IMG/VR virus record: IMGVR_UViG_3300020172_001601
Location: 62,001 to 126,000 of that record
Direction: 5' to 3' (one strand)
DNA length: 64,000 bases
Shown here: piece after piece, positions 1-64,000 of the stretch
How positions within the stretch are numbered: position 1 is the stretch's first letter
Layout of the letters: the number at the start of each line of letters is the position of its first letter
Made by a program: the position numbers and the translations under genes
Notes under the pieces: generated by a model
What the model saw: only the letters and a program-made list of their open reading frames with translations
Told to the model about the DNA's origin: nothing
Databases searched by the model: none

Positions 1-330
1 ACCCAGCTTTCAAAACCTGGGATGCGTGGGAAAAAGCCAGTGAAGAAAACCCACTTTTTGTTCTCAATCTGAAGTGGCCGGAGTTGGGATACACATTGGC
101 CGGATACCTGGGCGATGCTGCCAAGGAACAACCGCCAGCGCCGCCAGCAGGCTTCCAGGACTTGTCCTCGAAGTTCATCCGGGCAGCATCAAACATTCTG
201 TCTTTCAAGGAAATTCCCAAACCCCAGCCTGTGGTCCAAATGACTGATGGCGATGTTCAAAATAAGGTCAAGCAGGCTCTTGATGCCTGCCTTAGAAGGT
301 TACGGGAAGAACGGGAAGACGAAGATATTT
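1..330 (+). CDS. 3' part of a putative prokaryotic E2-like protein (begins before window)
   Basis: Open frame from position 3 reads PAFKTWDAWEKASEENPLFVLNLKW, resembling the C-terminal W..K...NP motif of the E2-like ORFs at 1527, 2639 and 45999. Confidence 0.5.
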
Positions 331-374
331 AATCTGCTTTACAGCCAGACCTATATGGGGTATAATCGGTCATT

Positions 375-1073
375 GTGATCGCACGATATACTCCTGGCAA
401 AGCAAAAGCCATGTTGCTCGAATTAGTGACAATTGAAACACCAGCCGCCTTCAAGGTGGTTAGCAGGGAGGCTATTGATCCGACGAAGTATATTTTCTTG
501 GTCGAAGCGATTGCGCACAAGTTTCGGAAAAGGTTCCGGGGTAAATTCGAGAAGATCGAGGATACCGAGCCATATTCCATTGCTTCAATGGAGTTGGTCA
601 AGGCCGCTGCCGGATACGATCCTGAAGTGAATGAAGACTTTAGCCGGTACGCATTTCGTGCGATGCGAAATGGAATTATCGAAGCCATTCGTCATCGTAA
701 TCGTCAAAAGCGAACTGCTGAATTTGCCAAGTTGACCACTCTTGAGTGGCAAGAATTGCCAGAGAAAGAACAAGTTCTGTCTGCCGATATTCCCTCGGAT
801 GTATATCAGACCTTGATGGCGAATCACCCGGACGATACCGAACAAGATCGTGCTGATAAGGCACTCTTGACGGAAATCTATATCCAGGGCAAAAAGATTC
901 CATTCATTGCGGAGAAGTATGGAATCAGCAGAATGACGGTATACAACCGTCTTCGTCGCATCATTGGAAAAATCCGTCAGCGTCACAGCGACCTGATTGA
1001 GTCACACGGGGGAATACTCGATGAATGTCCTGAAAGAGAGCCTTGTCGTCTTCACCGAAGGGGCGAGGGTTAA
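375..1073 (+). CDS. RNA polymerase sigma-70 family factor
   Basis: Region 2 (LVKAAAGYDPE..FSRYAFRAMRNGIIEAIR) and region 4 HTH (IAEKYGISRMTVYNRLRR). Confidence 0.85.
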   Translation: MIARYTPGKAKAMLLELVTIETPAAFKVVSREAIDPTKYIFLVEAIAHKFRKRFRGKFEKIEDTEPYSIASMELVKAAAGYDPEVNEDFSRYAFRAMRNGIIEAIRHRNRQKRTAEFAKLTTLEWQELPEKEQVLSADIPSDVYQTLMANHPDDTEQDRADKALLTEIYIQGKKIPFIAEKYGISRMTVYNRLRRIIGKIRQRHSDLIESHGGILDECPEREPCRLHRRGEG

Positions 1074-1527
1074 TTTCAAGGTATACGGCCATTTGGTTCC
1101 AGTGTTTGCAGGCTTGCTGGATGGTGAGCCTCAGATATTCGGAGTTGTGTGGGAAGATGCCGCTCAGAAAGAGGCGTTTGCCCGTCAGGTTCGTGATTGG
1201 ATCGCCGCAGATCGTCTCAAGGAATATATCATGGTGGTCGAAGCATGGACCGCCAATATTCCAGAGGGCGACCAGTATAAAGTCCGGGATTGGCTCAAAT
1301 CTCACGGAACCCTGCAAAATTGGCCCGACCGCAGCGAAGTGGTCATGGTCCTATATTGTTCGCCAACCGAAGAAATTGAGTATACAGCAGACATTATTCG
1401 TGGTAGAATCCCGGCACCAATGATCGGGGAATGGAAAATCAGCCAGCGTAAAGTGAAGTTCAACCACGAAGACTTCACTACTCGATTTCAAGGTTTGTTC
1501 CTTAAAAGCAAAGCGGGGCAAAACTAA
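1021..1527 (+). CDS. hypothetical protein
   Basis: ORF with RBS, coupled to next gene. Confidence 0.6.
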   Translation: MNVLKESLVVFTEGARVNFKVYGHLVPVFAGLLDGEPQIFGVVWEDAAQKEAFARQVRDWIAADRLKEYIMVVEAWTANIPEGDQYKVRDWLKSHGTLQNWPDRSEVVMVLYCSPTEEIEYTADIIRGRIPAPMIGEWKISQRKVKFNHEDFTTRFQGLFLKSKAGQN

Positions 1528-2639
1528 TGCCATCACAACAAGAAATCGTCGATGCAGTCGCTCGCCAGTTGAAGGGCAAAGACCTCAGCCAGCAAGCAGT
1601 CATGGTTCTTCAGAAGGCTACGGCACGGGTGCTTGAGCGAATCAAGCAGAACGTCGATGCCCAAATCAAAGAAGACTCTTCGCCCATCGTTGAGAAGTTC
1701 GTCAAGAATGCCGCCACGAAAATGTCGGCAATGACCCAGCAATGGGCCGATGGCGTCAAGAATGATCTTGTCGTATTCCCGGAAGGAACTCGATATATTT
1801 GGCGTGATGGTCAAATGACAACCATCATCGTTGAGCAGCAGCCGCAGGTTCGCCATATCAACGTCTATGGCAAGATTTACTTGCTGTCGCTGCCATACGT
1901 CCAGTTCATCATGACGTTCAAGAACCACCAGTTGACACAATCTCTTCGGGTGACTTGCACCAAGAAACCAATCACTGATCTCGATCAGGCGGCGAACTTT
2001 CTCCCATTGGGAAATATCGACGCAAGCCACCAAGTTTGCATGGGTAGTTTCCGGTGGCCGACGACCGGCACTATGACCGATATTGTGAACGCTGTTATTG
2101 GTGAATTCTGGCAAGGCCAGTTCAACTACGATAACGGTGGGAATATGTTGGAATTTTTCACCGAAAACTTCGGCGTTAAGACGCATTCACGAGAAGAAGT
2201 GCATCCTGGTTTTGTGGCTTGGGCGAAGAAGACCCAAGAGAACGCTTTGTATGCTACCGAGCGTACAACCAAGTTGAAGCCCGGTGCTACCTTCCGTCGA
2301 TTCTTGGCGACTGATAGCGGCGACAAGAATGGGTCGCAGTCCATTGTCAATAACCTCAAGCAAGAAATCATCACGGCGGTTGGAGCCATCGGTGGCGATA
2401 TTCAATCCCTGTTGACCGCAGTGGACTTGGCTACTGAAAACCGTGAGAAGGCTCATGTTGAAACTCTCCAAGGCGTTCTGAAGGAAATCATTGTTCAGGC
2501 ATATGCTGAACTGTGGGAATACTTGCAGAAGCAACTTCAGGATGAGCGTGCCAAGCTGCAAAAGGAAATGCAGGAAGCCGCCAACAAGCTGAAGAATGAT
2601 TTCGTGTATTACATGGACCAAAAGAAAAAGGTGTGGTAA
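1527..2639 (+). CDS. prokaryotic E2 (Prok-E2_D/PRTRC-B-like) conjugating-enzyme fold with coiled-coil extensions
   Basis: LPYVQF...LPLGNIDASHQVCMG...EFWQGQFN motif with putative catalytic Cys; operon with JAB, E1, Ubl. Confidence 0.7.
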   Translation: MPSQQEIVDAVARQLKGKDLSQQAVMVLQKATARVLERIKQNVDAQIKEDSSPIVEKFVKNAATKMSAMTQQWADGVKNDLVVFPEGTRYIWRDGQMTTIIVEQQPQVRHINVYGKIYLLSLPYVQFIMTFKNHQLTQSLRVTCTKKPITDLDQAANFLPLGNIDASHQVCMGSFRWPTTGTMTDIVNAVIGEFWQGQFNYDNGGNMLEFFTENFGVKTHSREEVHPGFVAWAKKTQENALYATERTTKLKPGATFRRFLATDSGDKNGSQSIVNNLKQEIITAVGAIGGDIQSLLTAVDLATENREKAHVETLQGVLKEIIVQAYAELWEYLQKQLQDERAKLQKEMQEAANKLKNDFVYYMDQKKKVW

Positions 2640-3679
2640 TGGCCAATATCCAGGATACGATCCGTCGTATTCAGGAGGAAGCGAAACGCACGGTCGAGGC
2701 TGCTCGTTTTAGCAAAAGCAAGCCGCCGATTCCCAAGGTCGCTGTTACTCCTGTCGCAAAGGTTCCCACGACTGATGAAGTCGTGGCGAGCCTTCGTGAG
2801 CAGCTTTCTACGGCTATCGCTCAAGCATTGTCCACCAAGGCTGCACGCCGTTATATTGGCGACGTGACGGAAGAATTACAGGATATTGCTGCCGAAGCTA
2901 TTGAGAGCGCTCGGAACACAACCGACTTTGGTGGTGCTGTTAAGACTGGTGATAAAGTCATCATCTATCCCAACAATTGCAAACTTCTTGTGCAGAACGA
3001 GAATGGTCGTGGGTCTTTCATTATTGAGGAAGCCCCTCAATATCGAACAGTATTGACTCATAGTGGGCGAAAGCCACAGACCTATCGTATTCCCATGCCA
3101 TACATGGTTTACCTGATTGGTTTCCAATACCAAGGTGGTGAATATTACCATGCTGGTTCCGGTATTGGTTTTGGGAAAGAGCCGATTGATTCGATTGACA
3201 CTCGGATGCTTATGCCAAAGTTGCCGCACACCCAGGGCAATATGCACATTTGTCAGCCGATGAATAAAACCAATCACAAGACCGTAAAAGAGTTGGGCGA
3301 ATATGTAGTTCAGACGTTTTGGAGTACCATCTTCCATTACTCGTTTGCACACTCACGTTGCCAATTCAAAGTCGATGGCAAGAGCATCAACAGTTTTGCT
3401 GATTGGGCTAAGATCAAAAATCCTCTTGATATTCTCAAGGGCGATTTTGAGCGGGGACAATCCGTTCAAGAAGTTTTGGGCCACTTTGGTCAAGTACAAG
3501 AGACTCGTGGAACCAATACTGCCAATCACAAGATTCAGTCAGCGGTAACTCGTGTTGTAAACGGTGTCAACAGAAGCCTTTCGGCTGAAGAATTGTCGGA
3601 TGTTATTCGCAGGACGGCAGAAGAAATCGTCAATGTTGCACTTCAAAATGCCATTGGCGATTCTGCTTTACAGCATTGA
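2639..3679 (+). CDS. second prokaryotic E2 family D-like protein
   Basis: MPYMVY...PKLPHTQGNMHICQP...TFWSTIFH parallels preceding ORF. Confidence 0.6.
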   Translation: MANIQDTIRRIQEEAKRTVEAARFSKSKPPIPKVAVTPVAKVPTTDEVVASLREQLSTAIAQALSTKAARRYIGDVTEELQDIAAEAIESARNTTDFGGAVKTGDKVIIYPNNCKLLVQNENGRGSFIIEEAPQYRTVLTHSGRKPQTYRIPMPYMVYLIGFQYQGGEYYHAGSGIGFGKEPIDSIDTRMLMPKLPHTQGNMHICQPMNKTNHKTVKELGEYVVQTFWSTIFHYSFAHSRCQFKVDGKSINSFADWAKIKNPLDILKGDFERGQSVQEVLGHFGQVQETRGTNTANHKIQSAVTRVVNGVNRSLSAEELSDVIRRTAEEIVNVALQNAIGDSALQH

Positions 3680-3754
3680 AAATCAGTGGTATAATCTTCC
3701 CACTCGATACGTTGTCGGTTTCAAGTTCAACAAGTTCTTTCACTGGAGTACCAA

Positions 3755-4678
3755 ATGGCAGACCAACCTCCTGTTCCCCTCGCACTGTTTCCGGTGTATT
3801 TGTTCGATCATGAATTCGAGCCGCCGAAGACGGGAACGTATTATCTCGTCACCAAGACGGGCATCTATCTGCACAAAGAAACCAAGGCGGGCAATGCACT
3901 CGTCAAGGTCGAAGGTATTCCTTGGTTGCAAGAGCCGACCATTGAATTCCGTCTCAAGCTGCCGAAGATTCCGGGGAGCATCATCGGTCAGGCCCTTACC
4001 TTCTTTCGGAAGGTGTTTCAACAGTACAAGTCCGAAGCGTATGTGACGCTTTTGTACAGTGCCAAGTTGAATCAATATCGTCTCTGGTGTCCGGCACAGA
4101 AGGTGTCCGCTGCCAGCGTCAACTACGACCGCACCGACCAGCCTTCGTTCGAGGATCGTCAGTCCAACGATTGGCAGATGTGTGGCACGATTCACTCGCA
4201 CTGTGACTTCAGCGCCTATCACTCCGGCACGGATATTGGCGACGAAGCCAGCTTCGACGGTATCCACATTACCCTGGGCCACGTCAATCGGGCGCAGTTC
4301 AGTATGGAAGCCAGTGTCGCCATCAACGACAAGCGTGAGAAGTTGGAACCAGAAAACTGCTGCTCCGGCGTTATCCGGGTTTCCAACAAGGAAGTTGTTT
4401 CTCGCCCATACATGACCTGGGGTGAAAGTTGCTTCTTCGATCTCGAATTGTCGGAAGAAGACGCACAACAGCTTGTTGCTGATACGGCCATCATCAACGC
4501 CGAGTGGATGCCCAAGGTCGAACACAATGGCTGGCAGGGCAACCAGATGGGCTTCTACGGTGGTGGAGGCAACTGGAAGGGCAAGGGGTCAAAAAAAAAC
4601 GGAAACGATGATCTCTTCGACCAAGGCCCCGATGAAGGTACTGCCGACTGGTGGCGAAATCAGAATTTCATCGACTAA
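3755..4678 (+). CDS. JAB/MPN (Prok-JAB) metalloprotease, deubiquitinase-like
   Basis: SEA upstream Glu and GTIHSHCDFSAYHSGTDIGDE (HSH..S..D) JAMM motif. Confidence 0.9.
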   Translation: MADQPPVPLALFPVYLFDHEFEPPKTGTYYLVTKTGIYLHKETKAGNALVKVEGIPWLQEPTIEFRLKLPKIPGSIIGQALTFFRKVFQQYKSEAYVTLLYSAKLNQYRLWCPAQKVSAASVNYDRTDQPSFEDRQSNDWQMCGTIHSHCDFSAYHSGTDIGDEASFDGIHITLGHVNRAQFSMEASVAINDKREKLEPENCCSGVIRVSNKEVVSRPYMTWGESCFFDLELSEEDAQQLVADTAIINAEWMPKVEHNGWQGNQMGFYGGGGNWKGKGSKKNGNDDLFDQGPDEGTADWWRNQNFID

Positions 4679-4767
4679 TTGAACCTGATCGTCTTGAACC
4701 TGATCGCCCTTTGGCTCTCTAGGTGTTTAGCAAAAACTCAATCTCCAATAACGAAGGGAATAGCCTC

Positions 4768-5538
4768 ATGGCAACAAAGAAGGCGGCGAAGGACGAATCA
4801 CCCGTCGCCAAGAAGCCGCTCAAGATTAAGGTGATTGGAACGGGCGGCATCGGCCTTTGCCTGCTTCCTTCGCTCTGTCGATACCTCAACTATAACGGCG
4901 AGAAATATCCCGCCGTGGAAGTGAGCCTGATCGACGGCGATACGTTCGAGGAACGCAATCGTGAGCGACAGGACTTTGTTGAGACGGGGCCGAAGGCGTC
5001 CATGACCGCTGCCGAATATCGGGGCAAATTCCCACGACTGATGTTTTGGGACCATCCGGTATACGTCGCCGATCACAACGTCATTCAGTTGATTCGGGAG
5101 AACGATATTGTTCTTCTCTGTGTGGATAATCACAAGACCCGCAAGCTGATTAGCGACCGGGCCGAAGAACTGAAGAATGTTACCGTCATCAGTGGCGGCA
5201 ACGATTGGACTGATGGAAACGTGTTGCTTCATATTCGACGGGATGAGAAGAACCTGACGCCACCTTTGGCGAGCAAGTTTCACCCGGAGATTTTGAATCC
5301 GACCGACGAGAACCCTGCCGACGTGGAACAGAAGGCAGAAGGTTGTGCAGAGTTGGCTGTTGCTGCACCGCAACTGCTGATTACGAACAACTACATTGCC
5401 GCCAACATGCTGGCGGGACTGTACAACGTGATTGACGAAGGGCGATACGAGAAGGTTCTCGCCGCTCCGCACAATTTCGCAGAGGTCTACTGTGATCTCT
5501 CCGTGATGAAGTCCATCCCACGAGAACGCAAGGTGTAA
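4768..5538 (+). CDS. ThiF/E1-like ubiquitin-activating enzyme
   Basis: VIGTGGIG, IDGDTFEERNRERQ, CVDN, GGND, putative catalytic GCAE, PQLLITN. Confidence 0.9.
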   Translation: MATKKAAKDESPVAKKPLKIKVIGTGGIGLCLLPSLCRYLNYNGEKYPAVEVSLIDGDTFEERNRERQDFVETGPKASMTAAEYRGKFPRLMFWDHPVYVADHNVIQLIRENDIVLLCVDNHKTRKLISDRAEELKNVTVISGGNDWTDGNVLLHIRRDEKNLTPPLASKFHPEILNPTDENPADVEQKAEGCAELAVAAPQLLITNNYIAANMLAGLYNVIDEGRYEKVLAAPHNFAEVYCDLSVMKSIPRERKV

Positions 5539-5603
5539 TCCTTCGTTCGGTTCCACAAAACATACAGAAGTTTCTTTCTCAACCGTGACAGGAGTAATTA
5601 GCA

Positions 5604-5936
5604 ATGGCTCAAGAGCAGAAAAAGCCGGGTGGTGGGTTTTCCAACAAGAAGGCGTCGAGCGAGACGCAGTTACCACAAGGTCAGACCAGCGCCCCAAGCG
5701 CTCAGGATGCCTTGGCAAAGCTGGACGCAGCCGTGAAGGTCATTCACGGTGCCAACGACGGGTCGTTCAATCTGGCTGGATCGAAGGTTTCGACCGTTCG
5801 AGCCTCGCTGGTGGACGCCTTCAATATTCCCGGTGACGCTCAAACCTTCGTCAACGGCGAACAGGTCGATGCCAACTACACGCTCCAGAGCAACGACACT
5901 CTGGAATTCGTGAAGCAGGCTGGAGTCAAGGGTTAA
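5604..5936 (+). CDS. prokaryotic ubiquitin-like (beta-grasp) protein
   Basis: VNGEQVDANYTLQSNDTLEFVKQAGVKG C-terminus ending in Gly; disordered N-terminal ~40 aa. Confidence 0.85.
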   Translation: MAQEQKKPGGGFSNKKASSETQLPQGQTSAPSAQDALAKLDAAVKVIHGANDGSFNLAGSKVSTVRASLVDAFNIPGDAQTFVNGEQVDANYTLQSNDTLEFVKQAGVKG

Positions 5937-6053
5937 GGACTCAGAATGAGCGCATAACTAAGGTGGTTATGCAGTGTTTCGATGGTTAACCACAGGCTCA
6001 CAAGCCTGTGGTTACAACCATAGGTATGAGCCTATGTAGAAAGGGTATCTCAG

Positions 6054-6557
6054 ATGAGATTTATTGTAAGTTGTTTTGCTTTGATGGCTGTCATTCCAAG
6101 TGTATGTTTTGCTCAAACGTCATGTGTGAATGGCATTTGCAATACATCAAGGGTTGTTTCTAAACATGATCTTGGTGGATTTAATTTGGCCCCTGGAGAA
6201 ACTTTGGTTTCTGTCAATGGAGTTCCAGTTTCTCAATTGCAAGGGCCTTTGGTTTCGGCGGCGCAAATTGTCAAAGGTTTTGTCGGTGCAGTTGATGCAA
6301 TTAGTAGCCGCATAGTCAATCGTGACTCTGCTGCTTACAACCACGCATTACGAGAAGCGCAAATTCTGGCAAACAACAGGTGGAAAGGCCACCCGTTAGG
6401 AGTAGCCCCTGGTTGCTCTTACTCAGGAACGGGGACAAGTTCTCATCCTGAAGCCCCGAATCACTGTTACGCCGGAAGTTCAGAAAGTCGATTGGTGGCT
6501 AGAGCATGTGTGCTTGGATCAGATGGAAAGTATTATTGGTCTGCTCACTATCGTTAA
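6054..6557 (+). CDS. secreted hypothetical protein
   Basis: N-terminal signal peptide, Cys-containing C-terminal domain. Confidence 0.6.
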   Translation: MRFIVSCFALMAVIPSVCFAQTSCVNGICNTSRVVSKHDLGGFNLAPGETLVSVNGVPVSQLQGPLVSAAQIVKGFVGAVDAISSRIVNRDSAAYNHALREAQILANNRWKGHPLGVAPGCSYSGTGTSSHPEAPNHCYAGSSESRLVARACVLGSDGKYYWSAHYR

Positions 6558-6594
6558 TTGGAAGTCACAGTGGAAGCCAATAAAATAAATGCAC

Positions 6595-6629
6595 AAGGCG
6601 GGCGTGCCATCAGTACGCCCGCCTTGTTT
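6595..6629 (+). terminator. intrinsic terminator-like hairpin
   Basis: AAGGCGGGCGTG/TACGCCCGCCTT stem followed by GTTT. Confidence 0.6.
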
Positions 6630-6694
6630 CGTTACAATTTCTTGTAGTTCATTGAAAGAGCATTGTATACAAATCTACTATTCCGTGGTAAGAT

Positions 6695-7387
6695 ATGTCC
6701 ATGAAAACCACAGCACGCTTGATTTGCATAGGTGACATACATGGTTGTGCCAATACTCTTCGAGTAATATTGAAGGATATTGACCCACAACCAGAAGACT
6801 CTTTCGTATTTCTCGGCGACTATATCAACCGTGGTCCTGACAGCAAGGGCGTGATCGACCAGATCATTGCTCTCGGCGAAAAGTGCCACGTCGATACGAT
6901 ATTGGGAAATCACGAAGAAATGCTCTTGGGTGCATACCAAGGTGGCAAATCCGATCATGCGTTTTGGTGCAAGTTCGGCGGGGACCAAACGCTGGCATCC
7001 TACGGAGTGAATAACGTCAAAGATATTCCCGGCCAGCATTTGTTGTTCATTGCTCATTGCAAAGAATATCTGGAAACAGATGACTTTATTTTCGTTCACG
7101 CTGGTTGCGATCCTGATCTTCCGCTGGACAAGAATGACGGTGCCGCTTTGCGATGGAATAAATTGGATACCAAGCAGACCAAGAAGCACATGACAGGCAA
7201 GACTGTTGTGTGTGGTCACACAGTTCAGCGACAGATATTTGACTTGGGCTATATCTGTTGTATTGATACAGGGTGTGGCGTTTGGCCCGGTGGCCGATTA
7301 ACTGCGATTGACCTTCGCTCCGGCAAGATTTGGCAAGCCGGTGGAAGAAGCAAGAAGGCCACAATCAAGCAGAGGGAAAACACATGA
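6695..7387 (+). CDS. Ser/Thr protein phosphatase (PPP metallophosphoesterase)
   Basis: GDIHG, GDYINRG, GNHEE, FVHAG, CGHT, IDTG motifs. Confidence 0.92.
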   Translation: MSMKTTARLICIGDIHGCANTLRVILKDIDPQPEDSFVFLGDYINRGPDSKGVIDQIIALGEKCHVDTILGNHEEMLLGAYQGGKSDHAFWCKFGGDQTLASYGVNNVKDIPGQHLLFIAHCKEYLETDDFIFVHAGCDPDLPLDKNDGAALRWNKLDTKQTKKHMTGKTVVCGHTVQRQIFDLGYICCIDTGCGVWPGGRLTAIDLRSGKIWQAGGRSKKATIKQRENT

Positions 7388-7821
7388 GCGGATTCAAGCC
7401 AGCAGGAGCCTTCGCATATAAAACCAAGGATGGTCAAGAAACCGTTGCAGCTACGGCGAGTATGGGTTTGGTGCATTGGTATATGAGATCGTTGCCTAAG
7501 TTGGGCGATGTTCCTGATCCTTTGCCGGTCCTCGAAGTGACACCGATGGCGAGGGAGTTTCCTGGGCCATATGAACCGAACTTTTTTACGGTCGTAATCG
7601 GCTGCATCGAGAGAACTTATGGAACAGCGCCGGAAATCGCTTCTGAGTTTTTGAGTCGAGAATGGTACAATAATCTACCAGAACGCCTTAACGACCATAA
7701 GATTGTTGTTCAGGCTCGTCGTGATGCCGACCCTAAAGTGGTCGCTTACGAGGAAGTTTGCCTGGGCATCCTCAAGTGGTTGGCAAAGTATGGAGACATT
7801 ATTGACCTGGAGGAACCTTGA
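7384..7821 (+). CDS. hypothetical protein
   Basis: ATGA overlap with phosphatase stop. Confidence 0.55.
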   Translation: MSGFKPAGAFAYKTKDGQETVAATASMGLVHWYMRSLPKLGDVPDPLPVLEVTPMAREFPGPYEPNFFTVVIGCIERTYGTAPEIASEFLSREWYNNLPERLNDHKIVVQARRDADPKVVAYEEVCLGILKWLAKYGDIIDLEEP

Positions 7822-8067
7822 GCGATTTGGTGATGTGGATATGTATCGGCACGATGCTGATCGTACTCACTGAGATTTTTGGTCCGCTTTATGTAAAGTA
7901 TTTCTGGCATGATCCAGAACGCCGCCTCAAAGAAATTGAGCGGCAAAATGCTTTGCTTGACAGAATCGAAAACTTCTGATATTCTCTGAGCAGTGAAATA
8001 AACCGGGGCAGCGATGCCCTGGTTCTTTTGAAAAACAAAAAGAAAGTCGCCAGAAACCCAAATCGAC

Positions 8068-8194
8068 TTTACAAGCCTTGAAGACCGTGGTAGAATGATT
8101 GCACAACGCTGATGAAACCGACGACGGAATCAAAAAAGAAAAGTTGTCGGAAACCTGAAGTGGACTTTACAAGGATGGAAAGCTGTGGTAGAAT
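8068..8194 (+). promoter_or_regulatory. tandem sigma70-type promoters upstream of ncRNA/tRNA array
   Basis: TTTACA-N17-TAGAAT at 8068-8096 and 8166-8194 within an imperfect ~98-bp duplication. Confidence 0.75.
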
Positions 8195-8324
8195 GATGAC
8201 ACAACGGAAATGATCCAGCAACCTTGCAGCGATGGTTGATGGGTAACAAGGGTGTGTGAGGGAGGCGCTGTGACCTCCGCACTTAATGTAAACCTGTAAA
8301 ATGGTTTCGCCCTTAAAACGATAT

Positions 8325-8415
8325 GGCGAGGTAGCTCAGTCTGTTAGAGCATTGTGAATAGGGGCCGAAAGGTCTACTAACGCAAGGGTCGGTGGTTAAA
8401 ATCCATCCCTCGCCA
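8325..8415 (+). ncRNA. tRNA-like RNA with extended GAAA-capped hairpin in place of anticodon loop
   Basis: Acceptor GGCGAGG/CCTCGCC, D arm, T arm (GGTTAAAATCC); no 7-nt anticodon loop. Confidence 0.7.
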
Positions 8416-8418
8416 CTT

Positions 8419-8487
8419 TGTAAGTCAAATGCCGTCAGGACTACATTTGCAAAACGTAACGTCTTGGCAACCATTTGTTGACTTACA
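8419..8487 (+). ncRNA. Y-RNA-like small RNA
   Basis: Terminal stem TGTAAGTC/GACTTACA, 5' GTCAAATGC, GGACTACATT, 3' ATTTGTTGAC. Confidence 0.6.
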
Positions 8488-8492
8488 TTTAT

Positions 8493-8617
8493 GGACTGTT
8501 AGCTCAGTGGCCTGTTTACAGGGAAGCCGGTTGTATTAGCCGAGAAATCGGATGATACAAACACTTCAGAGCGTCGTAGCAATACGAAGGTCGATGGTTC
8601 GATTCCATCACGGTCCA
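8493..8617 (+). ncRNA. tRNA-like RNA, GCAA tetraloop instead of anticodon, D-loop insertion
   Basis: GGACTGT/ACGGTCC acceptor; TCGTA-GCAA-TACGA; GATGG-TTCGATT-CCATC. Confidence 0.75.
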
Positions 8618-8621
8618 CTAT

Positions 8622-8799
8622 GGGGAAGTAGTAGAATCCAACTCAGAGCAGTTGGAGTGGAAAAGCAGTTTAGGCTCACGGAGCAATCCGCATGTTGATG
8701 GGGAAACCCATAAACATGAACCAAGAGGGGCGACCCTCGAACAACTGCCGAGAATACCGGGGTAACTCGGTGATGCTGGTTCGAGTCCAGCCTTCCCCA
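8622..8799 (+). ncRNA. tRNA-like RNA, GTAA tetraloop, ~110-nt multi-hairpin D-loop insertion
   Basis: GGGGAAG/CTTCCCC; CCGGG-GTAA-CTCGG; GCTGG-TTCGAGT-CCAGC. Confidence 0.75.
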
Positions 8800-8803
8800 C
8801 TAC

Positions 8804-8914
8804 GCAGCGGTAGCTCAAATAGAACCGTTTTACAGGTAGTGGCAACATTACTTGCATTTGGTAGAGCCTTCCGTAAGGAAGAGGTTGAAGGTGAGAGTCC
8901 TTCCCGCTGCACCA
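8804..8914 (+). ncRNA. tRNA-like RNA, GTAA tetraloop, D-loop insertion, encoded CCA
   Basis: GCAGCGG/CCGCTGC-ACCA; CTTCC-GTAA-GGAAG; T arm GAAGG-TGAGAGT-CCTTC. Confidence 0.75.
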
Positions 8915-8915
8915 T

Positions 8916-9047
8916 GCTGGGGTAGTAGAATTGGAATGTATGACTAGGAAGCGACATGAGGTTGTAATGACCTTTAATTCGCCCCCATGACCATACAGAG
9001 AACGCTACAGTAATGTGGAAATGCAGGTTCGAGTCCTGCCCCCGGCA
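8916..9047 (+). ncRNA. tRNA-like RNA, GTAA tetraloop, D-loop insertion
   Basis: GCTGGGG/CCCCGGC; CTACA-GTAA-TGTGG; GCAGG-TTCGAGT-CCTGC. Confidence 0.75.
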
Positions 9048-9077
9048 CTTAACATTCAACACACAGGAGATTGCACG

Positions 9078-9548
9078 ATGGCATCAATTTCGCTTGCGAA
9101 GGCCCTGAAGCTGAAGAACCGTCTGGCTGGTCGTCTGAACAAAGTTCAGAATGATATTGTGACGTACAACTCAGTCCTGACCGAACAAGCGGGCAAAGTT
9201 GATGTTCCCGCTCTGTGCAAACTGCGTGATGAGATCGCCGACAACCTCATCGCATTGAAGACGAAGATCATCGTCTCCAATGCTGAGATTCAGGGCGACC
9301 TGATTCGTCAGGGAGAATTGAAGTCCAAGTTGACGTGGCTTGCCACGCTCGACACCCGTGACGGCAAGGAACGTCATGGCTACCAAAACACCGAAGTAAC
9401 CTGGACGGCCACGCTCAAGAAGAAAGACGTGGACGACGAAACCAGGAAGCTGGAAACCGAGATCGACGCCATCCAGGATAAGCTGGACAGCTTCAACCAC
9501 ACGAAGAAAGTGGAAGTTGCTGATCGTTCGCTCGAACTCGCCAGCTAA
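9078..9548 (+). CDS. DIP1984-like coiled-coil protein
   Basis: ISLAKALKLKNRL...LETEIDAIQDKLDSFNHT pattern; strong RBS (CAGGAG). Confidence 0.6.
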   Translation: MASISLAKALKLKNRLAGRLNKVQNDIVTYNSVLTEQAGKVDVPALCKLRDEIADNLIALKTKIIVSNAEIQGDLIRQGELKSKLTWLATLDTRDGKERHGYQNTEVTWTATLKKKDVDDETRKLETEIDAIQDKLDSFNHTKKVEVADRSLELAS

Positions 9549-9555
9549 CGAGCCA

Positions 9556-9756
9556 CCACGATCCGGGAGAGTAAGAGGGTCTGTGAGGAAACTATCGGGG
9601 GCTTCGGCCACCGATGGTCGTTTCTCCGAAAGGAGAGACATTACATATTGTTCACGGTCAAGGTGACGCCTTATAGTTGAAACCTGATCGACTCAAAATG
9701 TAAGCCTCAAGCTACAAAACTTTTCCCCTCCTGGCTTTCCCTTTTCCGGGTCGTGG
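9556..9756 (+). ncRNA. structured ~200-nt RNA candidate
   Basis: Closing stem CCACGATCCGG/CCGGGTCGTGG with internal UUCG and GAAA hairpins. Confidence 0.55.
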
Positions 9757-9811
9757 CCTTTTCATGAACGGTAACTTCAGACGCTTAGTACGCAACCTTC
9801 GGAGGCAATCC

Positions 9812-10033
9812 ATGAAGACTTACATCTTCACTCTCACAGATGAAGCGCAGGCAGAACCAGCACGGTTCTTGCCGTTCATCGAGAGCGAACTTGCTGCCCA
9901 GGGTTGTAGGAATTTCCAATACCTCACAGAAGTTGGTTGCATCACAGCCGACTTCCCAGGTGAACGGACTTTCGGCCCGATCAACGGTATCGGATCAGCG
10001 GAAGAAAGCGTCGATTGCACGACGCAAGCGTAA
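9812..10033 (+). CDS. small hypothetical protein
   Basis: GGAGG RBS, 73 aa. Confidence 0.6.
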   Translation: MKTYIFTLTDEAQAEPARFLPFIESELAAQGCRNFQYLTEVGCITADFPGERTFGPINGIGSAEESVDCTTQA

Positions 10034-10035
10034 CA

Positions 10036-10202
10036 TGCCTTGGAAGGGGACCAGCATCCTCCCCAAAGTTGACTATATGTTGGTGATAGGTAGCATCTTC
10101 GGATGCCAACCCGCTTTAAGAACAAGCCAAACGTCTAGTGCCGAGTAGCTTGTTCTCCAACATGACTTCTACCTAAAAGGTGGAAGCGGCCCCTTCCAGG
10201 CA
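10036..10202 (+). ncRNA. long-hairpin RNA with central bubble (6S-like architecture?)
   Basis: TGCCTTGGAAGGGG/CCCCTTCCAGGCA closing stem, ATGTTGG/CCAACAT inner stem, hairpin in 3' bubble. Confidence 0.45.
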
Positions 10203-10208
10203 CCTTAT

Positions 10209-10338
10209 AACCCGATGGGCGTGGCGCAGCCCTAGTCAAAACGATATGCTCTACTGATTAGTAGTAGCTGGCGTATACTACGGGACACAATCAGTGGTGT
10301 ATCTACCTTAAACGGTGGGCAGCAGCCCCCATCGGGTT
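10209..10338 (+). ncRNA. structured RNA candidate
   Basis: Perfect 11-bp closing stem AACCCGATGGG/CCCATCGGGTT. Confidence 0.45.
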
Positions 10339-10343
10339 CCTTC

Positions 10344-10649
10344 ATGACACTTGCTGAATTGAAAGACAACTGGCAAAAGTACGGCGTGGATATTCAAGGT
10401 CAGATCAGGCCCTTGAAAGATTGCTTTGTGATTTGTTGGGGACCGATGCCCGATATTCCCGATGCCCTGTTGTTCGATACAGGCGGCGAACAAGGCGCAC
10501 CGGCATATGCGTTGAAGGTGGGAGAGAATGGGGAAGACCTGATTTCGGTCAACCCGGCCAATCCAGCCGAGACGACCGTGCTGGGGAAGTTGGTTCTTTT
10601 GGAAAATTCTGGAAATCGCAGTGAACCTTTTCCAGATTCGACTCTCTAG
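10344..10649 (+). CDS. hypothetical protein
   Basis: ORF 101 aa. Confidence 0.5.
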   Translation: MTLAELKDNWQKYGVDIQGQIRPLKDCFVICWGPMPDIPDALLFDTGGEQGAPAYALKVGENGEDLISVNPANPAETTVLGKLVLLENSGNRSEPFPDSTL

Positions 10650-10799
10650 TAATGTGCGGACGTGGAGGGCCGATATGTGTGGCTTTCTCTCGGCAGTCAC
10701 ATATGGTTAGCGAAGCCGGGAGTTTTTGAAAAAATAGATGACGAAAAAATTTCTTGGAAAAGTGAACCTTTTTTTGAAGTAAGTCGTCTATAATACTGT

Positions 10800-10870
10800 A
10801 GCGGGTTGGAGGAGTGGTTCCTTGCAAGGCTCATAACCTTGAGACACTGGTTCGAGTCCAGTACCCGCCA
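10800..10870 (+). tRNA. tRNA-Met(CAT), initiator-like 1:72 mismatch
   Basis: CAAGG-CTCATAA-CCTTG. Confidence 0.85.
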
Positions 10871-10893
10871 CTAGGTCGAAAGACCTTATATAT

Positions 10894-10967
10894 CGTAGGG
10901 TGGAGCAGTCTGGTAGCTCGCAAGGCTCATAACCTTGAGGCCGCAGGTTCAAATCCTGCCCCTGCCA
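10894..10967 (+). tRNA. tRNA-Met(CAT), initiator-like
   Basis: CAAGG-CTCATAA-CCTTG, C1 mismatch. Confidence 0.9.
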
Positions 10968-11045
10968 CTTTACAAGTCGAAAGACTTGTGGTAGAATCTT
11001 GAAGTTCGATAAACAAACACACGGCTCGTTGCCGTGTCAGGAGAC

Positions 11046-11183
11046 ATGACAATGTTCGTTCAAATTACCAATATCGGTCGCTGGCATAATGGGCAACAAG
11101 CCCAGCCACAGACAACGTGCGCCAAGCCCGCAGTGCGCACCGTCGTCGCCAATAAAGGTAATGAAGATACATTGCCTTCCTGA
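11046..11183 (+). CDS. putative 45-aa leader peptide
   Basis: CAGGAG RBS; MTMFVQITNIGRWH...EDTLPS*; lies between promoter (10969) and terminator. Confidence 0.55.
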   Translation: MTMFVQITNIGRWHNGQQAQPQTTCAKPAVRTVVANKGNEDTLPS

Positions 11184-11245
11184 CCGAACCATACAAGTTC
11201 GGCTCAGGATGCCTGAGCCGGACTGAAACAATATAAAGTTTCAGC

Positions 11246-11287
11246 AAACCCCGCCCAGGCAAGAAAAGCCTGGGCGGGGTTTTTTTG
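11246..11287 (+). terminator. strong intrinsic terminator/attenuator before tRNA array
   Basis: ACCCCGCCCAGGC/GCCTGGGCGGGGT followed by a T run. Confidence 0.85.
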
Positions 11288-11300
11288 TTGGATTTTTTAT

Positions 11301-11375
11301 TGCCGGGGGTTCTGTGCTGGTACGGAAACTTGACTCTGAATCAAGACGACGTAGGTTCGATTCCTACCCCGGCAG
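11301..11375 (+). tRNA. tRNA-Gln(CTG)
   Basis: CTTGA-CTCTGAA-TCAAG. Confidence 0.8.
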
Positions 11376-11439
11376 CTTCAAACTTGGGAGAATGATGATG
11401 ACAATGCACCGATATAAACGTGGAGCCATAACTGCATAT

Positions 11440-11512
11440 GGCTCCGACACCTTTAGTGGATGAGGCCCCGCCTTTTAAGCGGGTCAAGAGGGATCGTTAC
11501 CCTACGGAGCCA
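11440..11512 (+). tRNA. tRNA-Lys(TTT), atypical T loop
   Basis: CCCGC-CTTTTAA-GCGGG; T loop ATCGTTA. Confidence 0.7.
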
Positions 11513-11517
11513 CTTCT

Positions 11518-11602
11518 GCGCTCGACGCTGAATTGGTTGCAGCACCAGACTTTTAATCTGGTTTCCGCAAGGGACGTGTGGGTTCGAGTCCCACCGGGCG
11601 CA
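11518..11602 (+). tRNA. tRNA-Lys(TTT) with long variable arm
   Basis: CCAGA-CTTTTAA-TCTGG; V arm TTCC-GCAA-GGGA. Confidence 0.8.
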
Positions 11603-11627
11603 CTGTAACGAAATGAATGAACACTGA

Positions 11628-12053
11628 ATGAAACTGCAAGAATTGACGGGATTGAGTGACGCTGATCCGATTCATCGTTACTTAGGAATAGTGGATAGAT
11701 TCCTTGGGGAACATGACTGGTTTGAAACTTGTCATAAACTCCAGAAGGACGAAGTGATTGAGGCGATGTGGTTGTGCCTCGGTCATCCAGTTCAATATCC
11801 AATTGTTGAAGATTATTGTCTCGATAACTTCGAGGAATATCTTAAACAAAAAAGTGAACCTGAGATCGCCGATATTGTCTATAAGTTGAGGCGAAGGAAA
11901 GGGGAAGAAGGGATCGACAACCACGGGATTCGGGTAGTTATGATGTGGCTTATTGCCAATATCGACTATCTGAAAGAAAGATACTTGGAGGAAGGATACG
12001 GAAAACGCCATCGGAAAATAACAGCCGGTTGGTATCCAAGTATAGATGATTGA
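11628..12053 (+). CDS. hypothetical protein
   Basis: ORF 141 aa between tRNAs. Confidence 0.6.
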   Translation: MKLQELTGLSDADPIHRYLGIVDRFLGEHDWFETCHKLQKDEVIEAMWLCLGHPVQYPIVEDYCLDNFEEYLKQKSEPEIADIVYKLRRRKGEEGIDNHGIRVVMMWLIANIDYLKERYLEEGYGKRHRKITAGWYPSIDD

Positions 12054-12057
12054 ATAT

Positions 12058-12147
12058 TGTGAGATACGCTAGTTGGTAAGCGGCGAAGCTGTTAACTTCG
12101 TGCAATCCGTCTTGAACGGTACGCAGGTTCGACCCCTGCTCTCACAG
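12058..12147 (+). tRNA. tRNA-Asn(GTT) with long variable arm
   Basis: CGAAG-CTGTTAA-CTTCG; ~22-nt variable region. Confidence 0.75.
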
Positions 12148-12153
12148 CTTTCT

Positions 12154-12240
12154 ATTCCCGAACGGGAATAGAACGATCCCGAACGGGAATAATTTGATGT
12201 TTTTGGCAACAGAATAGTCAAATTATTCCCGAACGGGAAT
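12154..12240. repeat. three copies of palindrome A(T)TCCCGAACGGGAAT
   Basis: Copies at 12154, 12176, 12225. Confidence 0.85.
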
Positions 12241-12244
12241 GAAA

Positions 12245-12318
12245 CGGGGTGTGGGCTAAAGGCGAGCCGCCTGCTTTGGGAGCAGGACAACGAGTGAGTT
12301 CGATTCTCACCACCCCGA
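12245..12318 (+). tRNA. tRNA-Pro(TGG)
   Basis: CCTGC-TTTGGGA-GCAGG. Confidence 0.85.
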
Positions 12319-12325
12319 CTCGGTT

Positions 12326-12344
12326 GGTTCTTTGACAATTTGGT
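12326..12344 (+). promoter_or_regulatory. boxA-like antitermination element
   Basis: GGTTCTTTGACAATTTGGT; near-identical copy at 15556. Confidence 0.55.
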
Positions 12345-12354
12345 GGCAAAAAAT

Positions 12355-12425
12355 GGGGTCGTGGTGAAACGGGATCACGTCTGCTTTGCAAGCAGAAATT
12401 AAGGGTTCGATTCCCTTCGGCTCCA
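12355..12425 (+). tRNA. tRNA-Ala(TGC)
   Basis: TCTGC-TTTGCAA-GCAGA; G3:U70. Confidence 0.9.
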
Positions 12426-12437
12426 CTGGTTGATTGA

Positions 12438-12509
12438 CGGCGTATGTTGTAGTGGACTGCGAACTGCTCTGATAAGGCAGGAGTCCAGGTTCGATTCCTG
12501 GTACGCCGA
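12438..12509 (+). tRNA. tRNA-Ile(GAT)
   Basis: CTGCT-CTGATAA-GGCAG. Confidence 0.8.
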
Positions 12510-12515
12510 CTGAAT

Positions 12516-12583
12516 GGGGTAGCCTACGGGTAGGCTCTGTGCCTTGCAAGCACGGATATGGGGTTCAACTCCCCACTGCTCCA
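12516..12583 (+). tRNA. tRNA-Ala(TGC), reduced D arm
   Basis: CTGTGC-CTTGCAA-GCACGG; G3:U70. Confidence 0.7.
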
Positions 12584-12590
12584 CTGATAT

Positions 12591-12661
12591 AGGTGTGTGG
12601 TGTAGCGGTAGCACGCTGATCTCCAAAATCATCGGTGAGGGTTCGACTCCTTCCACACCTG
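12591..12661 (+). tRNA. tRNA-Trp(CCA)
   Basis: loop CTCCAAA, AGGTGTG/CACACCT. Confidence 0.85.
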
Positions 12662-12714
12662 CTGAGTTTATTGGTTCTCGACAACTCTTCGGAGTATAAA
12701 AACCAATACTGTAT

Positions 12715-12787
12715 TCCCTTGTAGCTCAATTGGTAGAGCGGCACGCTGTTAACGTGAAGGTTCTAGGTTCGAGTCCTAGCGAGGGAG
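12715..12787 (+). tRNA. tRNA-Asn(GTT)
   Basis: canonical cloverleaf, CTGTTAA loop. Confidence 0.92.
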
Positions 12788-12788
12788 C

Positions 12789-12862
12789 TTGGTTGAGAAA
12801 TGTAGGTTCGATTCCTACCCTGAGTAAGAGTAGCATAATATGGCCTAATGCGACTCAACCAA
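12789..12862 (+). ncRNA. circularly permuted tRNA-like RNA
   Basis: Terminal stem TTGGTTGAG/CTCAACCAA enclosing T arm BEFORE D arm. Confidence 0.65.
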
Positions 12863-12866
12863 ATAT

Positions 12867-12942
12867 TGCCGGGTATTCGGTGTTGGTATCCGTTCTCTGC
12901 CTTTGAAGCAGAAGGTCGGTGGTTCGATTCCACCCCCGGCAG
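12867..12942 (+). tRNA. tRNA-Gln(TTG)
   Basis: TCTGC-CTTTGAA-GCAGA. Confidence 0.8.
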
Positions 12943-12945
12943 CTA

Positions 12946-13192
12946 GAGAGTGTAGTGTGAATAGCCGCAGAGGTAAATTCACAAAAGTTGAAGGAAGTGC
13001 AAAGCTAAAACTGCAAGTAACAGTTGCAAAAGCTATAAAAACCGTGAGCGGCTGTAAGGGCCGACAGGCTTGGAGAAAATAACTTTGCATAGAGATCAAT
13101 GAGTAGTGTTTCGAGATAAGCGGTAGGCAGCACAGAGGCTATAGCATTTGCAACCGGAGCCTCCAGTTTAGGTTCGAGTCCTAACGCTCTCA
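12946..13192 (+). ncRNA. 247-nt tRNA-like RNA with very large D-loop insertion
   Basis: GAGAGTG/CGCTCTC acceptor; TTAGG-TTCGAGT-CCTAA; GAGGCT/AGCCTC stem with oversized loop. Confidence 0.65.
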
Positions 13193-13205
13193 CTTGTTAG
13201 TTTAC

Positions 13206-13278
13206 GGTTCCGTGGTGTAGTGGTACTGCATACCTCCCTGTCACGGAGAAGGTACGAGTTCGATCCTCGTCGGAACCG
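13206..13278 (+). tRNA. tRNA-Asp(GTC)
   Basis: CTGTCAC loop. Confidence 0.9.
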
Positions 13279-13280
13279 CT

Positions 13281-13352
13281 GTGATTGAAGCCAAACGGTG
13301 CGGCGTCTCTTTGTGAAAGAGATAATAGTGGGTTCGACTCCCATCAATCACC
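13281..13352 (+). tRNA. tRNA-His(GTG)
   Basis: TCTCT-TTGTGAA-AGAGA. Confidence 0.85.
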
Positions 13353-13364
13353 TGTTAGTTTTTT

Positions 13365-13437
13365 GGGCGTGGAGTTCGGTTGGTAGAACATCCCCCTGTC
13401 ACGGGGAAGGCTGCGGGTTCAACTCCCGTCACGCTCG
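13365..13437 (+). tRNA. tRNA-Asp(GTC)
   Basis: TCCCC-CTGTCAC-GGGGA. Confidence 0.85.
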
Positions 13438-13449
13438 CTAGTTAGTTTC

Positions 13450-13521
13450 GCCTTCGTGGTATAGTGGTATTACGCCTTCTTGGTAAGAAGGAAATCGTGA
13501 GTTCGATTCTCACCGAAGGCT
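13450..13521 (+). tRNA. tRNA-Thr(GGT)
   Basis: CCTTC-TTGGTAA-GAAGG. Confidence 0.9.
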
Positions 13522-13524
13522 CTT

Positions 13525-13597
13525 GATCTTGAAGCTCAAATGGATGAGCGACCACTTGTCTAGTGGAAGGTTGTAGGTTCGACTCCTATTGAGATCG
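13525..13597 (+). tRNA. tRNA-Asp(GTC)
   Basis: CCAC-TTGTCTA-GTGG. Confidence 0.8.
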
Positions 13598-13661
13598 CTA
13601 TGTTCATCAGGTCCGCTAACTTGGTGAACAGAAAGGTTGCGGCGAGTTTAGCGGCTCGTTT

Positions 13662-13738
13662 GAGGTTGTGTTCGTCTAGTGGTCTAGGATGCCGTCGTTG
13701 AAGACGGCGACATGGGTTCAAATCCCATACACAATCTC
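13662..13738 (+). ncRNA. Glu-like tRNA body with 6-nt anticodon loop
   Basis: CCGTC-GTTGAA-GACGG; extended acceptor GAGGTTGTGT/ACACAATCTC. Confidence 0.65.
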
Positions 13739-13753
13739 GCAACTGAATTTTAT

Positions 13754-13832
13754 GGCCGTGGAAACGAAAGCTCCGTGGTGGGGCATCAGACTGCAAATCT
13801 GACGTTAAGAGGTTCGACTCCTCCTGCGGCCT
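13754..13832 (+). tRNA. tRNA-Cys(GCA) with insertion before D arm
   Basis: TCAGA-CTGCAAA-TCTGA; U73. Confidence 0.75.
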
Positions 13833-13835
13833 CTC

Positions 13836-13906
13836 GATTCGGGTTAGTGTAACGGTAGCACGGAGCCGTCAAAGGCTCCAGAGTGGTTCGACTCCACACC
13901 CTTATC
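13836..13906 (+). ncRNA. tRNA-like RNA, short anticodon loop (TAGTGTAACGGTAGCACG family)
   Basis: GGAGCC-GTCAAA-GGCTCC; T arm present. Confidence 0.6.
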
Positions 13907-13913
13907 ACAATAT

Positions 13914-13983
13914 GTTCTGTCCTGCGGATTCAGGCATTGAGTCTACGAAACTCGACTGGAAGGTTCGACTCCTTCACGGAACA
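13914..13983 (+). tRNA. tRNA-Arg(ACG), compact non-canonical fold
   Basis: TTGAGT-CTACGAA-ACTCGA. Confidence 0.75.
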
Positions 13984-13991
13984 CTTGATAT

Positions 13992-14062
13992 GCCCGGTTG
14001 ATGAAATGGTATCGTGTCTGCATTACAAGCAGAATTCGGGGGTTCGATTCCCTCACCGGGTA
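13992..14062 (+). tRNA. tRNA-Val(TAC)
   Basis: TCTGC-ATTACAA-GCAGA. Confidence 0.85.
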
Positions 14063-14075
14063 CTGGATTGAATAT

Positions 14076-14147
14076 GGCCCATTCGTCTACTGGCTAGGAC
14101 CGCTGTTTTTCAGGCAGCAGAAGACGGATCGAAACCGTCATGGGTCA
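14076..14147 (+). tRNA. tRNA-Glu(TTC)
   Basis: GCTGT-TTTTCAG-GCAGC. Confidence 0.85.
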
Positions 14148-14149
14148 CT

Positions 14150-14229
14150 TAGTTGTTGGATAAATTAGTGTAACGGTAGCACGCCTCTCACCAAGGGGAA
14201 GATTGGTTCGATTCCAATACCAACAACTA
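14150..14229 (+). ncRNA. tRNA-like RNA with 5-nt anticodon loop
   Basis: CCTCT-CACCA-AGGGG; terminal stem TAGTTGTTGG/CCAACAACTA. Confidence 0.7.
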
Positions 14230-14301
14230 AATGAGACAAATTAGTGTAACGGTAGCACGCTCCCGTGGAGGGAGAAGATTGGTTCAACTCCAATACTCAT
14301 T
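14230..14301 (+). ncRNA. tRNA-like RNA with 5-nt anticodon loop (paralog)
   Basis: CTCCC-GTGGA-GGGAG; same D and T arms as previous. Confidence 0.7.
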
Positions 14302-14304
14302 TAC

Positions 14305-14377
14305 GCCGCTTTGAGCAGAGTGGGATTGCGCCTGTCTTGTAAACAGGAATGAGTGAGTTCGATTCTCACAGGCGGCT
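14305..14377 (+). tRNA. tRNA-Thr(TGT)
   Basis: CCTGT-CTTGTAA-ACAGG. Confidence 0.8.
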
Positions 14378-14406
14378 CTGAAACATTTAACCTTTGGAGA
14401 AATACT

Positions 14407-15154
14407 ATGGTGCGTCTTTGGCTCGAAACTGTGCGGATTTAGACCAACAGGTAGGTTACACCTGGGGCATTACTTCTCGGTGATTCAACCGGGACAAGCT
14501 GGGTGTACCGTACTGGTGGCAAACTATCATGCACCGGAGGTAAAGAATCTGGAAGTATCCGTGAACGCCTTACGGCAATACGGTGTCCAGACCATAGTGA
14601 TTCAGAAGGACGTGTTTGACGCTGAGTTGTTCTTCCGACTATTGACGCTCGCTAAAATGGGCGACTTGAGCCGGATGACACAATTCAAGTCAACAGAAGA
14701 GGACGATAGGACTGGCCAATTGTTGACCTACCCTGTTCTCATGGCGCATGATGTTGCGGGTTACTCCGAAGTCATTGTGGGCCTGGATCAGAAGCAGCAT
14801 TTGGAATATGCCAGAAAGCTGTTGAGAAAATACAACAGTGTATATGGCACGACATATCCAATCCCGATAGCGAATATCGTGGTGGGACGTGTCAAAGATT
14901 TGCGTGACCCGACGAAGAAAATGTCGAAGTCATCACCACAAGGATGTTTATTCCTTGATGATAAGGTTGATGATATTCAACAAAAGATTCGGAAAGCGAC
15001 CGCAGATGAAGAGGGCCTGAATAACTTGAAGTTTTTGTATGGGGAGTTTGTAAGAGAAACGCCTCCAACAAGTAATCAAGAACTAAAAGAAAAGCTGGCC
15101 GATGGTTTGGTGAAATGCTTTGCAAGCTGTAGTGGCACAGCATCCGGCTCTTAA
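14407..15154 (+). CDS. trpS: tryptophanyl-tRNA synthetase (compact), requiring +1 frameshift at 14416-14421
   Basis: GFRPTGRLHLGHY, YPVLMAHD, VGLDQKQHLE, KMSKS; the SD-associated ATG (14407) is out of frame with the catalytic ORF. Confidence 0.85.
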
Positions 15155-15189
15155 CCGGAAGGTTCAGGGTTCAAGTCCCTGGCGAAGCA
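15117..15189 (+). tRNA. tRNA-Lys(CTT), overlaps trpS 3' end
   Basis: TCCGG-CTCTTAA-CCGGA. Confidence 0.8.
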
Positions 15190-15194
15190 CTCTT

Positions 15195-15276
15195 GCAGGT
15201 ATGGCAGAACGGTTATGCACCTGACTCTTAATCAGGGATCGCAAGATCAACGTAGGTTCGACTCCTACTGCCTGCA
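15195..15276 (+). tRNA. tRNA-Lys(CTT) with long variable arm
   Basis: CCTGA-CTCTTAA-TCAGG; V arm GATC-GCAA-GATC. Confidence 0.85.
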
Positions 15277-15284
15277 CTATTTAC

Positions 15285-15356
15285 GGCGTGTTCGACTTCT
15301 GGTGAGGTCATCTGCCTTTCAAGCAGATTAGATGGGATCGAAACCCATACACGTCA
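15285..15356 (+). tRNA. tRNA-Glu(TTC)
   Basis: TCTGC-CTTTCAA-GCAGA. Confidence 0.85.
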
Positions 15357-15593
15357 CTTGTTGGTGGAAGAGTTCATATACAGTTGCCCAATACTATTTG
15401 CCTTCTAAGCAAATATAGGGCTACCAGGGCCATATGAAGGTCAACTGAAAAAACTGGAATATCGGCCACCCGAAACCAACAAAACAAAAACGGTTAGAGG
15501 GTTTGTACTCGACGCCGTGGATTGCCAATCTTGGGTGGGCGGCATTCCGAAGGCTGGTCTTTGACAATTTGGTAGTTAAATTAAGGCCAAGAA

Positions 15594-15728
15594 GTGCCTG
15601 TGGTGTAAGCTGGTCGGCAGCGTCGTGGAAACACGAAACACTACATTGCACGTTAATCACATTTTCCGGCAAGACCGGCTCTGTGATTAGCGTATAATGC
15701 CAATAGAGGTCGATTCCTCTCAGGCACA
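15594..15728 (+). ncRNA. expanded tRNA-like RNA
   Basis: GTGCCTG/CAGGCAC acceptor, T-like arm AGAGG-TCGATT-CCTCT, long stem GTTAATCAC/GTGATTAGC. Confidence 0.55.
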
Positions 15729-15757
15729 CTTCCCGGTCCAGAAATGGATCGGATTTT

Positions 15758-15901
15758 GGACTTGTCGTTCGTCTAAAATACGCTTCGGCGTATCTCAGGA
15801 CGCCTGCACCGCCAATGCCGTTCGGCGGTTGATGATGTGATTGGTTGGGTTGGAATACTTCTCAAGCCAGGAAGCGCAAGCTGAACTTGCACGACAAGTC
15901 T
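15758..15901 (+). ncRNA. expanded tRNA-like RNA
   Basis: GACTTGTCGT/ACGACAAGTC terminal stem, D-like stem with UUCG hairpin insert, GCAAG-CTGAA-CTTGC arm. Confidence 0.5.
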
Positions 15902-15907
15902 CTTTAT

Positions 15908-15981
15908 GGTGATCGTAGTGTAGCGGCTCTGCACGTCTCCCTGTGAAGGAGAAAGTGGCGGTTCGACCCCGCTCGATCACC
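15908..15981 (+). tRNA. tRNA-His(GTG) with encoded G-1
   Basis: TCTCC-CTGTGAA-GGAGA. Confidence 0.9.
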
Positions 15982-16087
15982 CTTGATATTTTTCAAATTG
16001 GGTCACTCTTTTAAGTCGGCATTGATCGACTACGAGATTTGGATATACTCATCTCGTCCCAAACTTCATTCAGGAAAGAGAGAAATT

Positions 16088-16894
16088 ATGGACCCAAAAT
16101 ATACCGTTGGCCAAAAGGTGCTTTTCGCCAATCAAGAAGCCATCATTCGTAAGCTCGAAGAGAGCGACGGAAAATTCAAGTATTACTGCGAAGTGGGCGG
16201 CGTCCCACTGACCATGTGGATTCCTGAAGATTCCCTTGATGTTGGAAATCCATCCGGCCCGCCATCAGTGTTCTTCAATCGAAGAATGCCACACTTGTTG
16301 ATTGTGGATAACTTCTACAAAGACCCGGATGATGTGCGAGCCTTCGCCCTGGAGCAAGAGTTCAAGCCGAACTTGAGAAACTACAAGGGCGAAAGAACTG
16401 ATGAGCGATTCCTGTGGCCATTCCTCAAAGAAGAATTTGAGCGACTATTGGGCCGTCCGATTGTTGACTGGCTGAATCAGCCTTGCAACGGATGTTTCCA
16501 GATTACTGGTTTCAATGATCCGTTGGTGTGGCACTCCGACTTGCAGAGTTACGCCGCTGCTGTATATTTGACGCCAGATGCCCCGGTAAGTGCTGGGACT
16601 AGCTTCTGGAAAGATACAAATCACGGAAGCCGTCGTCCACCAAATCACCCGCTTGAGTTCGACCGATTTGCTTCAGATGAAGCACGAGCTTTGGCGGCGA
16701 ATGAGATTTACAGCGAATACAATATCCTTCACCCGGATAATTGGGAACTGGTCGATAAAGTTGGAGCCGTATATAACCGGCTTGCAATTTGGGATGCTCA
16801 AATGATCCACTCGGCAAGTTCCTACGAAGGCATGGTAAGTGGCGAGGCTGATAAGGCCCGACTTGTCCAATTGTTCTTCTTTACCGTAAGGTAA
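16088..16894 (+). CDS. 2OG-Fe(II) oxygenase-like (DUF6445-like) protein
   Basis: IVDNFY.DPD, HSD, YAAAVYLTP, GTSF, YNRL, H, RLVQLFF. Confidence 0.75.
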   Translation: MDPKYTVGQKVLFANQEAIIRKLEESDGKFKYYCEVGGVPLTMWIPEDSLDVGNPSGPPSVFFNRRMPHLLIVDNFYKDPDDVRAFALEQEFKPNLRNYKGERTDERFLWPFLKEEFERLLGRPIVDWLNQPCNGCFQITGFNDPLVWHSDLQSYAAAVYLTPDAPVSAGTSFWKDTNHGSRRPPNHPLEFDRFASDEARALAANEIYSEYNILHPDNWELVDKVGAVYNRLAIWDAQMIHSASSYEGMVSGEADKARLVQLFFFTVR

Positions 16895-16899
16895 ACAAA

Positions 16900-17181
16900 A
16901 TGGCTTTCCGGTTGAGCAAAAAAGTCTCTCTCGAAGAGGGCGACAGGATACGAGTTTCAGGTGGTCCATACTTCCTCGCTCAATCTGGAAAAAAGATCAG
17001 CATGGGTGAGCATGGGATTGGAACATTTGCTGGGGCAGAAGAAAATGGCGAAGCGATATACGTCAAGTTTGATCGCATGTCTGCTCCAAGATTTGTCTAT
17101 ATCGGGCCTGAGCGTTTGTCGGCATCAACTGGCACAACGCTCAGGCCCCATAAGATTGTCAAGCTGCGAAAGAAGGTGTGA
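16900..17181 (+). CDS. hypothetical protein
   Basis: ORF 93 aa. Confidence 0.55.
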   Translation: MAFRLSKKVSLEEGDRIRVSGGPYFLAQSGKKISMGEHGIGTFAGAEENGEAIYVKFDRMSAPRFVYIGPERLSASTGTTLRPHKIVKLRKKV

Positions 17182-17513
17182 CCATGTGGTATATTCTTGA
17201 TGAAAATAATGATCCAGTTCCAGCCGACACATTGGTTGCAGCCCAATTCCTGGAAGATGGCAAGCGACGAACTGTTGCTTACGACGACATGCCTGATGGC
17301 AGTTTGTTGTCCACGGTCTTCTTGTGTTTAGATCACGGCATGGGCCGGTCAGACGGTCCTGTGTTGTTTGAGTCGATGTGGTTTGGTGGTCCGCACGATG
17401 GCCATCAGCGTCGGTACAAAACTTGGGACGAAGCCAAAGAAGGTCATGCCGATATGCTGGAGGCATATATGGAATATCAAAGATATAATGCGGAACAATT
17501 GGCGAAGATGTAG
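17178..17513 (+). CDS. phage hypothetical protein
   Basis: STVFLCLDH...LFESMWFGG...RRYKTWDEAKEGH. Confidence 0.65.
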   Translation: MTMWYILDENNDPVPADTLVAAQFLEDGKRRTVAYDDMPDGSLLSTVFLCLDHGMGRSDGPVLFESMWFGGPHDGHQRRYKTWDEAKEGHADMLEAYMEYQRYNAEQLAKM

Positions 17514-17517
17514 TTAT

Positions 17518-17589
17518 GCGACTATGGTGTAGGGGTTGTCACGCTTGCTTGCCATGCAAGAGGACAGGGTTCGAGTCCCTGTAGTCGCT
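17518..17589 (+). tRNA. tRNA-Gly(GCC)
   Basis: CTTGC-TTGCCAT-GCAAG. Confidence 0.85.
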
Positions 17590-17600
17590 CTGGTTTTTAT

Positions 17601-17672
17601 GCGGGTGTAGCTCAGTGGTAGAGCGTCACGTTGCCAACGTGGATGTCGTGGGTTCAAGTCCCATCACCCGCT
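17601..17672 (+). tRNA. tRNA-Gly(GCC)
   Basis: canonical cloverleaf. Confidence 0.93.
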
Positions 17673-17676
17673 CTTT

Positions 17677-17747
17677 GCAGATATGATGTAGTGGTAGCCT
17701 TCGACTTTCCCAAAGTCGCTGTGTGAGTTCGATTCTCACTATCTGCT
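17677..17747 (+). tRNA. tRNA-Gly(CCC)
   Basis: CGACT-TTCCCAA-AGTCG. Confidence 0.75.
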
Positions 17748-17758
17748 CTGTTCGATAT

Positions 17759-17898
17759 GCGTCTTTAGTGTAACTGTTAGAGCCGACCGACCTGAAAGGC
17801 CACCGGGCAACCGAGTTCTTCAGGCACGACAAGCGATAACGGCTGAAGCACGTCGCCTCTGGAGGGCAAGAGACTAGGTGCGAATCCTAGAGGACGCT
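17759..17898 (+). ncRNA. tRNA-like RNA with ~65-nt D-loop insertion and abnormal anticodon arm
   Basis: GCGTCTT/AGGACGC; TAGTGTAAC...AGCACG; CTAGG-TGCGAAT-CCTAG. Confidence 0.65.
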
Positions 17899-17914
17899 CT
17901 TATAATGAAAGTAT

Positions 17915-17986
17915 GGCCCATTCGTCTAGCGGCTAGGACGTAACCCTCTCAAGGTTAAAACAGGAGTTCGATTCTCCTATGGGTCA
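17915..17986 (+). tRNA. tRNA-Glu(CTC)
   Basis: TAACC-CTCTCAA-GGTTA. Confidence 0.9.
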
Positions 17987-17998
17987 CTGTTAATGATT

Positions 17999-18123
17999 GC
18001 CGGGTTAGCTCAATGGTAGAGCGCCAAAAACTACTCTCAGCAATATTTGGGCTTCGGCCATGCTCGTTGGGAATACATTCCACTCGGAGGAGGAGGTCGT
18101 TGGTCCGATTCCAACACCCGGCA
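17999..18123 (+). ncRNA. tRNA/Y-RNA chimera
   Basis: tRNA acceptor, D and T arms with anticodon arm replaced by GCAATATTTGGGC-TTCG-GCCATGC...GGGAATACATT. Confidence 0.7.
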
Positions 18124-18125
18124 CT

Positions 18126-19022
18126 ATGATTTGCGTTTACTTAGTAAATGAAGAACCGGCTTATATTGGGATGTTGTCCCTCAGCCTTAAAATGCTGCGA
18201 CAGCATAACCCTAATGTGCCAGTTATTGTTTACTATGTCCAAGATGGCAAAAGGGATTCACGAAAAATCCCGCTCACTGAAATAACGAGAGCCTTGAATA
18301 AGTTGCCAAACGACTATGCGTCGTTCAGTAATCTCTGCGAAGAACTCAATGTCGAGATTAGAGTTCGCAAGCCAAAACAAGAAGAAGCATATTACTCTCT
18401 GCATCGTTTGCTGTTGCAGGAGATCGAAGAAGAGACAGTGCTTCTGTTAGATGGCGACACCTTTATCTTCGGCAATATTGAGGAATTTCCCAAGATATAT
18501 GCTGGATACGATTTTGTCGCCACACCGAATTCTTGGGGCATGGTTCATCCGGTTCCTGGTTTAGACCCCAGCTTCAAGTCGTTCAACTCCGGCGTGGTGT
18601 TATGTCAGAACGGCATATTCAAGCGTTGGATGAATACAATAGGCGATTACTGTCAGAGATTATATGACGGTCGCCATCCACAGTCAGAATGGTTGTGGAG
18701 TGTAAGTTTAGAGTGTGCTGGCCGAGAAGAGTTGGCGGCGAGTTTGTTTGTTTTAGACAACGGTTTGAAGTACAGATACTTCGAGGATCAGCATGTGCAA
18801 ATGGGGAGTTACGATGGCAACACCCGCATATTGCACACGCTAAGTCCTAGTTGGCATTCGTTGTATAACGAATGCTTCAAACCACAACGGCGAATGCTTT
18901 TTAAGCCACGCTTAAAAAATGATGCAGATGCCAGTCGTGAAGCAGATGATGATCTTGATTATCCACCAGAGGCCGATGGCAATACCGCCAACGCCCAGGC
19001 CGAACAACCAAGTTTTGAATGA
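18126..19022 (+). CDS. GT-A fold glycosyltransferase (GT8-like)
   Basis: LLLDGDT DxD motif, FNSGVV, ILH. Confidence 0.75.
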   Translation: MICVYLVNEEPAYIGMLSLSLKMLRQHNPNVPVIVYYVQDGKRDSRKIPLTEITRALNKLPNDYASFSNLCEELNVEIRVRKPKQEEAYYSLHRLLLQEIEEETVLLLDGDTFIFGNIEEFPKIYAGYDFVATPNSWGMVHPVPGLDPSFKSFNSGVVLCQNGIFKRWMNTIGDYCQRLYDGRHPQSEWLWSVSLECAGREELAASLFVLDNGLKYRYFEDQHVQMGSYDGNTRILHTLSPSWHSLYNECFKPQRRMLFKPRLKNDADASREADDDLDYPPEADGNTANAQAEQPSFE

Positions 19023-19055
19023 TTTAAGTTTAGAAATGAACTTGTCCTTGTCCAT
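18912..19055 (-). CDS. 47-aa membrane protein (not in ORF track)
   Basis: GGAGG RBS; MDKDKFISKLKSFKTWLFGLGVGGIAIGLWWIIKIIICFTTGICIIF*. Confidence 0.6.
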   Translation of the reverse strand: MDKDKFISKLKSFKTWLFGLGVGGIAIGLWWIIKIIICFTTGICIIF

Positions 19056-19106
19056 GTGTACCTCCTTGATACGATAAGGTATATATGCAACAATGATGAT
19101 GATTTT

Positions 19107-19182
19107 CAGGGTGTAGCTCAGTTTGGTAGAGCGCCTGGTTCGGGACCAGGAGGTTTCGGAGGTTCAAGTCCTCTCACCCTGA
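19107..19182 (+). tRNA. tRNA-Pro(CGG)
   Basis: CCTGG-TTCGGGA-CCAGG. Confidence 0.9.
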
Positions 19183-19184
19183 CT

Positions 19185-19290
19185 TGTAGAGACAAATGCT
19201 AGTTGGGTTTACATTGGATGCTAAGGCTCGGACCTAAAAGCTACCGCAAGGTGGCTGCAAAACAACTCAGCGCAATTTGTTGTCTCTATA
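19185..19290 (+). ncRNA. Y-RNA-like small RNA
   Basis: TGTAGAGACAAATGC...GGGTTTACATT...GCAATTTGTTGTCTCTATA. Confidence 0.65.
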
Positions 19291-19291
19291 T

Positions 19292-19366
19292 CAGGGTGTA
19301 GCTCAGTTTGGCTAGAGCGCCCGGTCTGGAACCGGGAGGCCGTAGGTTCAAGTCCTACTACCCTGA
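19292..19366 (+). tRNA. tRNA-Pro(TGG), C at position 33
   Basis: CCCGG-TCTGGAA-CCGGG. Confidence 0.8.
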
Positions 19367-19369
19367 CTT

Positions 19370-19500
19370 TTGTGACAAATGCTCGTTTGGGATTACATTT
19401 GGTTCGACTCCAAGGGGCGGCTCTTTCAAAAACATGCCGCCCAACCAGCACAGGGCAACCTGGGGCTGGGGTCCGATCTCAGCACAATTTGTTGTCACAA
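19370..19500 (+). ncRNA. Y-RNA-like RNA with T-loop
   Basis: TTGTGACAAATGC...GGGATTACATT-TGGTTCGACTCCA...GCACAATTTGTTGTCACAA. Confidence 0.65.
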
Positions 19501-19524
19501 AATACACTTAAAAGAAAGATTGCT

Positions 19525-19896
19525 ATGCCAGAAAAATACAATTCGGTACTTTGGAAGGACTTTCCAACACTCGTTAAAAACGAACTGGAAAGAGCTAGGA
19601 ATAAACACCCCGGCACTCAACATAACCTGCATGAAGGTTATGCGGTCATCCTTGAAGAAGTGGACGAATTTTGGGACATAGTAAAGAGCCAAAGGCCCGA
19701 TCCGGTTCACGCCATTGAGGAATTGGTTCAAATCGCCGCTATGTGCCAAAGGACAGCGGAAGACTTGCTGTTGCGGAAAGAAAAGCGATGCAGTCGTTGC
19801 AATGTCCTATTGTCAGAAAACATTGCTAAGTATTGTGGCGATAGTGAAGAGAAAGAATCTCACAGATGGATGTCTGTTCCAGACGAGAAGACTTAA
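19525..19896 (+). CDS. MazG-like all-alpha NTP pyrophosphatase
   Basis: HEGYAVILEEVDEFWD...EELVQIAAM. Confidence 0.7.
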   Translation: MPEKYNSVLWKDFPTLVKNELERARNKHPGTQHNLHEGYAVILEEVDEFWDIVKSQRPDPVHAIEELVQIAAMCQRTAEDLLLRKEKRCSRCNVLLSENIAKYCGDSEEKESHRWMSVPDEKT

Positions 19897-19898
19897 TT

Positions 19899-19973
19899 CA
19901 GGCTGTAGCTCAGTTTGGCTAGAGCGCTTGCATGGGGTGCAAGAGGTCGGAGGTTCAAGTCCTCTCAGCCTGA
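19899..19973 (+). tRNA. tRNA-Pro(GGG)
   Basis: CTTGC-ATGGGGT-GCAAG. Confidence 0.9.
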
Positions 19974-19998
19974 CTGAATTTCGTATTTTTTTTCTTAT

Positions 19999-20176
19999 TA
20001 CGAATGCGACCATCGAGGCAACAAGAAAGGTGATGTAAGTGCAATGCTTACACTTAGCAAAAATTCTATATTAGCTGAAATGCAAAAATGCGATGTAAGA
20101 TGTGTTCGTTGTCATCGTCTTAAAACAGCGAAAGAATTTGGCTATTACAAAATGATACTTGCTTCCTTGGTATAAC
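19999..20176 (+). pseudogene. 5'-truncated HNH endonuclease remnant
   Basis: ECDHRGNKKGDVSAM...AEMQKCDVRCVRCHRLKT without upstream start. Confidence 0.6.
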
Positions 20177-20231
20177 GGTATTACGCCGCCCTCGTAAAGC
20201 GGAAATGAGTGTTCAATTCACTCAGGAAGCT
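20161..20231 (+). tRNA. tRNA-Thr(CGT)
   Basis: loop CTCGTAA; GCTTCCT/AGGAAGC. Confidence 0.8.
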
Positions 20232-20240
20232 CTGATATAT

Positions 20241-20313
20241 GACAGCGAAGCCAAACGGCTCGGCGACAGTTTCATAAGCTGTTCATTAGTGGGTTCGACT
20301 CCCACCGCTGTCA
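20241..20313 (+). tRNA. tRNA CAT (Met or Ile2)
   Basis: ACAGT-TTCATAA-GCTGT. Confidence 0.8.
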
Positions 20314-20316
20314 CTT

Positions 20317-20415
20317 GGTTCAAATGCAGGCAGGATTACATTTATCGGGCGATGAGCCGAAAGGGTCGCTGGTTCGATTCCAGCCCCAGCAGCTTAGATA
20401 GATTATGTTGAAACC
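20317..20415 (+). ncRNA. Y-RNA-like RNA with T arm
   Basis: GGTTCAAATGC..GGATTACATT...GCTGG-TTCGATT-CCAGC...TGTTGAAACC. Confidence 0.55.
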
Positions 20416-20986
20416 CACACGTTTAATTTGGCAAGACTTGGTTAGTCGGATTGTTCAATTGGGACATGATCGAGATCAAGTTGTGCATGGCTCAATGCCT
20501 GAAAGTACACTGGCTCTTTTGTCAAATGTATTGACAGGGAATGGTTTGCAAATTGGTGGATTTGTTGGCGTGTCTCATTGTTATTTGGCGTGGGCCTTGC
20601 GAGACAAAGGCTCGATATGCACTGTGGACCCCAATTTGAAACATCGTGGTATTGAAAATCCTTTCTTGGTTGCGACCAGGATGGTTTCTGAGTTTGGATT
20701 ATTGAAAAACTCAATGCTGATATGTGGATATGGCCTAAAACAAATGCGGTTGTTTGCGATCTTGGGAGTGAAATTTGATTTCATCATTTTGGATGGCAAT
20801 CATGATTTTCAGATGGTGAATGATGAGATCGAGTGCGCCACACCGATATTGAAAGACGGTGGATATTTGGTCTTGGATGACATCGACCATTGGGACGGTC
20901 CAAAAAAGGTTTACAACAGCGGTCCAGCAGGGTATAATCGGATCGAACTGGATTCGAGGGCTGGACTTTTGCAGAAAATGGGGTAA
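20405..20986 (+). CDS. class I SAM-dependent methyltransferase (Methyltransf_24-like)
   Basis: FDFIILDGNHD...LKDGGYLVLDD. Confidence 0.8.
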   Translation: MLKPTRLIWQDLVSRIVQLGHDRDQVVHGSMPESTLALLSNVLTGNGLQIGGFVGVSHCYLAWALRDKGSICTVDPNLKHRGIENPFLVATRMVSEFGLLKNSMLICGYGLKQMRLFAILGVKFDFIILDGNHDFQMVNDEIECATPILKDGGYLVLDDIDHWDGPKKVYNSGPAGYNRIELDSRAGLLQKMG

Positions 20987-21062
20987 TTCGTCAGAGCATC
21001 CTTTGAGAAGTGAAAAGAGAGTCTGCTGTACTTTTGCAGCACTTTTTTCAAAGGAGATTCAG

Positions 21063-21419
21063 ATGAAGATTTACCAAGTTGGTCCAGACGTTCCTTACGA
21101 TTTGCCTGGGGAGGACAACCAGCAGTTCGAGTGGGTAGTGTTCTGGTATGAGGACGGTGGATACGATGGTTCGGGTGAAGCAGTTGGACTGTGCAAGGAT
21201 GACGGGCTGCTTTACATCAAGGACTTGGGACACTGTTTTTGCTACGGTCCAATGGACGGCGGGTTGGAATCCGGCGACAAGATGACCGTAGAGGATTTTT
21301 TGAAGCACAATGAAAGTGTACTTGCTTATGAACCCAAGGATGAAATCAAAAGCAAGGTAGCAGAACTACTTCAATGGAAGGCTCCGGTCTTCTTTGAAAA
21401 GTTTCACTTCCTTGGCTGA
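21063..21419 (+). CDS. hypothetical protein
   Basis: AGGAG RBS; GYDGSG...LGHCFCYGP. Confidence 0.65.
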   Translation: MKIYQVGPDVPYDLPGEDNQQFEWVVFWYEDGGYDGSGEAVGLCKDDGLLYIKDLGHCFCYGPMDGGLESGDKMTVEDFLKHNESVLAYEPKDEIKSKVAELLQWKAPVFFEKFHFLG

Positions 21420-21481
21420 AATGTGATCGTGAATCCTAAATATTGTGGACTGCTTCGGTGGTCCATATTGTTTAGGAAAAT

Positions 21482-21556
21482 CGGGGTGTAGCTCAGTTTG
21501 GCTAGAGCGCCTGCTTTGGGAGCAGGAAGTCGCAGGTTCGAGTCCTGTCACCCCGA
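21482..21556 (+). tRNA. tRNA-Pro(TGG)
   Basis: canonical cloverleaf. Confidence 0.93.
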
Positions 21557-21659
21557 CTTTCGCCTAAGACAACCAGTGCTGGTCTTGGATGACGTAAAAT
21601 GCTGAAATTCTGCGGGGACTGATAAGGAAAACTAAAGAAGCTGGTCGAGGCGATCTATC

Positions 21660-21929
21660 ATGAAATTCAAACGTCGCAAAACTGACAAGGGATTCCTGTA
21701 CATATTCTGGTGTCCAGGTTGTCGAGCAAACCACACATTTGATGTGCGGGATGGCGAATGGGAATTCGATGGTGATTGGGAAAATCCAACTTTCTCTCCA
21801 TCACTGAATCTCATTCCTCAAGGCGGTCGATGCCACTTGTTTGTCAAGAACGGCATCATTGAGTTCTTAGGTGATTGCAAACATCATTTGTGTGGGCAAC
21901 ATATTCCAATGGTGGAATTGCCTGAATAA
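21660..21929 (+). CDS. DUF6527-like Cys/His metal-binding protein
   Basis: FWCPGC..H..WEFDGD..PTFSPS..CHLFVKNG..DCKH. Confidence 0.65.
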   Translation: MKFKRRKTDKGFLYIFWCPGCRANHTFDVRDGEWEFDGDWENPTFSPSLNLIPQGGRCHLFVKNGIIEFLGDCKHHLCGQHIPMVELPE

Positions 21930-21930
21930 T

Positions 21931-22003
<73 letters not shown>

Positions 22004-22227
22004 CTACCTCTGGTTGTTTTACGACCGGAAGGCTGAATCAACAGTGTATCGGTCGTATTACGACTGATGGGGTTTCGGATCAGACCGGCTTTGGATTAAG
22101 CTAACCCGCAGGGCGTAGCCTCGTGCAACATCTGTCCCGGCAAAACCGTTCTTCGGGTGCCTAGCGAGGGCTGTAGTGAGTGTCAGTCACCCACCCTGGG
22201 GAATCAACGAGTTGTTCCGAATTTTAT

Positions 22228-22298
22228 GGTCGATTGGTGAAACGGTATCACGCTACTATGACACGGTAGACTCAGAGGTTCGACTCCTCTATCGACCA
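22228..22298 (+). tRNA. tRNA-Val(GAC)
   Basis: CTACT-ATGACAC-GGTAG. Confidence 0.85.
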
Positions 22299-22303
22299 CT
22301 ATC

Positions 22304-22642
22304 TTGAATACGACATGGCTACTCACAATTCCAGCATTCATCGTCTTCTGTGCCGGTGCTTATTGCACATATACTAAAGGCATCCGGGAGTCGTGGGTAT
22401 ATTTGCCTGCGTATATTGGCCTGTCTCTCATTTCTTCGTTTATTTGGGTTGTCGTCGCTCGCCGACTTGACACGACAAATAACCTTCTCTTGTTCTCTTT
22501 GGTTTGGGATGTATTGATGGTCTTGGCGTATTACGCCGGGCCTCTCATCTTCAAAGGCGAGAACCTAAGTTGGCAGGCATATGCTGCTGCCGCCCTCACT
22601 GTGACCGGCATATGTTGGTTCAAAATCGCCACGGGCGATTAG
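22304..22642 (+). CDS. small 4-TM membrane protein (DMT/SMR-like)
   Basis: four hydrophobic segments, 112 aa. Confidence 0.6.
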   Translation: MNTTWLLTIPAFIVFCAGAYCTYTKGIRESWVYLPAYIGLSLISSFIWVVVARRLDTTNNLLLFSLVWDVLMVLAYYAGPLIFKGENLSWQAYAAAALTVTGICWFKIATGD

Positions 22643-22953
22643 TTTGTAATTGTCACCATCAAAGGATTCTGGTATGAATACCGCTGACAAATGCGAAGCC
22701 ATCATTCGACGTATCGTTGAACTGGCGAATGCAGGGAAGCCTGTTACATTTGAAGAAGATTGGGGAGGCAATTCGTTGACCATTAACGTGGGATCAGGAC
22801 ATACCCATGTCGGTTACGATGATGCTCCATTTGATCTTCTTGTTGATAATCTTTACAACACGCTTCATGGTGGTCCAGGTTTGTCTTGGGCCGGTCCTGG
22901 CCCTGACGATGAAGTTGATCCAAGCCCCGGCCAATTAGTCTCGTAGGTGATAA

Positions 22954-23286
22954 ATGCTTCCTAGTGATATTGGTATTCAAAGAATGATCCGCAGGGAAGC
23001 GGCAAATGGAATGGCGGTAGCTGAGTTGGAATATCTCGGTCTATCTTTGCGAGTCATCAATACACTTGAAGAAAAGGTTGGCATTGTCTATATCAAGCAA
23101 TTGATCGAAAAATCAAAAGAAGACCTGCTCGATATTCGCCAACTCGGATCAGGCGCAGTCAAACAAATCATTGCAGCCTTGGAACGCTTTCCAGAGCTTG
23201 AAAGCGAGCGACAACGCTGGCACCAAGGCTCAGAAAGAACTGAGTATTACAAGACCCGAATCAATATCAGAGCCATTCTTGCGTGA
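22954..23286 (+). CDS. stand-alone RNA polymerase alpha-CTD domain protein
   Basis: LGLSLRVINTLE..GIVYIKQL..KEDLLDIRQLGSGAVKQI. Confidence 0.8.
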   Translation: MLPSDIGIQRMIRREAANGMAVAELEYLGLSLRVINTLEEKVGIVYIKQLIEKSKEDLLDIRQLGSGAVKQIIAALERFPELESERQRWHQGSERTEYYKTRINIRAILA

Positions 23287-23296
23287 AGGGTAAATC

Positions 23297-24124
23297 ATGG
23301 CAGTCAATCTTGGTCCCCTCGGTCCTTCTGGTCCTCCAGGTTTACTTGGTCCTGTTGGAGTTGATCCAACATGGTATCAACCTTGTCGTGGGGCCGAAGA
23401 TGGCGGCTATACAATTCGCATCTGCCCGCCATTGAAGGGCAGAAAGTTTTGCTTGCGAACTCGCAATCATCGAGTTGGCAGCAAGACGTTTCAATGTCAC
23501 AAAGAGGTCGTTGACAATAAATGGCAAGGCGAATGTGCCATTTGCGATCAATATAGCAAGTTGTGGAAAGAGTATTTGGGCGATGGCTTTGAAATGCTGT
23601 CTTCTACTCCTATGTCCAAGCCAAGATTCTTCCCAGGAAGTCTCGAAGACTTTAAGCGTGAACTCACCGCAATTAAACCCAACGAACGATATTACTTCAA
23701 CATTATTGTTCGTGACGAAGAAGAACGTGGCGTTGTTAAATGGTCCTGCGGCAAGACCATATACACCAAAATCCTTGAAGGCATTGTGGGAAACGAAAGC
23801 AACCCAAATGTGCCTCGGCTTGGTGATATAACCGATCCCAAAAAGGGATATGATCTGCATATCCGAAAGATTGCAAAGAATGGCGGTGGCTCTCACGGGT
23901 GGCCAGATTATTCTGCTTCTCAGTTCTTGCCATCTACGCCGCTGGGTAAACCTAAACAAATCAAATTGTGGTTATCGCAATTGCATGATTTGTCTGCGTT
24001 GCGTATATTGTCTTCTAAGGAGAGCATGGAATCTGCTCTCGAAGACGTGTTTGGGCATCTCGGTGCTGTGAACCCAAAACAAAAATATCGCTCTCTGACC
24101 GACCCATTTGAACCAGCGTGGTAA
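23297..24124 (+). CDS. T4 gp32-like single-stranded DNA-binding protein
   Basis: IRICPP, H/C/CAIC Zn site, RYYFNI, GKTIY, DPKKGYDL, PDYSAS. Confidence 0.75.
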   Translation: MAVNLGPLGPSGPPGLLGPVGVDPTWYQPCRGAEDGGYTIRICPPLKGRKFCLRTRNHRVGSKTFQCHKEVVDNKWQGECAICDQYSKLWKEYLGDGFEMLSSTPMSKPRFFPGSLEDFKRELTAIKPNERYYFNIIVRDEEERGVVKWSCGKTIYTKILEGIVGNESNPNVPRLGDITDPKKGYDLHIRKIAKNGGGSHGWPDYSASQFLPSTPLGKPKQIKLWLSQLHDLSALRILSSKESMESALEDVFGHLGAVNPKQKYRSLTDPFEPAW

Positions 24125-24134
24125 TAGATAACAT

Positions 24135-24548
24135 ATGCTCCCTAGCAAGCTAAAACTCTTTTTTGATGGGTCATGCGAGCCAAAAAACCCCGGTGGAATA
24201 GCTGGGTATGGATGGCGTCTAGTTGACATGGATGGCAACGAGGTCGGGACAGACCGTGGTGAGGTCTGCCGGGGTCCGGGAGCAACAAACAATATTGCAG
24301 AATGGGCAGGTGTAACGAATGGATTGCGTTACCTAAAAGAAAAAGAATGGCAAGGCACGCTGGAAATACTCGGCGACTCTCAGCTTGTCATTCGACAATT
24401 GCTTGGTGAATATAAGGTTCGCAAAGATACCTTAATCCCTTATCATCAAGAGTGCATGGGCCTACTGAAAGACCTTCAGTGGAAGGCAACGTGGATTCCA
24501 CGAGAACAAAATGAGGAATGTGACCGGCTTTCTAAGCACGGAGATTGA
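24135..24548 (+). CDS. rnhA: ribonuclease HI family protein
   Basis: FDGSCE..NPG, TNNIAEW, GDSQLVIRQ, WIPREQNEECD. Confidence 0.9.
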   Translation: MLPSKLKLFFDGSCEPKNPGGIAGYGWRLVDMDGNEVGTDRGEVCRGPGATNNIAEWAGVTNGLRYLKEKEWQGTLEILGDSQLVIRQLLGEYKVRKDTLIPYHQECMGLLKDLQWKATWIPREQNEECDRLSKHGD

Positions 24549-24606
24549 TCGAGGTATATCCTTCCCATATAATTGAACATTCCAGCTTCAAATATGGGAG
24601 ATCAAT

Positions 24607-25854
24607 ATGCAGGTCAATTATCGTGTTTCAGCATCGGGCTATCCTGTTTACCATGTTCAAATGAAAGATGCCTCAGTATGTGAGGCGCATATCGTGTCTA
24701 ACTGTGGGTCTGCCCACGAAGACGCTGATTCTTGGGGCGTGGCACACTTCCTGGAGCATATGTGCTTCCAAGGAACTCCCACTAAGAACAAACATCAAGT
24801 AAGCCGTGAACAGTCCTTGATTGGTTCGTACAACGCATACACAAACCAATTCAATACTGTCTATCACTTCGACGCACTTAACGAAGACTTTGAGAAAGGT
24901 TTTGTTCTTCTTAAAGAAGCCGTCTTCGATTCTTGTTATCCTGAAAAGGAATTCGAGAAGGAAAAGAGTGTTATTGTCGAAGAGTGGAGGATGTATGACA
25001 ATTATCCTTCCGAACACTTTTCTGACTATGTGATCGAGAAGTGCTTTGGGGCCGAAGAAGGCCACCCAATCATCGGCACAGAAGAGTCTATTCGGGGCAT
25101 GAATCCCGAAAAGCTGCACAGATTCAGAAACAAGTGGTACGGCAAAAACAATATCTTTGTTGTTATTGTTGGTAACTTGGATTTTGAAAAGGTGATGGAA
25201 GTCGTTGACAAAACACTCCCGCCAGCACCAGAAGTAGAAACCAGCCCTGTATGTTTGAACGGCGTCTTTGCAGATCAACCGAAGTACACTTTCGAGACTG
25301 ATCGCTTTGAACAAGCTGCATTCGGCATGGTTCGCAAGTGGTCATCGCCAAAAGAGGTTTACAAGAACCGCTATATTGCGAGCTTCTTTTCCTCTGCTTT
25401 GTCTAAGTATATGTACGAGTATATTCGAGACGACCTGGGCTTGTGCTATGGTGTCTGGAGCAGTCGCTTCCGTCACTTCGATAATTCCAATTTGATGATC
25501 TCGATGCTCACCAATAATGGATACTTGGAGAAGGCCGAAACTGAACTGGCGAATTTGTTTTCCAAAATTAAATCAGAGGGCTTCCCGAACGAAGTCTTTG
25601 AGATTGCCAAGAAGAGTTTGACTTATAACCAAGTCAAAACGCTTGATAACGTGGGCGGCATCGCTGGCTCAGTGGTTTTTGGTGTGCTTGGCTCGTCTGA
25701 CAAAGACTGGTTCTTGACTGAAGGACAAAAGGGCATGGACCCTGTTTGGCTCAAGTCTGTGGCCGCACAACTGACCCAGGAAGACCTGAAGGAATTTGCT
25801 AACACTTGGCTCGGCGACTTCACGAAGTTCGCTATGGTTTCAACCAAGAAGTAA
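24607..25854 (+). CDS. M16 family zinc peptidase
   Basis: GVAHFLEHMCFQGT HxxEH; NAYT; EKSVIVEE; IRDDLGLCY. Confidence 0.9.
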   Translation: MQVNYRVSASGYPVYHVQMKDASVCEAHIVSNCGSAHEDADSWGVAHFLEHMCFQGTPTKNKHQVSREQSLIGSYNAYTNQFNTVYHFDALNEDFEKGFVLLKEAVFDSCYPEKEFEKEKSVIVEEWRMYDNYPSEHFSDYVIEKCFGAEEGHPIIGTEESIRGMNPEKLHRFRNKWYGKNNIFVVIVGNLDFEKVMEVVDKTLPPAPEVETSPVCLNGVFADQPKYTFETDRFEQAAFGMVRKWSSPKEVYKNRYIASFFSSALSKYMYEYIRDDLGLCYGVWSSRFRHFDNSNLMISMLTNNGYLEKAETELANLFSKIKSEGFPNEVFEIAKKSLTYNQVKTLDNVGGIAGSVVFGVLGSSDKDWFLTEGQKGMDPVWLKSVAAQLTQEDLKEFANTWLGDFTKFAMVSTKK

Positions 25855-25910
25855 GTGCTTTACAGGTCAGTTGATTTGTGGTACTATCAGACGTAAGGAA
25901 CGGAGATACC

Positions 25911-26414
25911 ATGAAGTACGTCGAAGCATTCTCAATGGAACACCCGGCTCAATATCGAGGCGGGCCTCTAGGCAATATCGTCCCAGGCGAAAACAGTTTA
26001 TTCCTGGGCGGTGGCATCACGGGCTGTTTTGATTGGCAGGCCGAAATGTGTCGCCTATTGAAAGATGTGGACGACCTCGTGGTACTCAATCCTCGGCGCA
26101 AGAACTGGCCGATGAACGACCCTAGCGCCACTGACAAGCAAATCAAGTGGGAATACGAACATCTTCAGACAGCGAACATGATTATGTTCTGGTTCGCCCC
26201 TGAGACGCTGTGTCCCATCACTCTGTTTGAATATGGCAAGTGGTTGGTTCGCAACAAACCACTGTTCGTCGGTTGTGATCCGCAATATAAGCGGCTTCTC
26301 GACGTGCAGGTTCAGACTGCTCTGGAGCGACCCTTCCAGAAAGTTCATACGAGTCTTGAAGAAGTGGCAGATAGCATTCTGCTACATATCGACAGATACA
26401 CGGCGACTGAGTGA
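25911..26414 (+). CDS. nucleoside 2-deoxyribosyltransferase-like protein
   Basis: LFLGGGIT..DWQ, LNPRR, QIKWE, PITLFEYG. Confidence 0.85.
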   Translation: MKYVEAFSMEHPAQYRGGPLGNIVPGENSLFLGGGITGCFDWQAEMCRLLKDVDDLVVLNPRRKNWPMNDPSATDKQIKWEYEHLQTANMIMFWFAPETLCPITLFEYGKWLVRNKPLFVGCDPQYKRLLDVQVQTALERPFQKVHTSLEEVADSILLHIDRYTATE

Positions 26415-26624
26415 CCATGCTAGTTACGACTATTGAAGAGTTGTGGCGTGAAGTCATGAAGGACGAAGTGCCGGGTTCAAAAGCCTACTACAAGGCTGAA
26501 TACTATATGGGGCAAGCTGTTGCTTTGTATGGAGCCGAAACGCTCATTAAGGCTCATAATGAGCGAGAATTGGAAGCAAAGGTTTTTGATGATCCTTTTA
26601 ATTTCTTGGTAAATAGATAAATAT

Positions 26625-26693
26625 GTCTCGGCCTGCGGATCAGGCGTTGGGCCTCCGAAGCCCGAATGAAAGGTTCGACTCCTTTCCGGGATA
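26625..26693 (+). tRNA. tRNA-Arg(CCG), compact non-canonical fold
   Basis: TTGGGC-CTCCGAA-GCCCGA. Confidence 0.75.
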
Positions 26694-26696
26694 CTT

Positions 26697-26765
26697 GCCC
26701 CTGGTGATGGACACAGCAGATCGTTCTAAGGTCAGCGTTGAGGGTTCGATTCCTTCCGGGGGCGC
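26697..26765 (+). tRNA. tRNA-Arg(TCT), reduced D arm
   Basis: GATC-GTTCTAA-GGTC; T arm intact. Confidence 0.55.
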
Positions 26766-26766
26766 T

Positions 26767-26836
26767 TGGGTCAAATGCCATGATGGGAGTACATTCTGTT
26801 AAAATGACCCCTCTCATCGAATAATTTGTTGACCCA
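26767..26836 (+). ncRNA. Y-RNA-like small RNA
   Basis: TGGGTCAAATGC...GGGAGTACATT...AATTTGTTGACCCA. Confidence 0.65.
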
Positions 26837-26894
26837 TTTTTTAGAAATTGTGCCTACCATTGGCACTTACTCAAGCTAAGGGTACGGGCGTGTA

Positions 26895-27323
26895 ATGGCA
26901 GTCAAGAAGAGGTTTGTCGAGTGTGAATGCGGCGAGGTATTCATAGAAGGCAAAAATAATCAACTTGAAGGCAATACAGCATTAGGTCCGTGGCGTCTCA
27001 AAGACAATCGCAAGCGTCAAGGCAAGACTACACAGCAGGGCGATATTTTAGCGGCTATATTTGAACGCAGTGTATTCTGCATCAAATGTAAAAATGAACT
27101 AATGCGAGAAAAACGTCAGTACGAACTGACGCCGCCAGTCACACAGTCTGATGAACCAGTTACATCGTATTCGACTCGTGAGTTTGTGTATCGACAGGCT
27201 CCAAAGCCAACTGCGAGTGACTTGAGCGCTGTGAACATCAGTGTTTCGTCAGAAGGATACAATGCTGGTGAGTTGATCGCCGTAGATCAAGTCATAGCTG
27301 GATATGGTAAACATGGCTCGTAA
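26895..27323 (+). CDS. hypothetical Zn-ribbon protein
   Basis: CECG...CIKC. Confidence 0.55.
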   Translation: MAVKKRFVECECGEVFIEGKNNQLEGNTALGPWRLKDNRKRQGKTTQQGDILAAIFERSVFCIKCKNELMREKRQYELTPPVTQSDEPVTSYSTREFVYRQAPKPTASDLSAVNISVSSEGYNAGELIAVDQVIAGYGKHGS

Positions 27324-27385
27324 GTGTACCGGAAACACGCTGGTCTTCGGAACCAGAAAAGCAGGTTCGATTCCTGCACGGGCTA
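27315..27385 (+). tRNA. tRNA-Arg(TCG)
   Basis: CTGGT-CTTCGGA-ACCAG. Confidence 0.8.
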
Positions 27386-27388
27386 CTC

Positions 27389-27727
27389 ATGAAATATGAA
27401 AAGATGGAAAACTTGCGACCCTGGGAAAAGAATCCTAAACAATATCTGTTATGCAGAAAGCATAGCATGGTGTTCTTAGAGGGTTGGGAGTGTCCAGATT
27501 GTGAGCGGTCCCAGGCTCGAAACATATTCGATCCTTGGGAGCCGAGCGTTGAACAAGATCAACAAGAAGAAAACCACGACCCGCTCATTCTGAGTATGGT
27601 CGCAGCGGCAGCAGAAGAAAAGATTCCTATGCCGGGCGTTTACAAACTTGAAGTATGTCCTCTACACAACTTACAATATGTGGCGGGGCTAAATGAATGC
27701 CCGGAATGTAAATGTTGGGCCTCATGA
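27389..27727 (+). CDS. hypothetical protein with two CxxH..CPxC motifs
   Basis: CRKH..CPDC; CPLH..CPEC. Confidence 0.6.
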   Translation: MKYEKMENLRPWEKNPKQYLLCRKHSMVFLEGWECPDCERSQARNIFDPWEPSVEQDQQEENHDPLILSMVAAAAEEKIPMPGVYKLEVCPLHNLQYVAGLNECPECKCWAS

Positions 27728-27798
27728 TTCGGTAACTCAATTGGCAGAGTAGCAGACTCTTAATCTGTTTGTTGTGGGTTCGACTCCCACCCGGATCA
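27726..27798 (+). tRNA. tRNA-Lys(CTT)
   Basis: GCAGA-CTCTTAA-TCTGT. Confidence 0.9.
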
Positions 27799-27800
27799 CT

Positions 27801-28025
27801 ATGGAAAACTTCAAAGGCATATTGGCTGGAGTTGGAATAAACGACCTACAGATGTTAGGCCGAGCCGTCAGGCCCTTGAACAACAAGGACGTTACTTGGA
27901 ATGGCTCTCAATATTCCATCAATGCCTTTTTCGATCAATTTGGATACGAAACGCCGATTCATTTGACGATAAAGAAAAAGAAAAAGTATCGCTCGATTGA
28001 CGAACCGTTCGAGCCGAGTTGGTAA
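27801..28025 (+). CDS. small protein with shared C-terminal motif
   Basis: ends KKKKKYRSIDEPFEPSW. Confidence 0.6.
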   Translation: MENFKGILAGVGINDLQMLGRAVRPLNNKDVTWNGSQYSINAFFDQFGYETPIHLTIKKKKKYRSIDEPFEPSW

Positions 28026-28028
28026 TAT

Positions 28029-28101
28029 AGTCGCATAGCTCAGTTGGCAGAGCATCACCCTGATAAGGTGGGGGTCGGTGGTTCAAGTCCACCTGCGACT
28101 A
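28029..28101 (+). tRNA. tRNA-Ile(GAT)
   Basis: TCACC-CTGATAA-GGTGG. Confidence 0.92.
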
Positions 28102-28161
28102 CTTGATTTACAATGCCACCCATTCGTGGTACAATAAAGCATTCGTAGCTTTAACCATTGA

Positions 28162-28704
28162 GTGAGTTCGATGAATACTCAGTATTTCTTCATCCATGTA
28201 ATCCTGCTTGGGATTTTGACAGTTGTTGCATTCGTTGCCGCAGTGATTCTAGCAATCATTTGGTATAACGAAAAAGAAGAAAATCCAAGTTGGATGATTG
28301 GCTCAAGAACAAAATGGGGCATAGCGTCTGTGCTTTGTTTTCTTTTGTTCGGCGGCGGTCTTGGTTGGTGGATTGCTTCTGGCAACGAGCCGTGGCGTCA
28401 TGAATATACGTCCCTGCACGATATTAAGGACGTGACGTTCCCTGATGGAACGAAAGTGCAGATGTTTACTTGTGACAATACCCATCACAATGTAACGTCC
28501 ATGTTCGGCAAAGTGATTGACGAGAAGGAATGGCAGATTCGCCGAGTTCGGTGGAGTCCGTTATACCTGGGAGTGAGTTGGTCTTGTTGTACAAGGTGTC
28601 AACAAGGCGATCACTATTTTCTTGAACATAAAAAGGGCGAACAACCCTCTATTGAATTGCAGGATAATCTTCCAGCAGAAAAGCTGCCTCCACCGGCTAA
28701 ATAA
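28162..28704 (+). CDS. membrane protein (2 TM)
   Basis: two hydrophobic helices. Confidence 0.6.
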   Translation: MSSMNTQYFFIHVILLGILTVVAFVAAVILAIIWYNEKEENPSWMIGSRTKWGIASVLCFLLFGGGLGWWIASGNEPWRHEYTSLHDIKDVTFPDGTKVQMFTCDNTHHNVTSMFGKVIDEKEWQIRRVRWSPLYLGVSWSCCTRCQQGDHYFLEHKKGEQPSIELQDNLPAEKLPPPAK

Positions 28705-28812
28705 GTTGAACCCGGTCTGCTAGTGGTGGGCGTTTTTGCTGTTTCCTGCTCCGGTATCAGTTTGAATGTCTCCCGAAGATTAACAGCGTCAGGAGCATTA
28801 CGGGTTTAAGAA

Positions 28813-28885
28813 GCGGAATGCGCATAATGGCTGTTGCCCCTGATTTCCAATCAGGTCTGAATGGGTTCGATTCCCATATTCCGCA
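28813..28885 (+). tRNA. tRNA-Gly(TCC)
   Basis: CCTGA-TTTCCAA-TCAGG. Confidence 0.8.
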
Positions 28886-28889
28886 CTAT

Positions 28890-28961
28890 GCGGGTGTAAC
28901 TCAATGGTAGAGTACCTGCCTTCCAAGCAGGTTGTTGTGGGTTCGAGTCCCATCGCCCGCT
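28890..28961 (+). tRNA. tRNA-Gly(TCC)
   Basis: CCTGC-CTTCCAA-GCAGG. Confidence 0.93.
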
Positions 28962-29044
28962 CTAATCACCCTCCATGCCTCTTTTTGTGATTGCAAGTAG
29001 CAACGCTACCGATTACAATTACGCACACTTTGGAGGGTTTTTTC

Positions 29045-29428
29045 ATGAAACAAGAAACTGAAGATAAGATAGTTGCAGAGTTCCCGGAATACTTTCCTGA
29101 TTTCCGTGGCGATCCGACCAAGACTTGCCTTGCGTGGGGCCTAGCTGTTGGCGAAGGCTGGAGTAACTTGTTCCACCAGTTGTGTCGTGATATAAAAGCA
29201 ACCAACCCACCCGAAGGTTTCAAGTTCGAGCAGGTCAAGGAAAAGTTCGGCGGTTTGCGAGTGTACGCTTCTGGCGGCACGAGCGAGATCGGCAAATTGA
29301 TTGATGCCGCCGAAAACGATTCCTATACGATATGCGAAAATTGTGGAACTAAAGACGGCGTGAAGTCCGAGGGTGCTTGGATTACTACCTTGTGTGGCAA
29401 TTGTCGTGGAACGATCAAAGCTGTATGA
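29045..29428 (+). CDS. phage conserved hypothetical protein
   Basis: GEGW..QVKEKFGGLRVY..CENCG..TLCGNC. Confidence 0.75.
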   Translation: MKQETEDKIVAEFPEYFPDFRGDPTKTCLAWGLAVGEGWSNLFHQLCRDIKATNPPEGFKFEQVKEKFGGLRVYASGGTSEIGKLIDAAENDSYTICENCGTKDGVKSEGAWITTLCGNCRGTIKAV

Positions 29429-29434
29429 GTAAAT

Positions 29435-29507
29435 GCCGGTGTAACTCAGTTGGTAGAGTAGCAGTTTTGTAAACTGCCTGTCGTGGGTTCGACTCCCTCC
29501 ACCGGCT
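29435..29507 (+). tRNA. tRNA-Thr(TGT)
   Basis: GCAGT-TTTGTAA-ACTGC. Confidence 0.92.
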
Positions 29508-29556
29508 CTTTTTGACAAGTCTGATTTGTGACCTATGCTTCAAGCAGGAGGCCACA

Positions 29557-29721
29557 ATGAAAGTGATATGTGCTTGGTGCAAAAAAGATATGGGGCAAAA
29601 GGAACCGTTAGAAGATGATTTGATCTCTCACGGTATTTGCCCCATTTGTGCTTCTGCTATTGAGGCAGAAATACATACTCTTCAGGATATTTGCCCTGTG
29701 GGTTATTGCGATCCACAATAG
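29557..29721 (+). CDS. small Zn-finger protein
   Basis: CAWC...SHGICPIC; GGAGG RBS. Confidence 0.65.
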   Translation: MKVICAWCKKDMGQKEPLEDDLISHGICPICASAIEAEIHTLQDICPVGYCDPQ

Positions 29722-30571
29722 GCAGAAATGGTACACCCGACTTTCCAAATATCGTGAAGTCGCCGCTCTTAGCGTGTACTCGACTGCCATAGGAGCCGTT
29801 GATGTTATTCATAAATGCCCTCAGTTCTGTGGCAGCAATCTTTCCATCCCCGTTCGGGTCGATGGCACTACTCTTCTCAGCCATAGCGTTGAATATCTTT
29901 GCCATGATATTTCCTTGAACATATGCAGCGCTTGTCTCGCTTGCCGATGAAGTAGCAAATATGGTTATGAGTTCTTGCTGGCGAGGCGACAAACTTCCAA
30001 TATCAGGAAGCCCGGCACTCGCATAGCAACTCAGTTGCCACCAGAATATCTTCTGATTGTTCTTCTCAGCAATATCGGCGATGACCTTGAGGACATCTGA
30101 TCTGCGTCCCATGTTGTCTAAGCTGCCACCAGGGAAACCGTGTCCAATAGTGAATAGAATCAATGTGTCGCCCGGTGTTGCATCGGTCTTGATATACTGG
30201 TTCAGATATTGTGACAATGTTTCAATGGAGTACATTCTATCGACGGTTTCTGGATCATTATTTTGGAAGCCCATATACCGACCATCTACGAAGTGGTTGC
30301 CGACCACCTTGATGTTCAGGCCCTTTTCAGAAGCCTTCTGAGCGGCTTTAATGGCTAGATTGGCATCGCCGTCAGCCATGTGTTCTCTGGAGTGCTTGAT
30401 GCACAACAAGCGAATCTTGGGGGTTGGTGCTTCGGCACCGTAGTACCGAGTTTGCACCGTGGGCTGTTGAATAGAATTGACATTGCTACAGCCGACAATG
30501 CCGAATATAAACACAAGCGGAAGTATCCACCCGAATAGGCGTCGATCCATCGTATACCTCATTTTGAACAA
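29657..30571 (-). CDS. lipoprotein with putative caspase/legumain-like fold
   Basis: lipobox IVGC; LILFTIGHG and QLSCYAS His/Cys dyad pattern. Confidence 0.55.
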   Translation of the reverse strand: MFKMRYTMDRRLFGWILPLVFIFGIVGCSNVNSIQQPTVQTRYYGAEAPTPKIRLLCIKHSREHMADGDANLAIKAAQKASEKGLNIKVVGNHFVDGRYMGFQNNDPETVDRMYSIETLSQYLNQYIKTDATPGDTLILFTIGHGFPGGSLDNMGRRSDVLKVIADIAEKNNQKIFWWQLSCYASAGLPDIGSLSPRQQELITIFATSSASETSAAYVQGNIMAKIFNAMAEKSSAIDPNGDGKIAATELRAFMNNINGSYGSRVHAKSGDFTIFGKSGVPFLPIVDRNNPQGKYPEEYVFLPQ

Positions 30572-30611
30572 TCCTTGTTGCTACATCTAGTTATGAAAGT
30601 GGGGACGATAA

Positions 30612-31004
30612 ATGGTAATCGTCGGTAGAATATCCTTAGTCGATCATCCTACGGCTGCTCACCTACAAGTTGGCACAATTCAGGGCAAAACCGTTGTTGT
30701 GGGTCGCCACTATGACGAAGGCACCTTTGGATTTTTCATTCCAAATGGGGCGATTGTGCCGGACAAGCTGGCTGATGAGATGTGGGTGAAGGGCAAATTG
30801 TCCGGCAAAAACAAGGATCGGGTCAAAGCCAGGGAGATGCACGGCGTTTTTTCCGAAGGGCTGTTTTACGGCAGTCGGTACTTTGTGGTACAATCTGGAG
30901 AAAAGGTCTACATCGACACGCCAAGCTGGAACCCTGCCTGGGTTGAGGGTCAAGATGTAGCGAATGAAGTGGGCGTTCTTGAAAGTGGCCCACTATCAAC
31001 TTAA
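30612..31004 (+). CDS. stand-alone tRNA-binding OB domain (similar to N-terminus of DRB0094 RNA ligases/PheT)
   Basis: HPTAAHLQV..VVVG..FFIP..DRVKAREMHGVFSEGL. Confidence 0.6.
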   Translation: MVIVGRISLVDHPTAAHLQVGTIQGKTVVVGRHYDEGTFGFFIPNGAIVPDKLADEMWVKGKLSGKNKDRVKAREMHGVFSEGLFYGSRYFVVQSGEKVYIDTPSWNPAWVEGQDVANEVGVLESGPLST

Positions 31005-31047
31005 AATACTGAGTCAGTAGTCCATACATAAGGAGTAGTGCTTCAAT

Positions 31048-31386
31048 ATGAGTGAAACAATAACGCTCCCGGAGCCAAAAGAGAAAGTAGATAACAAGAC
31101 TGATAATAAGACTAAGCGTCAACCGCCATATAACGTCATTCTGATGAATGACGACGATCATACGGTCGAATATGTCGTGACGTTGTGCCAAAAAATATTT
31201 GGCTTTCCAATAGAGAAGGGTCTATTGAAAGCCAAAGAGGTTCACGAACAGGGTCGGTCTATTTTGTGGACTGGCGCTCTCGAATTGGCCGAGTTGAAGC
31301 AAGAACAAATTCACGCTGTTGGCAAAGACCCGCAGATTAAACGCTGCAAGGGTAGTATGACTGCGGTACTGGAACCGGCAGCGTAA
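31048..31386 (+). CDS. clpS: ATP-dependent Clp protease adaptor ClpS
   Basis: PPYNVILMNDDDHTVEYV..EVHEQGRS. Confidence 0.92.
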   Translation: MSETITLPEPKEKVDNKTDNKTKRQPPYNVILMNDDDHTVEYVVTLCQKIFGFPIEKGLLKAKEVHEQGRSILWTGALELAELKQEQIHAVGKDPQIKRCKGSMTAVLEPAA

Positions 31387-31396
31387 CAGGAGAACA

Positions 31397-31858
31397 ATGA
31401 GAGGAATATTGGTTTCGCTGGCCGTTGTATTCGGTTTTATAATCGTGGTCGCTCTCGTGTATCAAAAACCAAGCGAGCCACAACAGATTGCTGTTATATC
31501 AACAGAATCACCCATCCCCGCTCCCACACAAGTTGAGCCTCAAGTAAAAATAGATAATCCTCCGGCTGTTAAAATGCCGGAGCCAATGGTAATCACGTCA
31601 TATAAAGACGTGAATCGCATTCCAGATGCGGGTCTTCGCACCTTTGTTCGCCGCAAGGCAGATTTTCGTCACGATAATGTTCTCTTCTTTGAGTGGAAGG
31701 GCATTTCTGGTGACAAGATGACTGGTGAGGTTAAAGACAAAAAATACACGATCACTTTGCATCCTGCACATACCGTCATGTTTGGACAAGAAGTTGTGCA
31801 TCGCCAGATATTTGTGATTCCAGCTTCGTACCCTTATGTTTGCGAAGTCGCCAAGTGA
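31397..31858 (+). CDS. membrane-anchored hypothetical protein
   Basis: N-terminal TM, Pro-rich linker. Confidence 0.55.
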   Translation: MRGILVSLAVVFGFIIVVALVYQKPSEPQQIAVISTESPIPAPTQVEPQVKIDNPPAVKMPEPMVITSYKDVNRIPDAGLRTFVRRKADFRHDNVLFFEWKGISGDKMTGEVKDKKYTITLHPAHTVMFGQEVVHRQIFVIPASYPYVCEVAK

Positions 31859-32116
31859 GTGAATGTCTATACTGTAGATCATGAACCTTTGGCTTAAACT
31901 CGCCGTCGCAAGAAGGATTGCAGCGGAACTACAAATCAAGTATTGTGGCGTTCCTTACGGCGACGACTCCGAGCCTATCGAAGACGAGATGATCGAACAT
32001 CTCTGGAACCATCCAGAATACGATGAGGATATGTGGCTCAACGTCCATTGGGACGACTTCGATTGTGTTTGCTGGGTCCAGATTGGGGTCGGTCTTGAAC
32101 TCGTTCCGAGATAAAC

Positions 32117-32386
32117 ATGGCAAGAATCAGTAAAATCATTTGGATCGAAGATGATGATGGGACGATTTCTTTGGACACAATTCCTGGCATGACTCGTCAG
32201 GATATATTCCAAGCATCCCTTATCATGACCGATAAAGGCCGCATTCTGAAAAATCGTACTGGTCCGGCCAATCAAATGATTCCGTCATTCGAGCTTGTGA
32301 AGCAAGCGGTCAAGCCGCCCAAGAAAAAAACCAAGACCAAATATCGTTCGATATACGATTCGATGGATGTGAAAGCTGAATTATGA
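32117..32386 (+). CDS. hypothetical protein with C-terminal motif variant
   Basis: KKKTKTKYRSIYDSMD. Confidence 0.55.
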   Translation: MARISKIIWIEDDDGTISLDTIPGMTRQDIFQASLIMTDKGRILKNRTGPANQMIPSFELVKQAVKPPKKKTKTKYRSIYDSMDVKAEL

Positions 32387-32624
32387 GTGATTCAATTTGG
32401 CTGGAAGCATCGGTCAAGTTTCTCAAGACTTCATGGGAAGAAGTCCAAGACGGTGATGTGGTATATTACCAAATCATTCGGCGTCATCACGATAACAATG
32501 CCCACGGGCCATTTATCGTTGTCGATAAAACCCGTGGCAGATTGCGGAATGGAAATGGGGTTGAATTGAATTTCAATTCTGATAATCTGCAACTATTGAA
32601 GTTCGACCTTGTGTCGATATTGAT

Positions 32625-32698
32625 GGGCGATTAGCTCAGTTGGCTAGAGCGCCACGCTTACACCGTGGATGTCGCAGGTTCGAGTCCTGCATCGCCCA
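32625..32698 (+). tRNA. tRNA-Val(TAC)
   Basis: CCACG-CTTACAC-CGTGG. Confidence 0.93.
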
Positions 32699-32742
32699 CT
32701 CGAATTTACAAGTCATCAATTTCGTGGTATAGTTCCATCACT

Positions 32743-33210
32743 ATGGCACAGAAACTTTTTATTCCGAATCTCGGAACGCTGATGATTTTGGCTGAAGATT
32801 GGACCTTCAAGCTCTATTTTGAGGGTCGCAACTCCACCTTGTTAGAGGCGTTCGGCGGCGAAAAGAAGGCATGGTGGTCCCAACATCGTGGGTTGGACCC
32901 CAAATACTTCGTGAACGGTGAAATCCCGTCCTGTGTCGAGTACGAGAAGGCCATGTCGGAAGAAGAGTTGGGTGAAGCCTACCAATCCTTCCGGGCCACG
33001 AATGCCAGGGACAACCCGTTTATCCGGGTCACGTTTCCCAAAGGCACTCAACTCAAGGTTGACCGAATCTATATTCGCCGAGGCGGTGAATCATTCAGTT
33101 CTGTGACGTTTCGTACCACCAAGATTTCTCCTGATAAGCGCTTCGCAAGCAAGCGATTTTGGGTTAAACTTCGTGAAGCTAATGAAATTGTTGCTGACGT
33201 TATTGGGTAG
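32743..33210 (+). CDS. phage hypothetical protein
   Basis: ORF following promoter at 32705; LKVDRIYIR..FWVKL. Confidence 0.65.
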   Translation: MAQKLFIPNLGTLMILAEDWTFKLYFEGRNSTLLEAFGGEKKAWWSQHRGLDPKYFVNGEIPSCVEYEKAMSEEELGEAYQSFRATNARDNPFIRVTFPKGTQLKVDRIYIRRGGESFSSVTFRTTKISPDKRFASKRFWVKLREANEIVADVIG

Positions 33211-33254
33211 TTCGCCCAAGCTATAAGCAACATACTCAAATTTGGAGACAGTTT

Positions 33255-35201
33255 GTGGAACAGCTAGTGTTTTATGCGGTCGCAGCAGGCGTTGTCCTAC
33301 TCAGTGGTTTGTTTTTGTTTTGGCTCGGCTTCCGATATATCCCCAACCCAAAAGTGGGCATCGTCGAAAAGCTATGGTCCCGCAAGGGATCATTGAGTGA
33401 AGGCAACATCGTTGCCCTCAACGGCGAGGCCGGTTTCGAGGCTGATATTCTTCGAGGCGGTTTTCATTTTGGATATTGGCGGTGGCAGTATTCCGTGCAT
33501 AAACGGCCTCTGATTACCATCAAGCAGGGCAAGATGGGTTACGTCTTTGCTCGCACTGGCGAAGCACTAGGCCCTAGCCAAACGCTTGCCAAGGTCGTGG
33601 ATTGCAATCACTTCCAAAACGTGCAAGCGTTCCTAGAACATGGCCAGAAAGGTCGTCAACGAGCCATTCTTCGTGAAGGCGTATACGCCATCAACTTGGC
33701 TGTATTCAGCGTCATTACCGAAGACGGTATTTTCGCTATTGACGCCGACCGTGATCTGGCCGAATGGCAGCAACACTTGGCAGAAATCAACGGCTTCGAT
33801 CCAGTTGTGATTGGCAGTAATGCCGAGAACAAAACTGACAATATCGGCGTCGTAACTACGCATGATGGGCCTTCCTGCCAACAGGGAGAAATCATTGCTC
33901 CTCCTGTCGGCAATGAAGTTGGTGATGAAAACTATCACAACAACTTCCAGGACGTTGAAGCCTTCTTGAAAGCTGGTGGTCGTCGTGGAAAGCAATACGC
34001 CAGCTTGATCGACGGCACATACTTCATCAATCGTTGGTTTGCCACGATTGAGCTTATCCAGAAGGAAACCATCGAGATCGGCGAAGTCGGTGTCGTGGTG
34101 AGTTACTTCGGTAAGCAGGGCGACGATACATCCGGCAAGCAGTTCCGACACGGCGAACGAGTCCATCAGGGCGAGCGTGGTGTGTGGGACAATACGCTGG
34201 GGCCGGGCAAGTATCCGTTCAATACTTATGCTGGCAAGATCATCCGTGTGCCTACGACAAACTTCGTATTGCACTGGATCACCGGCAAGTCCGAAGGTCA
34301 CAAGTATGATGAGAGCCTGAAGTCCATCGACTTGATTACGAAGGATGCCTACGAGCCGATTCTACCGCTTTCCGTGGTGGTGCATATCGACTACCAGAAG
34401 GCTCCGAACGTCATTCAGCGATTTGGCGACGTGAAGAAGTTGATTACGCAGACCATCGACCCGATGTTGTCGGCGTACTTCCGAGACGTGGCGCACAAGA
34501 AGACTATGTTGGAACTTGTCCATAGCCGTGATGAAATCCAGCAGCAGGCTCGGAATGAACTCAAGGCGAAGTTTGAACAGTTCGACATTCAGTGTGTGGA
34601 CGTGCTGATCGGTAAGCCCGAAAGCAAGTCGGACGATGGCAAGATTGAGAATTTGCTCGAACAGCTTCGTCTCCGTCAGTTGTCGTTGGAGCAGATCGAA
34701 ACCTACGGCAAGCAAGAGGCGGCAGCGGCTAAACGTCAGACGTTGAATGAAGCCAACGCTAAGTCTGAAATGCAGGCAGAATTGACTCAATCCTCAATTC
34801 AGATCAGCATTCAGACGAACGAGGCTGAAGCACAACTGGCACGAGCCAGGAAAGACGCCGAGCGTAAGGTCGTTACGGCCAAAGCCGACAGCGAAAGTAT
34901 TTCGCTTGAAGGCAAGGGTCAATCCGACAAGATCAGCTTGGTTGGTACGTCCGAAGCTGACGTGCTTCGCAAGAAGGTCGAATCGTTCGGCGATGGAAAG
35001 TTGTACGCTTTGTCCTTGGTGGCTGATGCACTGTCTCATAGCGAGCAACCGCTTGTGCCTGAGACGGTTCTTGGTGGCTCAGGTGACAATGGCGGCATGA
35101 TGGCAACTTTGATCGGTTTGATTACCGCCGAGAAACTTGGCGTTAAGATCGGGCCGATTCAGAAACCGGAAGTGCAACCTGCCGAGGCCGAAAAGGTCTA
35201 A
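33255..35201 (+). CDS. SPFH/band-7 (flotillin-like) protein
   Basis: N-terminal TM, repeated domain, SPFH core, coiled-coil C-terminus. Confidence 0.85.
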   Translation: MEQLVFYAVAAGVVLLSGLFLFWLGFRYIPNPKVGIVEKLWSRKGSLSEGNIVALNGEAGFEADILRGGFHFGYWRWQYSVHKRPLITIKQGKMGYVFARTGEALGPSQTLAKVVDCNHFQNVQAFLEHGQKGRQRAILREGVYAINLAVFSVITEDGIFAIDADRDLAEWQQHLAEINGFDPVVIGSNAENKTDNIGVVTTHDGPSCQQGEIIAPPVGNEVGDENYHNNFQDVEAFLKAGGRRGKQYASLIDGTYFINRWFATIELIQKETIEIGEVGVVVSYFGKQGDDTSGKQFRHGERVHQGERGVWDNTLGPGKYPFNTYAGKIIRVPTTNFVLHWITGKSEGHKYDESLKSIDLITKDAYEPILPLSVVVHIDYQKAPNVIQRFGDVKKLITQTIDPMLSAYFRDVAHKKTMLELVHSRDEIQQQARNELKAKFEQFDIQCVDVLIGKPESKSDDGKIENLLEQLRLRQLSLEQIETYGKQEAAAAKRQTLNEANAKSEMQAELTQSSIQISIQTNEAEAQLARARKDAERKVVTAKADSESISLEGKGQSDKISLVGTSEADVLRKKVESFGDGKLYALSLVADALSHSEQPLVPETVLGGSGDNGGMMATLIGLITAEKLGVKIGPIQKPEVQPAEAEKV

Positions 35202-35225
35202 GCAACTCTGACAATTGTTGAATTC

Positions 35226-35261
35226 AACCGATCCCGTGGTCAAACTGCGGGATCGGTTTTT
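35226..35261 (+). terminator. intrinsic terminator
   Basis: AACCGATCCCGTGG/CTGCGGGATCGGTT followed by T run. Confidence 0.75.
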
Positions 35262-35558
35262 CGCTGTAAAAAAGACGAAAATTCGTGGTACAATGGAGGA
35301 CATATGAAAGAGCCATTGAGAGGACCGAACCTGGAAGGTTTTTCAGTTGGTGCGTGGTGTCCGACACCAGATGGCACGGGGAAACCTACAGCGGTCGCCA
35401 TCACTTTGCAGGTGAAGGGATTGGGAGATTTGGTTATGCGACTAAAATCTCCAGAACGTGTCGATGAAATGGTGCGATTGCTCCTACAATATAAGCAGGA
35501 GGTTTGGCCGAAACCGACAACGGATGGTCAGCATAGGCACGCAAGCCTCAACTGATAT

Positions 35559-35629
35559 TGCCCGATGGTGTAATGGTAGCACAATTGACTTTGACTCAAT
35601 TAGACCAAGTTCGAGTCTTGGTTGGGCAA
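35559..35629 (+). tRNA. tRNA-Gln(TTG)
   Basis: ATTGA-CTTTGAC-TCAAT. Confidence 0.9.
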
Positions 35630-35818
35630 CTATGGCAAGATCACTACATAAAGATCAAAGCATCACTCAAAAGAATGATGCCAGCAGCATTGGGAACAAG
35701 CGTCGGAAGGCTCGTAAGGCCAAGACGAATTCCAATAAACGTGACCGTCAATTTCTAAACAAAGACCTAAAGGAACAGATCATGAGCTTGTGCTAACTTA
35801 AACGAAGCCCGGTCCTCG

Positions 35819-36289
35819 ATGGACAAGGCGTTTGAATTTTTCCGTGACCAAATGCGAGGCATCAGGCATGGAGAAATCTCCACTGGCCTCATCGACACAA
35901 TCCGGGTGGAAGCATACGAGCAGCGATTGCCGCTCAAGCAACTGGCCTGGACCTCACCAGATAAAAACAACCGAATCCTAGTGTCACCGTATGACACGGC
36001 TTTATTGGGAGCAATTGATCGTGCCATTAAAGCAGAAGGGTTCAACTCCTATGTTTTCTCCAAAACCCAGGTGGTAGTCAATTGTCCGGTTCGTAGTGGT
36101 GAAGATACAGAACGGGTGATCCAACAGATCAATAAGCTGGCCGAAGAAGCCAGAGTTGTGATTAGGAATATCCGAAAGAAGATTCGCCAAAAAGCCGAAG
36201 AGGATATAGACAAACCACTTCAAAAGTTGACGGATGAAAAGATCAAAGAAATCAATGATCTCGTTGACTACAAGGTGAAGTGCTTATGA
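35819..36289 (+). CDS. frr: ribosome recycling factor
   Basis: MDKAFE..IRHG..LIDTIRVEAY..PLKQLA..PYD..AEEARVVIRNIR. Confidence 0.88.
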   Translation: MDKAFEFFRDQMRGIRHGEISTGLIDTIRVEAYEQRLPLKQLAWTSPDKNNRILVSPYDTALLGAIDRAIKAEGFNSYVFSKTQVVVNCPVRSGEDTERVIQQINKLAEEARVVIRNIRKKIRQKAEEDIDKPLQKLTDEKIKEINDLVDYKVKCL

Positions 36290-36773
36290 CGCATCCGAAT
36301 ATGATCCCGGTCAGTTGTGCCAACTTAGACGAAATGCGTATGCTGGCACAGCAGATGCGTGCCTTGTGTCTCGTGGACCCTGATAAAGTCGAAGGATATA
36401 CGGCCTCGACTACTAAGGAAGAATGCGACAAGCGTTCTTTGGATGTTCAGGCAGACATAATCGCAAGTGGTCATTTGCGATTCATTCACTACCCACCAGA
36501 TGGTCGTATTGTGAATGTTGTATGCACGCTATTGGAACCTGAGAGTGGCGAAAAGGAATGGAACCTTTCCATGAGCCATGCCACTCTTGCCGGGCCGAGG
36601 CGAGTTGAAGACGATCTTGCCAAGATGATTTGTGAAGCGTTCTTGGATGACTTTTACCAAGAAGTTGATCCCAAGGCGTATTGGAAAAACGTGAGGCATT
36701 TCATCAAGGCTGCGTGAAAAACACGATGGTTGGTTTTGGTTTGCGTCAATTATATTATGATTGACTGCTAAAC

Positions 36774-37350
36774 CAGGGATAGGAACCGATGATGGACTCT
36801 TTAGTGTAAGCAACACGCCCAGAGATGGCTTCAAAGGGAAATGCTTGGTAAATCCAATAGGCCACCAGTTCGCTGGGTTCTATGGGCTAGTCCGAGAGAG
36901 AGCGAGTCAAAGGGTGGTATTCCCTGTACGCAAATTGACAACGCCTACGGGATTAACGACCGGGGCCGATAGTCTAGCAGTCCTTCGGCAGTGGGTTTGA
37001 CCCCCACAGGGACCAGCCATCGTGCTTTTAAGAAACGTGCCTACCATTGGCACATATGGAAAGGATCAATGGATATTTACAAACCTATTCGTGACGGGCC
37101 AAACAGCATTTTAATGCTCGTTTGGAGCTACGTTGAGAATCTAATGCCAACAATCTCAATGAGATTAGTTTGGATGCTCCCTGGCCACCGGAAAACCGAG
37201 ATCAGGGTCAATGATTTGAGTGGTTCTTGGCACTGGCAGGCTGTCATGAGTGGGGATTCTGTCATAGAATAGCCGAACTAAGGTTCGCTCAAAGGGAGTG
37301 GACTCGAATAAGGCGAATAAAGGCAGAGCGGGACCACAGATTATCTGCTA
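36774..37350 (+). ncRNA. large (~550-nt) structured ncRNA candidate
   Basis: No convincing ORF, many hairpins, T-loop-like GTGGG-TTTGACC-CCCAC, abuts tRNA-Arg. Confidence 0.4.
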
Positions 37351-37355
37351 ACTAT

Positions 37356-37425
37356 GCCCCGTCCGTTGGATAGCGGCGTCGAGTTTCCTAAACTTGATAA
37401 ATTGGTTCGATTCCAATACGGGGTA
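37356..37425 (+). tRNA. tRNA-Arg(CCT), compact non-canonical fold
   Basis: TCGAGT-TTCCTAA-ACTTGA. Confidence 0.75.
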
Positions 37426-38429
37426 CTTTGGTTTGTCGGAAAGGATTGCCATGAAATATTGCACTTACGTTAGATTCCAAGGCATCCTGGGTTGGTTGCA
37501 TGGATGGTTCTTAGTCGGTATTTCCGACGAACAACGAACATCTGGATATGTGACCGAGTTTGCCCACTTTGGAATCAAAGTGTTGCTGCTCGAAATGCAA
37601 CCTCCACTAACGCCAAGATTTCATTTCGTTCCCAAGGGAGCGAAGATCATGGGATCAGGGACCATATCGGTATACAGAATATGAAAACAATTTTCGATTA
37701 CCTCGATCAACATGGCGTCATTGACGATGAGTCGGTGGCTTATGCGAAACCCGGTGACTATCCGTTCTCTCTGGAAGAGTTCAGGGCATTCACGGATAAG
37801 ATATGGGACGATGCAGGCGGCTGGGATTCATCCGACAAGTACGTTGTCGAAGGTGCATGTTTCGAGACGTATTACATTCCATTCGATATGGAAGGCAAAA
37901 AGTATTGTCTTCACATCATGTATGGACAAGGCTCTGCTTGGACCGTCTTTACGGAGGCCGAGCATATCGAAGCCGCCAAGCGACTTGCTGAATTGGACCT
38001 GAAACTGGAGTTGGAAGACGATGAATAAGTGGCTTATATTTGCTCTCTTTTGTTTGTTGTTATTGGGATGCAAACACAAACCAACCAAGGTGACGAATCC
38101 AACTCCTGGCGGCATTATTGTTGTAGACGAAGAAGGCAACGAATCAGAGTTCCTTCCTTTGACTGAAGATGAGTTTAAGAAACTCCAAGACGATTTGCGA
38201 AAGCAAAAACCATGAATCAATATGTGATCTACAAAAAGCCCAAGGACTACCCAACCAAGTTCGTGGTGCGGCTATGGATCATTGGTCCTGGAACGGCACA
38301 AGCAGGACCATTGATCTGTACCGCAGATACAATTGAGGAAGCACGAGCGAGTATGCCAGATGGCGTCGATCAGCTTCCTACGTTTGATTCCGACGATCCG
38401 GTGATCGCCGAAGTTTGGATGTAAGCTAT

Positions 38430-38506
38430 GTCCCCATAGCTCAACTGGATAGAGCAACAGCCTTCTAAGCTGTAGGTTGCAGGTTCGAGTCCTGCTGGGG
38501 ATACCA
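38430..38506 (+). tRNA. tRNA-Arg(TCT), encoded CCA
   Basis: canonical; ACAGC-CTTCTAA-GCTGT. Confidence 0.95.
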
Positions 38507-39018
38507 TAAAGAAAGAAAATAAATATGTCTTGGGAAGGAAAGCCAAAATGGAACGGAGAGTATGCCAGCTTCGGAAAAATAATGGGCAAACTTTTTCCTG
38601 TGATGGGTGTAGAGCCATTCGTGATTGCCATTGAAGGCAGCGACGATATGTTCTTTATGCTTTTCTCCGATGAGGAAAAGCTGCGAGAAACCAGCACGAA
38701 ATTCCTCAAGAAATTGGGCGCACCAGAGAACCTTTTGAGTGTGGGTCGTGTCACAAGTGAAGAGTTTGTCGATGCCATGATTTCAATGGGGATTCGACTC
38801 ATGTGCGATCCGGTGGTGATTGACGACCACCATACAAAATGGTTGGAGATCGTTCGCCAGGGCGACGTTTACAAATATGTCGATGCCCAATCCAATTGAT
38901 GCTGGTTTGCAAATTTCCAAATCATATTTGGAAAGTATTGAGTCTGGGCGAAGGATTCAAAGCAAAACAATAGATAATTACCTGCGGCTGTTTTTCGTAA
39001 GAGAGATAGCTTTTGCAC

Positions 39019-39121
39019 GGTCGGGTAACTCAGCGGCAGAGTCATCAGTGAATCCGGGTGGTTTTATAGTTGCCATTGCGGAAAGCTGATGAGGTCGCAG
39101 GTTCGAGTCCTGCCCCGGCCA
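39019..39121 (+). ncRNA. tRNA-like RNA with extended hairpin in anticodon arm
   Basis: GGTCGGG/CCCGGCC; CATCAGT..GCTGATG enclosing ~33-nt insert. Confidence 0.7.
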
Positions 39122-39140
39122 CTTGTTATAATGGAGTGAT

Positions 39141-39232
39141 GGGGGTGAACCCAAATGGTTGCGGGAACCGCCTTATAAGCGGCTTACAGTCAGATAAACT
39201 GAGTATACAAGGTTCGATTCCTTGCACCCCTA
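39141..39232 (+). tRNA. tRNA with TAT anticodon (Ile) and long variable arm
   Basis: CCGC-CTTATAA-GCGG; ~24-nt variable region. Confidence 0.75.
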
Positions 39233-39528
39233 CTCAAAGTTGCAATGGGCAAGAACAACAAATACCATAAATTCCCTCCCCGCAAGCAGGTTCCTGTCGG
39301 CGGGGTTTGTCTTTTGTGTCAATGCAATAGACAAGTGCGAATGGCAGCACGACCCTTCGTTAAGGGCAAGTCGATTTCTCATGCCCTTGGTTTTCCGGCT
39401 GCGATGCCTTTGCTTTCTCCCGGAATGATATTCAAAGGCGTCAATAACTTGACAGGTGAAGAAGAATCATTCAAAGTACAATGTGTATTGATTTTGAATC
39501 CAGAACGTAGTTCAGTAGAAAGAATAAA

Positions 39529-40437
39529 ATGAACATCACACGCATTGCTCCGTCGCCGACCGGCGATATGCACATTGGCACTGCCAGAACCGCATATTTC
39601 AACTGGCTCGCAGCACGGGCCAGCGGTGGTAAGTTCATTCTTCGGGTGGACGACACCGATCAGAAGCGAAACGATCCAGCCTATACAGAAGTCATTCTGT
39701 CCACAATGAAGTGGCTAGGTTTGGACTACGATGAGATCGTCTTCCAGAGTTCCAGATTCGACGTATACAAGGCCGCAGCGGGCTTGTTGATCCATGAAGG
39801 CTGGGCCGTTCCAAAAGATGGAGCCACGGTTTTTAACTTGAAGAAGGACCATGTTTTTCCTTCTCATTGGAAGGACGAAATCAAGGGCGACATCAAGATC
39901 AGCGATGATGACATATCCCATATGGATGGGATGGTTCTCATTAAGTCTGATGGGAGTCCATCTTATAACTTTTGTTCGATTGTTGATGATTTGCACATGG
40001 GGGTCAACCTAATCATCCGTGGAGTGGATCATATAACAAACACAGCAAAGCAGGTGATGCTTTGGGATGTCCTCAATAGCGGACAGACGATACCAAGGTT
40101 TGCCCACCTGGGTCTTATTTGCATTGATGGAAAGCCTATGTCCAAAAGAGACGGGGCATCGAGCATGTTGAATTACATGAACGCCGGATATGATTCCGAC
40201 GCCATGTTGAATTTTCTTGCACGCCTTGGTTGGGGGCCAACAAAGGACGACAAGTCCACAACCCTATTGCCGAGAGACAAGATGCTTGAAATGTTTCTAA
40301 CTTCGGGTAAGATGAGGAGTCAGCCAGCTAGTTTCGATTCTGGCAAATTGGAGTCGTTCGACCGCAAGTACAAGGCCCGTAAGGGGACTTGGCGAACGGG
40401 CGACAAGTTGATTTCTGACACTAACAAAGAGGCATAG
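39529..40437 (+). CDS. glutamyl-tRNA synthetase family protein lacking anticodon-binding domain
   Basis: RIAPSPTGDMHIG, LRVDDTD, IIRGVDH, KPMSKRDG; only 302 aa. Confidence 0.85.
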   Translation: MNITRIAPSPTGDMHIGTARTAYFNWLAARASGGKFILRVDDTDQKRNDPAYTEVILSTMKWLGLDYDEIVFQSSRFDVYKAAAGLLIHEGWAVPKDGATVFNLKKDHVFPSHWKDEIKGDIKISDDDISHMDGMVLIKSDGSPSYNFCSIVDDLHMGVNLIIRGVDHITNTAKQVMLWDVLNSGQTIPRFAHLGLICIDGKPMSKRDGASSMLNYMNAGYDSDAMLNFLARLGWGPTKDDKSTTLLPRDKMLEMFLTSGKMRSQPASFDSGKLESFDRKYKARKGTWRTGDKLISDTNKEA

Positions 40438-41086
40438 GCATGAACGAGGGAACTAAACCTGACATTGAACTGGCAAAGGATAAGGCGTGCGAGCAATTCG
40501 TTCGTCGTTGTCGGTATGCCATTTGTATCGAGAAGATCGACAACGCCGGTCTACATGCTGGTGCGCCGATGTACTTCTACTGCAAGGACTGTGGCATTCC
40601 TACAGAAGTTTTGCCCGAAGACTATCTGTTTACGCCATTGCGTCAGTGTAGCCAATGCCAAGGTCTTCACCAACAAGGCTGGCTGGACCATGCCAAGTCT
40701 ATGGCGAAGGATGACGACCTGTAGTATCGAATGAATATCTCAGGGATATGTTATACCCCGGACATACTTTCGGTGCTTGACCGATAGTTAGTCCGGGGTA
40801 TAATTATTTACTATGGATAATGAACAAGTCGTAGAGACAGAAAAGAAACCTCTGACACTCAGAGATGTATGCTTGGGAGTGTTGGGCGTATTCGTGATTC
40901 TGGCGATATTTGCCTTGCCTATTATGTTTCTGATGAATTTCCTGTTACCAGTTTTCGGTGTAGAGCGGCAGATTGACTACCAGCACTCGTTGGCGTTTGC
41001 GGTTCTTCTGTTTTGCATGGGGCGTTGCTTCAGCCCAGCCAAGTGATTTTACAACTGAAGCAAATCAGGGTATAATCCGGGCTGTC

Positions 41087-41455
41087 ATGAAAAAAACCGA
41101 TGCCTACAAATTCTTGAATTCGTTGGTGGAAAAGTATCCGAGCGATGCGGCTCCGATGCTGATTGACATCATTGTGGACTATTTGCTGTTCCCAAAAGGT
41201 GACGGCACCAGTCCCCAACTTACTGGCATTGACCAAAAAGTTGCTGAAATGATGGTTGATTCGAGTCGCAAGATTGAGGCTGTGAAATACGTTCGGGAGC
41301 AACTGCAATGTGGTCTTAAAGAAGCCAAGGACTATGTTGAGCAACGAGTGTGGCCTGCTGGCGTCGGTCCTCAAAGTGAAAAGGCTTTAGAACTACAATC
41401 CCGATATGTACAATCGGTTTTGGACAAAATTCGTGTTGATTATAACGTAGGGTGA
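41087..41455 (+). CDS. ribosomal protein L7/L12 C-terminal-like domain protein
   Basis: KIEAVKYVRE..CGLKEAKDYVE. Confidence 0.7.
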   Translation: MKKTDAYKFLNSLVEKYPSDAAPMLIDIIVDYLLFPKGDGTSPQLTGIDQKVAEMMVDSSRKIEAVKYVREQLQCGLKEAKDYVEQRVWPAGVGPQSEKALELQSRYVQSVLDKIRVDYNVG

Positions 41456-41461
41456 TATTGC

Positions 41462-42034
41462 ATGGCTGGATCGTTAGAAAGATTCGACTTCCAAGGTCGA
41501 AGTCTTGTGCGTGATGTATTCATTGAAACTGGCACTTACCTGGGCCAGACTTCGGAGAATGCGGCTCGTGCGGGGTTCAAGCATGTCCATACCATCGAAG
41601 TCTCCGACAGGATATTTGCACTGGCTCAAGAGCGATTTGCAGGCCGAACAGACGTGACGCCACATCACGGCTCCAGCCCTAATGTGCTGCCAAGCCTTTG
41701 CGATCCTAAATTGTCAACTGTGTTTTATCTGGACGGCCATTACCAAGGTGGGCCGCTTGATGAAAATGATCCGTTGGTTGGGGAATGTCCTCTGATATTG
41801 GAGTTGGATATTATTCGAGCGGTGGCTTGGGAAAAGTTGCCAGTCATCATAATTGATGACTCGAAGATATTCACTATTGCGGCTGAAAGTCGTGATGACT
41901 ATTTGAAAAACTGTCATCTTGATCCGGTCTTTTGGCCAAGTTATCAACAGGTGATTGATGCGTTGGGACCGGCCTATACGGTCTACGAAGAAGATGATAG
42001 GCTGTACTGCATACCTGGGGATGACAATGAGTGA
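41462..42034 (+). CDS. SAM-dependent methyltransferase-like protein
   Basis: FIETGTYLG, HTIE, FYLDGH, IIIDD. Confidence 0.7.
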   Translation: MAGSLERFDFQGRSLVRDVFIETGTYLGQTSENAARAGFKHVHTIEVSDRIFALAQERFAGRTDVTPHHGSSPNVLPSLCDPKLSTVFYLDGHYQGGPLDENDPLVGECPLILELDIIRAVAWEKLPVIIIDDSKIFTIAAESRDDYLKNCHLDPVFWPSYQQVIDALGPAYTVYEEDDRLYCIPGDDNE

Positions 42035-42370
42035 CATGCCAAGGGCGTCTTGGATTCATCGTGTTGATGCCCGCCGATTTCATTCGGCGGCAAGAATGAT
42101 GGAAGACGATTTGGAAGGTGCCTACTTGACCTGTAGGGAAAAGTACGGTGCAGAAGTGGCTGGAGTAGTGTTGGTCACAATACTCCGACAAAAATTGAAC
42201 AACAATCAAGACCAATGGCCTCCACCGGAAGACCTTATTCGCAAGGTGAACAACTTTCTCGTGGAACACGGCTTAATGATTGATTGAATTTGTTGACTGG
42301 ATGTGGGGTGCGAACCTCACCATGACATAGTGTGTCTGGTCAAATAACTCGAAAGGCAATGGTGATTACG

Positions 42371-44077
42371 ATGGCTAACAAGAATCTATTCAAGTCTGAG
42401 CGTGGCTCAATTGTTCCAGCAACGGACGTTCTCAACGAAGCTGGTGGTGTTGCATACAAGATGAGTGCAAAGCAGGCCCTTGCGCAGTACGTCTGCACTG
42501 GCTGCTTGAACGGCACCTACTACACGTCTGCCAAGACGCAACTGGACACTGTTCGTCAGTTGCTTACTGAAGTCGAGCCTGAGTTCCTTGGTCAGTTGGC
42601 TGTGTACTCGCACGAAAAGTCCTTCATGAAGGACTTGCCTGCTCTGTTGGTCGCATTCCTCGCATCCGACAAGGGTGCTGGTGGTGGTCCAACTACGGCT
42701 ACGCAGGAGCGAAAGCTGAAGACGCTCCGTAAGGTTTTCCATCGTGTCATCGACAGCGGCAACATGCTGCGCAACTTTGTGCAGATGATCCGTTCGGCAG
42801 CATTCGGTCGCAAGTCATTCGGTGAAGTGCCTCGCAAGCTGATTCGTGACTGGTTCGAGAATAAGTCTCCGGCTGGTATTTTCTTCCAGAGCATTGGCAA
42901 TAGCCCATCCCTGGCAGATATTATCAAGCTGACCAAGCCGAAGCCGAACACGCCTGAAAAGGCGGCTGTATTGGCGTATCTGCTTGGTGCAGAAACCGTT
43001 GACGGCGAAGATGGCAAGTTGCTTGTTCGCAAGTATCTTGACCGTGCCGACAAGCAGGTGAAGGTTGCGTACTCGCAGCCTTACGACAACCTGCCGGAAA
43101 TCATTCGTGAATACGAAGCGTGGAAGAAGGACAAGAGCCTCCCGGTTCCTGCCATCAACTTCCGCTTCCTGGACAACGAGAAGCTGTCAACTGCTCAGTG
43201 GGCAGATATTGCTTCCAAGGCAAACTGGCTTACGACCCTGAAGAACCTCAACGCATATGCCGACCACGGCGTATTCGGCGTTGAAGGCATGACTGACATG
43301 ATCGCCGCACGTCTCAGCAATGCTGATGAAGTGCGTAAGGTTCGGGTATTCCCATACCAGATCATGATGGCCTACCTCGCAACCGATACGGAAGCGAAAG
43401 TACCGCCCAAGGTCCGTAACGCCATTCAGGATGCTATGGAAGTGGCATGTGAAAACGTACCAGCGTTGGGAAAGGTTAAGTTCTTCCCGGACGTGTCTGG
43501 TTCGATGAGGAGCGCTGCTATTACGGGCGACCGTGGTTCGGCGACTTCTAAGGTTCGGTGTGTTGACGTGGCTGCTCTGTTCGCAGTGGCAATGCTTCGT
43601 CGCAACCCGGAAGCGGAAGTAATTCCGTTCGAGCAGACGGTTCGTGAACTTACACTGAACCCTCGTGACAGCATCATGACCAACGCTACTCGCCTCGCAG
43701 CGATTGGCGGTGGTGGAACCAACTGTTCGGCCCCACTTGCTTTGCTCAACGCAAAGAAGGATTGGTCGGCAGACGTGTTGGTGTATATTTCGGACTATGA
43801 GTCCTGGGTGGATAGCACTGGCTACCACGCTGGTAATGGCAACGGTACAGCACTGCTCAATGAGTGGGTGAAGTACAAGAGCCATAACAAGAATGCCAAG
43901 CTGATTTGCATCGACTTGACCCCTCGTGCAAACCATCAGGTCAAGGAACGTGATGATATTCTCCAGGTCGGTGGATTCTCGGACAACGTATTCAACGTGA
44001 TCGCAAGGTTCGTTGAAGGCGGCTGGTCGAAGGATTTTTGGGTCAAGGAGATTGAAAGCGTTCAACTGGATACTTAA
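42371..44077 (+). CDS. rsr: Ro60/TROVE domain RNA-binding protein with vWA domain
   Basis: NEAGGVAY, TGCLNGTYY, LKNL, VFPYQ, MIDAS DVSGSM, GGGTNCSAPL, ISDYESW. Confidence 0.9.
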   Translation: MANKNLFKSERGSIVPATDVLNEAGGVAYKMSAKQALAQYVCTGCLNGTYYTSAKTQLDTVRQLLTEVEPEFLGQLAVYSHEKSFMKDLPALLVAFLASDKGAGGGPTTATQERKLKTLRKVFHRVIDSGNMLRNFVQMIRSAAFGRKSFGEVPRKLIRDWFENKSPAGIFFQSIGNSPSLADIIKLTKPKPNTPEKAAVLAYLLGAETVDGEDGKLLVRKYLDRADKQVKVAYSQPYDNLPEIIREYEAWKKDKSLPVPAINFRFLDNEKLSTAQWADIASKANWLTTLKNLNAYADHGVFGVEGMTDMIAARLSNADEVRKVRVFPYQIMMAYLATDTEAKVPPKVRNAIQDAMEVACENVPALGKVKFFPDVSGSMRSAAITGDRGSATSKVRCVDVAALFAVAMLRRNPEAEVIPFEQTVRELTLNPRDSIMTNATRLAAIGGGGTNCSAPLALLNAKKDWSADVLVYISDYESWVDSTGYHAGNGNGTALLNEWVKYKSHNKNAKLICIDLTPRANHQVKERDDILQVGGFSDNVFNVIARFVEGGWSKDFWVKEIESVQLDT

Positions 44078-44132
44078 AATATATCCAGCTAGGTTTGGCT
44101 GGGGACCGGGTTGCCGGTCCTCGGCCTGCTTT

Positions 44133-44255
44133 TTGGCGGTAGCTCAATGGTAGAGCAAAAGTAAAAACAAATCTAAGCGATATTTGGGCTTCGGCCATGC
44201 AGTTTGGATTACATTATCCAACTTTAGGTTGTGTGTTCGATTCACACCCCGCCAG
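44133..44255 (+). ncRNA. tRNA/Y-RNA chimera directly downstream of Ro60
   Basis: D arm TAGCTCAATGGTAGAGC, T arm GTGTG-TTCGATT-CACAC, insert GCGATATTTGGGC-TTCG-GCCATGC..GGATTACATT as in 17999. Confidence 0.75.
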
Positions 44256-44631
44256 CTTCCAGCAGACTTTTATTTTCAGGTGATATATGGCTAAAGGCAA
44301 TAACTCTCAGAAGAATGACAAGAAAGACAAAAAGCAACCCAAGAACGCTAAGAAGGCAGCAGCAAATCAGCCCGCTGTTATTGGCAAGTCTAAGGGTAAG
44401 TAATGCCGAAAAGGACAAAACATCCTGACGGCTCTTTGTGTCTTGAAGGAATTCGCAGCATTCGTCGCAACAAGCAAGTCTGTTGCGACGAATTTTACTT
44501 CCGCACTGCAACTTGTGTTTACGACATTAGGTATCAGTGGTATAATCGCCACAAGACTTGGGGCATTCCTGTTTGCGATGGCGGGAGTAGCTTCATTGCC
44601 ATAACCTTCTGTCCACACTGCGGAGCGAAAT

Positions 44632-45486
44632 GTGATCCCCGTCAAAGAAGACAAACTCCGACCAGTCCTGGCCACAATGACAGGGACCAGAGCCGAAGGC
44701 TTGCTTAGGTTCCACGACGATCACATCAGCGAAATCTTATCTGCCAAAGGCTCATCGGGCGGCAATCATCAAGCCTGGAGCGGCGGTCTTCACGACCATC
44801 TTGTGCATTGCTTTGTATTAGCACAAGACCTCTATAAGCTCTTTCATGAGCGTATCGGCCCTGGTCCTCATGCCGGGCAACTCATCAATGGCGTGTACGA
44901 TCCACGTCCAATCCCGTTTTCTCTTGAAAGCGCAATCATTGTGCTTTATTTTCATGACATAGAGAAAATCTTCAAATACGGAAACAAGCCAGAGCGTTAT
45001 CCTCAGCGGCTCATTGAAGCTAAGGACGCATGGTATCTTGGTATTTTGCCAACCAAATACGGTATTGTATTTGACGATCAAGAATATAACGCATTGAAGT
45101 ACGCCCACGGCGAAGGCGATGACCATCGTAAAGATCAAAGAGTTGCCAGTCCCTTGGCGGGCTTCATTCATGCCATAGATTATCTATCGGCACGAGTTCT
45201 GTGGCAGATCAAAGATTTTGATTATGGTCTGGTCCCCAGGGAGCCAGTCTTGCCAGAAGCCGTTCAGAGCCTTCATTCCACTTGCTGTAAGGCAGTGGGC
45301 AAGCGTGTTAGGTACACCGGCACCAATGGCGATGAATACGACAAAATCAGGCATGGCCTCTTTGTCGAGGGCGAAGGGTTGTGTACAGAGCAACATGACA
45401 GTCATGGACTGTGCATTATTGTTCAGCACGATGATCGCACTACCATTTGTGTTGATCCCATTACCGTCGAAATTCTCGGTGACTAA
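44632..45486 (+). CDS. HD-domain phosphohydrolase
   Basis: HQAWSGGLHDH, YFHDIEK, YAHGE, IHAIDYLS. Confidence 0.75.
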   Translation: MIPVKEDKLRPVLATMTGTRAEGLLRFHDDHISEILSAKGSSGGNHQAWSGGLHDHLVHCFVLAQDLYKLFHERIGPGPHAGQLINGVYDPRPIPFSLESAIIVLYFHDIEKIFKYGNKPERYPQRLIEAKDAWYLGILPTKYGIVFDDQEYNALKYAHGEGDDHRKDQRVASPLAGFIHAIDYLSARVLWQIKDFDYGLVPREPVLPEAVQSLHSTCCKAVGKRVRYTGTNGDEYDKIRHGLFVEGEGLCTEQHDSHGLCIIVQHDDRTTICVDPITVEILGD

Positions 45487-45998
45487 TGTTTAAGATCAAG
45501 CATGATTCTTTTGTCTATATTGACGACGCAAAGCGTATTGGCGAATGTCGCTATGACGTTATTGCAACTATTGATTCACGATGGATTGTGGTGTTCACGG
45601 AATTGTTGAAGAATCCAGGGCCGAGCGTCACAAACGCTATTGAGTCTATTGTTCCACAATTTTGCCGATGCACTAGCCTCAAGCCAGAGGAAGTGATGTT
45701 TATTGAGCGATACCAAACACATCCAGATGATCTTGATGTGATAAACTATCAGCCCGATGGCACAACGAGTTGGAGTAGGCTTCCAGAAGATCAAGCTCGT
45801 CCAATCTTGGAGTTGCTATGATTCCGTTGCCGGTAATAAAAGTGGACTATCCTTTGTCTGTGGTTCCGGCGTGGTGCCGGATGCCTATTGAATATCACCA
45901 AGATGGCATTGGTGGTTGTTGGGGAATCTATCACGGGGAAGTGGCAAAATATGGCGAAGCGCATTGCCAAACTTGCGAGTATAAAGCCGCAAGTACAA

Positions 45999-46613
45999 AT
46001 GATCGAAAGTAATTTCTCTCCCATGTACAACGAAGGCGTTACTGTTATTTCACAGCCGCCCACTCGTCGTATTGTTCAAATCAATATGGAGTATCGTGGT
46101 GATGATGAAGACGAAGAGGGATACAACGGAAACTTCTTCCTGAGTTTTCCCTTGATGTATTTTCGTATTCAATACAAAAGATACTTTGAGAAAAACAAAG
46201 AACAATTTGTTGCATCGTCGCTTCACGTCATTTTTGCTGTTGCCGACAACAAAAGCAAAGCATTCATTCCACCACTTCCAAATGTTGACGACTCGATGCG
46301 AGTTTGCATCGAGTTGCCAAAGAAGCGATTTTCAAATATTGACGACCTCTACAAAGAGGTTATTGCTTGCTTTTGGTCAACAGACTTCAATGATGGAATG
46401 TACGACGCTTACGAACAATATGATTGGGAATCCTTGTTGGGCGATCACCGTAAATGGCAAAAGAAAACAAAGAAGCAGCCCACCTGGATTCCAAATGGTC
46501 GCAGCTTGAAGCCAATTGAAAATTTCGACAAGAAGTTTTTCTATGGAGCGTCCTTCAAAAAGAACATCCAGCCAGAAGACTGTTCCGATGACTACGACGA
46601 CGATGGTTACTGA
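45999..46613 (+). CDS. orphan prokaryotic E2 family D-like protein
   Basis: LSFPLMYF..PPLPNVDDSMRVC..FWSTDFN..WQKKT. Confidence 0.6.
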   Translation: MIESNFSPMYNEGVTVISQPPTRRIVQINMEYRGDDEDEEGYNGNFFLSFPLMYFRIQYKRYFEKNKEQFVASSLHVIFAVADNKSKAFIPPLPNVDDSMRVCIELPKKRFSNIDDLYKEVIACFWSTDFNDGMYDAYEQYDWESLLGDHRKWQKKTKKQPTWIPNGRSLKPIENFDKKFFYGASFKKNIQPEDCSDDYDDDGY

Positions 46614-46671
46614 TTTACAACCAGACAAGATTGCGGTATAATCCCTCCTACTCTTTACTTGCGAGGGATCA

Positions 46672-49233
46672 ATGGGTTCGTTCAAAGATACGCTGCAACT
46701 CCCGAAAACCGATATGCCCATCGCTGCCAACTTACCGGCCAGCGAACCCGCCGTTTACGCATCCTGGGGCAACGTCTATTCCCGCTTGAAGCGAGACGGG
46801 AAGAACCCTTTCATTCTTCATGATGGCCCGCCGTATGCTAACGGCGATATTCATATCGGCCATGCTCTCAATAAAATCCTCAAAGACTTCGTTGTGAAGT
46901 TCCAATACTTCAACGGGCGAGCCGTCGAGTTTGTCCCCGGCTGGGACTGTCACGGACTTCCGATTGAATCGAAGGTTTATTCCATCATCCGAGTTGGCGG
47001 CGGCAATCCCAGCAAAGAGCCGTTGGAATTAGTCCAACGCATGTGTCGGAAATATGCCGGTGAGCAAATTGCTAAACAAAAAGAGCAATTTCAAACCCTG
47101 GGCGTAATCGCCGATTGGGAAAACCACTACGAGACGATGAGTCCGTGGTTTGAAAACATGATCTCTCAGCGACTTGCTGAATTGCGGGATCATGGATATT
47201 TGGTTCGCCGCAAGAAGCCTGTCTATTGGTCTTGGTCTTATGGCACTGCACTGGCTGAGGCAGAAGTCGAATATCGTGACCGAGTAGATAATTCGGTGTA
47301 TGTCGTATTCAAAACTGATAAGTTCCCTTGGGGGCTTTTGGTTTGGACCACAACGCCGTGGACACTTCCGGCCAACGTCGCCGTGGCATTGAACCCCAAG
47401 ATGAAATATCTTGCTGTTCGTGTGCGAGATTACAATCTCCCCGTGCTAGTAGCTGCCGATCTTGTCAAGACCTTGACAGATAAAGGAATCATTGAGCATG
47501 TCTTTGACCTTTATAGTGCGCAAGGCGACGAGTTCAATGGTTGGCAATTTCAACATCCTGTTTATCCCGACCAAACCGTGCCGTGCGTAATGGCCGACTT
47601 TGTGTCCGCTGATAGCGGCACTGGTTGTGTACATATCGCCCCTGGTCATGGAGAAGAAGACTATCGAGTAGGGTTGGCGAATAATCTTCCGGTCGTCATG
47701 CCTGTTGACGGAACGGGCAGATACACCGAGGGCAAATACGAAGGTCAATGGATTTTTGATGAAACTGACGGTTCGTATAAAGAATACAACTCGAATCCCA
47801 ATATCCTTGCTGATTTAAGGGAGCGTGGTCTATTGGTTCATACTGAGAAGATCACTCACAGCTATCCCTATTGCAGCCGATCTGGAACGCCGGTCATCTT
47901 CCGTGCTACTGAACAGTGGTTCTTGGACTTGGACAAGATTCGCAATCTGATCTTGGGGCCGATGACTGCTATTGAGAATGTGCAGTTCTATCCAGAGCAT
48001 TCCAAGAACCGTATGGTTCCGATGCTGGAGAACCGCCCTGACTGGTGCATCAGTCGCCAGCGAGTATGGGGCGTGCCGATCTTTGAAGGACCGGACATTC
48101 TTGACGTATGGTTTGATTCAGGATTGACGTGGAACATCCTGGGAGATCGTCAGGCTGACGTTTATCTGGAAGGCAACGATCAGCACCGTGGATGGTTCCA
48201 GAGCAGCCTATGGCTGTCTGTGGCCCTTCAGGGCGTTGCGCCATACAAGAAGGTCATCACGCATGGCTTTGTTGTCGATCAAGACGGCAAAAAGATGGCT
48301 AAGTCCAAGGGCAATGTCGTGTCGCCATTGGAAGTGACTCAAAAGCAGGGAGCAGAAGTGCTTCGCTATTGGGTTGCGAGCATTGACTATACGAAGGATG
48401 CGCAGTGCAGCCCGGAGATCATGAAGCGTGCTGCCGAGGGCCACAAGAAACTTCGTAATACTTTCAGATTCCTAGTGGCAAATATGCCCAAGGAATCTCC
48501 GTATAAGAACGACCAGAATATGGTTTTCCTGCCGGTCAATCGTTGGATTTACGAAAAGACTCAGAAGGTCTTTTCTGAAGTCCATCAGTTGTTTGCCGAC
48601 AACCTGTTCCATGCTGGTCTGCAAAAGTTGACGGAGTATATCAATACTGATTTGAGCGGTATTTACATGAACGCCGTCAAAGACTGCTTGTATTGTGATG
48701 CTGTCGATAGTGTGTCCCGAAAGAATGTTGTTCACGTCATGAGTAAAATCCTCAAGGCGATGATGACGCTTGTGGCTCCGTTGTTTACCTACACGGCGCA
48801 GGAAGTGTTCAATTATTGTCCTGAATGGGTGAAGGGTGACGCCAAGGATATTTTCGATCTTCAATACGAAGCATTGCCAGACTTGCCGCCACACTTGGCT
48901 CGGATGGACGAAGCGTATTGGAAAGAGGCGTTGTCCGCATTCCATACTGAGTTCGACAAGATCAAGACCGCAGGCAAGGCTCGTGATACTTTGGAAGTCG
49001 TTATTGAATCGACTTCTGGTGATACGTTCTTTGTCGGGGCTGAAGATTGGTTTGTCGTAAGTCATTGGGCATCACATCCTTCAACCTGTGAGGCCCTGGG
49101 GGAATTCTCGGTGGGCGACAAGGTTTATCGGATTGTCAAGAGTCAGAAGAATAAGTGCGAACGATGCTGGAAACGCAATGCAGAACAGGAGTTATGTCCT
49201 CGCTGTCTCGGTGTGGTGAATCCGCAGGTTTGA
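46672..49233 (+). CDS. ileS: isoleucyl-tRNA synthetase
   Basis: HDGPPYANGDIHIGH, WTTTPWTLP, DWCISRQR, KMAKS, C-terminal CERC Zn finger. Confidence 0.97.
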   Translation: MGSFKDTLQLPKTDMPIAANLPASEPAVYASWGNVYSRLKRDGKNPFILHDGPPYANGDIHIGHALNKILKDFVVKFQYFNGRAVEFVPGWDCHGLPIESKVYSIIRVGGGNPSKEPLELVQRMCRKYAGEQIAKQKEQFQTLGVIADWENHYETMSPWFENMISQRLAELRDHGYLVRRKKPVYWSWSYGTALAEAEVEYRDRVDNSVYVVFKTDKFPWGLLVWTTTPWTLPANVAVALNPKMKYLAVRVRDYNLPVLVAADLVKTLTDKGIIEHVFDLYSAQGDEFNGWQFQHPVYPDQTVPCVMADFVSADSGTGCVHIAPGHGEEDYRVGLANNLPVVMPVDGTGRYTEGKYEGQWIFDETDGSYKEYNSNPNILADLRERGLLVHTEKITHSYPYCSRSGTPVIFRATEQWFLDLDKIRNLILGPMTAIENVQFYPEHSKNRMVPMLENRPDWCISRQRVWGVPIFEGPDILDVWFDSGLTWNILGDRQADVYLEGNDQHRGWFQSSLWLSVALQGVAPYKKVITHGFVVDQDGKKMAKSKGNVVSPLEVTQKQGAEVLRYWVASIDYTKDAQCSPEIMKRAAEGHKKLRNTFRFLVANMPKESPYKNDQNMVFLPVNRWIYEKTQKVFSEVHQLFADNLFHAGLQKLTEYINTDLSGIYMNAVKDCLYCDAVDSVSRKNVVHVMSKILKAMMTLVAPLFTYTAQEVFNYCPEWVKGDAKDIFDLQYEALPDLPPHLARMDEAYWKEALSAFHTEFDKIKTAGKARDTLEVVIESTSGDTFFVGAEDWFVVSHWASHPSTCEALGEFSVGDKVYRIVKSQKNKCERCWKRNAEQELCPRCLGVVNPQV

Positions 49234-49285
49234 TTTACAACCATCAAAAATCGTGGTAGAATCCCTGTAGGAAGGGAATAGAAAA

Positions 49286-49813
49286 ATGCAAAAGCACAAT
49301 GATCCAGAAGGTTGCAGGTGCGCTCGGTGTGAGGCTATTGCCGGGGGCATGACACCTGATGAAGCTGCCGCTGCTCAAACTGAGTGGGAGAACAAGGCGT
49401 TGGCCGAACGTGGATTTTATGTTCACTACGTCGGTGCCGATTCTTCTTCTCCGACAAACTTTAATGCCCATACTCATGGTATGCAGGCATTTGACAATCA
49501 TCTGGATTTTCAGCTTATTGTCCCTCTGCCGCCAGAATCCGCTCACAATATCATTTGCACACTTGCCGAACGAGTAAAGGCTGGTGAGCGGTTTGTGTCT
49601 GGTCAGAGGTTGGACAAGATTATTCGAGGATTTGAAATCAAGCTGGTCGAGGCTCCTGAAGACGACCGCAAGGTTCTTCGGATTGTATTGCCAGACCCGG
49701 ATGGTAAATTGGAGCCTGAAGAAATCAACGAACAATACGCCGTCCAATACAAGGACGTTGAAGGGGTGAAGCTCCCGAAGCGTCCTTGGATGGCCTACAA
49801 GCCAAGGCGATAA
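49286..49813 (+). CDS. DUF4262-like hypothetical protein
   Basis: NAHTHGM..H.DFQL..VLRIVLPD.DG. Confidence 0.5.
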   Translation: MQKHNDPEGCRCARCEAIAGGMTPDEAAAAQTEWENKALAERGFYVHYVGADSSSPTNFNAHTHGMQAFDNHLDFQLIVPLPPESAHNIICTLAERVKAGERFVSGQRLDKIIRGFEIKLVEAPEDDRKVLRIVLPDPDGKLEPEEINEQYAVQYKDVEGVKLPKRPWMAYKPRR

Positions 49814-50117
49814 AGTTATGACAGAAGACCCTCGTAATGTTGGCTGGTTGTGTCCCGACCACTCACCCAAGCCTGACCCGCAGTATTTCGACAAGCCCTT
49901 TGAATGGTTTGTCGGAAAGAATTGCAAATTGGGTTTTCCAACGGGTCGCACTGAGGCTCCGTTCACTGAGTTCATGTGGGTTTATGTCACTGGTCAAGAG
50001 AAAGACTTCCTGGTTGGCAGGTTGAATAACGATCCTTTATTCGTCGAAGAATATAAGGATGGTGATGGAGTTGCCTTCGAGCGTCATGAAATCTGTGCCG
50101 TTGAATAGGAAGTTTTT

Positions 50118-50708
50118 ATGACCGTAATACTTGACTTTTACCGTGATGAGGCGGCTTGGGATAAAACCAAGACTCCGAACCCTAGCGGCTACACACATTT
50201 TGACATTGTGAGGAATTGGTCAGACGACCAATGGGAAGGCGTACACGATTTCATTCAGTGGGTCTTTCCACTCAAGGAAGAATCAGCATTCAATCCAGAT
50301 GCTCCATTGTTGACTGACGAAGACATAGCGATTTTTCGGGCCGATGACGAATTGAAGCAAGCCTTGTTTCTTTCGTTTCATCGGTTCCTTCGTTTTTTGG
50401 GTCTTCGTTGTCGATACGATCAACCAACCAACAAATGGATCACAACTCCTGTCGCAGCCAATGAACACGGTATTGGCGACGAGTTTTTGACCAAAGCGGA
50501 AATTGAAGAAAAACAAAAGGTGTGGGCATATCCGAACCATAATTGGTTGAGGATCACACGCTGCCTGCACAGCTTGCGTCTCCTGGGATTGGAGTATGCT
50601 GCTGATTCCTTTTTTGATTCACTGTGTAAGTTGTATGACGAGAACCGAGGCATTACGCCAGATACATTCAAGTATTGGCAAGACGCCGCACAAGGAGGAT
50701 TAGAATGA
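50118..50708 (+). CDS. opioid growth factor receptor (OGFr) N-terminal-like protein
   Basis: HDFIQWVFPL, NHNWLRITRCLHSL. Confidence 0.85.
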   Translation: MTVILDFYRDEAAWDKTKTPNPSGYTHFDIVRNWSDDQWEGVHDFIQWVFPLKEESAFNPDAPLLTDEDIAIFRADDELKQALFLSFHRFLRFLGLRCRYDQPTNKWITTPVAANEHGIGDEFLTKAEIEEKQKVWAYPNHNWLRITRCLHSLRLLGLEYAADSFFDSLCKLYDENRGITPDTFKYWQDAAQGGLE

Positions 50709-51790
50709 ACCTATTGCGTGATGTTGTGACCGAGTACGATGAGATACCGATCCAAGAGATCGGCAACGAGTTGAAGCCGGGCATGACTAAAGTGTTTTTC
50801 CCCGCTGAGACAAGGCGGTATGTTCACGTTAGCCGCTCGGCTATTATCCACAATACAAAGAATGGTCGCAATCATCCGACCATTCTGGTTGTGGACGAAA
50901 AAGGCAATAAACTCGCCTTTCATGCTGTGGTCCTGCGAGGGCCAGCAGCCTTGAAGTTTTCGCTGAATGAACCGGGTGTTGATGCCAATGCTTTCCTTGT
51001 TACCAAGGCTGGCATTGAAGCATACACCGACCCTTTTGGGGATGCTCCTGTCAAAGAAGTTCCCTTGTCTGGCGAATTGCCTACTGACAAGGAACCTTTC
51101 TCAATAGGGCGACTTCTTGTAAGGTCTGCCCGGCGAACTAAGCTGGGTGTCTGGAGATTCTTCTCCAGAATTCCTGTTGCATCCTGTTTGTTGCCAGACC
51201 CACCGAGGGACTAAACGTGCGAAGGCTAAATGACAGTCTGAAGTTCAATGAGGGTGAAGAACCTGAAAACGACATGCCGCATATTCACTACGCCACTGAC
51301 GGCAAGGGCCGTTGGTGGAAGACTGAGTACAAGCGGCAATGTCCTGAAGGCGTCTTCTTGCGTGGTCGTTGTCAAGGCGTCGAAGGTCATTTAGGGGTTC
51401 ACTGGAGCTATGATGCTCACGGTAGCTTCTGTTATGACGACAACGACAATGATCCAAGTGAAGGTGGCTGTTCTGGCAGTATCCCGCCAGACCATAAGAG
51501 CTATCGAACGCCATTAGAAATGTCGAGCCATTATTACATGAGTCATAGCACTCATGTTGAAGTGGTTGATCCCGCTGAGATTGCTCGGTTGGAAGCCGAC
51601 GACGTTACTGAAGGTGAATCAGTAAGTCGTCCGGTCGATATGTCGAAACTTTCTCCTGAATATGCTGCCGAGTTACGGCAGCGTTCGGAAGAATACAAAG
51701 AAAACAAACCCAAGCGTCAGAATCCTTGGTGGGCATTCTGGCGTGCTGAAAAACCAAAGATCAACTAACCTTTCTCAGAGAAAGAACACG

Positions 51791-53167
51791 ATGTTTGACT
51801 TCCTCAAGAATACGTTCTTGAACCGTGGCCGATACAAGACGCACTCCGAGGCAGTCGTTGTATCGTGTTTTTACAATCCTCAGAACAGCCCATACCGACT
51901 TCTGGCCTTCCAGAAGTGGTATCACAGCATCAAGCACTTGAACTATCGCATCATCGAGTGCTTGATCGGTGATGCTAAGTCTCAACTCCCGGATGATCCC
52001 AATATCATCCAGGTGCAAACCGACTCTGTTCTATGGCACAAAGAGTCGCTGTTGAACAAGGTCATTGCAGAGCTTCCCGAAAAGTTCAAGTATGTTTTTT
52101 GGGTGGACGCCGACGTATTGTTCACCAACGATAACTGGCTGGTCGATTCCGTGAAGGAACTCGAACGTGGTGCCAATATCGTTCAGCCCTTTGAGTATTG
52201 TGTTCACTTGGAACGCAATCAACTCAAGCCTGGGTTTGATGTGGAAATGGCCAAGAAGACTGCTGGCATGACCAACAAGGAATTGGACAAGAAGAAGCGT
52301 CTCTGGCGTAGCTTCTGTGCCAACATTGTTGATATGCCTCAGCGTGGCAACGACAAAGACTATGACCGCCACGGTCACGTTGGGTTCGCCTGGGGCGCAC
52401 GACGAGAAGTGCTGGAAGCGTGTCCTTTGTTCGACCGTGCCTTAATTGGCGGGGCCGACCATATTATTGCTCACGCAGCAGCCGGTCAAGTTCCTCATAC
52501 CTGCATCACCAACGGCTTTGCCGACAATATTGATGAAGTATTGGAATGGTCCAAGAACTTCTATCGTGTTGTTCAGGGCCAAATCGGATATGCTCCTGGT
52601 GATCTGTATCATATTTGGCACGGCGATATTGCCGCTCGCCAATATCTGAAGCGGATTCAGGATTTCACCGATCAGACGACGAAGATCAAAACTCGTGACA
52701 AGAACGGTCTGCATGTGTCTGGTGGTCGGGATGGTTATGTCCGTCGATACTACCAAGATCGAGAAGTGGCCTATGTAGACGGCTATGACTACGAGGGCTT
52801 CGACGCAGGCTTCTACGAAGACATGGGGTATATGATTGCCGACATTGTTTATATGTTCGGCCAGCCCCAATATTATGACGAAGCAGCGGCTCCAGACTAT
52901 CAGCCCAACGACTTCTTGCCTTTCGATCAGGGTGGTGTTCCTGATTTTCAACAGAACGATCAGGTGCCTTTCGATCAGGGCGGCGCAGGCATCCCGGATG
53001 ATGGGCGTCATATCATCACTGATGAAATGCTTCAGGAAGCAACGATTTCTGGCGATGACGCTGAGTTGGAGACTGCCATCCATCACGCCAGTCAGCCGGA
53101 CGATCAGCCAGACTTCACGCCAGCCGATGCTCTCGATCCTGCTGATGATGGTGGTAATTTCTCATGA
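51791..53167 (+). CDS. glycosyltransferase-like protein with acidic tail
   Basis: LWHKESLLN, WVDADVLF, GFAWG, HIWHG. Confidence 0.65.
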   Translation: MFDFLKNTFLNRGRYKTHSEAVVVSCFYNPQNSPYRLLAFQKWYHSIKHLNYRIIECLIGDAKSQLPDDPNIIQVQTDSVLWHKESLLNKVIAELPEKFKYVFWVDADVLFTNDNWLVDSVKELERGANIVQPFEYCVHLERNQLKPGFDVEMAKKTAGMTNKELDKKKRLWRSFCANIVDMPQRGNDKDYDRHGHVGFAWGARREVLEACPLFDRALIGGADHIIAHAAAGQVPHTCITNGFADNIDEVLEWSKNFYRVVQGQIGYAPGDLYHIWHGDIAARQYLKRIQDFTDQTTKIKTRDKNGLHVSGGRDGYVRRYYQDREVAYVDGYDYEGFDAGFYEDMGYMIADIVYMFGQPQYYDEAAAPDYQPNDFLPFDQGGVPDFQQNDQVPFDQGGAGIPDDGRHIITDEMLQEATISGDDAELETAIHHASQPDDQPDFTPADALDPADDGGNFS

Positions 53168-54139
53168 GATTCCGCAAAGGTCGAGGCAAGGTCAAAGACA
53201 AAGTATCTCTTACTGAAGGCGAAATCGTGCAAGCCTGTCACGATTTCCTTGAGAAGAAGGGATACCGTCTTTCCAATGTCAGTTATTTGAAAATTCCCAT
53301 CAGGGATAACGTGGATTCTTTAGGCCGCAAGAAACGACGAGGGATCGAATTCCAAGTCGATATTGAGGGTCACGAAGAACCAGAAAGATAGGCCATGACT
53401 TCAATTTATGAAAAACATAAACTTGAAGAGAAAGAGCTAGAGTCTCGTCACCAAAAAGAGCGAGAACAACTTAGGCTCTCTCTGAAAGCAAAACAAGCCT
53501 TATGTCCGCATCCATCATGGACACGATATGAGGAACTATTTTATGCTTTGGGCGAAACGTGTCCCGGTGAAATGTGTGACGAATGTGGGCAACAAAGACA
53601 CATTGGCTAAAAGCACCAACTGGTCGTGGATTACAAGCCACGACCAGTTGGCGACCAACAAACCAGCAGGAGTTACTGGCAGATCACAGGTTTGATGTAG
53701 CTTTGAGTATTGAACATGCTGACAACTGCGTTGTCACGAGTTTCAGCGACCCAATACGGAAGCGACGTGTTGGGCTTCCAAAGGGCAAACTTTGTTTCAT
53801 GGTCTTCGACCGATGGAACTTCAGTTCGCCCTTTGTTCGCATTGCGGAACTGGTAGTTGTGCATAAGTTCGTCAATGTACTTAGCACAAATACTGGTTGG
53901 GCTTAGACGATGACCGATGGCATCATGCTCGATAGGCACATTCAACTTGAGGTCGATCCTCTTGAAGTGTTTACAGTCTGCCACATCAGAATACTTGTTC
54001 TCGGTGAAGCGTGTTGTTCGTACAATGTCGCTATGAACAACGACTCCAGGTTGAATGGTGTCGATCCATTCTTTCACAGAGGTTACGTTGCCCTGAAGAT
54101 TCAGGGTGAGATTGATAATCATTCTATCCATATTACTTC

Positions 54140-54919
54140 CTAATTTTTGATGTTAAAGGACTTTGAAACCGTGGTTAAACCATCTGCTGAATCAATTGCG
54201 ATTCGTACTTTGCCAAGCACGGCATCTTGGCTAAGTGTCAGATTCACTCGTTCCAGAGGATCAAAACTCTGTACGAATTCCTGCACCATCTGAATCAGAA
54301 AGGAAGGGGTTATGCCCGGCAGCAATAACTCCTGTTGGTGCATTTGTTTTTTACGAATCTCCAACACCTGAGAGCGTGTATATCTTCGGTGGCCTTTTGT
54401 GGTATACTGTGGTTCAATCTTGCCCTGTTCTTCCCAATTTCTGAGAGTTTGTGACGAGATGCCAAGCAACCTAGCCGCCGAGTCAATACTCATGAGTTCT
54501 TCTGGTTCATCGCTCACCGGCAGGTTATTTGCGATTTTGATCCAGTTGTGGCATTCTTTGCCTTCACTCGTAGCGTCCTTACCCTTGAACTCCTTGATGG
54601 CACGTCTCAGGTTAATTGGAGTATTCGCTTCCTTACTAACCCGCCCGATGAAATCGAGCAGTTCGGGTTCGGACTTATACCATTCCCCTTTGATGCGAAG
54701 ACCGCTGAAGCGTTGGTGTAGCTTCATTTCTTCTGATATATCACCGGGAACAGCGCCCAATACTCTAAAGTTTGTGTCGTTGATTTTCACCGAATTGAAG
54801 CCGATCTGTATTGCTCCGGCCTCGATCTTAGTTGAGTTTTCACCACACCCGCAACAGAACTCGCTTAGGGCCTGGATGAAATAAATTGTCTTCTTCATTG
54901 GTGAATTTCCTTCTTTCAT
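54140..54919 (-). CDS. T5orf172/GIY-YIG-like domain fused to MerR-type HTH
   Basis: LHQRFSGLRIKGEWY; AARLLGISSQTLRNWE..GHRRY. Confidence 0.7.
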   Translation of the reverse strand: MKEGNSPMKKTIYFIQALSEFCCGCGENSTKIEAGAIQIGFNSVKINDTNFRVLGAVPGDISEEMKLHQRFSGLRIKGEWYKSEPELLDFIGRVSKEANTPINLRRAIKEFKGKDATSEGKECHNWIKIANNLPVSDEPEELMSIDSAARLLGISSQTLRNWEEQGKIEPQYTTKGHRRYTRSQVLEIRKKQMHQQELLLPGITPSFLIQMVQEFVQSFDPLERVNLTLSQDAVLGKVRIAIDSADGLTTVSKSFNIKN

Positions 54920-54989
54920 TTGAGGTATCTATACATCACTTGAGAAAAATTCTCAATATTGTGTAGATTTTATCTAAAAGGATTAGAGT

Positions 54990-55430
54990 ATGAACGTAAT
55001 CAATTTCTACAGCACCAAGGGCGAATATGGGTGCTTCTCCAATTTCTCCCGACATTCGGTGAAATTGGACGGCGAAGAATGGCCGACCACGGAGCATTAT
55101 TTCCAGGCGAAGAAGTTCGAGGGAACTCATCACGAGACAGAGCTTCGCAAGGCGTCGTCTGCAATGGAAGTGGCCAAGATGGGACGTGATCGCAAGCGTC
55201 CATTGCGGGCCGATTGGGAGCAAGTTAAGGACGACGTAATGCGAACGGCTGTGCGTGCCAAGTTTACTCAGCATAAGTCGCTTCAGGAAACCTTATTGTC
55301 CACTGGTGATGCCATATTGGTTGAGCATACGGTGAACGATTCGTATTGGGGCGATGGTGGTGATGGAACTGGCAAGAATATGCTGGGGAAGATTTTGGTG
55401 GAGATCAGGGAGGAATTGAAAAAGAAATAG
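54990..55430 (+). CDS. NADAR family protein
   Basis: FSNF, WPTTEHYFQAKKF, AKFTQH, DSYWG, GKNMLG. Confidence 0.92.
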   Translation: MNVINFYSTKGEYGCFSNFSRHSVKLDGEEWPTTEHYFQAKKFEGTHHETELRKASSAMEVAKMGRDRKRPLRADWEQVKDDVMRTAVRAKFTQHKSLQETLLSTGDAILVEHTVNDSYWGDGGDGTGKNMLGKILVEIREELKKK

Positions 55431-56703
55431 CTCGTATATCTTCATCCCTAATCAGAGAGGTTTGCGTGAAGAATTATCATGACCAATATATGAGGACCGA
55501 AGAACTTGATTGGCAATGGAGTTTTGACTCCAAGTCCAAGACTCATACACTGAAGTTGACATATTTGCCCACCAATCAGTCTGTGAGTGGATCAATCGCT
55601 GAAGCGAGAGGGCGAAACCCTCTGTATCAGCGCAAGCGGGAACTACACGATTCGTTAAACGAACAATTGGAAAAACTGGTTTTTGGAGAATGAAATGAGC
55701 GAACCAAATGGGGTTTTCAAGGTCCAGGTTATTCCGTATCCTAACAACGGCGGTCCTGCTCCAGATGGTCCTGCTCCGAGAGTAGAATCAGGGGCCATTC
55801 AGTTTGGCAATGATTGGCCGGGGATGTTTCTTCGTGGCGACAATGCTTTTGCAATCGCCATGACGATTGATGAGATTGGCGCATTTTTGAATGCGATCCC
55901 GGACAAGCTGAAGGTTGAATGTGGTGGTGTTGGTTTGGCGATGGCATTCATGCGACTGAAGAGTTTGCGTGATACCATCATGACTGATGTTGTAAAAATG
56001 GAACCGAAAAATGAAGACGGTAATTGAACAACTGGCCGATTTCATTAAGTCCTCCGAGGACAGCCACACGAACAACCTGTGGTTGCAGGACGATATAATG
56101 AAGGTGTACGTCCGCAAAGGTCGGCACATGGTATATCCAGGCAAGCTCTCTACGACTCTGGATATTGCCGCCGTCGAAGTGGATGAAGACAAGCAAAGTC
56201 AGGGACATTGGACGGCTTTTCTCGATAAGGCCCACGAAATGAATCCGTGGGAGGCAACCTATGTCGAGAATACGTTGAACCCTATTCTTGCTACATCCCT
56301 CATTCGACATGGGTGGATGCCGGTTCCGGGTGCGTATCCAGAATCCTTCTTCATGCCGAAAGATTCGGCAAAGTATTTCGAGCAACAGTTTTTACAACAA
56401 AAGTTTTCTAAGAGAAATGTCTACTGAAACACCAGTTTGCATGGGTTGCTTTGTGAGCAACCCAAATTCTTGGCATCCGTATATGTCGCCGCCAATCTTT
56501 GGTGCAACCGAGCGACCCGGTTTGACCGCCGACGAGAAATTATGTCTCAAGCATTTAGCTGATGCTTGGAGTGTGTTCGTCGATATGGCCGCAAAGCATC
56601 CAGACGACAACAGCGAATTCCATACAGCAATACATGACGCACAAAAAATGATTGCTCTGCGGGTTGCCCGTCGAGTGGACACAGACGTATGGAAGCAGCC
56701 AGA

Positions 56704-57198
56704 ATGATGAAAGTAATATCCGGTGGACAAAACGGTGCGGACCAAGCCGGTATTCGAGCGGCGAAGGCGTGCGGTTTTGAAACTGGAGGATGGTTGCCTC
56801 AAGGCTGTAAAACGCTTGATGGGCCACGACCAGACCTATTGACAGAATACGGCATGAAAGAGCATAGTAGTTCTCTCTACCCGCCCAGGACTGAGGCGAA
56901 CGTCAAGGACAGTTGTGGCACCATAAGGTTTGCCAGGACATTCTCTTCAGCCGGGGAAAAGTGTACTCTCCGTGCGATCAAGTGGTTCAATCGTCCGTAT
57001 TTGAACGTGGATATAAATAAGCCGATAGATAAACAAGAAGTATTGTCTTGGCTTAAAGAGCATGATATAAAGACTCTCAACATTGCTGGGAACTCTGAGG
57101 AAACCGCTCCCGGTATTGGTGATTTTGTCTTTAAGTATCTCATGGGTGTCTTTTCCGACTTAAAAAACGGGCTTGACAACATGACCCATACGGAGTAA
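56704..57198 (+). CDS. SLOG/putative molybdenum-carrier family protein
   Basis: ISGGQNGADQAG, RTEANVKDS, LNIAGN. Confidence 0.85.
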   Translation: MMKVISGGQNGADQAGIRAAKACGFETGGWLPQGCKTLDGPRPDLLTEYGMKEHSSSLYPPRTEANVKDSCGTIRFARTFSSAGEKCTLRAIKWFNRPYLNVDINKPIDKQEVLSWLKEHDIKTLNIAGNSEETAPGIGDFVFKYLMGVFSDLKNGLDNMTHTE

Positions 57199-57203
57199 AA
57201 CTG

Positions 57204-57521
57204 ATGTTGGACAAATTGAGAAGTCTGTTTACGACCCCTATCCAAAAGGAAGAACCGATGGCTGTGACTGCAACGACTGCAACGACCCCGACCCAAACTC
57301 AGTCTCAAAAGACTTGCCCCGTTCAAGGAGCAGTTGAGCAATTGAGCGCTACATCCGAAACTTGTGAAAACACCGGATGCTGCGAGAACACTCTTTGCCA
57401 GGAGTCCGTCCGAGAGCGGGCTTATCTGCTGTGGGAGAAGGCTGGCTACCCAATCGGCGATGGCGTGGATTTCTGGATCACCGCCGAGCAAGAACTGTTG
57501 GCCGATGCCACTGCCGAGTAA
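57204..57521 (+). CDS. DUF2934 domain protein
   Basis: VRERAYLLWEKAG.P.G..DFWITAEQEL. Confidence 0.8.
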   Translation: MLDKLRSLFTTPIQKEEPMAVTATTATTPTQTQSQKTCPVQGAVEQLSATSETCENTGCCENTLCQESVRERAYLLWEKAGYPIGDGVDFWITAEQELLADATAE

Positions 57522-57882
57522 ACCGGCCTGCCTTGATTCTTGGGGCGGGGTTTGGCGAGAGCTAAACCCTGCCTTTTTTTTTGATTTTACAGAATGGTAG
57601 GCTCCGTGGTATAATCCACTGAAAATCTATGAAAGGCGTTCATGGAAAATATAGCCTATTTTTTCGCTGATATTGAGGTTCACAATGCTCGAATCATGGC
57701 AATGGCTGTTTTTCTTCAATTTCCCGTGTCTTTTTTTGAATTTACTCGGCATGTACTTGTCGGTGTTTTCAATAAACGACGAGAAATTGGCCAAAAGATG
57801 CTACTGGATAAATTCGGCGTGCATGTGCATGTCCATTGCGAACATACTGTCAAATTCTTTTTCCGTGGTCGCTACATAGGGC

Positions 57883-58230
57883 ATGGGCAAGAATGATACT
57901 TTGGTTGAAGGACTTCACTACTACATTGACGCAAAGGGCAAGTGGGTATTTACCTCTTACTTTTTGCTCAATCGTGGGTATTGCTGTCACAACGGTTGTC
58001 TTAACTGTCCATATGGTGCTAACATGAAAATCGAACCGGGTCAATATATCTGGAGATCGAAAGATACAGACCTTCCAGTAACAGTTGTTGAGTCCATTGG
58101 CAAAGGCTCGGACGGGCGGTCCTATGTAAAAATCGCCGGTAGCACTACAGCCGTTCCAGCCGATGAACTCATAAAGGTTCCGAATGTGGCACAAGAATCA
58201 CGAAGACCCCAACCGAAGAGACTCTTTTGA
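57883..58230 (+). CDS. DUF5522-like protein
   Basis: VFTSYFLLNRGYCCHNGCLNCPY. Confidence 0.7.
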   Translation: MGKNDTLVEGLHYYIDAKGKWVFTSYFLLNRGYCCHNGCLNCPYGANMKIEPGQYIWRSKDTDLPVTVVESIGKGSDGRSYVKIAGSTTAVPADELIKVPNVAQESRRPQPKRLF

Positions 58231-59146
58231 CGACTTGGTGATTGGGGGTTTACTTATTGTTACCCTTATCCTGTTGGGCGTTATGTCTTTTTATATGATG
58301 ATCTCGTTCATGACAATGACTCGTATTCATCCCATGTAGGCTATATACGGTATGAAAAGGATATGCACATTCAACGAATTCATGGTCTTGAAGGAAGATG
58401 ATCGACGAACTGGTGGAAAGACTGGTTTGTATCCTCTTGGATATGGCGGCATTGGTCTATATCCAGATGCGGACATGATGACTCAATCTGCTGATGCTGT
58501 ATTTTATCTGTCTATTGACAATAGATTGTTCAGCAATGGAGATGCAGCGCCTTTTAGCATTGCCCATTTGCCCGGACATAAACAATATGACAATCCAAAT
58601 TCGGGCGAGAGTGAGCCATTTGACATTCGCCATCTCCCTGGTGATGCTGTTCCTCCGAAAGATAGCCCGTTGGCGGGTAAGTCCATACCGTTCAAGAGTT
58701 TTGTCAAGTTGGTAGAAAAACCAAAAGAAATTTCCCCGCCAGATTCCCCGAACCTTCCCAGGTAGTTAGGGTCTTGTCATGAAGCGTAATCCGATTGCCA
58801 ACTACTGTAAGCAACAAGTAGAGGGCTGGGACAAGCTGCCAGAGTTCATGAATTTCGCCCCTCCTGGCGAAGAGAACTTTTGTTGCAGTTTTCTTCGTCG
58901 TGCTGACGGTATTCAAATGTTGGCGTCGGTGAAAGACCTGAATGCCCTTAATACCATCCATGTCTCTTTGGCTCCTATTCGAGATTGCCGCAAAGACTGG
59001 ACAGATGACGAACACAGCGGACACATATTCGATGTGGCCTTTGAAGTGGTTGAATCCTTTTTCCCCGGTCGAAGGTTTGCACGGCAACCTGATGATCCCC
59101 GCAGACCACAAGTGAAGCATTACTTCGCCATCCTGGAGGCCAATGA

Positions 59147-60796
59147 ATGAACGAATTCCATATTTCGGAAAAAGACAACAACACCACGTTCGTCACAACG
59201 GCGATTGATTATCCGAACGCTCTGCCACATATCGGCACAGCATTCGAGAAGATCGGCGCTGACGTATACGCCCGGTTCCGTCGTTTCCAGGGTCGTGATG
59301 TATATTTCACGATGGGCAACGACGAGAACACTGTGAAGGTTCTCAAAGCAGCAAAAGCCGTAGACAAGCATCCTCAGCCATATGTCGATGAAATGGCCGA
59401 TGCGTTTAAGGCTGTGTGGAAAGAACTCAACATTTCCTTTGACGACTTCATTCAGACCAGTGAAGATCGACACCTGTTGGGTGTTCAGAGATTCCTGCGT
59501 GCTGTGAATTCCGCTGGTTATATTGAGAAGCGACCATACAAGGCTTTGTATTGTGAGGGCTGTGAAGAGTTCAAGAGTCCAAATAGCTTGGACTATGCAA
59601 AGCGATGCCCGAACCATACTGGCACACCTTTGGTGGAACGGGAGGAAGAGAATTACTTCTTTCTTCTGTCTGCATTCAAGCAGCGTGTGGCTGATTTGAT
59701 TTATCCCACTCCATTCCTCACTGCCTTCCTGAGTATTGAGCCTGAGTCTCGCTACAACGAAGTCACTAAGTTCATCGACACGGAACTGACGGATATTTCC
59801 ATCAGTCGCCGTAATGAAGGCTGGGGCATTCCAATTCCGTGGGACGACACCCAAGCCACCTATGTCTGGTTCGACGCTTTGTTGAACTATTTGACTGTGA
59901 TTGGTTTTGGGAACGATTGGGAGAAATTCCAAAAGTATTGGCCTGCTGAAGTTCACTTCATTGGCAAGGACATTACTCGGTTCCACTGTGCATTGTTCCC
60001 GGCAATGTGCATGGCCTATAACGAAGGATGTGATAAGCTGGGTGAGCCTCAATACAAGTTGAAGGCTTTTCCTCAGCGTGTATTTGCACACGGCTTCGTC
60101 AATCAAAAGAAGGGAAGTCAGGTTGTCAAGATTTCCAAGAGCGGAGATTCAATCCGACCTGGAGAACTGATTGAGCAGTTCGGGTCGGATGCGTACAGAT
60201 ACTATTTCTTGTCGAAGTTCAACTACGATACGGACGGTGAATATAGCCTGGACCACTTTAGAGAAGTGTATAACGCCGACCTCGCCAACTCCTTGGGCAA
60301 CCTTGTGAGTCGCACCGTAGGAATGTCGTTGCAGTATTTCGACGGGAAGATTCCACCGATGGTCGCAGAAGGCCAGCCTTGGCTTGATGAGAAGACGGCG
60401 TTGGAATACGAGCAATTTATTGTTGATTGTTGTTCGTATCGGCACGCTATTGAATGGACGTGGAAGATCATCTTCAACGCCAACAAGTTGATCGAGAATT
60501 CAAAGCCGTGGGAATTGGTTAAGTTGCCCGGCAACACCTGTGGTCAGGTGTTGGGCCAACTTGTGGGCAGTCTGAGAATCATCAGTCTGTTGATCCGACC
60601 GTTCACGCCAGCGGTGGCCGAGAAGATTTACACGACGTTTCAGTGGGCTGAAGGATGGAATGAAGTTGATTGGGAGTTCGTTAAGAAGTTGGCGACGAAC
60701 AACTTCCTGGGACTCGAAAACGGTATTGCCATCAACAGGAATGTTTTAGATAATGCTGGAAAGTTTCCGGTGCTTTTTCCGAGAGTCAAATCATGA
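59147..60796 (+). CDS. metG: methionyl-tRNA synthetase
   Basis: TTAIDYPNALPHIG, ISISR..WGIP, YVWFDAL, IGKDI, KISKS, LANSLGNL. Confidence 0.96.
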   Translation: MNEFHISEKDNNTTFVTTAIDYPNALPHIGTAFEKIGADVYARFRRFQGRDVYFTMGNDENTVKVLKAAKAVDKHPQPYVDEMADAFKAVWKELNISFDDFIQTSEDRHLLGVQRFLRAVNSAGYIEKRPYKALYCEGCEEFKSPNSLDYAKRCPNHTGTPLVEREEENYFFLLSAFKQRVADLIYPTPFLTAFLSIEPESRYNEVTKFIDTELTDISISRRNEGWGIPIPWDDTQATYVWFDALLNYLTVIGFGNDWEKFQKYWPAEVHFIGKDITRFHCALFPAMCMAYNEGCDKLGEPQYKLKAFPQRVFAHGFVNQKKGSQVVKISKSGDSIRPGELIEQFGSDAYRYYFLSKFNYDTDGEYSLDHFREVYNADLANSLGNLVSRTVGMSLQYFDGKIPPMVAEGQPWLDEKTALEYEQFIVDCCSYRHAIEWTWKIIFNANKLIENSKPWELVKLPGNTCGQVLGQLVGSLRIISLLIRPFTPAVAEKIYTTFQWAEGWNEVDWEFVKKLATNNFLGLENGIAINRNVLDNAGKFPVLFPRVKS

Positions 60797-60995
60797 GTAG
60801 GTTGTCGTTGGTTCTCGGATTAGTCATTGGGTTTTGGGCGGGCCATTGGTTCGCCCGAACTTCATGGCATCAAAGATGGTACGCTCAGTGGTATGAGGGG
60901 TTTCTCAACGGCGCTGTTGTTGCAGCAATACTGGTAGGCATCTACTTTATTGTCATAAGAAGCCGTAATCAATCTTAGTGGTATAATTAAACACT

Positions 60996-61760
60996 ATGAG
61001 AATCGCATCCGAATTCCACGACTACTACGATGTAGGCATGGCTGAGGGCCAGGATCAATCCTTGGTCTATCAGCGATACCCTATCGTAGAGGAACGGGAG
61101 CATTACCCGTTCGGTTCAATGTATTCAGGCTACAGCCTGAATGCTCGATCTCTTTACGTCCGCTCATATACCATTGGGTTCTGTGGCAAAATGTACAAGG
61201 TATTGGAACTCAATACCTTGGAGAACGGTTCACGCAACGACAAGGAAGGTCGATCTACTCGTAAGTGGGCATACAACCTGCGGGATGTTGACACTTACAT
61301 CCGTCACCATTATCCTAAGCAATACGCTGACTATTTAGAAAAGAATTGGCGGCGTGGCAATGGCTGGTCTGGCGAACAGCGTCAGCACGCCTTTGATTCA
61401 TTCTTCAATGGTCGTAATCAGTGGGATCGCAAGCCTACCGAAGAGGAATTGAACAAGAATGAAGAGTGGCGTCGAAGCTGGTTCGAGAAGCATCGCAGTC
61501 CTATATTCGTAGCTGAGTATTCTACTGTCGCCAACAAATACGGCGGTAGGATCACATATAACGCCCAACTGAAGCCATTTGAGTTTTATCGGGTGTTCGA
61601 TCCTTATCAGGCTTATCAGGAAGTCGCCATGTGGCTTTCTAATCAAGCTGTTCCGATCAAGCCGATTCCAGAGCTTGATGATGTGACAATGGCTGAGAGC
61701 AAAGGTTTCAATAAGTTTAGTTTTAGAAAAGACCCCAGCAGCAAAAAGCGAAAGCACTAG
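60996..61760 (+). CDS. phage hypothetical protein
   Basis: FHDYYD..IGFCGK..DPYQAYQEV. Confidence 0.65.
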   Translation: MRIASEFHDYYDVGMAEGQDQSLVYQRYPIVEEREHYPFGSMYSGYSLNARSLYVRSYTIGFCGKMYKVLELNTLENGSRNDKEGRSTRKWAYNLRDVDTYIRHHYPKQYADYLEKNWRRGNGWSGEQRQHAFDSFFNGRNQWDRKPTEEELNKNEEWRRSWFEKHRSPIFVAEYSTVANKYGGRITYNAQLKPFEFYRVFDPYQAYQEVAMWLSNQAVPIKPIPELDDVTMAESKGFNKFSFRKDPSSKKRKH

Positions 61761-61836
61761 GGGTTGAACGGTGAGTCCAATCGGTAAGGCGCAAGTCGCT
61801 CCGATGTAACTGAGGGTTCGATTCCCTCCAACTCCA
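61760..61836 (+). ncRNA. Ala-type tRNA-like domain without D stem or anticodon (mini tmRNA-like)
   Basis: GGGGTTG/CAACTCC-A (G3:U70), GAGGG-TTCGATT-CCCTC, ATCGG/CCGAT stem capped by GCAA hairpin. Confidence 0.65.
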
Positions 61837-62122
61837 CTATGAATGAAAAACCAGCAGATGGCGTCCGAGGCTTTTTTCTTTACAGTCCGTTTTCGCATCG
61901 GCACTTCTTCCGTGTTTACGGAGAAGTCGATCCGACGACGGGCCATAAGACGTTCACTGATTACAAGGTGTGCGCCGAAGATATAGAAGTCACTATTGAA
62001 GCAAATGGGTTGTCCCTGTATGAAGGGGATGAAGATAAAAACCGTCTCGATTGGTCCAGTCGTGTCTTAGGAAGAGATGGCAAAGACCACCTGGATGTGC
62101 GAACACCAAAAAAGGAACAGTA

Positions 62123-62611
62123 ATGGGACTTGCATTGCGTGTAGATGGAAATACTTATGCTGAGTGGGCATATTCTGGATATGGTCAATTCAGGAAGAAG
62201 ATTGCCGCTCAGGTCGGAATTGATCTCCATCAAATGGAAGGATTTCACAATGTTGATAAGTCAATATTGTCCATTCAGGGTTGGGAAGCCTACCGAGAAG
62301 CAATTGAAACCGATCTGTCCCAGGAGAAGATTAGCTGGGACACAGTGAATGATCCCATCAAGATTTTGCTGAATCATTCTGATTGTGAGGGAGAAATCCC
62401 GGCTGAGGATTGCAAAGTCTTGGCTGACCGGCTTGAGCAAATCATTAAGGAATGGCCTGAGCGGGTTAAATTGAAGACCGATCCTTTCTGGCAGGATCGA
62501 GGCTATCCAGCAGAATTAGACCTGGATGCTTACGACACAACACAGGCAAAGGGTCTTATTGCGGGTTTGCGAGAAGCTGCTAAAATTGGCAAGCCCGTAG
62601 AATTTTCCTGA
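62123..62611 (+). CDS. phage hypothetical protein
   Basis: WAYSGY..LLNHSDCEGEI. Confidence 0.65.
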   Translation: MGLALRVDGNTYAEWAYSGYGQFRKKIAAQVGIDLHQMEGFHNVDKSILSIQGWEAYREAIETDLSQEKISWDTVNDPIKILLNHSDCEGEIPAEDCKVLADRLEQIIKEWPERVKLKTDPFWQDRGYPAELDLDAYDTTQAKGLIAGLREAAKIGKPVEFS

Positions 62612-62961
62612 TACGATCACTCCTTTATTATGTCTGAAAGATATAATGAACCAAGGAGTAAATCATGGACAAAGACTACGCAAAAGCTGTTTCCAACTTC
62701 GAGCAAGCGGGAGCGCACCTGGGAAACTTCGCCACATTATTGTTCACATATCATAAATCGCTATGTGAATCCGGCTTCCAGAGAGACGAAGCATTGGAAT
62801 TGGTGAGAGAACTCCAGACGACCTTATTTGCACAGGCTTTTAATTTCGGCCCACAACCGAGTCAAGATGATGACGACTAAAGTAATCATTGTTAAGCCAG
62901 AAAGATTTGCAGGAACGGTCGCTGTTTATAGGCGACCGTTTTTCGTTACCGGAGCAATACA

Positions 62962-63219
62962 ATGAGTGACTGTGAAGTAGCCCAATTCAAAAGAATAAGC
63001 ATTCCTTTGATGAGGAGGATATATCCTCAGCTTATTGCCAACCAGATATGCAGTGTTCAGCCATTGGCTGGCCCAACTGGTTTAGTGCATTATTTGCGAT
63101 ATAAATATTCTGAGAACAAGGGTGGCATCATCAACACTGATGGCTGGACCATCAAACCCAAGAAGAAAAAGATTTGGCGTGACATCAACGATCCGTGGGA
63201 GCCTTCTAGCAATGGCTAA
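62962..63219 (+). CDS. mini-protein homologous to a segment of T4-like major capsid protein gp23
   Basis: IPLMRRIYPQLIANQICSVQPLAGPTGLVHYLRYKY. Confidence 0.75.
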   Translation: MSDCEVAQFKRISIPLMRRIYPQLIANQICSVQPLAGPTGLVHYLRYKYSENKGGIINTDGWTIKPKKKKIWRDINDPWEPSSNG

Positions 63220-63466
63220 GAATATATGGTATCGTATACGCAAGACGCTTGGGATGTTGTCCTATGAGGAACGTCGCCTTGAATCGACTGAGTGGGCAAG
63301 GAACTCGATCAGGGCGCAAATGATACATCCTGATGTTGTTTTGGACGCATCCAAGATTACAAAGGGGGCCGAGAATATTCCCGGTCCTCAACCCGTTCCC
63401 AAAAAAGAGAAAGTGCGGCCCAGGTCAATTCTCGAAGATTGGGAAGTAACCCAAGATTCGGGCTGA
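63212..63466 (+). CDS. hypothetical protein with C-terminal motif variant
   Basis: KKEKVRPRSILEDWE. Confidence 0.55.
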   Translation: MAKNIWYRIRKTLGMLSYEERRLESTEWARNSIRAQMIHPDVVLDASKITKGAENIPGPQPVPKKEKVRPRSILEDWEVTQDSG

Positions 63467-63510
63467 ACCTTTTGGCAGTGGCGCTCTCTAGGAGTGCAAG
63501 GAGAAATATC

Positions 63511-63915
63511 ATGGCAGTAAAGCAAGTTATCGTTTGGCGACACGATTTGGGTTGTCGAGTCGGGAAGAAGATGTCGCAAGCGGGTCATGCTGCTTTGGCC
63601 GACTTGTCGAACACGATTCGTGACAATGTTGATGCCGAAGGTAATGTATCGTTCAAGCTGTCGCCTGCACAGTTTGAGTGGTATTTGACGAACTTCCGCA
63701 AGATCGTTCTCCGTGTTGACAGTGAGGCCGACCTGTTGCTTCTGTACCATCGGGCGCAGGAAGTGGGGTTGCCGACTGAACTCATCATCGACAGCGGTTT
63801 GACGGAATGGGATCAGCCCACAAAGACTTGCATCGCTATCGGGCCAGCAGAAGATGCCGAGATTGACGAGATCACTGGCGAACGTGGCCCTTTGGGAAGA
63901 TTGAAGTTGATGTGA
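63511..63915 (+). CDS. peptidyl-tRNA hydrolase, Pth2 type
   Basis: KQVIVWRHDL..GKKMSQAGHA, RKIVL, IIDSGLTE, TCIAIGP. Confidence 0.9.
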   Translation: MAVKQVIVWRHDLGCRVGKKMSQAGHAALADLSNTIRDNVDAEGNVSFKLSPAQFEWYLTNFRKIVLRVDSEADLLLLYHRAQEVGLPTELIIDSGLTEWDQPTKTCIAIGPAEDAEIDEITGERGPLGRLKLM

Positions 63916-64000
63916 CCTTTACTGAATGGTGATTTTTGTGGTATATAATACAATACCATGATTGCAACCATCATAATTGCCGCAGCGACCTTTTTCGTCC

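What the first reader, a model, noticed from the sequence alone, without database searches (positions are those of the whole stretch)
13662..14301. Second tRNA-mimic family with 5-6-nt anticodon loops
Seen: 13836, 14150 and 14230 share the D arm TAGTGTAACGGTAGCACG and have loops GTCAAA, CACCA and GTGGA. The latter two have a bulged A(T/C)AAAT insert and extended acceptor. 17759 has the same D-stem ends around an insertion, and 13662 has a 6-nt loop on a Glu-like body. Inference: non-decoding mimics or frameshift-promoting tRNAs.
Basis: partly seen in the sequence, partly recalled or inferred. Interest (0 to 1): 0.6.

Follow-up and report, generated by a model that had tools for sequence, protein, structure and literature searches.

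The report
Anticodon-less tRNA mimics in phage operon
A huge freshwater phage carries, inside its roughly 50-gene tRNA operon, several conserved tRNA-shaped genes whose "anticodon" loops are too short and too changeable to read codons, so they are most likely non-decoding tRNA mimics rather than broken tRNAs or frameshift-promoting tRNAs.

Summary
Three elements (13836, 14149, 14229) share an exact 18-nt D arm (0 expected by chance) and fold as cloverleaves with 5-6-nt "anticodon" loops. 13664 has a 6-nt loop on an Asp/Glu-type body. 17759 carries a 71-nt D-loop insertion.

The window lies in a 340-kb huge-phage record, inside one long tRNA operon. The short loops are not recent decay. Five related lineages (TrpRS identity down to 76%) carry tRNA-like genes at the same place with 4-8-nt loops. 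Loop length and sequence change in every lineage. The closing and "anticodon" helices covary. The A-rich connector plus D arm is almost invariant. The mimics are more conserved (79-88%) than the flanking true tRNA-Glu and tRNA-Thr (63-89%).

Best reading: functional, non-decoding tRNA-shaped RNAs cut out of the operon and recognised through the connector, D arm and elbow. The partner is unknown. The phage's own Ro60 is one candidate: it is deleted in the only lineage where the pair collapsed.

No support was found for frameshift-promoting tRNAs. Independently, the TrpRS gene 100 nt downstream appears to need a conserved +1 frameshift at CUU_UGG.

The parts
13664..13738 (+). tRNA-like gene on an Asp/Glu-type body: 8-bp acceptor, 6-bp 'anticodon' stem, 6-nt loop GUUGAA, 3-nt variable loop
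   Evidence: ARAGORN tRNA-???. Fold z -5.5. Orthologs in L007, L128, L145 and L164 have loops of 6, 6, 7 and 5 nt. 8 of 23 pairs are compensatory.
13836..13908 (+). D-arm-family member 1: exact 18-nt D arm, 6-bp stem with 6-nt loop GUCAAA, closing helix with 2 mismatches
   Evidence: Orthologs in L128 (loop UUAAAU) and L145 (7-bp stem, loop GUUGG). Precisely absent in L007 and L164.
14149..14229 (+). D-arm-family member 2 (tandem copy 1): 10-11-bp closing helix, connector AUAAAU+UA, exact D arm, 5-bp stem with loop CACCA, canonical T arm
   Evidence: The closing helix is perfect but different in L145 and L164, so the changes are compensatory.
14229..14302 (+). D-arm-family member 3 (tandem copy 2): 7-bp closing helix, connector ACAAAU+UA, exact D arm, 5-bp stem with loop GUGGA, T loop UUCAACU
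   Evidence: Stem change U-A to C-G in L128 and in run X3. Loops are CACCA, CGCAA and UCGCAU in L128, L145 and L164.
17759..17898 (+). tRNA-like gene with the same D-stem ends split by an insertion of about 71 nt in the D loop; 7-nt loop UCUGGAG on an imperfect stem
   Evidence: The ortholog in L008 is 92% identical with the insertion kept, a perfect 5-bp stem and a 6-nt loop UGCGAA.
13754..13832 (+). Context and internal control: tRNA-Cys(GCA)-like gene with a 9-nt connector and a 5-bp D hairpin (loop GUGGU) but a normal 7-nt anticodon loop
   Evidence: The anticodon loop CUGCAAA is unchanged in L007, L128, L145 and L164.
42332..44077 (+). Context: phage Ro60/TROVE + vWA gene, candidate protein partner of tRNA mimics
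   Evidence: Pfam PF25045 and PF05731. Full-length homologs sit on contigs whose lengths match those of L128, L145, L163 and L164. Most of the gene is deleted in the L007 contig.

Best explanation
These are functional, non-decoding tRNA-shaped RNAs. They are transcribed with the surrounding tRNAs as one long precursor. Because they keep a closing helix stacked on a canonical T arm and a D loop with the GG that forms the tRNA elbow, they are probably cut out by the tRNA-processing enzymes (inferred). Their 'anticodon arm' is only a short structural hairpin whose loop is free to change, so they cannot act as adaptors on the ribosome. What selection preserves is the A-rich connector plus the 18-nt D arm (sequence) and the two helices (pairing). 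That points to sequence-specific recognition of the upper half of the molecule by a tRNA-binding partner (inferred). The partner is not identified. The leading candidate is the phage's own Ro60/Rsr protein, whose known bacterial and phage partners (Y RNAs) are tRNA mimics. An alternative candidate is the compact TrpRS encoded just downstream.
For: Shown: all elements lie head-to-tail on the + strand among 49 tRNA genes, with 0-4 nt spacers. A strong terminator sits at 11246-11282 and no other terminator-like site outside tRNA genes follows on the + strand up to 16 kb. Cloverleaf folds are MFE and centroid structures. tRNA-like genes with a Trp-type D arm and non-7-nt loops occupy the same place in the window, L128, L145, L164 and L163; that place is upstream of tRNA-Thr(TGT) and of TrpRS. 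The loops are CACCA/GUGGA, GUGGA/CACCA, UGCA/CGCAA, UUCAA/UCGCAU, and an 8-nt loop in L163. TrpRS identity falls to 76-77% in L163 and L164. Covariation on 9 family members: 88% of cells paired against 74% in shuffles (0 of 500 shuffles as high). The covariation score is 0.284 against 0.112 (0 of 500) and at most 0.12 when partners are slid. The closing and 'anticodon' helices each have 5 pairs changed on both sides. Copy 1's 10-11-bp helix is perfect with different sequences in the window, L145 and L164. The mimics are 79-88% identical between lineages. The flanking tRNA-Glu is 68-100% identical and tRNA-Thr 63-67%. The D arm is 17-18 of 18 identical in the tandem-pair copies of L128, L145 and L164 and in the single L163 copy; the 13836 orthologs differ at 2-3 positions. 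For the 13664 family, 8 of 23 pairs are compensatory. Control: true decoders keep their loops. Cys stays CUGCAAA, and Glu and Thr keep 7-nt loops with the anticodon unchanged in every lineage. Ro60 lead: the gene is in the window. Full-length homologs are listed on contigs of the same lengths as those of L128, L145, L163 and L164. In the L007 contig window 42027-43785 is deleted, and there 13836 is gone and the pair is fused into one copy that cannot form a closing helix (z -0.44). Published Y RNAs mimic tRNA D and T arms with near-invariant arm sequences. D. radiodurans Yrn1 has a 5-bp 'anticodon' stem with a 6-nt loop (PMC4201824).
Against: No expression or processing data exist. The only RNA run covers 13275-13423, not the mimics. 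Some copies carry stem defects: L128 copy 1 has one acceptor and one T-stem mismatch, both L145 copies have weakened T stems, and the window's 13836 has 2 acceptor mismatches. 13836 is dispensable in L007 and L164, although a full-length Ro60 is listed on a contig of L164's length. Arms are swapped between the two tandem copies in different lineages. Gene conversion could therefore inflate both the apparent conservation and the covariation. The Ro60 link rests on a single loss lineage, which also lost a redundant canonical tRNA-Asp by the same T-arm recombination. The elements lie 28 kb from Ro60, lack the YrlA motif, and a better-placed tRNA-like candidate sits right after Ro60 (44133-44255).
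Confidence: 0.55

Rival explanations
1. They are tRNA pseudogenes or recombination debris. Duplicated tRNA pieces would arise by D-arm and T-arm recombination and homing-endonuclease traffic in the array. They would be kept similar by gene conversion, have no function of their own, and be lost slowly.
For: HNH ORFs sit inside the arrays of relatives. T-arm-to-T-arm deletions are seen in L007, both in the pair and in tRNA-Asp no. 3. Arms are swapped between copies. Stem defects occur in some lineages. In other phages the same D arm occurs in poorly folding tRNA fragments with 4-6-nt loops, with z between -0.5 and +0.7.
Against: The mimics are more conserved than the flanking true tRNAs across lineages whose TrpRS is only 76-91% identical. 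Compensatory changes occur in a 10-11-bp helix that no tRNA donor could supply. The connector plus D arm is near-invariant and is not identical to any canonical tRNA D arm in the genome.
Confidence: 0.25
2. They are cis-acting processing or stability elements of the operon. In this reading they are tRNA-shaped 'punctuation' that directs RNase P/Z cuts or protects neighbouring tRNAs or the TrpRS mRNA, with no role as free RNAs.
For: They have zero-length spacers to their neighbours. The position is fixed between tRNA-Glu/Pro and tRNA-Thr, upstream of TrpRS, in five lineages. Only the top half of the molecule is conserved.
Against: Canonical tRNAs on both sides already supply processing sites. 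The sequence invariance of the connector and D arm is more than RNase P/Z recognition needs. 13664 and 13836 lie far from any ORF.
Confidence: 0.1
3. They are unconventional decoders: doublet- or quadruplet-reading, frameshift-promoting tRNAs.
For: tRNAs with non-standard loop sizes are known, and one phage case is cited in the recoding review, though without demonstrated frameshifting (PMC5009743). A +1 frameshift site lies 100 nt downstream. The L163 homolog has an 8-nt loop.
Against: Loop length (4, 5, 6, 7 or 8 nt) and sequence differ in every lineage, and no triplet, doublet or quadruplet is conserved. Most lack U33. The arms are 12-16 nt instead of 17. No window loop is complementary to CUUU, the quadruplet that would give the TrpRS shift. 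The frameshift site resembles the self-sufficient CUU_U type.
Confidence: 0.05

Closest known systems
Bacterial and phage Y RNAs (YrlA, Yrn1), partners of Ro60/Rsr (Chen et al. 2014, PMC4201824)
   Same: They are non-decoding tRNA mimics with D and T arms able to form the elbow. Arm sequences are near-invariant beyond structural need. Yrn1 has a 5-bp 'anticodon' stem with a 6-nt loop and no variable arm. Genomes with them encode Ro60, and this phage does too. M. smegmatis YrlA is cut by RNase P and receives CCA.
   Different: YrlA is circularly permuted (T arm, acceptor stem-loop, D arm) and carries a GNCGAAN0-1G motif, and it lies within about 4 kb of Ro60. The elements here keep the tRNA order, lack the motif and lie 28 kb upstream inside the tRNA operon. 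No Y-RNA family appeared among the Rfam matches for 9-64 kb.
tRNA pseudogenes and tRNA-like fragments in phage tRNA arrays
   Same: Same genomic setting. Some other phages have Trp-type D arms followed by 4-6-nt loop hairpins. ARAGORN flags about 1% of array genes as having non-3-nt anticodons.
   Different: Those fragments fold no better than shuffled sequence. The elements here fold well, covary and are conserved more than their true-tRNA neighbours.
Frameshift-suppressor tRNAs with altered anticodon-loop size (sufD-type 8-nt loops; doublet decoding in mutant tRNAs)
   Same: They have non-7-nt anticodon loops on a tRNA body.
   Different: Suppressors keep U33, a defined extended anticodon and a normal body. 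Here the loops are mostly shorter than 7 nt, unconserved and often lack U33, and two members have an altered acceptor-to-D connector.
Stable RNAs C and D of the phage T4 tRNA cluster (recalled from memory, not checked here)
   Same: They are small non-tRNA stable RNAs encoded and processed within a phage tRNA operon, with unknown function.
   Different: No sequence or structural comparison was made here.

Membership tests
Canonical decoding tRNA | 7-nt anticodon loop with U33 and purine 37 on a 5-bp stem (17-nt arm) | tested here: not met
   Loops are 5-6 nt in the window and 4-8 nt in relatives. Arms are 12-16 nt. CACCA has no U.
Canonical decoding tRNA | Anticodon conserved among orthologs | tested here: not met
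   Loop sequence differs in every lineage. Cys, Glu and Thr controls keep their anticodons.
Canonical decoding tRNA | 7-bp acceptor, 2-nt connector to the D stem, T stem abutting the acceptor | tested here: not met
   14149 and 14229 have an 8-nt connector and one extra nt after the T stem. Copy 1's helix is 10-11 bp. 13664 has 8 bp.
Canonical decoding tRNA | D loop with GG and T loop UUCRANY able to form the elbow | tested here: met
   The D loop is AACGGUA. The T loops are UUCGAUU, UUCAACU and UUCGACU on G-C-closed stems.
Canonical decoding tRNA | Score at or above the gathering threshold of Rfam RF00005 | tested here: not met
   No RF00005 hit at E<=1 for 13836, 14150 or 14230. 13664 hits only tRNA-Sec, at 31.9 bits against a threshold of 47.
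YrlA/Y RNA (Ro60 partner) | A Ro60/TROVE gene in the same genome | tested here: met
   Gene at 42332-44077, matching PF25045 and PF05731.
YrlA/Y RNA (Ro60 partner) | Encoded within about 4 kb of Ro60 on the same strand | tested here: not met
   Same strand, but 28 kb upstream.
YrlA/Y RNA (Ro60 partner) | GNCGAAN0-1G motif near the 5' end | tested here: not met
   Absent from all four elements. A near-match (AACGAAAG) in the connector of the Cys-like gene at 13754 is not conserved in L145 or L164.
YrlA/Y RNA (Ro60 partner) | Order T arm, acceptor stem-loop, D arm | tested here: not met
   The elements keep the normal tRNA order.
YrlA/Y RNA (Ro60 partner) | Physical binding to Ro60 | not testable with these tools
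   There is only a co-occurrence pattern. Ro60 is in the window, full-length homologs are listed on contigs matching the four other mimic-bearing relatives in length, and the gene is deleted in the lineage with the collapsed pair.
+1 frameshift-suppressor tRNA | 8-nt loop with an extended anticodon matching a quadruplet at a shift site | tested here: not met
   Window loops are 5-6 nt and none is complementary to CUUU at 14416-14419. Only L163 has an 8-nt loop.
tRNA pseudogene | Evolves without constraint (faster than functional neighbours, stems decay) | tested here: not met
   79-88% identity against 63-89% for flanking tRNAs in the diverged lineages. Covariation exceeds the shuffled and slid controls.

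The most novel reading that the evidence does not exclude
The elements are a new class of phage-encoded, tRNA-ordered Y-RNA-like mimics. They would be excised from a tRNA operon and work with the phage's own Ro60, or with another tRNA-binding factor such as the adjacent compact TrpRS. Possible roles are tRNA quality control and decoying host tRNA-targeting defences. The invariant connector plus D arm would be the recognition module, and the hypervariable 'anticodon' hairpin would be a spacer or an arms-race surface.
Probability: 0.2. Interest if true: 0.75.

Novelty: new variant of a known kind. Interest (0 to 1): 0.55.

Why it matters
Phage tRNA arrays are usually read as codon supplements or as replacements for tRNAs destroyed by host defences. 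These arrays also carry conserved tRNA-shaped genes that cannot decode, and those genes are kept more strictly than the real tRNAs beside them. Huge phages therefore seem to use the tRNA fold for something other than translation. That would be a tractable new set of tRNA mimics with a plausible protein partner (Ro60) encoded in the same genome. In practice, tRNA finders miss or mislabel these genes, so tRNA counts and code inferences for huge phages need care. The neighbouring TrpRS gene adds a second point of interest. It has an apparently conserved +1 frameshift at CUU_UGG, which would make TrpRS synthesis respond to charged tRNA-Trp the way RF2 synthesis responds to RF2.

Tried and rejected
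1. I considered a loop-loop 'kissing' between CACCA (holding CCA) and GUGGA (holding UGG), or Trp anticodon/codon mimicry linked to TrpRS. This was rejected because L145 and L164 have UGCA/CGCAA and UUCAA/UCGCAU instead.

2. I considered a Ro60-binding motif in the connector of the Cys-like gene at 13754 (AACGAAAG). It is not conserved in L145 or L164.

3. I tested quadruplet or doublet complementarity between the loops and the TrpRS shift site. None fits the required CUUU. CAAA in the 13836 loop matches UUUG, but in the wrong frame.

4. A T-arm pattern scan of IMG/VR found only unrelated tRNA-Ile and tRNA-Cys genes. A body-pattern scan for 13664 found only ordinary tRNA-Asp and tRNA-Glu genes. 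IMG/VR holds one close relative, L007.

5. tRNA-likes in other phages with the same D arm (L034, L042, L045, L078, L088) fold no better than shuffles. I did not count them as family members.

6. On expression: the one metatranscriptome run holds only 13275-13423, and as contigs, so it says nothing about the mimics.

7. The record behind L128 is not held for whole-record searches. No DNA could be fetched for TrpRS homologs P0029 and P0073.

8. Phage GenBank collection: only single-tRNA matches, no relative.

I re-ran it with coordinates only.

10. Complex prediction, structure prediction and the large representative protein search were not used. They would not bear on an RNA question.

Full report
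**Setting.** The window is bases 62001-126000 of a 340-kb IMG/VR virus record with an estimated 69% completeness, so it belongs to a huge phage. ARAGORN finds 49 tRNA genes between 10.8 and 39.2 kb, all on the + strand. A scan for T arms finds at least 18 more tRNA-like elements that ARAGORN does not call. A strong intrinsic terminator lies at 11246-11282, and no other terminator-like site outside tRNA genes follows on the + strand up to 16 kb. No ORF of 80 aa or more lies on either strand between 13100 and 14480. The finding therefore sits inside a long polycistronic tRNA operon that also carries a TrpRS gene (14408-15154; Pfam PF00579).

**Observation.**
- The 18-nt D arm occurs exactly three times, at 13845, 14166 and 14242. 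None is expected by chance, and the nearest relative is the D arm of tRNA-Trp(CCA) with two mismatches.
- Each element folds into the described cloverleaf as both the minimum-energy and the centroid structure.
- 13838-13908 has a 6-bp stem and a 6-nt loop.
- 14150-14229 and 14229-14300 each have a 5-bp stem and a 5-nt loop, 8 unpaired nucleotides between the closing helix and the D stem, a 3-nt variable loop, and one extra nucleotide after the T stem.
- 13662-13739 has an 8-bp acceptor, a 6-bp stem and a 6-nt loop, and folds very well (z -5.5).
- The closing helix of the first tandem copy is 10-11 bp. It begins directly after tRNA-Glu and shares one base with the second copy.
- 17759 has the D-stem halves separated by about 71 nt.
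- Rfam's tRNA model does not report the three D-arm elements at all.
- The interval also holds a tRNA-Cys(GCA)-like gene with a 9-nt connector (13754-13832) and an ordinary tRNA-Arg(ACG) (13913-13985) that the detectors missed.

**Relatives.** IMG/VR holds one close relative (L007/L008, a 78.6-kb contig). A metagenome pattern scan added L128, from a 462.6-kb contig. Through TrpRS homologs I reached three more lineages:

| Locus | Contig length | TrpRS identity |
|---|---|---|
| L145 | 602.7 kb | 91% |
| L164 | 48.5 kb | 77% |
| L163 | 56.0 kb | 76% |

Public runs from 17 studies of lakes and sediments hold the region. Contigs laid on the window add a further haplotype.

**The tandem pair in relatives.** In every lineage the place upstream of tRNA-Thr(TGT) and of TrpRS carries tRNA-like genes with the Trp-type D arm and a non-standard loop.

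| Lineage | Loop(s) at this place | Note |
|---|---|---|
| Window | CACCA, GUGGA | two copies |
| L128 | GUGGA, CACCA | arms swapped between the copies |
| Run X3 | window order | L128-type stem in copy 2 |
| L145 | UGCA, CGCAA | two copies |
| L164 | UUCAA, UCGCAU | two copies |
| L163 | 8-nt loop | single copy, normal 7-bp acceptor, no long connector |
| L007 | GUGGA (single arm) | one chimera of the two copies; cannot form a closing helix (z -0.44) |

Loop length and sequence are clearly unconstrained. That excludes a defined anticodon. It also rules out my own idea of a CCA/UGG loop-loop pair.

**Constraint on the scaffold.** The scaffold, unlike the loops, is constrained.
- The 10-11-bp closing helix of copy 1 is perfect in the window, L145 and L164 with different sequences.
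- The 'anticodon' stems pair in every variant.
- On an alignment of nine members, 88% of cells are paired against 74% in shuffles (0 of 500 as high).
- Ten pairs show changes on both sides. The covariation score is 0.284, against 0.112 in shuffles and at most 0.12 when partners are slid.
- The connector (consensus AYAAAU) and the 18-nt D arm are almost invariant.
- Overall the two copies are 79-88% identical between lineages. The flanking tRNA-Glu falls to 68% and tRNA-Thr to 63-67%.
- An unconstrained relic should not be more conserved than working tRNAs beside it.

There are caveats. Arms have been exchanged between the two copies, so gene conversion contributes to the similarity. Some copies carry one or two stem mismatches: L128 copy 1, both L145 T stems, and the window's 13836 acceptor.

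**13664.** The body is of the Asp/Glu type. Orthologs in L007, L128, L145 and L164 keep a well-paired cloverleaf, with 8 of 23 pairs compensatory. Their loops are GUUGAA, GUUUGA, UGUUAAU and UUCAA. The single 7-nt version has G at position 33. This element belongs to the same class (conserved scaffold, free loop) but to a separate lineage.

**13836.** It is present in L128 and L145, with different but paired closing helices and 5-6-nt loops. It is precisely absent in L007 and L164.

**17759.** Its ortholog in L008 keeps the insertion, is 92% identical, and has a perfect stem with a 6-nt loop.

**Controls.** The odd-looking Cys gene keeps CUGCAAA in every lineage. Glu, Thr, Val and Arg keep 7-nt loops and their anticodons.

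**What they are.** They are tRNA-derived, conserved and non-decoding. Three things are shown: their position in the operon, their fold, and their pattern of conservation. Two things are inferred. First, they are excised like tRNAs, because they keep a T arm stacked on a closing helix and an elbow-forming D loop. Second, they act through sequence-specific recognition of the connector, D arm and elbow.

**Candidate partner.** The window encodes a Ro60/TROVE protein (42332-44077). Bacterial and phage Ro60 proteins bind Y RNAs that mimic tRNA D and T arms, with near-invariant arm sequences. D. radiodurans Yrn1 has a 5-bp 'anticodon' stem with a 6-nt loop (PMC4201824).

Full-length Ro60 homologs are listed on contigs of the same lengths as those of L128, L145, L163 and L164. 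In the L007 contig window 42027-43785 is deleted, leaving only the last 96 codons. That is the one lineage where 13836 is gone and the pair has collapsed.

This is a lead, not proof. It is a single loss lineage, and that lineage also lost a redundant tRNA-Asp by the same kind of recombination. The elements fail three defining YrlA features: the motif, the permuted order, and closeness to Ro60. A tRNA-like RNA sits immediately after Ro60 (44133-44255).

**Frameshift idea.** I found nothing that links the mimics to frameshifting. However, the TrpRS gene downstream seems to need a +1 frameshift.
- A Shine-Dalgarno sequence and an ATG (14407) open a short frame, M-V-R-L-W..., which stops at 14440.
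- The TrpRS frame, with its HIGH motif, is +1 to this and has no start codon.
- In seven lineages (59-100% protein identity) the pattern is SD, ATG, one to three codons, then CTT TGG.
- The zero-frame stop lies at different places in different lineages.
- In L147, L148 and L163 the TrpRS frame is closed by a stop 0-2 codons before the overlap.
- Changes downstream of the site are synonymous in the TrpRS frame.
- CUU_U is the most efficient +1 shift site known in bacteria, the one in the RF2 gene (PMC5009743).
- Here the codon that follows is UGG. The shift could therefore rise when charged tRNA-Trp is scarce, giving an RF2-like feedback for TrpRS. That step is inferred.

**Comparison and novelty.** The closest known things are Y RNAs (same logic, different architecture and location) and tRNA pseudogenes (same setting, but these elements are under constraint). 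ARAGORN flags about 1% of genes in 1.35 Mb of fetched phage arrays as having non-3-nt anticodons, and nearly half of those belong to the 13664 family. I rate the finding a new variant of a known kind (tRNA mimics) and of moderate interest. The function and the partner are untested.

Noticed in passing
window 14390-14445 (ATG 14407, CTT 14416, TGG 14419, zero-frame TAG 14440); TrpRS frame 14408-15154: The TrpRS gene appears to need a +1 ribosomal frameshift at CUU_UGG. An SD and ATG open a 5-11-codon frame ending in L-W. The HIGH-motif frame is +1 and has no start codon. The pattern is conserved in 7 lineages, with the zero-frame stop at varying places and stops closing the TrpRS frame just upstream. 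It could be an RF2-like feedback that senses charged tRNA-Trp. No prior report turned up in one literature search.
   Followed up: partly
window 42332-44077 and 44133-44255: A phage Ro60/TROVE+vWA gene is followed by a terminator-like hairpin. Then comes a 123-nt tRNA-like RNA with a normal acceptor, D arm and T arm but a long insert in place of the anticodon arm. This is a candidate phage Y RNA. The Ro60 gene is almost wholly deleted in the related contig G001 (L007).
   Followed up: partly
window 13754-13832: A tRNA-Cys(GCA)-like gene has a 9-nt acceptor-to-D connector and a 5-bp D hairpin with loop GUGGU. It is conserved with an unchanged anticodon loop in L007, L128, L145 (two copies, GCA and ACA) and L164. 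It is probably the phage's working tRNA-Cys despite its odd shape. ARAGORN misses it, and Rfam's tRNA model gives only a sub-threshold partial match there (26.1 bits against a threshold of 29).
   Followed up: partly
window 13913-13985: An ordinary-looking tRNA-Arg(ACG) is missed by ARAGORN and Rfam in the window. ARAGORN calls its ortholog in L007.
   Followed up: partly
window 8493-8616, 8622-8798, 8916-9046, 12946-13191, 19398, 20241-20313, 20368, 26625-26763, 39019-39121: Many further tRNA-like genes with good acceptor and T arms lie outside ARAGORN's calls. Several have large insertions of 50-170 nt. The motif GGATTACAT recurs in three of them (near 19398, 20368 and 44231). The 246-nt element at 12946-13191 is conserved in L007 and L128.
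   Followed up: no
window 61760-61839: An 80-nt element matches only the tRNA-like domain of tmRNA (Rfam 33 bits, below threshold). It has a G3.U70 pair, the alanine identity mark, but no detected mRNA-like part. It may be a two-piece or minimal tmRNA.
   Followed up: no
G000 about 182011-182084 and 182708-182778 (outside the window): Two tRNA genes with anticodon CUA (amber suppressors; ARAGORN labels them 'Pyl') hint at TAG recoding in part of the genome. L145 has a gene that ARAGORN calls tRNA-Stop(UUA) at the position of 13664.
   Followed up: no
L007 800-1290 and 2400-2960; L145 4110-4814 and 5330-5854; L164 1880-2119: Free-standing HNH-type endonuclease ORFs sit between tRNA genes in relatives but not in the window. 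The arrays are mosaic, with near-identical blocks beside blocks only 63-67% identical. Genes are lost by T-arm-to-T-arm recombination; for example, the third tRNA-Asp is missing in L007.
   Followed up: partly
window 13599-13661: The spacer before 13664 is conserved and forms a 12-bp hairpin (z -2.5). A C-G to U-A compensatory change is seen in L128. It may be a processing signal or another small RNA.
   Followed up: no
window 39529-40437, 46672-49233, 59147-60796, 14408-15154: Four aminoacyl-tRNA-synthetase-like genes lie in one window: a Glu/GlnRS catalytic domain only, an Ile/Val/Leu-type enzyme, MetRS, and a compact TrpRS of about 245 aa. The compact TrpRS belongs to a large family found on contigs up to 673 kb long, several over 500 kb.
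   Followed up: no

What the first reader, a model, noticed from the sequence alone, without database searches (positions are those of the whole stretch)
14394..14482. TrpRS appears to need a prfB-like +1 frameshift at a hungry Trp codon (CUU-UGG): a Trp-tRNA-sensing switch
Seen: SD TTGGAGA (14394) precedes ATG 14407, which reads ATG GTG CGT CTT TGG CTC...TAG (MVRLWLETVRI*, stop 14440). The TrpRS HIGH-type motif (GFRPTGRLHLGHY) lies in the +1 frame, which has no ATG/GTG/TTG start upstream of it. Slipping from CTT to TTT at 14416-14419 gives MVRLGSKLCGFRPTGRLHLGHY, a well-formed TrpRS N-terminus (~248 aa). Known: prfB shifts +1 at CUU-UGA with an internal SD 3 nt upstream; here ATGGTG sits exactly 3 nt before CTT, and UGG replaces UGA. 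Inference: when Trp-tRNA is scarce or cleaved, the ribosome pauses at UGG, shifts and makes TrpRS. This would be autoregulation of an aminoacyl-tRNA synthetase by recoding at its cognate codon, which I do not know to have been described.
Basis: partly seen in the sequence, partly recalled or inferred. Interest (0 to 1): 0.93.

Follow-up and report, generated by a model that had tools for sequence, protein, structure and literature searches.

The report
Frameshift switch in phage TrpRS gene
A giant phage's tryptophanyl-tRNA synthetase gene can be read only if the ribosome slips forward one base at CUU-UGG, and because the slip competes with decoding a tryptophan codon, the enzyme is probably made when charged tRNA-Trp runs short.

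Summary
The SD GGAG and ATG 14407 open an 11-codon frame (MVRLWLETVRI, stop TAG 14440). The 244-codon TrpRS frame (14420-15154) lies +1 and has no ATG, GTG or TTG before its HIGH motif.

I collected 29 distinct relatives from independent metagenomes. All carry the same cassette: SD, ATG in the leader frame, GGTG or GGAGG, a 3-nt spacer, then CTT-TGG-C. CTTTGG is invariant in 29/29, while the third positions of neighbouring invariant codons vary freely. Seventeen loci have no in-frame start at all. Nine have only a TTG that is merely a Leu codon.

The cassette marks one well-supported clade (100/99) with a single nested loss. More distant relatives start with an ordinary in-frame ATG. Coding signatures in the +1 frame begin directly after CTTT.

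The geometry matches prfB (SD-like, 3 nt, CUU_U, then C), and the heptamer matches Ty1 (CUU_AGG_C). All 26 full-length cassette-clade proteins contain no tryptophan.

Frameshifting itself is strongly supported. Sensing of Trp-tRNA is inferred and untested. I found no published description.

The parts
14396..14399 (+). Shine-Dalgarno GGAG for initiation of the leader (0) frame, 7 nt before the ATG
   Evidence: An SD-like purine motif lies 4-11 nt before the 0-frame ATG in 28/28 relatives that have upstream sequence.
14407..14442 (+). Leader (0-frame) ORF: ATG GTG CGT CTT TGG CTC GAA ACT GTG CGG ATT TAG (MVRLWLETVRI*)
   Evidence: In relatives the leader frame always stops 2-13 codons after CTT.
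14409..14412 (+). Internal SD-like GGTG, complementary to CACC of the 16S rRNA anti-SD; it ends 3 nt before the slippery codon
   Evidence: Positions -7 and -4 are G in 29/29. The element is GGTG in 25 loci and (G)GAGG in 4, always ending at -4. This is the same spacing as in prfB (PMC12421855).
14413..14415 (+). Spacer, the E-site codon CGT
   Evidence: The codon varies (CGT, TGT, TAT, TTT, TTA, ATA, GTG), and T is at the third position in 25/29.
14416..14419 (+). Slippery sequence CTT_T, where the P-site tRNA-Leu re-pairs from CUU to UUU
   Evidence: Invariant in 29/29. It is the only conserved slippery motif inside the window bounded by the +1-frame stops upstream and the 0-frame stops downstream.
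14419..14421 (+). TGG, the 0-frame A-site Trp codon and proposed sensor of Trp-tRNATrp supply
   Evidence: Invariant in 29/29.
14420..15154 (+). TrpRS-like coding frame (+1): 244 codons plus the stop TAA at 15152-15154. The first codon, GGC, is read after the slip.
   Evidence: Pfam PF00579, E 5e-30. TIGR00233 scores 108 bits, below its cutoff of 176.75. The AF2 model has pLDDT 93, and its top 50 PDB fold matches are all bacterial TrpRS. Third-position variability in the +1 frame starts directly after CTTT.
14429..14431 (+). CTG Leu codon, the rival start site, rejected
   Evidence: The homologous codon is CTG, CTT, CTC, CTA, TTA, TTG or ATT across the 29 loci.
14459..14470 (+). HIGH signature (HLGH) of class I aaRS, upstream of the first in-frame canonical start (GTG 14480)
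   Evidence: G16 and H17 are invariant in alignment A1.
14918..14932 (+). KMSKS signature
14305..14378 (+). tRNA-Thr(TGT) immediately upstream; the gene sits inside a same-strand tRNA array
15117..15190 (+). tRNA-Lys(CTT), which overlaps the last 38 nt of the TrpRS ORF
12591..12662 (+). Phage-encoded tRNA-Trp(CCA), the presumed substrate
   Evidence: A tRNA-Trp lies within 1.5 kb of the gene in 7 of 22 related loci.

Best explanation
The gene needs a programmed +1 ribosomal frameshift. Ribosomes start at ATG 14407 behind a good SD and read Met-Val-Arg-Leu. They then hold peptidyl-tRNA-Leu on CUU in the P site, with UGG in the A site.

At that point two events compete.
- If Trp-tRNATrp arrives, the ribosome stays in frame and terminates after 11 codons, and no enzyme is made.
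- If the A site stays empty, tRNA-Leu re-pairs from CUU to UUU. The slip is helped by pairing of the anti-SD with GGUG 3 nt upstream. GGC (Gly) is decoded next, and the 248-aa TrpRS (MVRL-GSKLCGFRPTG...) is made.

Output therefore rises when charged tRNA-Trp falls. This would be a negative feedback loop on the enzyme that charges it. The ORF contains no Trp codon, so once the ribosome has shifted, translation does not depend on Trp-tRNA.

Shown by comparative sequence evidence: the split frames, the invariant cassette, the absence of an in-frame start, and +1-frame coding directly after CTTT. Inferred: the slippage event itself, its stimulation by the SD-like element, its dependence on Trp-tRNA, and the TrpRS activity of the protein.
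For: - Twenty-nine distinct loci carry the cassette. In all of them CTT is in the frame of an upstream ATG that has an SD, and TrpRS is in the +1 frame.
- CTTTGG is invariant in 29/29. C follows it in 28/29, and G is at -7 and -4 in 29/29. By contrast, the third positions of the invariant Gly, Arg, Pro, Thr and Gly codons 15-30 nt downstream are fully degenerate.
- The TrpRS frame has no ATG, GTG or TTG in 17 loci and only the TTG Leu codon in 9. Thirteen loci have a stop in that frame within 15 nt upstream of CTT.
- The 36 non-cassette loci other than the deletion variant L063 all have an in-frame ATG 15-48 nt upstream of GFRPTG (for 31 of them, for L158; the other four are the distant genome-bin relatives L153 and L155-L157, labelled in-frame).
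- After CTTT, variability falls on the third positions of the +1 frame (TCG/TCT/TCA, AAA/AAG), and the spacer changes length only by whole codons (GSKL, GSKRL, GKL, GNQL, GSL and others).
- The cassette forms one clade with 100/99 support, containing 26 cassette loci and one nested in-frame locus.
- Of 120 database gene calls, 74 start after the GFRPTG motif.
- The geometry equals that of prfB (PMC12421855). The heptamer CUU_UGG_C parallels Ty1 CUU_AGG_C, with the same +1 codon GGC (PMC5009743).
- All 26 clade proteins contain zero Trp in 5,951 aa, against 1.9% in 17 other ORFs of the window. Among 120 homologues there are 2 Trp in 26,946 aa, both in proteins with ordinary starts.
- TrpRS identity is supported.
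Against: - There is no experimental evidence of any kind. The host, the efficiency and the response to Trp-tRNA are all unknown.
- GGUG offers only 4 bp of pairing, so it is a weak SD-like element.
- No stimulatory RNA structure was found (z = 0.68).
- UGG is forced in part by the slippery T plus a +1-frame Gly codon, and the cassette has a single evolutionary origin. Its invariance is therefore not 29 independent observations.
- The absence of Trp is shared by several in-frame phage relatives, so it partly predates the cassette.
- Two loci (L007, L160) also have an in-frame ATG, and L159 has an in-frame GTG.
- The protein is about 80 aa shorter than bacterial TrpRS and scores below the TIGR00233 cutoff, so aminoacylation of tRNA-Trp is not proven.
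Confidence: 0.78

Rival explanations
1. A real +1 frameshift that is not regulatory. The site acts as a fixed attenuator that sets a low, constant yield of TrpRS from a heavily transcribed tRNA array. UGG is present only because the slippery T must be followed by the Gly codon GGC.
For: The same comparative evidence for frameshifting applies. UGG equals T plus GG of the +1 codon. The cassette has a single origin. Fixed-ratio frameshifts are common in phages (PMC5009743).
Against: A weak SD would achieve a low yield more simply. The A-site codon is the cognate codon of the encoded enzyme, a chance of about 1 in 13 among U-starting sense codons. The third base of the Gly codon is C in 28/29 loci, although other Gly codons nearby are degenerate. 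The ORF is completely free of Trp codons. Known +1 sites depend on a slow A-site codon (PMC5009743).
Confidence: 0.17
2. The leader is an independent upstream ORF. TrpRS is initiated separately at the Leu codon CTG 14429, or at another non-AUG codon, by coupling or re-initiation.
For: In 16 loci the leader stops (WL*) just before the Leu-Cys codons. TTG or CTG occupies this position in some loci, and gene callers often start there.
Against: The codon is CTT, CTC, CTA, TTA or ATT in many loci, and none of these is a usable start. The G-S-K codons upstream of it show synonymous changes in the +1 frame and whole-codon indels, so they are translated in the +1 frame. No SD precedes it.
Confidence: 0.03
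3. No frameshift occurs. Translation starts in the TrpRS frame further upstream at a non-canonical codon, and W-C-V-F-G is a conserved N-terminal peptide.
For: Thirteen database gene calls read through the cassette from fortuitous upstream starts. L007 and L160 have in-frame ATGs.
Against: Thirteen loci have a stop in the TrpRS frame within 15 nt upstream of CTT, and 17 have no canonical start there at all. In every locus the ATG that has an SD is in the other frame. Phe at this position is always TTT and Leu is always CTT, which points to selection on the nucleotides rather than on the amino acids.
Confidence: 0.015
4. A sequencing or assembly indel, a decaying pseudogene, or transcriptional slippage on the T run.
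For: A single base in a TTT run separates the two frames.
Against: Twenty-nine distinct sequences from many independent assemblies keep the same offset across a clade with terminal branches of 0.1-0.5 changes per site. The protein is under strong purifying selection. Three T residues are far too few for RNA polymerase slippage (established knowledge).
Confidence: 0.005

Closest known systems
prfB (release factor 2) autoregulatory +1 frameshift, AGGGGG-UAU-CUU_UGA_C
   Same: CUU_U slippery sequence; an SD-like element ending 3 nt upstream; C after the A-site codon; the site lies near the 5' end of the gene; the 0-frame product is a short throw-away peptide; the A-site codon is the one whose decoding depends on the gene's own product (PMC12421855).
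   Different: The A-site codon is a sense codon (UGG) rather than UGA, so the competitor would be an aminoacyl-tRNA, not a release factor. The SD-like element is usually the weaker GGUG. The gene is an aaRS in a phage. The site lies 3-11 codons from the start, against 25 in E. coli prfB.
Yeast Ty1 / ABP140 +1 frameshift, CUU_AGG_C ('hungry' sense codon)
   Same: [quoted passage not shown] The window itself encodes two tRNA-Gly(GCC) genes.
   Different: Ty1 is eukaryotic, has no SD stimulator and has no feedback, because its product does not supply the limiting tRNA. In the phage case the product would replenish the limiting aminoacyl-tRNA.
Antizyme +1 frameshift (polyamine sensor)
   Same: Recoding serves as both sensor and effector of a negative feedback loop.
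   Different: The signal (polyamines), the shift site (UCC_UGA) and the stimulators all differ, and antizyme is eukaryotic.
T-box riboswitch on trpS in Firmicutes, and Trp-codon leader peptides (trpL attenuation)
   Same: The same regulatory logic: more Trp-pathway enzyme or TrpRS when charged tRNA-Trp is low. A Trp codon in a short leader ORF acts as the sensor.
   Different: No T-box or any other Rfam element is present. There is no terminator/antiterminator pair or significant structure. There is one Trp codon, not two in tandem. The output is a change of reading frame, not a change in transcription.
Engineered RF2-site reporters in which UGA is replaced by sense codons, UGG included (Curran & Yarus 1989; Sipley & Goldman 1993, PMC46077)
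   Same: From my own knowledge; the papers could not be opened here. At CUU-NNN with the RF2 SD, frameshifting competes with aminoacyl-tRNA selection. The phage cassette looks like a natural version of that design.
   Different: Those were laboratory constructs used as kinetic probes. No natural gene was known to use the arrangement.

Membership tests
prfB-type programmed +1 frameshift site | Slippery CUU_U | tested here: met
   CTTT at 14416-14419; invariant in 29/29 loci.
prfB-type programmed +1 frameshift site | Internal SD-like sequence 3 nt upstream of CUU | tested here: met
   GGTG (25 loci) or GGAGG/GAGG (4 loci), always ending at -4. The geometry follows PMC12421855. GGTG is weaker than AGGGGG.
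prfB-type programmed +1 frameshift site | In-frame stop codon (UGA) in the A site, recognised by the gene's own product | tested here: not met
   The A-site codon is UGG (Trp) in 29/29 loci. The site therefore works like prfB but is not a prfB site.
prfB-type programmed +1 frameshift site | C immediately after the A-site codon | tested here: met
   C in 28/29 loci and T in one.
prfB-type programmed +1 frameshift site | Frameshift efficiency responds to the level of the product | not testable with these tools
   Needs reporter assays.
Ty1-type hungry-codon +1 frameshift | Heptamer CUU_NGG_C with a slowly decoded sense A-site codon and the +1 codon GGC | tested here: inconclusive
   The heptamer CUU_UGG_C is present, with the +1 codon GGC (PMC5009743). 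Whether UGG is slowly decoded in the unknown host cannot be tested.
Tryptophanyl-tRNA synthetase (class Ic aaRS) | HIGH and KMSKS signatures | tested here: met
   HLGH at 14459-14470 and KMSKS at 14918-14932; invariant in A1.
Tryptophanyl-tRNA synthetase (class Ic aaRS) | Trp-pocket motifs (LLTYPxLMAxD with the specificity Asp; GxDQKQH) | tested here: met
   LLTYPVLMAHDV and VGLDQKQHLE align to B. stearothermophilus TrpRS. D111, D123, Q124 and H127 are invariant.
Tryptophanyl-tRNA synthetase (class Ic aaRS) | TrpRS fold | tested here: met
   The AF2 model has pLDDT 93. The top 50 PDB matches are all TrpRS, with TM (query) 0.77-0.84.
Tryptophanyl-tRNA synthetase (class Ic aaRS) | Full-length equivalog (score above the curated cutoff; complete C-terminal anticodon-binding domain) | tested here: not met
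   TIGR00233 scores 108 bits against a cutoff of 176.75 and covers only profile positions 6-222 of 328. The protein has 244-248 aa against about 330, and TM (target) is about 0.6. It is a compact TrpRS-like enzyme whose charging of tRNA-Trp is unproven.
Leader-peptide attenuation / T-box control of Trp genes | A T-box or a terminator/antiterminator RNA structure, or tandem Trp codons | tested here: not met
   Rfam finds only tRNAs. The fold z-score is 0.68. There is a single Trp codon.

The most novel reading that the evidence does not exclude
Huge phages carry a natural sensor of charged tRNA that is built from recoding. A single cognate UGG codon in the A site of a prfB/Ty1-like CUU_U slip site gates synthesis of a compact, Trp-free TrpRS. 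The phage would then switch on its own charging enzyme only when Trp-tRNATrp falls. Such a fall could come from host shut-off, from the flood of phage-encoded tRNA-Trp, or from host defences that disable TrpRS or tRNA-Trp. This would be the first autoregulation of an aminoacyl-tRNA synthetase by frameshifting at its own codon, and the first conserved bacterial-type +1 programmed frameshift driven by a hungry sense codon.
Probability: 0.6. Interest if true: 0.93.

Novelty: new variant of a known kind. Interest (0 to 1): 0.88.

Why it matters
Known ways of controlling aaRS genes are T-boxes, leader-peptide attenuation, mimicry of tRNA by an mRNA operator, and transcription factors. Recoding is not among them. 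prfB is the paradigm of bacterial +1 programmed frameshifting, and it uses a stop codon. Use of 'hungry' sense codons is known from yeast Ty elements and from starvation experiments, not from a conserved bacterial or phage gene.

This cassette joins the two ideas. It gives a compact, transplantable element of about 16 nt whose output should report the availability of charged tRNA-Trp. That would be useful as a biosensor and for studying decoding kinetics.

It also matters for annotation. About 88% of the 120 database gene calls for this family start at the wrong place (107 of 120, counting P0038), and 74 of them lack the GFRPTG motif, many also the HIGH active-site motif. Annotation pipelines should therefore model the frameshift.

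Finally, it bears on why huge phages carry their own translation genes and how they time them.

Tried and rejected
- DNA search of GenBank phages found only tRNA matches. The protein search found only relatives at 35% identity or less.
- An exact-pattern scan of IMG/VR for GTGNNTCTTTGGCTCNAA gave 76 hits. Only 3 were TrpRS, all already known, and the rest were chance or unrelated sequence. The scan did not widen the sample and showed no second gene family with the cassette.
- The genome-contig scan added one cassette locus (L152, a phage-like contig binned as Neisseriaceae) and distant cellular TrpRS with ordinary starts.
- No DNA was available for P0037.
- RNA folding of 14385-14480 gave no structure beyond shuffled controls.
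- Rfam found no T-box or leader element.
- Nine literature searches found no report of frameshifting in any aaRS gene. The 2016 recoding review is silent on it.
- The primary papers on RF2-site sense-codon reporters could not be opened.
- Considered and rejected: a start at CTG 14429, upstream non-canonical initiation, an assembly error, a pseudogene, transcriptional slippage, and an alternative genetic code. The window's own TrpRS frame is open for 62 nt upstream of CTT with no start, so stop-codon reassignment would not rescue it.

Full report
**What is in the window.** The region sits in a long same-strand tRNA array. ARAGORN finds 49 tRNA genes in the 64-kb window. tRNA-Thr ends at 14378 and tRNA-Lys begins at 15117. 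The window is part of a 340-kb IMG/VR contig and so comes from a huge phage. It also encodes a GluRS/GlnRS-like catalytic domain, a LeuRS-type enzyme and a MetRS, all with ordinary starts.

Between the two tRNAs the sequence reads GGAG (14396-14399), 7 nt, then ATG GTG CGT CTT TGG CTC GAA ACT GTG CGG ATT TAG (14407-14442). The +1 frame is open from 14357 to 15154. It encodes ...GSKLCGFRPTGRLHLGHY... and has no ATG, GTG or TTG before GTG 14480, which lies beyond the HIGH motif. GGTGNNNCTTTGGC occurs once in the window, against 0.04 expected by chance.

**What the protein is.**
- The 244-codon frame matches Pfam PF00579 (E 5e-30). Its best match in NCBIfam is the trpS equivalog TIGR00233, but at 108 bits it is below the 176.75 cutoff and covers only profile positions 6-222 of 328.
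- Against the PDB, the best sequence matches are bacterial TrpRS. The motifs LLTYPxLMAxD (which holds the Trp-specificity Asp), GxDQKQH and KMSKS are all conserved.
- An AlphaFold model built on 31 homologues has pLDDT 93. Its top 50 structural matches are all TrpRS, with TM 0.77-0.84 on the query length and about 0.6 on the target length.

The protein is therefore a compact TrpRS-type enzyme, about 80 residues shorter than cellular TrpRS, mostly in the C-terminal domain. That it charges tRNA-Trp is likely but not shown. The phage encodes tRNA-Trp(CCA) at 12591-12662.

**Comparative test.** The protein search returned a large family of 200-285-aa relatives, many on contigs of 0.2-0.7 Mb. Their N-termini already showed the problem. 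Of the 120 best hits:
- 74 gene calls start after the GFRPTG motif;
- 20 start exactly at the Leu/Cys codon;
- 13 read through a conserved 'WCVFG', which is the cassette translated in the TrpRS frame;
- 13 appear to have a short ordinary start such as MKRLCGL, although one of these, P0038, turned out to carry the cassette.

I fetched DNA for relatives from IMG/VR, JGI/ENA metagenomes, GTDB genome bins and Logan assemblies. I then located the GFRPTG codon in each and analysed the upstream sequence.

**Results of that analysis.** Twenty-nine distinct loci carry the cassette.
- In all 29, CTT is in frame with an upstream ATG 9-33 nt away, and TrpRS is in the +1 frame.
- An SD-like purine motif lies 4-11 nt before that ATG in 28 of the 28 loci that have upstream sequence.
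- Positions 0 to +5 (CTTTGG) are invariant, and +6 is C in 28/29.
- Positions -7 and -4 are G in 29/29. The element at -7..-4 is GGTG in 25 loci and (G)GAGG in 4. Both are substrings of the canonical GGAGGUG, and both end exactly 3 nt before CTT.
- By contrast, the third positions of the invariant Gly-Phe/Leu-Arg-Pro-Thr-Gly codons 15-30 nt downstream are fully degenerate (for example GGA 10, GGC 5, GGT 12, GGG 2). The invariance of the cassette is therefore selection on nucleotides, not lack of divergence.
- In the TrpRS frame, 17 loci have no canonical start between the upstream stop and GFRPTG. Nine have only a TTG at the Leu codon. One has a GTG inside a lineage-specific insertion, and two (L007, L160) have an ATG.
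- Thirteen loci have a stop in the TrpRS frame within 15 nt upstream of CTT, often the TGA created by ATG-A.
- The leader frame always terminates 2-13 codons after CTT, as Trp-Leu-stop in 16 loci.

**The +1 frame is coding directly after CTTT.** The next codons are Gly-Ser-Lys, with synonymous variation (TCG/TCT/TCA, AAA/AAG). In the leader frame those same changes would swap Glu, stop and Lys. The spacer up to Leu-Cys-Gly varies only by whole codons (GSKL, GSKRL, GSKNL, GKL, GNQL, GDKL, GSL, and a 9-codon insertion in L159).

The Leu codon homologous to CTG 14429 is CTG, CTT, CTC, CTA, TTA, TTG or ATT. It is a Leu codon and not a start.

**Phylogeny.** In an ML tree of 55 proteins, the cassette maps to one clade with 100/99 support, containing 26 cassette loci and one in-frame locus. 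The in-frame locus, L158 (MSTLCGF), is nested inside the clade and so is a secondary loss. The tree needs two changes, against about 18 for shuffled labels. More distant phage relatives (50% identity or less) and cellular TrpRS start with an ordinary in-frame ATG (for example MKTIVGIRPTG). Terminal branches in the cassette clade are 0.1-0.5 changes per site, so the cassette has been held for a long time.

**Mechanism.** The bounds set by the +1-frame stops upstream and the 0-frame stops downstream confine the frame change to GTG-NNN-CTT-TGG. CTT_T is the only conserved slippery motif there.

The architecture equals that of prfB: an SD-like element, a 3-nt spacer, CUU_U, the A-site codon, then C (PMC12421855). 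The difference is UGG in place of UGA. The heptamer CUU_UGG_C also parallels Ty1 CUU_AGG_C. There, slow decoding of AGG by a scarce tRNA, together with an abundant tRNA-Gly for the +1 codon GGC, drives 40% frameshifting (PMC5009743). The window encodes two tRNA-Gly(GCC) genes.

No RNA structure (z = 0.68) and no Rfam element is present.

I therefore infer that tRNA-Leu slips from CUU to UUU in competition with Trp-tRNATrp binding at UGG, and that the product is MVRL-GSKLCGFRPTG... (248 aa).

**Is it a Trp-tRNA sensor?** This part is inference. Three observations favour it.
- The A-site codon is the cognate codon of the encoded enzyme and is invariant.
- The base after it is fixed as C, although Gly third positions elsewhere are free.
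- All 26 full-length clade proteins contain no tryptophan in 5,951 residues. Seventeen other ORFs of the window average 1.9% Trp, and in-frame relatives average 0.44%. Among the 120 database homologues there are only 2 Trp in 26,946 residues, both in proteins with ordinary starts.

Once shifted, the ribosome therefore never needs Trp-tRNA again. That is what one would expect of an enzyme that must be made when Trp-tRNA is scarce.

There are caveats. The cassette has a single origin. UGG is partly forced by T plus GG. Some in-frame phage relatives are also Trp-free. A constitutive attenuator remains possible; I give it about 0.17.

**Possible origin (inference).** The leader ...CGT CTT TG(G) and the mature ...CTG TGC GGA look like two copies of an ancestral N-terminus M-x-R-L-C-G. 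Compare in-frame L042, ATG AGA CGT CTT TGT GGA. A partial duplication of 3n+1 nt inside that N-terminus would have created the slip site and the offset in one step.

**Novelty.** Nine full-text searches found no description of frameshifting in an aaRS gene or of a CUU_UGG site. The comprehensive 2016 recoding review does not mention one either. From my own knowledge, RF2-site reporters with UGA replaced by sense codons, UGG included, were used in the laboratory to measure aminoacyl-tRNA selection (Curran & Yarus 1989; Sipley & Goldman 1993). I could not open those papers.

The phage cassette looks like a natural version of that construct. I file it as a new variant of the prfB/Ty1 kind of +1 programmed frameshift. 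It is not a member of the prfB family, because the defining in-frame stop codon is absent.

**Verdict.** The requirement for a +1 frameshift is strongly supported (about 0.9). Trp-tRNA-responsive autoregulation is plausible and testable (about 0.6).

Noticed in passing
window 15117-15154: The TrpRS ORF ends (TAA 15152-15154) 38 nt inside the downstream tRNA-Lys(CTT) gene. L002 shares the window's tRNA-encoded C-terminal tail, and in L030 the ORF runs about 15 nt into tRNA-Lys. If RNase P cuts at the tRNA 5' end, the processed mRNA would lack a stop codon.
   Followed up: partly
window 14152-14303, 13664-13738 and 13836-13908: There are two tRNA-like repeats between tRNA-Glu and tRNA-Thr that ARAGORN does not call; Rfam gives only a weak tRNA match at 14165-14219 (23 bits). 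There are also two ARAGORN 'tRNA-???' calls with odd anticodon loops. These may be degenerate or unusual tRNAs.
   Followed up: partly
L063:1440-1515 (compare L022): A close relative of L022 from a neighbouring sample lacks 9 nt (GGTGCGTCT), so it has lost the leader ATG and the CTT codon. It may be a dead allele, a start at the TTG Leu codon, or an assembly variant.
   Followed up: no
window 39529-40437, 46672-49233 and 59147-60796: There are three further aaRS genes: a GluRS/GlnRS-type catalytic domain only (302 aa), a LeuRS-type enzyme (853 aa) and a MetRS (549 aa). All have ordinary ATG starts, and no cognate-codon slip site was seen at their 5' ends.
   Followed up: partly
window 42332-44077: An ORF with a Ro60 vWA domain and a TROVE domain (a Ro60-like RNA-quality-control protein) lies among the tRNA genes.
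   Followed up: no
window 3755-5538: Adjacent ORFs have JAB-like (weak, just below the Pfam cutoff) and ThiF/E1-like domains. This may be a ubiquitin-like conjugation or deconjugation pair.
   Followed up: no
L159:1-130: A group II intron reverse transcriptase (RVT_N, RVT_1, GIIM, HNH) lies about 450 nt upstream of the tRNA array, and about 1.4 kb upstream of the TrpRS gene that the array holds, in this relative.
   Followed up: no
L159:1445-1530: This relative has a 9-codon insertion (GHSVGKPHGSE, partly repeating G-S-E) between the slip site and Leu-Cys-Gly. The insertion is in frame, so the +1 offset is kept. Its SD-like element is GGAGG.
   Followed up: yes
L152 (RXKI01000004.1): A 70-kb contig binned as a Neisseriaceae MAG carries the cassette gene within a dense tRNA array. 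It is probably a phage contig that was mis-binned.
   Followed up: no

What the first reader, a model, noticed from the sequence alone, without database searches (positions are those of the whole stretch)
24076..63466. Shared C-terminal peptide tag on unrelated proteins: K-rich-[YW]R[SD][IL]x[DE]P[FW]EP
Seen: gp32-like SSB ends KQKYRSLTDPFEPAW (24124); ORF 27801 ends KKKKKYRSIDEPFEPSW; the Gol-like ORF ends KKKKIWRDINDPWEPSSNG. Variants are KTKYRSIYDSMD (32117), KVRPRSILEDWE (63212) and internal ARNIFDPWEPS (27389). Inference: a short linear docking or targeting signal (virion packaging, compartment import, protease adaptor, or Lys-rich acceptor for the phage Ubl system).
Basis: partly seen in the sequence, partly recalled or inferred. 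Interest (0 to 1): 0.72.

Follow-up and report, generated by a model that had tools for sequence, protein, structure and literature searches.

The report
Shared docking tag on huge-phage proteins
A huge bacteriophage puts the same short peptide (a run of lysines followed by Y/W-R-S-I-x-D-P-F/W-E-P) on the end of its DNA-binding protein SSB and on at least eight unrelated small proteins, which most likely lets them all dock onto one still unidentified partner.

Summary
All six peptides are at the stated places. The core pattern occurs 7 times in the 340-kb genome against 0.04 expected, and 6 of these lie in the last 22 residues. Different codons encode it in each copy, and the carrier proteins resemble each other only in the tag. 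Genome-wide I find about ten carriers. They include the gp32-type SSB, a free-standing copy of the capsid protein's Gol segment, a terminase-ATPase-like protein and zinc-ribbon proteins. The tag is kept in every close SSB homologue (44-86% identity) and in about 36 Gol mini-proteins from other huge phages. It sits in predicted disorder and can be C-terminal, internal or N-terminal. Its variants change together within a genome. Another huge-phage lineage uses a different shared tail, W-x-K-E-G-F. More distant gp32-like SSBs carry an acidic DDDFLxxL tail instead, as T4 gp32 does. So this is a modular short linear docking motif. The nearest precedent is T4's shared (S/T)LDFL clamp-binding tail, and bacterial SSB tails are a second. 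The receptor is unresolved: one co-folding test gave no answer. Candidates are a replisome platform or SSB itself, the neighbouring M16 peptidase and ClpS, the phage's ubiquitin-like conjugation system, and the prohead.

The parts
23297..24124 (+). gp32-type SSB (275 aa). The tag KQKYRSLTDPFEPAW* is encoded at 24077-24121.
   Evidence: Pfam PF08804 at 1.8e-12. The tail is kept in 16/16 homologues of 44-86% identity, with R265, P273 and W275 invariant. In the AF2 model the tail has pLDDT about 57 and no secondary structure.
27801..28025 (+). Protein B (74 aa, P0001, no known domain). The tag KKKKKYRSIDEPFEPSW* is encoded at 27972-28022.
   Evidence: Homologues of 36-74% identity in L004, L007 and L028 keep the tag almost unchanged.
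27389..27727 (+). Protein C (112 aa) with two CxxC...CxxC zinc ribbons. The motif ARNIFDPWEPS lies internally in the acidic linker, encoded at 27515-27547.
   Evidence: The motif is conserved in L004 (ARSIFDPWEPS), L007 (PRNIFDAWEPS) and L028 (SRSIFDDWQPS).
32117..32386 (+). Protein D (89 aa), three genes downstream of the phage ClpS. The tag variant KKKTKTKYRSIYDSMD is encoded at 32321-32368.
   Evidence: Homologues in L007, L028 and L029 end KYRSIYDPSDIQDDL*, IYRSIFDPTDIQADL* and KYRSIYDSMDMNADL*. The Atlas model has pLDDT 0.38.
62962..63219 (+). Protein E, the 'Gol mini-protein' (85 aa). It is a free-standing copy of the Gol segment of the T4-type major capsid protein, followed by a linker and the tag KPKKKKIWRDINDPWEPS, encoded at 63154-63207.
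   Evidence: Pfam PF07068 positions 1-51 at 5e-15. It is 78% identical to residues about 68-125 of the 491-aa capsid protein of LR756511. About 36 distinct homologues keep both halves. The AF2 model is essentially unfolded, with pTM 0.19.
63212..63466 (+). Protein F (84 aa). Its ATG overlaps the stop of E (ATGGCTAA). The tag variant KKEKVRPRSILEDWE is encoded at 63401-63445.
   Evidence: coding score supports the 63212 start.
63958..64000 (+). Start of protein K (169 aa, runs to window position 64467, outside the window). It ends in a truncated tag, KPQRIWRYIDEE*.
   Evidence: The syntenic 161-aa protein of L032 ends KPQKQHRSIDDE*.

Best explanation
The peptide is a modular short linear docking motif. 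It consists of a basic run followed by an extended stretch whose alternate residues (R, I/L, D/E, W/F) are conserved and which is stiffened by two prolines. Some copies add a terminal [S/A]-W-COOH. It is the C-terminal partner-recruitment tail of this clade's gp32-type SSB, where it takes the place of the acidic DDDFLxxL-type tail of other gp32-like SSBs. The same peptide has been grafted onto at least eight other proteins of the phage. These are small, disordered or zinc-ribbon proteins, a free-standing Gol segment of the capsid protein, and a terminase-ATPase-like protein. I infer that all carriers dock through the tag onto one receptor site that co-evolves with it. In this way they are brought to, or compete for, the platform that SSB uses. 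This is the logic of T4's (S/T)LDFL tail, which is shared by the polymerase, gp55 and gp33 and binds the sliding clamp, and also the logic of bacterial SSB C-terminal tips. What is shown: the enrichment, selection at peptide level, modularity, the disordered context, co-variation within a genome, and replacement of the classical SSB tail. What is inferred: that there is a single receptor, and what it is. My first choice is a DNA-replication or packaging platform protein, or the SSB core itself. The platform protein may lie in the roughly 31% of the genome missing from the record.
For: The tag is enriched 175-fold and concentrated at C-termini. It is not a DNA repeat and the carriers are not paralogues. 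The consensus from 68 distinct instances has R in 67/68, I/L/V in 68/68, D/E in 63/68, P in 57/68 and W/F in 67/68. All 16 close SSB homologues keep the tail, although the SSB body is only 44-52% identical in phages whose RNase H is 80-87% identical. Mean pairwise identity is 0.69 for the tag and 0.41 for the linker in the Gol mini-protein family. The tag is C-terminal in most carriers, internal in the zinc-ribbon protein, and N-terminal in H and in P0085. The context is disordered. Tag variants co-vary within a genome: in L034 both SSB and the Gol mini-protein carry YRSIDD[DQ]W without the P..EP, and L032 has five neighbouring genes with RSIDD-type tails. A different lineage, L031, has six otherwise dissimilar small proteins, its Gol mini-protein among them, that end in W-x-[KRT]-[ED]-G-F*. 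More distant gp32-like SSBs of about 300-350 aa carry an acidic DDDF[LM]xxL tail instead, like T4 gp32's TDLDDLLNDL*. T4 gp43, gp55 and gp33 share (S/T)LDFL tails, and these are interchangeable clamp-binding epitopes (PMC2988020). The gp32 C-terminal region recruits partners such as Dda (PMC11551737).
Against: No receptor has been identified. The only co-folding test (SSB 1-258, RNase H and M16 peptidase against protein B) scored 0.00, which the tool rates as no answer. AF2 does not dock the SSB tail onto its own core. No sliding clamp (gp45 or beta) is detectable in the record. The phage's PolIII-alpha-type polymerase carries neither the tag nor an obvious clamp motif, whereas in T4 the polymerase is a tag carrier. 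A capsid-protein fragment and a terminase-like ATPase are not obvious clients of a replisome platform. All relatives found are fairly close (60-90% identity for core proteins), so part of the conservation reflects shared ancestry.
Confidence: 0.6

Rival explanations
1. The tag is a processing or degradation signal. The neighbouring M16 (MPP-like) metallopeptidase would cut at the invariant R-x|[I/L/V], following the 'arginine at -2' rule, or after the Lys run. The new N-terminus would be I/L, or W/Y/F followed by R, and the phage ClpS would read it and pass the fragment to ClpAP.
For: The M16 peptidase gene lies two genes downstream of SSB here and in L009, L005 and L029, and it has an intact HFLEH site. 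ClpS is a constant neighbour of tagged genes in the window, L007, L009, L028 and L029, and in the distant L034 it lies directly between the Gol mini-protein and SSB. The phage ClpS keeps the N-degron-binding N-D-D and His residues, and Val stands where E. coli ClpS has its gatekeeper Met (the gatekeeper controls selectivity according to PMC7966870). R and the aliphatic residue two positions later are the most invariant tag positions, and the residue before R is W/Y/F in 63/68 instances.
Against: In most carriers the tag is at the extreme C-terminus, so a cut would release only a peptide of about 9-12 residues carrying the degron. The strongly conserved downstream part (D/E-P-W/F-E-P, plus terminal W in SSB) is not explained by an R-2 site. 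Acidic residues next to the new N-terminus disfavour ClpS (from memory). M16 is missing from the SSB neighbourhood in L006 and L007. The co-folding job that included M16 gave no answer.
Confidence: 0.12
2. The tag is the address label of the phage's own ubiquitin-like conjugation system. The motif would dock the E2-like enzyme (or the BubE-type deconjugase), and the adjacent lysine run would be the acceptor.
For: The window encodes an E2-like protein (1527-2639), a 348-aa neighbour of unknown family, a JAB peptidase (3755-4678), an E1/ThiF (4723-5538), a 110-aa beta-grasp-like protein ending in Gly (5604-5936), and a DUF6527/BubE protease (21660-21929). In related bacterial systems the E2 is thought to pick targets directly (bioRxiv 10.1101/2024.11.21.623953). 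A lysine run directly precedes the motif. LR756511, whose SSB lacks the tag and which has no Gol mini-protein, also has no tblastn match to this E1 or E2.
Against: The basic run freely mixes Arg with Lys, and one SSB homologue (P0013..FRRQFRSIS..) has no Lys before the motif, which suggests charge matters rather than an acceptor. Co-occurrence rests on one negative genome. The loci from L031, L032 and L034 show tags without visible E1 or E2 within the 3-20 kb available. There was no binding test.
Confidence: 0.12
3. The tag is a prohead or virion loading signal, like encapsulin cargo-loading peptides or the T4 capsid-targeting sequence. It would bring early-acting proteins into the capsid or to the portal.
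For: Carriers include a capsid-protein fragment, a longer Gp23 paralogue ending IFNPWQPS* in L009, and a terminase-ATPase-like protein. The tag can sit at either end or internally, as compartment-targeting peptides do. Many carriers are very small proteins. The [I/L]-x-[D/E] core resembles the T4 prohead-protease site (from memory).
Against: An SSB needed for replication is an unlikely obligate cargo, yet it is the most constant carrier. No capsid, portal, scaffold or prohead-protease gene is in the record for testing. There are no virion proteomics.
Confidence: 0.1
4. The tag binds the SSB core itself. [quoted passage not shown] The other carriers would then use it to load onto SSB filaments or to cap them.
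For: The SSB tail reads K-x-K-Y-R-S-[IL]-[ST], that is, basic residues followed by Ser/Thr, in most homologues. The N-termini of this SSB clade are unconserved and disordered, so no N-terminal cooperativity element is evident. The acid-plus-aromatic pairs (D-P-F-E-P-x-W) resemble ssDNA-mimicking SSB tails of other phages (from memory).
Against: AF2 leaves the tail undocked. The co-folding job with the SSB core gave no answer. Several carriers have no obvious connection with ssDNA.
Confidence: 0.15
5. The similarity is chance, a DNA-level repeat read in frame, or ordinary paralogy.
For: The regex was defined after seeing the data.
Against: There are 7 observed against 0.04 expected. The codons differ. 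The carriers are similar only in the tag. The tag is conserved in independent genomes and protein families.
Confidence: 0.01

Closest known systems
T4-type sliding-clamp-binding C-terminal epitope, (S/T)LDFL(F/Y/L), on gp43, gp55 and gp33
   Same: A short C-terminal peptide joined by a variable linker and shared by unrelated proteins of one phage. It docks them onto one hub and is interchangeable between carriers (PMC2988020). The tails were read here from NC_000866: ASLDFLFG*, PSLDFLYEAND*, TNTLDFLL*. The flavour is similar: a small polar residue, an aliphatic one, an acid and an aromatic. T4 gp32 itself ends TDLDDLLNDL*.
   Different: The sequence consensus differs (basic run, invariant Arg, two Pro). 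No clamp gene was detected in the record. The polymerase here is PolIII-alpha-like and untagged. Carriers include SSB, a capsid-protein fragment and a terminase-like ATPase.
C-terminal partner-recruitment tails of single-stranded DNA-binding proteins (T4 gp32 C-terminal region; bacterial SSB D-D-D-I-P-F tip; T7 gp2.5 tail)
   Same: A disordered SSB C-terminus ending in an aromatic residue that recruits other proteins (gp32-Dda: PMC11551737; the others from memory). In this clade the tag occupies exactly that position on a gp32-type SSB.
   Different: Those tails are acidic and, apart from T7 gp4 (from memory), are not known to be copied onto other proteins. Here the tail begins with a basic run and is shared with at least eight non-SSB proteins.
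Compartment or capsid targeting peptides (encapsulin cargo-loading peptides, microcompartment encapsulation peptides, T4 capsid-targeting sequence)
   Same: Short, portable, position-tolerant address peptides on unrelated cargo proteins (from memory).
   Different: There is no sequence likeness, no shell or prohead partner was tested, and SSB is an atypical cargo.
T4 Gol peptide (gp23 residues about 93-122), which binds EF-Tu and triggers the Lit protease
   Same: Protein E is a free-standing copy of exactly this most conserved capsid-protein segment. In T4 the segment binds EF-Tu domains II and III (PMC3014915). E lies beside translation genes: PTH2 and MetRS here, and PTH2, RF-1 and MetRS in L032.
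   Different: In T4 the segment is part of the capsid protein. Here it is a separate, unfolded 66-124-aa protein fused to the tag. EF-Tu binding was not tested.

Membership tests
T4-type clamp-binding C-terminal epitope | Sequence consensus (S/T)-L-D-F-L-(F/Y/L) at or near the C-terminus | tested here: not met
   The T4 tails read from NC_000866 differ from the tag consensus (K/R)n-[WYF]-R-[SDN]-[ILV]-x-[DE]-P-[WF]-E-P. Only a loose S-aliphatic...acid...aromatic likeness remains.
T4-type clamp-binding C-terminal epitope | A sliding clamp encoded by the phage, and the replicative polymerase among the carriers | tested here: not met
   PF02916, PF09116, PF00712 and PF02768 give no match in the record. 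The PolIII-alpha-like polymerase has no tag. The record is only about 69% complete, so absence of a clamp is not proven.
T4-type clamp-binding C-terminal epitope | One portable peptide shared by unrelated proteins of the same phage | tested here: met
   About ten carriers are similar only in the tag. The tag occurs at the C-terminus, internally and at the N-terminus.
gp32-type acidic C-terminal (A-domain) tail | Acidic, Ser/Asp-rich C-terminal region ending in D-D-(F/L)-L-x-x-L | tested here: not met
   It is present in T4 gp32, in LR756511 and in the long SSB homologues. In the short SSB clade that includes the window's SSB, the basic-run tag stands in its place.
Bacterial SSB C-terminal tip | Homotetrameric OB-fold SSB ending in acidic D-D-D-I-P-F | tested here: not met
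   The protein is gp32-type (PF08804) and ends D-P-F-E-P-A-W after a basic run.
M16/MPP presequence cleavage site (arginine at -2) | Basic segment, Arg two residues before the scissile bond, bulky hydrophobic residue after it | tested here: inconclusive
   The pattern fits: a K/R run, R in 67/68 and I/L/V in 68/68 two positions later. An M16 gene with HFLEH is adjacent. Cleavage is not testable here, and co-folding gave no answer.
ClpS N-degron | Free N-terminal Leu/Phe/Tyr/Trp, favoured by Arg/Lys at position 2 | not testable with these tools
   The tags are not N-terminal as encoded. [WYF]-R would become an N-degron only after a cut, and that cut is not shown. The phage ClpS keeps its binding residues.
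Ubl-conjugation target site | Obligate acceptor lysine next to an E2-recognised motif, co-occurring with E1, E2 and Ubl | tested here: inconclusive
   The E1, E2-like, JAB, Ubl and BubE genes are present. Lys is replaced by Arg in several tags and is absent in P0013. Co-occurrence was checked in one negative genome only.
DNA repeat or paralogous C-terminal domain | Nucleotide-level identity, or homology extending beyond the peptide | tested here: not met
   Nucleotide identity is 33-67% with mostly different codons for identical residues. BLASTP similarity is confined to the tag.

The most novel reading that the evidence does not exclude
Huge phages run lineage-specific 'address tag' systems: the K-run-[WY]RSIxDPWEP tag here and W-x-K-E-G-F in another lineage. 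These tags would couple bait fragments of the very proteins that bacterial immune sensors recognise (the capsid-protein Gol segment, the terminase ATPase domain, SSB) to a phage-encoded effector. That effector could be the phage's ubiquitin-like conjugation enzymes, or the M16 peptidase with ClpS. Host sensors or EF-Tu that bind the bait would then be modified, degraded or sequestered, making this a phage-made targeted-degradation adaptor system.
Probability: 0.1. Interest if true: 0.92.

Novelty: new variant of a known kind. Interest (0 to 1): 0.68.

Why it matters
Shared docking peptides are the wiring of viral replication machines. T4's clamp-binding tail couples replication to late transcription, and bacterial SSB tips organise genome maintenance. 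Here a new, sharply defined tag links the SSB of an uncultured huge-phage clade to about nine further proteins of otherwise unknown function. A second lineage has its own tag. This gives a direct experimental handle on dozens of 'hypothetical' huge-phage genes: a 15-20-residue peptide can be used to fish out the receptor. It also singles out a widespread, previously undescribed family, the free-standing Gol-segment mini-proteins found next to translation genes. These mini-proteins may connect capsid-protein and EF-Tu biology, or Lit-type defence, to that hub. If the receptor turns out to be the phage's ubiquitin-like system or a protease adaptor, it would be a new viral strategy.

Tried and rejected
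1. DNA repeat, chance and paralogy were rejected.
2. Co-folding of protein B with the SSB core, RNase H and the M16 peptidase scored 0.00, which the tool rates as no answer.
3. The AF2 model of SSB with 15 homologues does not dock the tail in cis. The AF2 model of the Gol mini-protein with 36 homologues is unfolded, with no confident contact between the tag and the Gol segment.
4. Pfam and PHROG give no family for proteins B, C, D and F. The Atlas gives nothing for D.
5. A PDB sequence search with the tag peptide found no match at E<=10.
6. Searches for a clamp, PolB or PolA, the terminase nuclease domain and a full capsid protein in the record found none. The record is about 69% complete.
7. 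A degenerate DNA pattern for the tag found only close relatives and one chance hit, both in IMG/VR and in JGI metagenomes.
8. The E2-like protein has no relatives in IMG/VR or in deposited phages.
9. I considered eukaryote-style readings (LIR/AIM, 14-3-3 mode 1, SH3 PxxP, NLS) and a membrane-targeting helix and set them aside. The aromatic before Arg is not obligatory (it is A, P or S in the zinc-ribbon family), and the prolines and acids argue against a helix.
10. A canonical beta-clamp motif (QL[SD]LF) was sought in the polymerase and the proteome and not found.

Full report
CONTEXT. The window is bases 62001-126000 of a 340,341-bp linear IMG/VR virus record that CheckV rates about 69% complete. 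It is a huge phage. It has a T4-type capsid-protein signature and a gp32-type SSB. The window alone holds 49 tRNA genes, three aminoacyl-tRNA synthetases and a Ro60 homologue. The only deposited relative is the 595-kb uncultured phage LR756511, and it is distant. Genes are mostly on the + strand.

THE OBSERVATION. All six quoted peptides are present, in frame and at the stated ORF ends. The sixth ORF most likely starts at ATG 63212 and overlaps the stop of the Gol-like gene, because the upstream extension has a negative coding score. The core pattern R[SDN][IL].[DE][PSDE][FWM][ED] occurs 7 times in 551 ORFs against 0.04 expected from residue shuffles. Six occurrences are in the last 22 residues against 0.002 expected, and none of 2000 shuffles reached either count.

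The tag-coding DNA segments are only 33-67% identical. Where two copies have the same amino acid, they mostly use different codons: SSB and protein B share 8 identical residues, and only 2 use the same codon. All-against-all BLASTP shows that the carriers resemble each other only within the tag.

MORE CARRIERS. A profile built from the instances finds further carriers in the same genome.
- G is a 299-aa protein at G000 296300-297199 that ends KKLWRSIWDEWD.... A protein-language-model search places it with terminase large-subunit ATPase domains (score 0.98, 216/256 features). Pfam gives only a weak Terminase_6N hit.
- H is a 68-aa protein at G000 300142-300348 on the minus strand, with the tag at its N-terminus (MKKRRRKLKARSIEEPW...).
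- J is an ORF at G000 298176-298451 on the minus strand that ends KKKPSHRTIDDDWTPPW*. Its start is uncertain.
- K is a 169-aa protein that starts at window 63958 and ends KPQRIWRYIDEE*, a truncated form.

CONSERVATION ELSEWHERE.
- All 16 SSB homologues of 44-86% identity end in [YFW]R[SDN][IL]xx[PAT][FW]xP[ASG]W*. R265, P273 and W275 are invariant.
- The SSB body is only 44-52% identical in phages whose neighbouring RNase H is 80-87% identical. The tail is therefore far better kept than the protein as a whole.
- Protein B homologues of 36-74% identity keep the tag nearly letter for letter. Proteins C and D keep their own variants in L004, L007, L028 and L029.
- In L007 a further protein, a 129-aa PrkA-C-like protein next to SSB, ends KPKYRRIDDPWEQAW*.
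- The Gol-like ORF belongs to a family of about 36 distinct proteins of 66-124 aa on contigs of up to 602 kb. All consist of the capsid-protein Gol segment, a variable linker, a K-rich run and [WY]R[DSN]Ix[DE]P[WF]E. Mean pairwise identity is 0.75 for the Gol segment, 0.69 for the tag and 0.41 for the rest.
- One member, P0085, has the tag at the N-terminus instead.

From 68 distinct instances the consensus is (K/R)3-6, [I/K/V], [W/Y/F], R (67/68), [S/D/N], [I/L/V], x, [D/E], P, [W/F], E, P, [S/A], with a terminal W in SSB and B. The conserved residues fall on alternate positions and two prolines are fixed. This suggests an extended peptide lying in a groove (inference).

STRUCTURAL CONTEXT. 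The AF2 model of SSB has a confident core (pLDDT above 90) and an unstructured tail with pLDDT about 57. The Gol mini-protein is predicted to be essentially unfolded (pTM 0.19), and the tag is its most confident stretch (pLDDT 72-79). Protein D has pLDDT 0.38 in the Atlas. These are the hallmarks of short linear motifs.

CO-VARIATION AND A SECOND TAG. In the distant 2.9-kb contig L034, the Gol mini-protein, ClpS and SSB are adjacent. Both carriers there have the same variant, KYRSIDDDWSGT* and HYRSIDDQWE*, without the P..EP of the window's phage. In L032 five neighbouring genes end in RSIDD-type tails, some cut off right after the acidic pair. In L031, a 477-kb GC-rich phage, the Gol mini-protein and five other small proteins that are otherwise dissimilar all end in W-x-[K/R/T]-[E/D]-G-F*. 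Shared tails are therefore a recurrent, lineage-specific device, as expected if tag and receptor co-evolve.

WHAT THE SSB TAIL REPLACES. A profile search of 1.84 billion representative proteins shows two kinds of gp32-like SSB. Short ones of about 220-260 aa carry the tag. Long ones of about 300-350 aa have a low-complexity acidic region ending in DDDF[LM]xxL[RKQ]x[MI]. LR756511 belongs to the second kind, and T4 gp32 ends TDLDDLLNDL*. In T4 the C-terminal region of gp32 recruits partner proteins (PMC11551737). By parsimony the tag does the same job in this clade.

T4 also supplies the closest precedent for sharing. gp43, gp55 and gp33 end in ASLDFLFG*, PSLDFLYEAND* and TNTLDFLL*. These are interchangeable epitopes for the sliding clamp (PMC2988020).

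THE RECEPTOR. This is unresolved. The record has no detectable gp45-type or beta-type clamp and no PolB or PolA. It does have a PolIII-alpha-like polymerase of 933 aa, without a tag.

Conserved neighbours that could be receptors or processors:
- RNase H, directly after SSB.
- An alpha-CTD-like 110-aa protein, directly before SSB.
- An M16 peptidase with an intact HFLEH site.
- ClpS, with conserved N-degron-binding residues and Val where E. coli ClpS has the gatekeeper Met.
- A DUF6527/BubE-type protease.

About 18 kb upstream of SSB the window also encodes an E2-like protein, a JAB peptidase, an E1 and a beta-grasp protein ending in Gly. These give three concrete rivals, namely processing/degradation, Ubl addressing and prohead loading. 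A fourth is binding to the SSB core. I list each with its evidence in the rival explanations.

Against an obligate lysine acceptor: Arg freely replaces Lys in the basic run, and P0013 has none. Against a pure cleavage site: most tags are at the extreme C-terminus, and the conserved part extends well beyond R-x-I.

THE GOL MINI-PROTEIN. The window's copy matches residues about 68-125 of the LR756511 capsid protein at 78% identity, and the record holds no full capsid gene. In T4 this segment binds EF-Tu domains II and III and is the most conserved part of gp23 (PMC3014915). The gene sits next to PTH2 and MetRS here, and next to PTH2, RF-1, MetRS and GluRS in L032. A plausible but untested reading is a two-motif adaptor. 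One end would bind what the Gol segment binds, possibly EF-Tu or a Lit-like sensor, and the other end would bind the tag receptor.

VERDICT. The best description is a new, lineage-specific docking tag of the SSB-tail or T4 clamp-epitope kind, shared by about ten proteins, with its receptor still to be found. It is a new variant of a known kind of device. It is of real interest because it is sharply defined, widespread in an uncultured huge-phage clade, and directly testable with a peptide.

Noticed in passing
window 1527-5936 and 21660-21929: The phage carries a ubiquitin-like conjugation set. It comprises an E2-like protein (1527-2639, weak Prok-E2_D hit), a 348-aa neighbour with no family match (2633-3679), a JAB peptidase (3755-4678), an E1/ThiF (4723-5538), and a 110-aa beta-grasp-like protein ending ..AGVKG* (5604-5936). 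A DUF6527/BubE-type serine protease lies 16 kb away. The E2-like protein itself ends ..DQKKKVW*.
   Followed up: partly
window 10800-39233: There are 49 tRNA genes on the + strand, including two that ARAGORN calls with 2-base anticodons (13664-13738 and 13836-13908). tRNA-Lys (27726-27799) overlaps the stop codon of the zinc-ribbon gene C. tRNA-Ile starts 4 bases after gene B.
   Followed up: no
window 39529-40437, 46672-49233, 59147-60796, 42332-44077, 63439-63915: A translation-related set: a GluRS/GlnRS-like catalytic domain, a class I Leu/Ile/Val-type synthetase, MetRS, a Ro60/TROVE-vWA protein and a PTH2 peptidyl-tRNA hydrolase.
   Followed up: partly
L031:7628-10243 and 20021-20215 (JGI contig Ga0620595_000042, 477 kb): In another huge-phage lineage, six small proteins (63-80 aa), including its Gol mini-protein and several CxxC proteins, all end in W-x-[K/R/T]-[E/D]-G-F*. 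This is a second, different shared C-terminal tag.
   Followed up: partly
proteins P0096-P0230; L003:2884-3939 (LR756511 SSB): Most distant gp32-like SSBs end in a conserved acidic amphipathic tail..DDDF[LM]xxL[RKQ]x[MI]. T4 gp32's TDLDDLLNDL* looks like a member. It also resembles the T4 clamp-binding tails (TLDFLL*, SLDFLF). I did not test whether gp32 tails bind the clamp.
   Followed up: no
window 31048-31386: The phage ClpS homologue keeps the N-degron-binding N-D-D and His residues, but Val stands where E. coli ClpS (1mbu) has the gatekeeper Met. It is a constant neighbour of tagged genes in six related loci.
   Followed up: partly
window 22954-23286: A free-standing 110-aa protein with an RNA polymerase alpha C-terminal domain (PF03118, 8e-10) lies directly upstream of SSB. 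It is conserved in that position in L005, L006, L007 and L009.
   Followed up: no
window 375-1073; window 54140-54919 (minus strand): A sigma-70-family factor (regions 2 and 4) and a MerR-type regulator are encoded by the phage.
   Followed up: no
G000 5659-8460; 11714-12904; 596-1966; 312414-321752: The PolIII-alpha-like polymerase is 933 aa, and its Pfam match starts at profile position 100, so it seems to lack the PHP domain. Also seen: a DHH/DHHA1 (RecJ-like) protein, a collagen-repeat protein, and a 3112-aa ORF with no Pfam match.
   Followed up: no
L009:11182-12231: A 349-aa Gp23 paralogue with a TAT-signal-like N-terminus ends in ..MIFNPWQPS*, a tag-like tail. It sits in the early-gene region between a NADAR gene and ClpS.
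   Followed up: no
G000 298176-298530 (minus strand): Two overlapping ORFs in different frames both have positive coding scores. The tag-bearing one (J) lacks a clear start. This may be a frameshift, either real or a sequencing error.
   Followed up: partly
window 33255-35201; 24607-25854; 25878-26414: An SPFH/Band 7 protein of 648 aa, an M16 peptidase with HFLEH, and a nucleoside 2-deoxyribosyltransferase-like protein lie in the conserved early region.
   Followed up: partly
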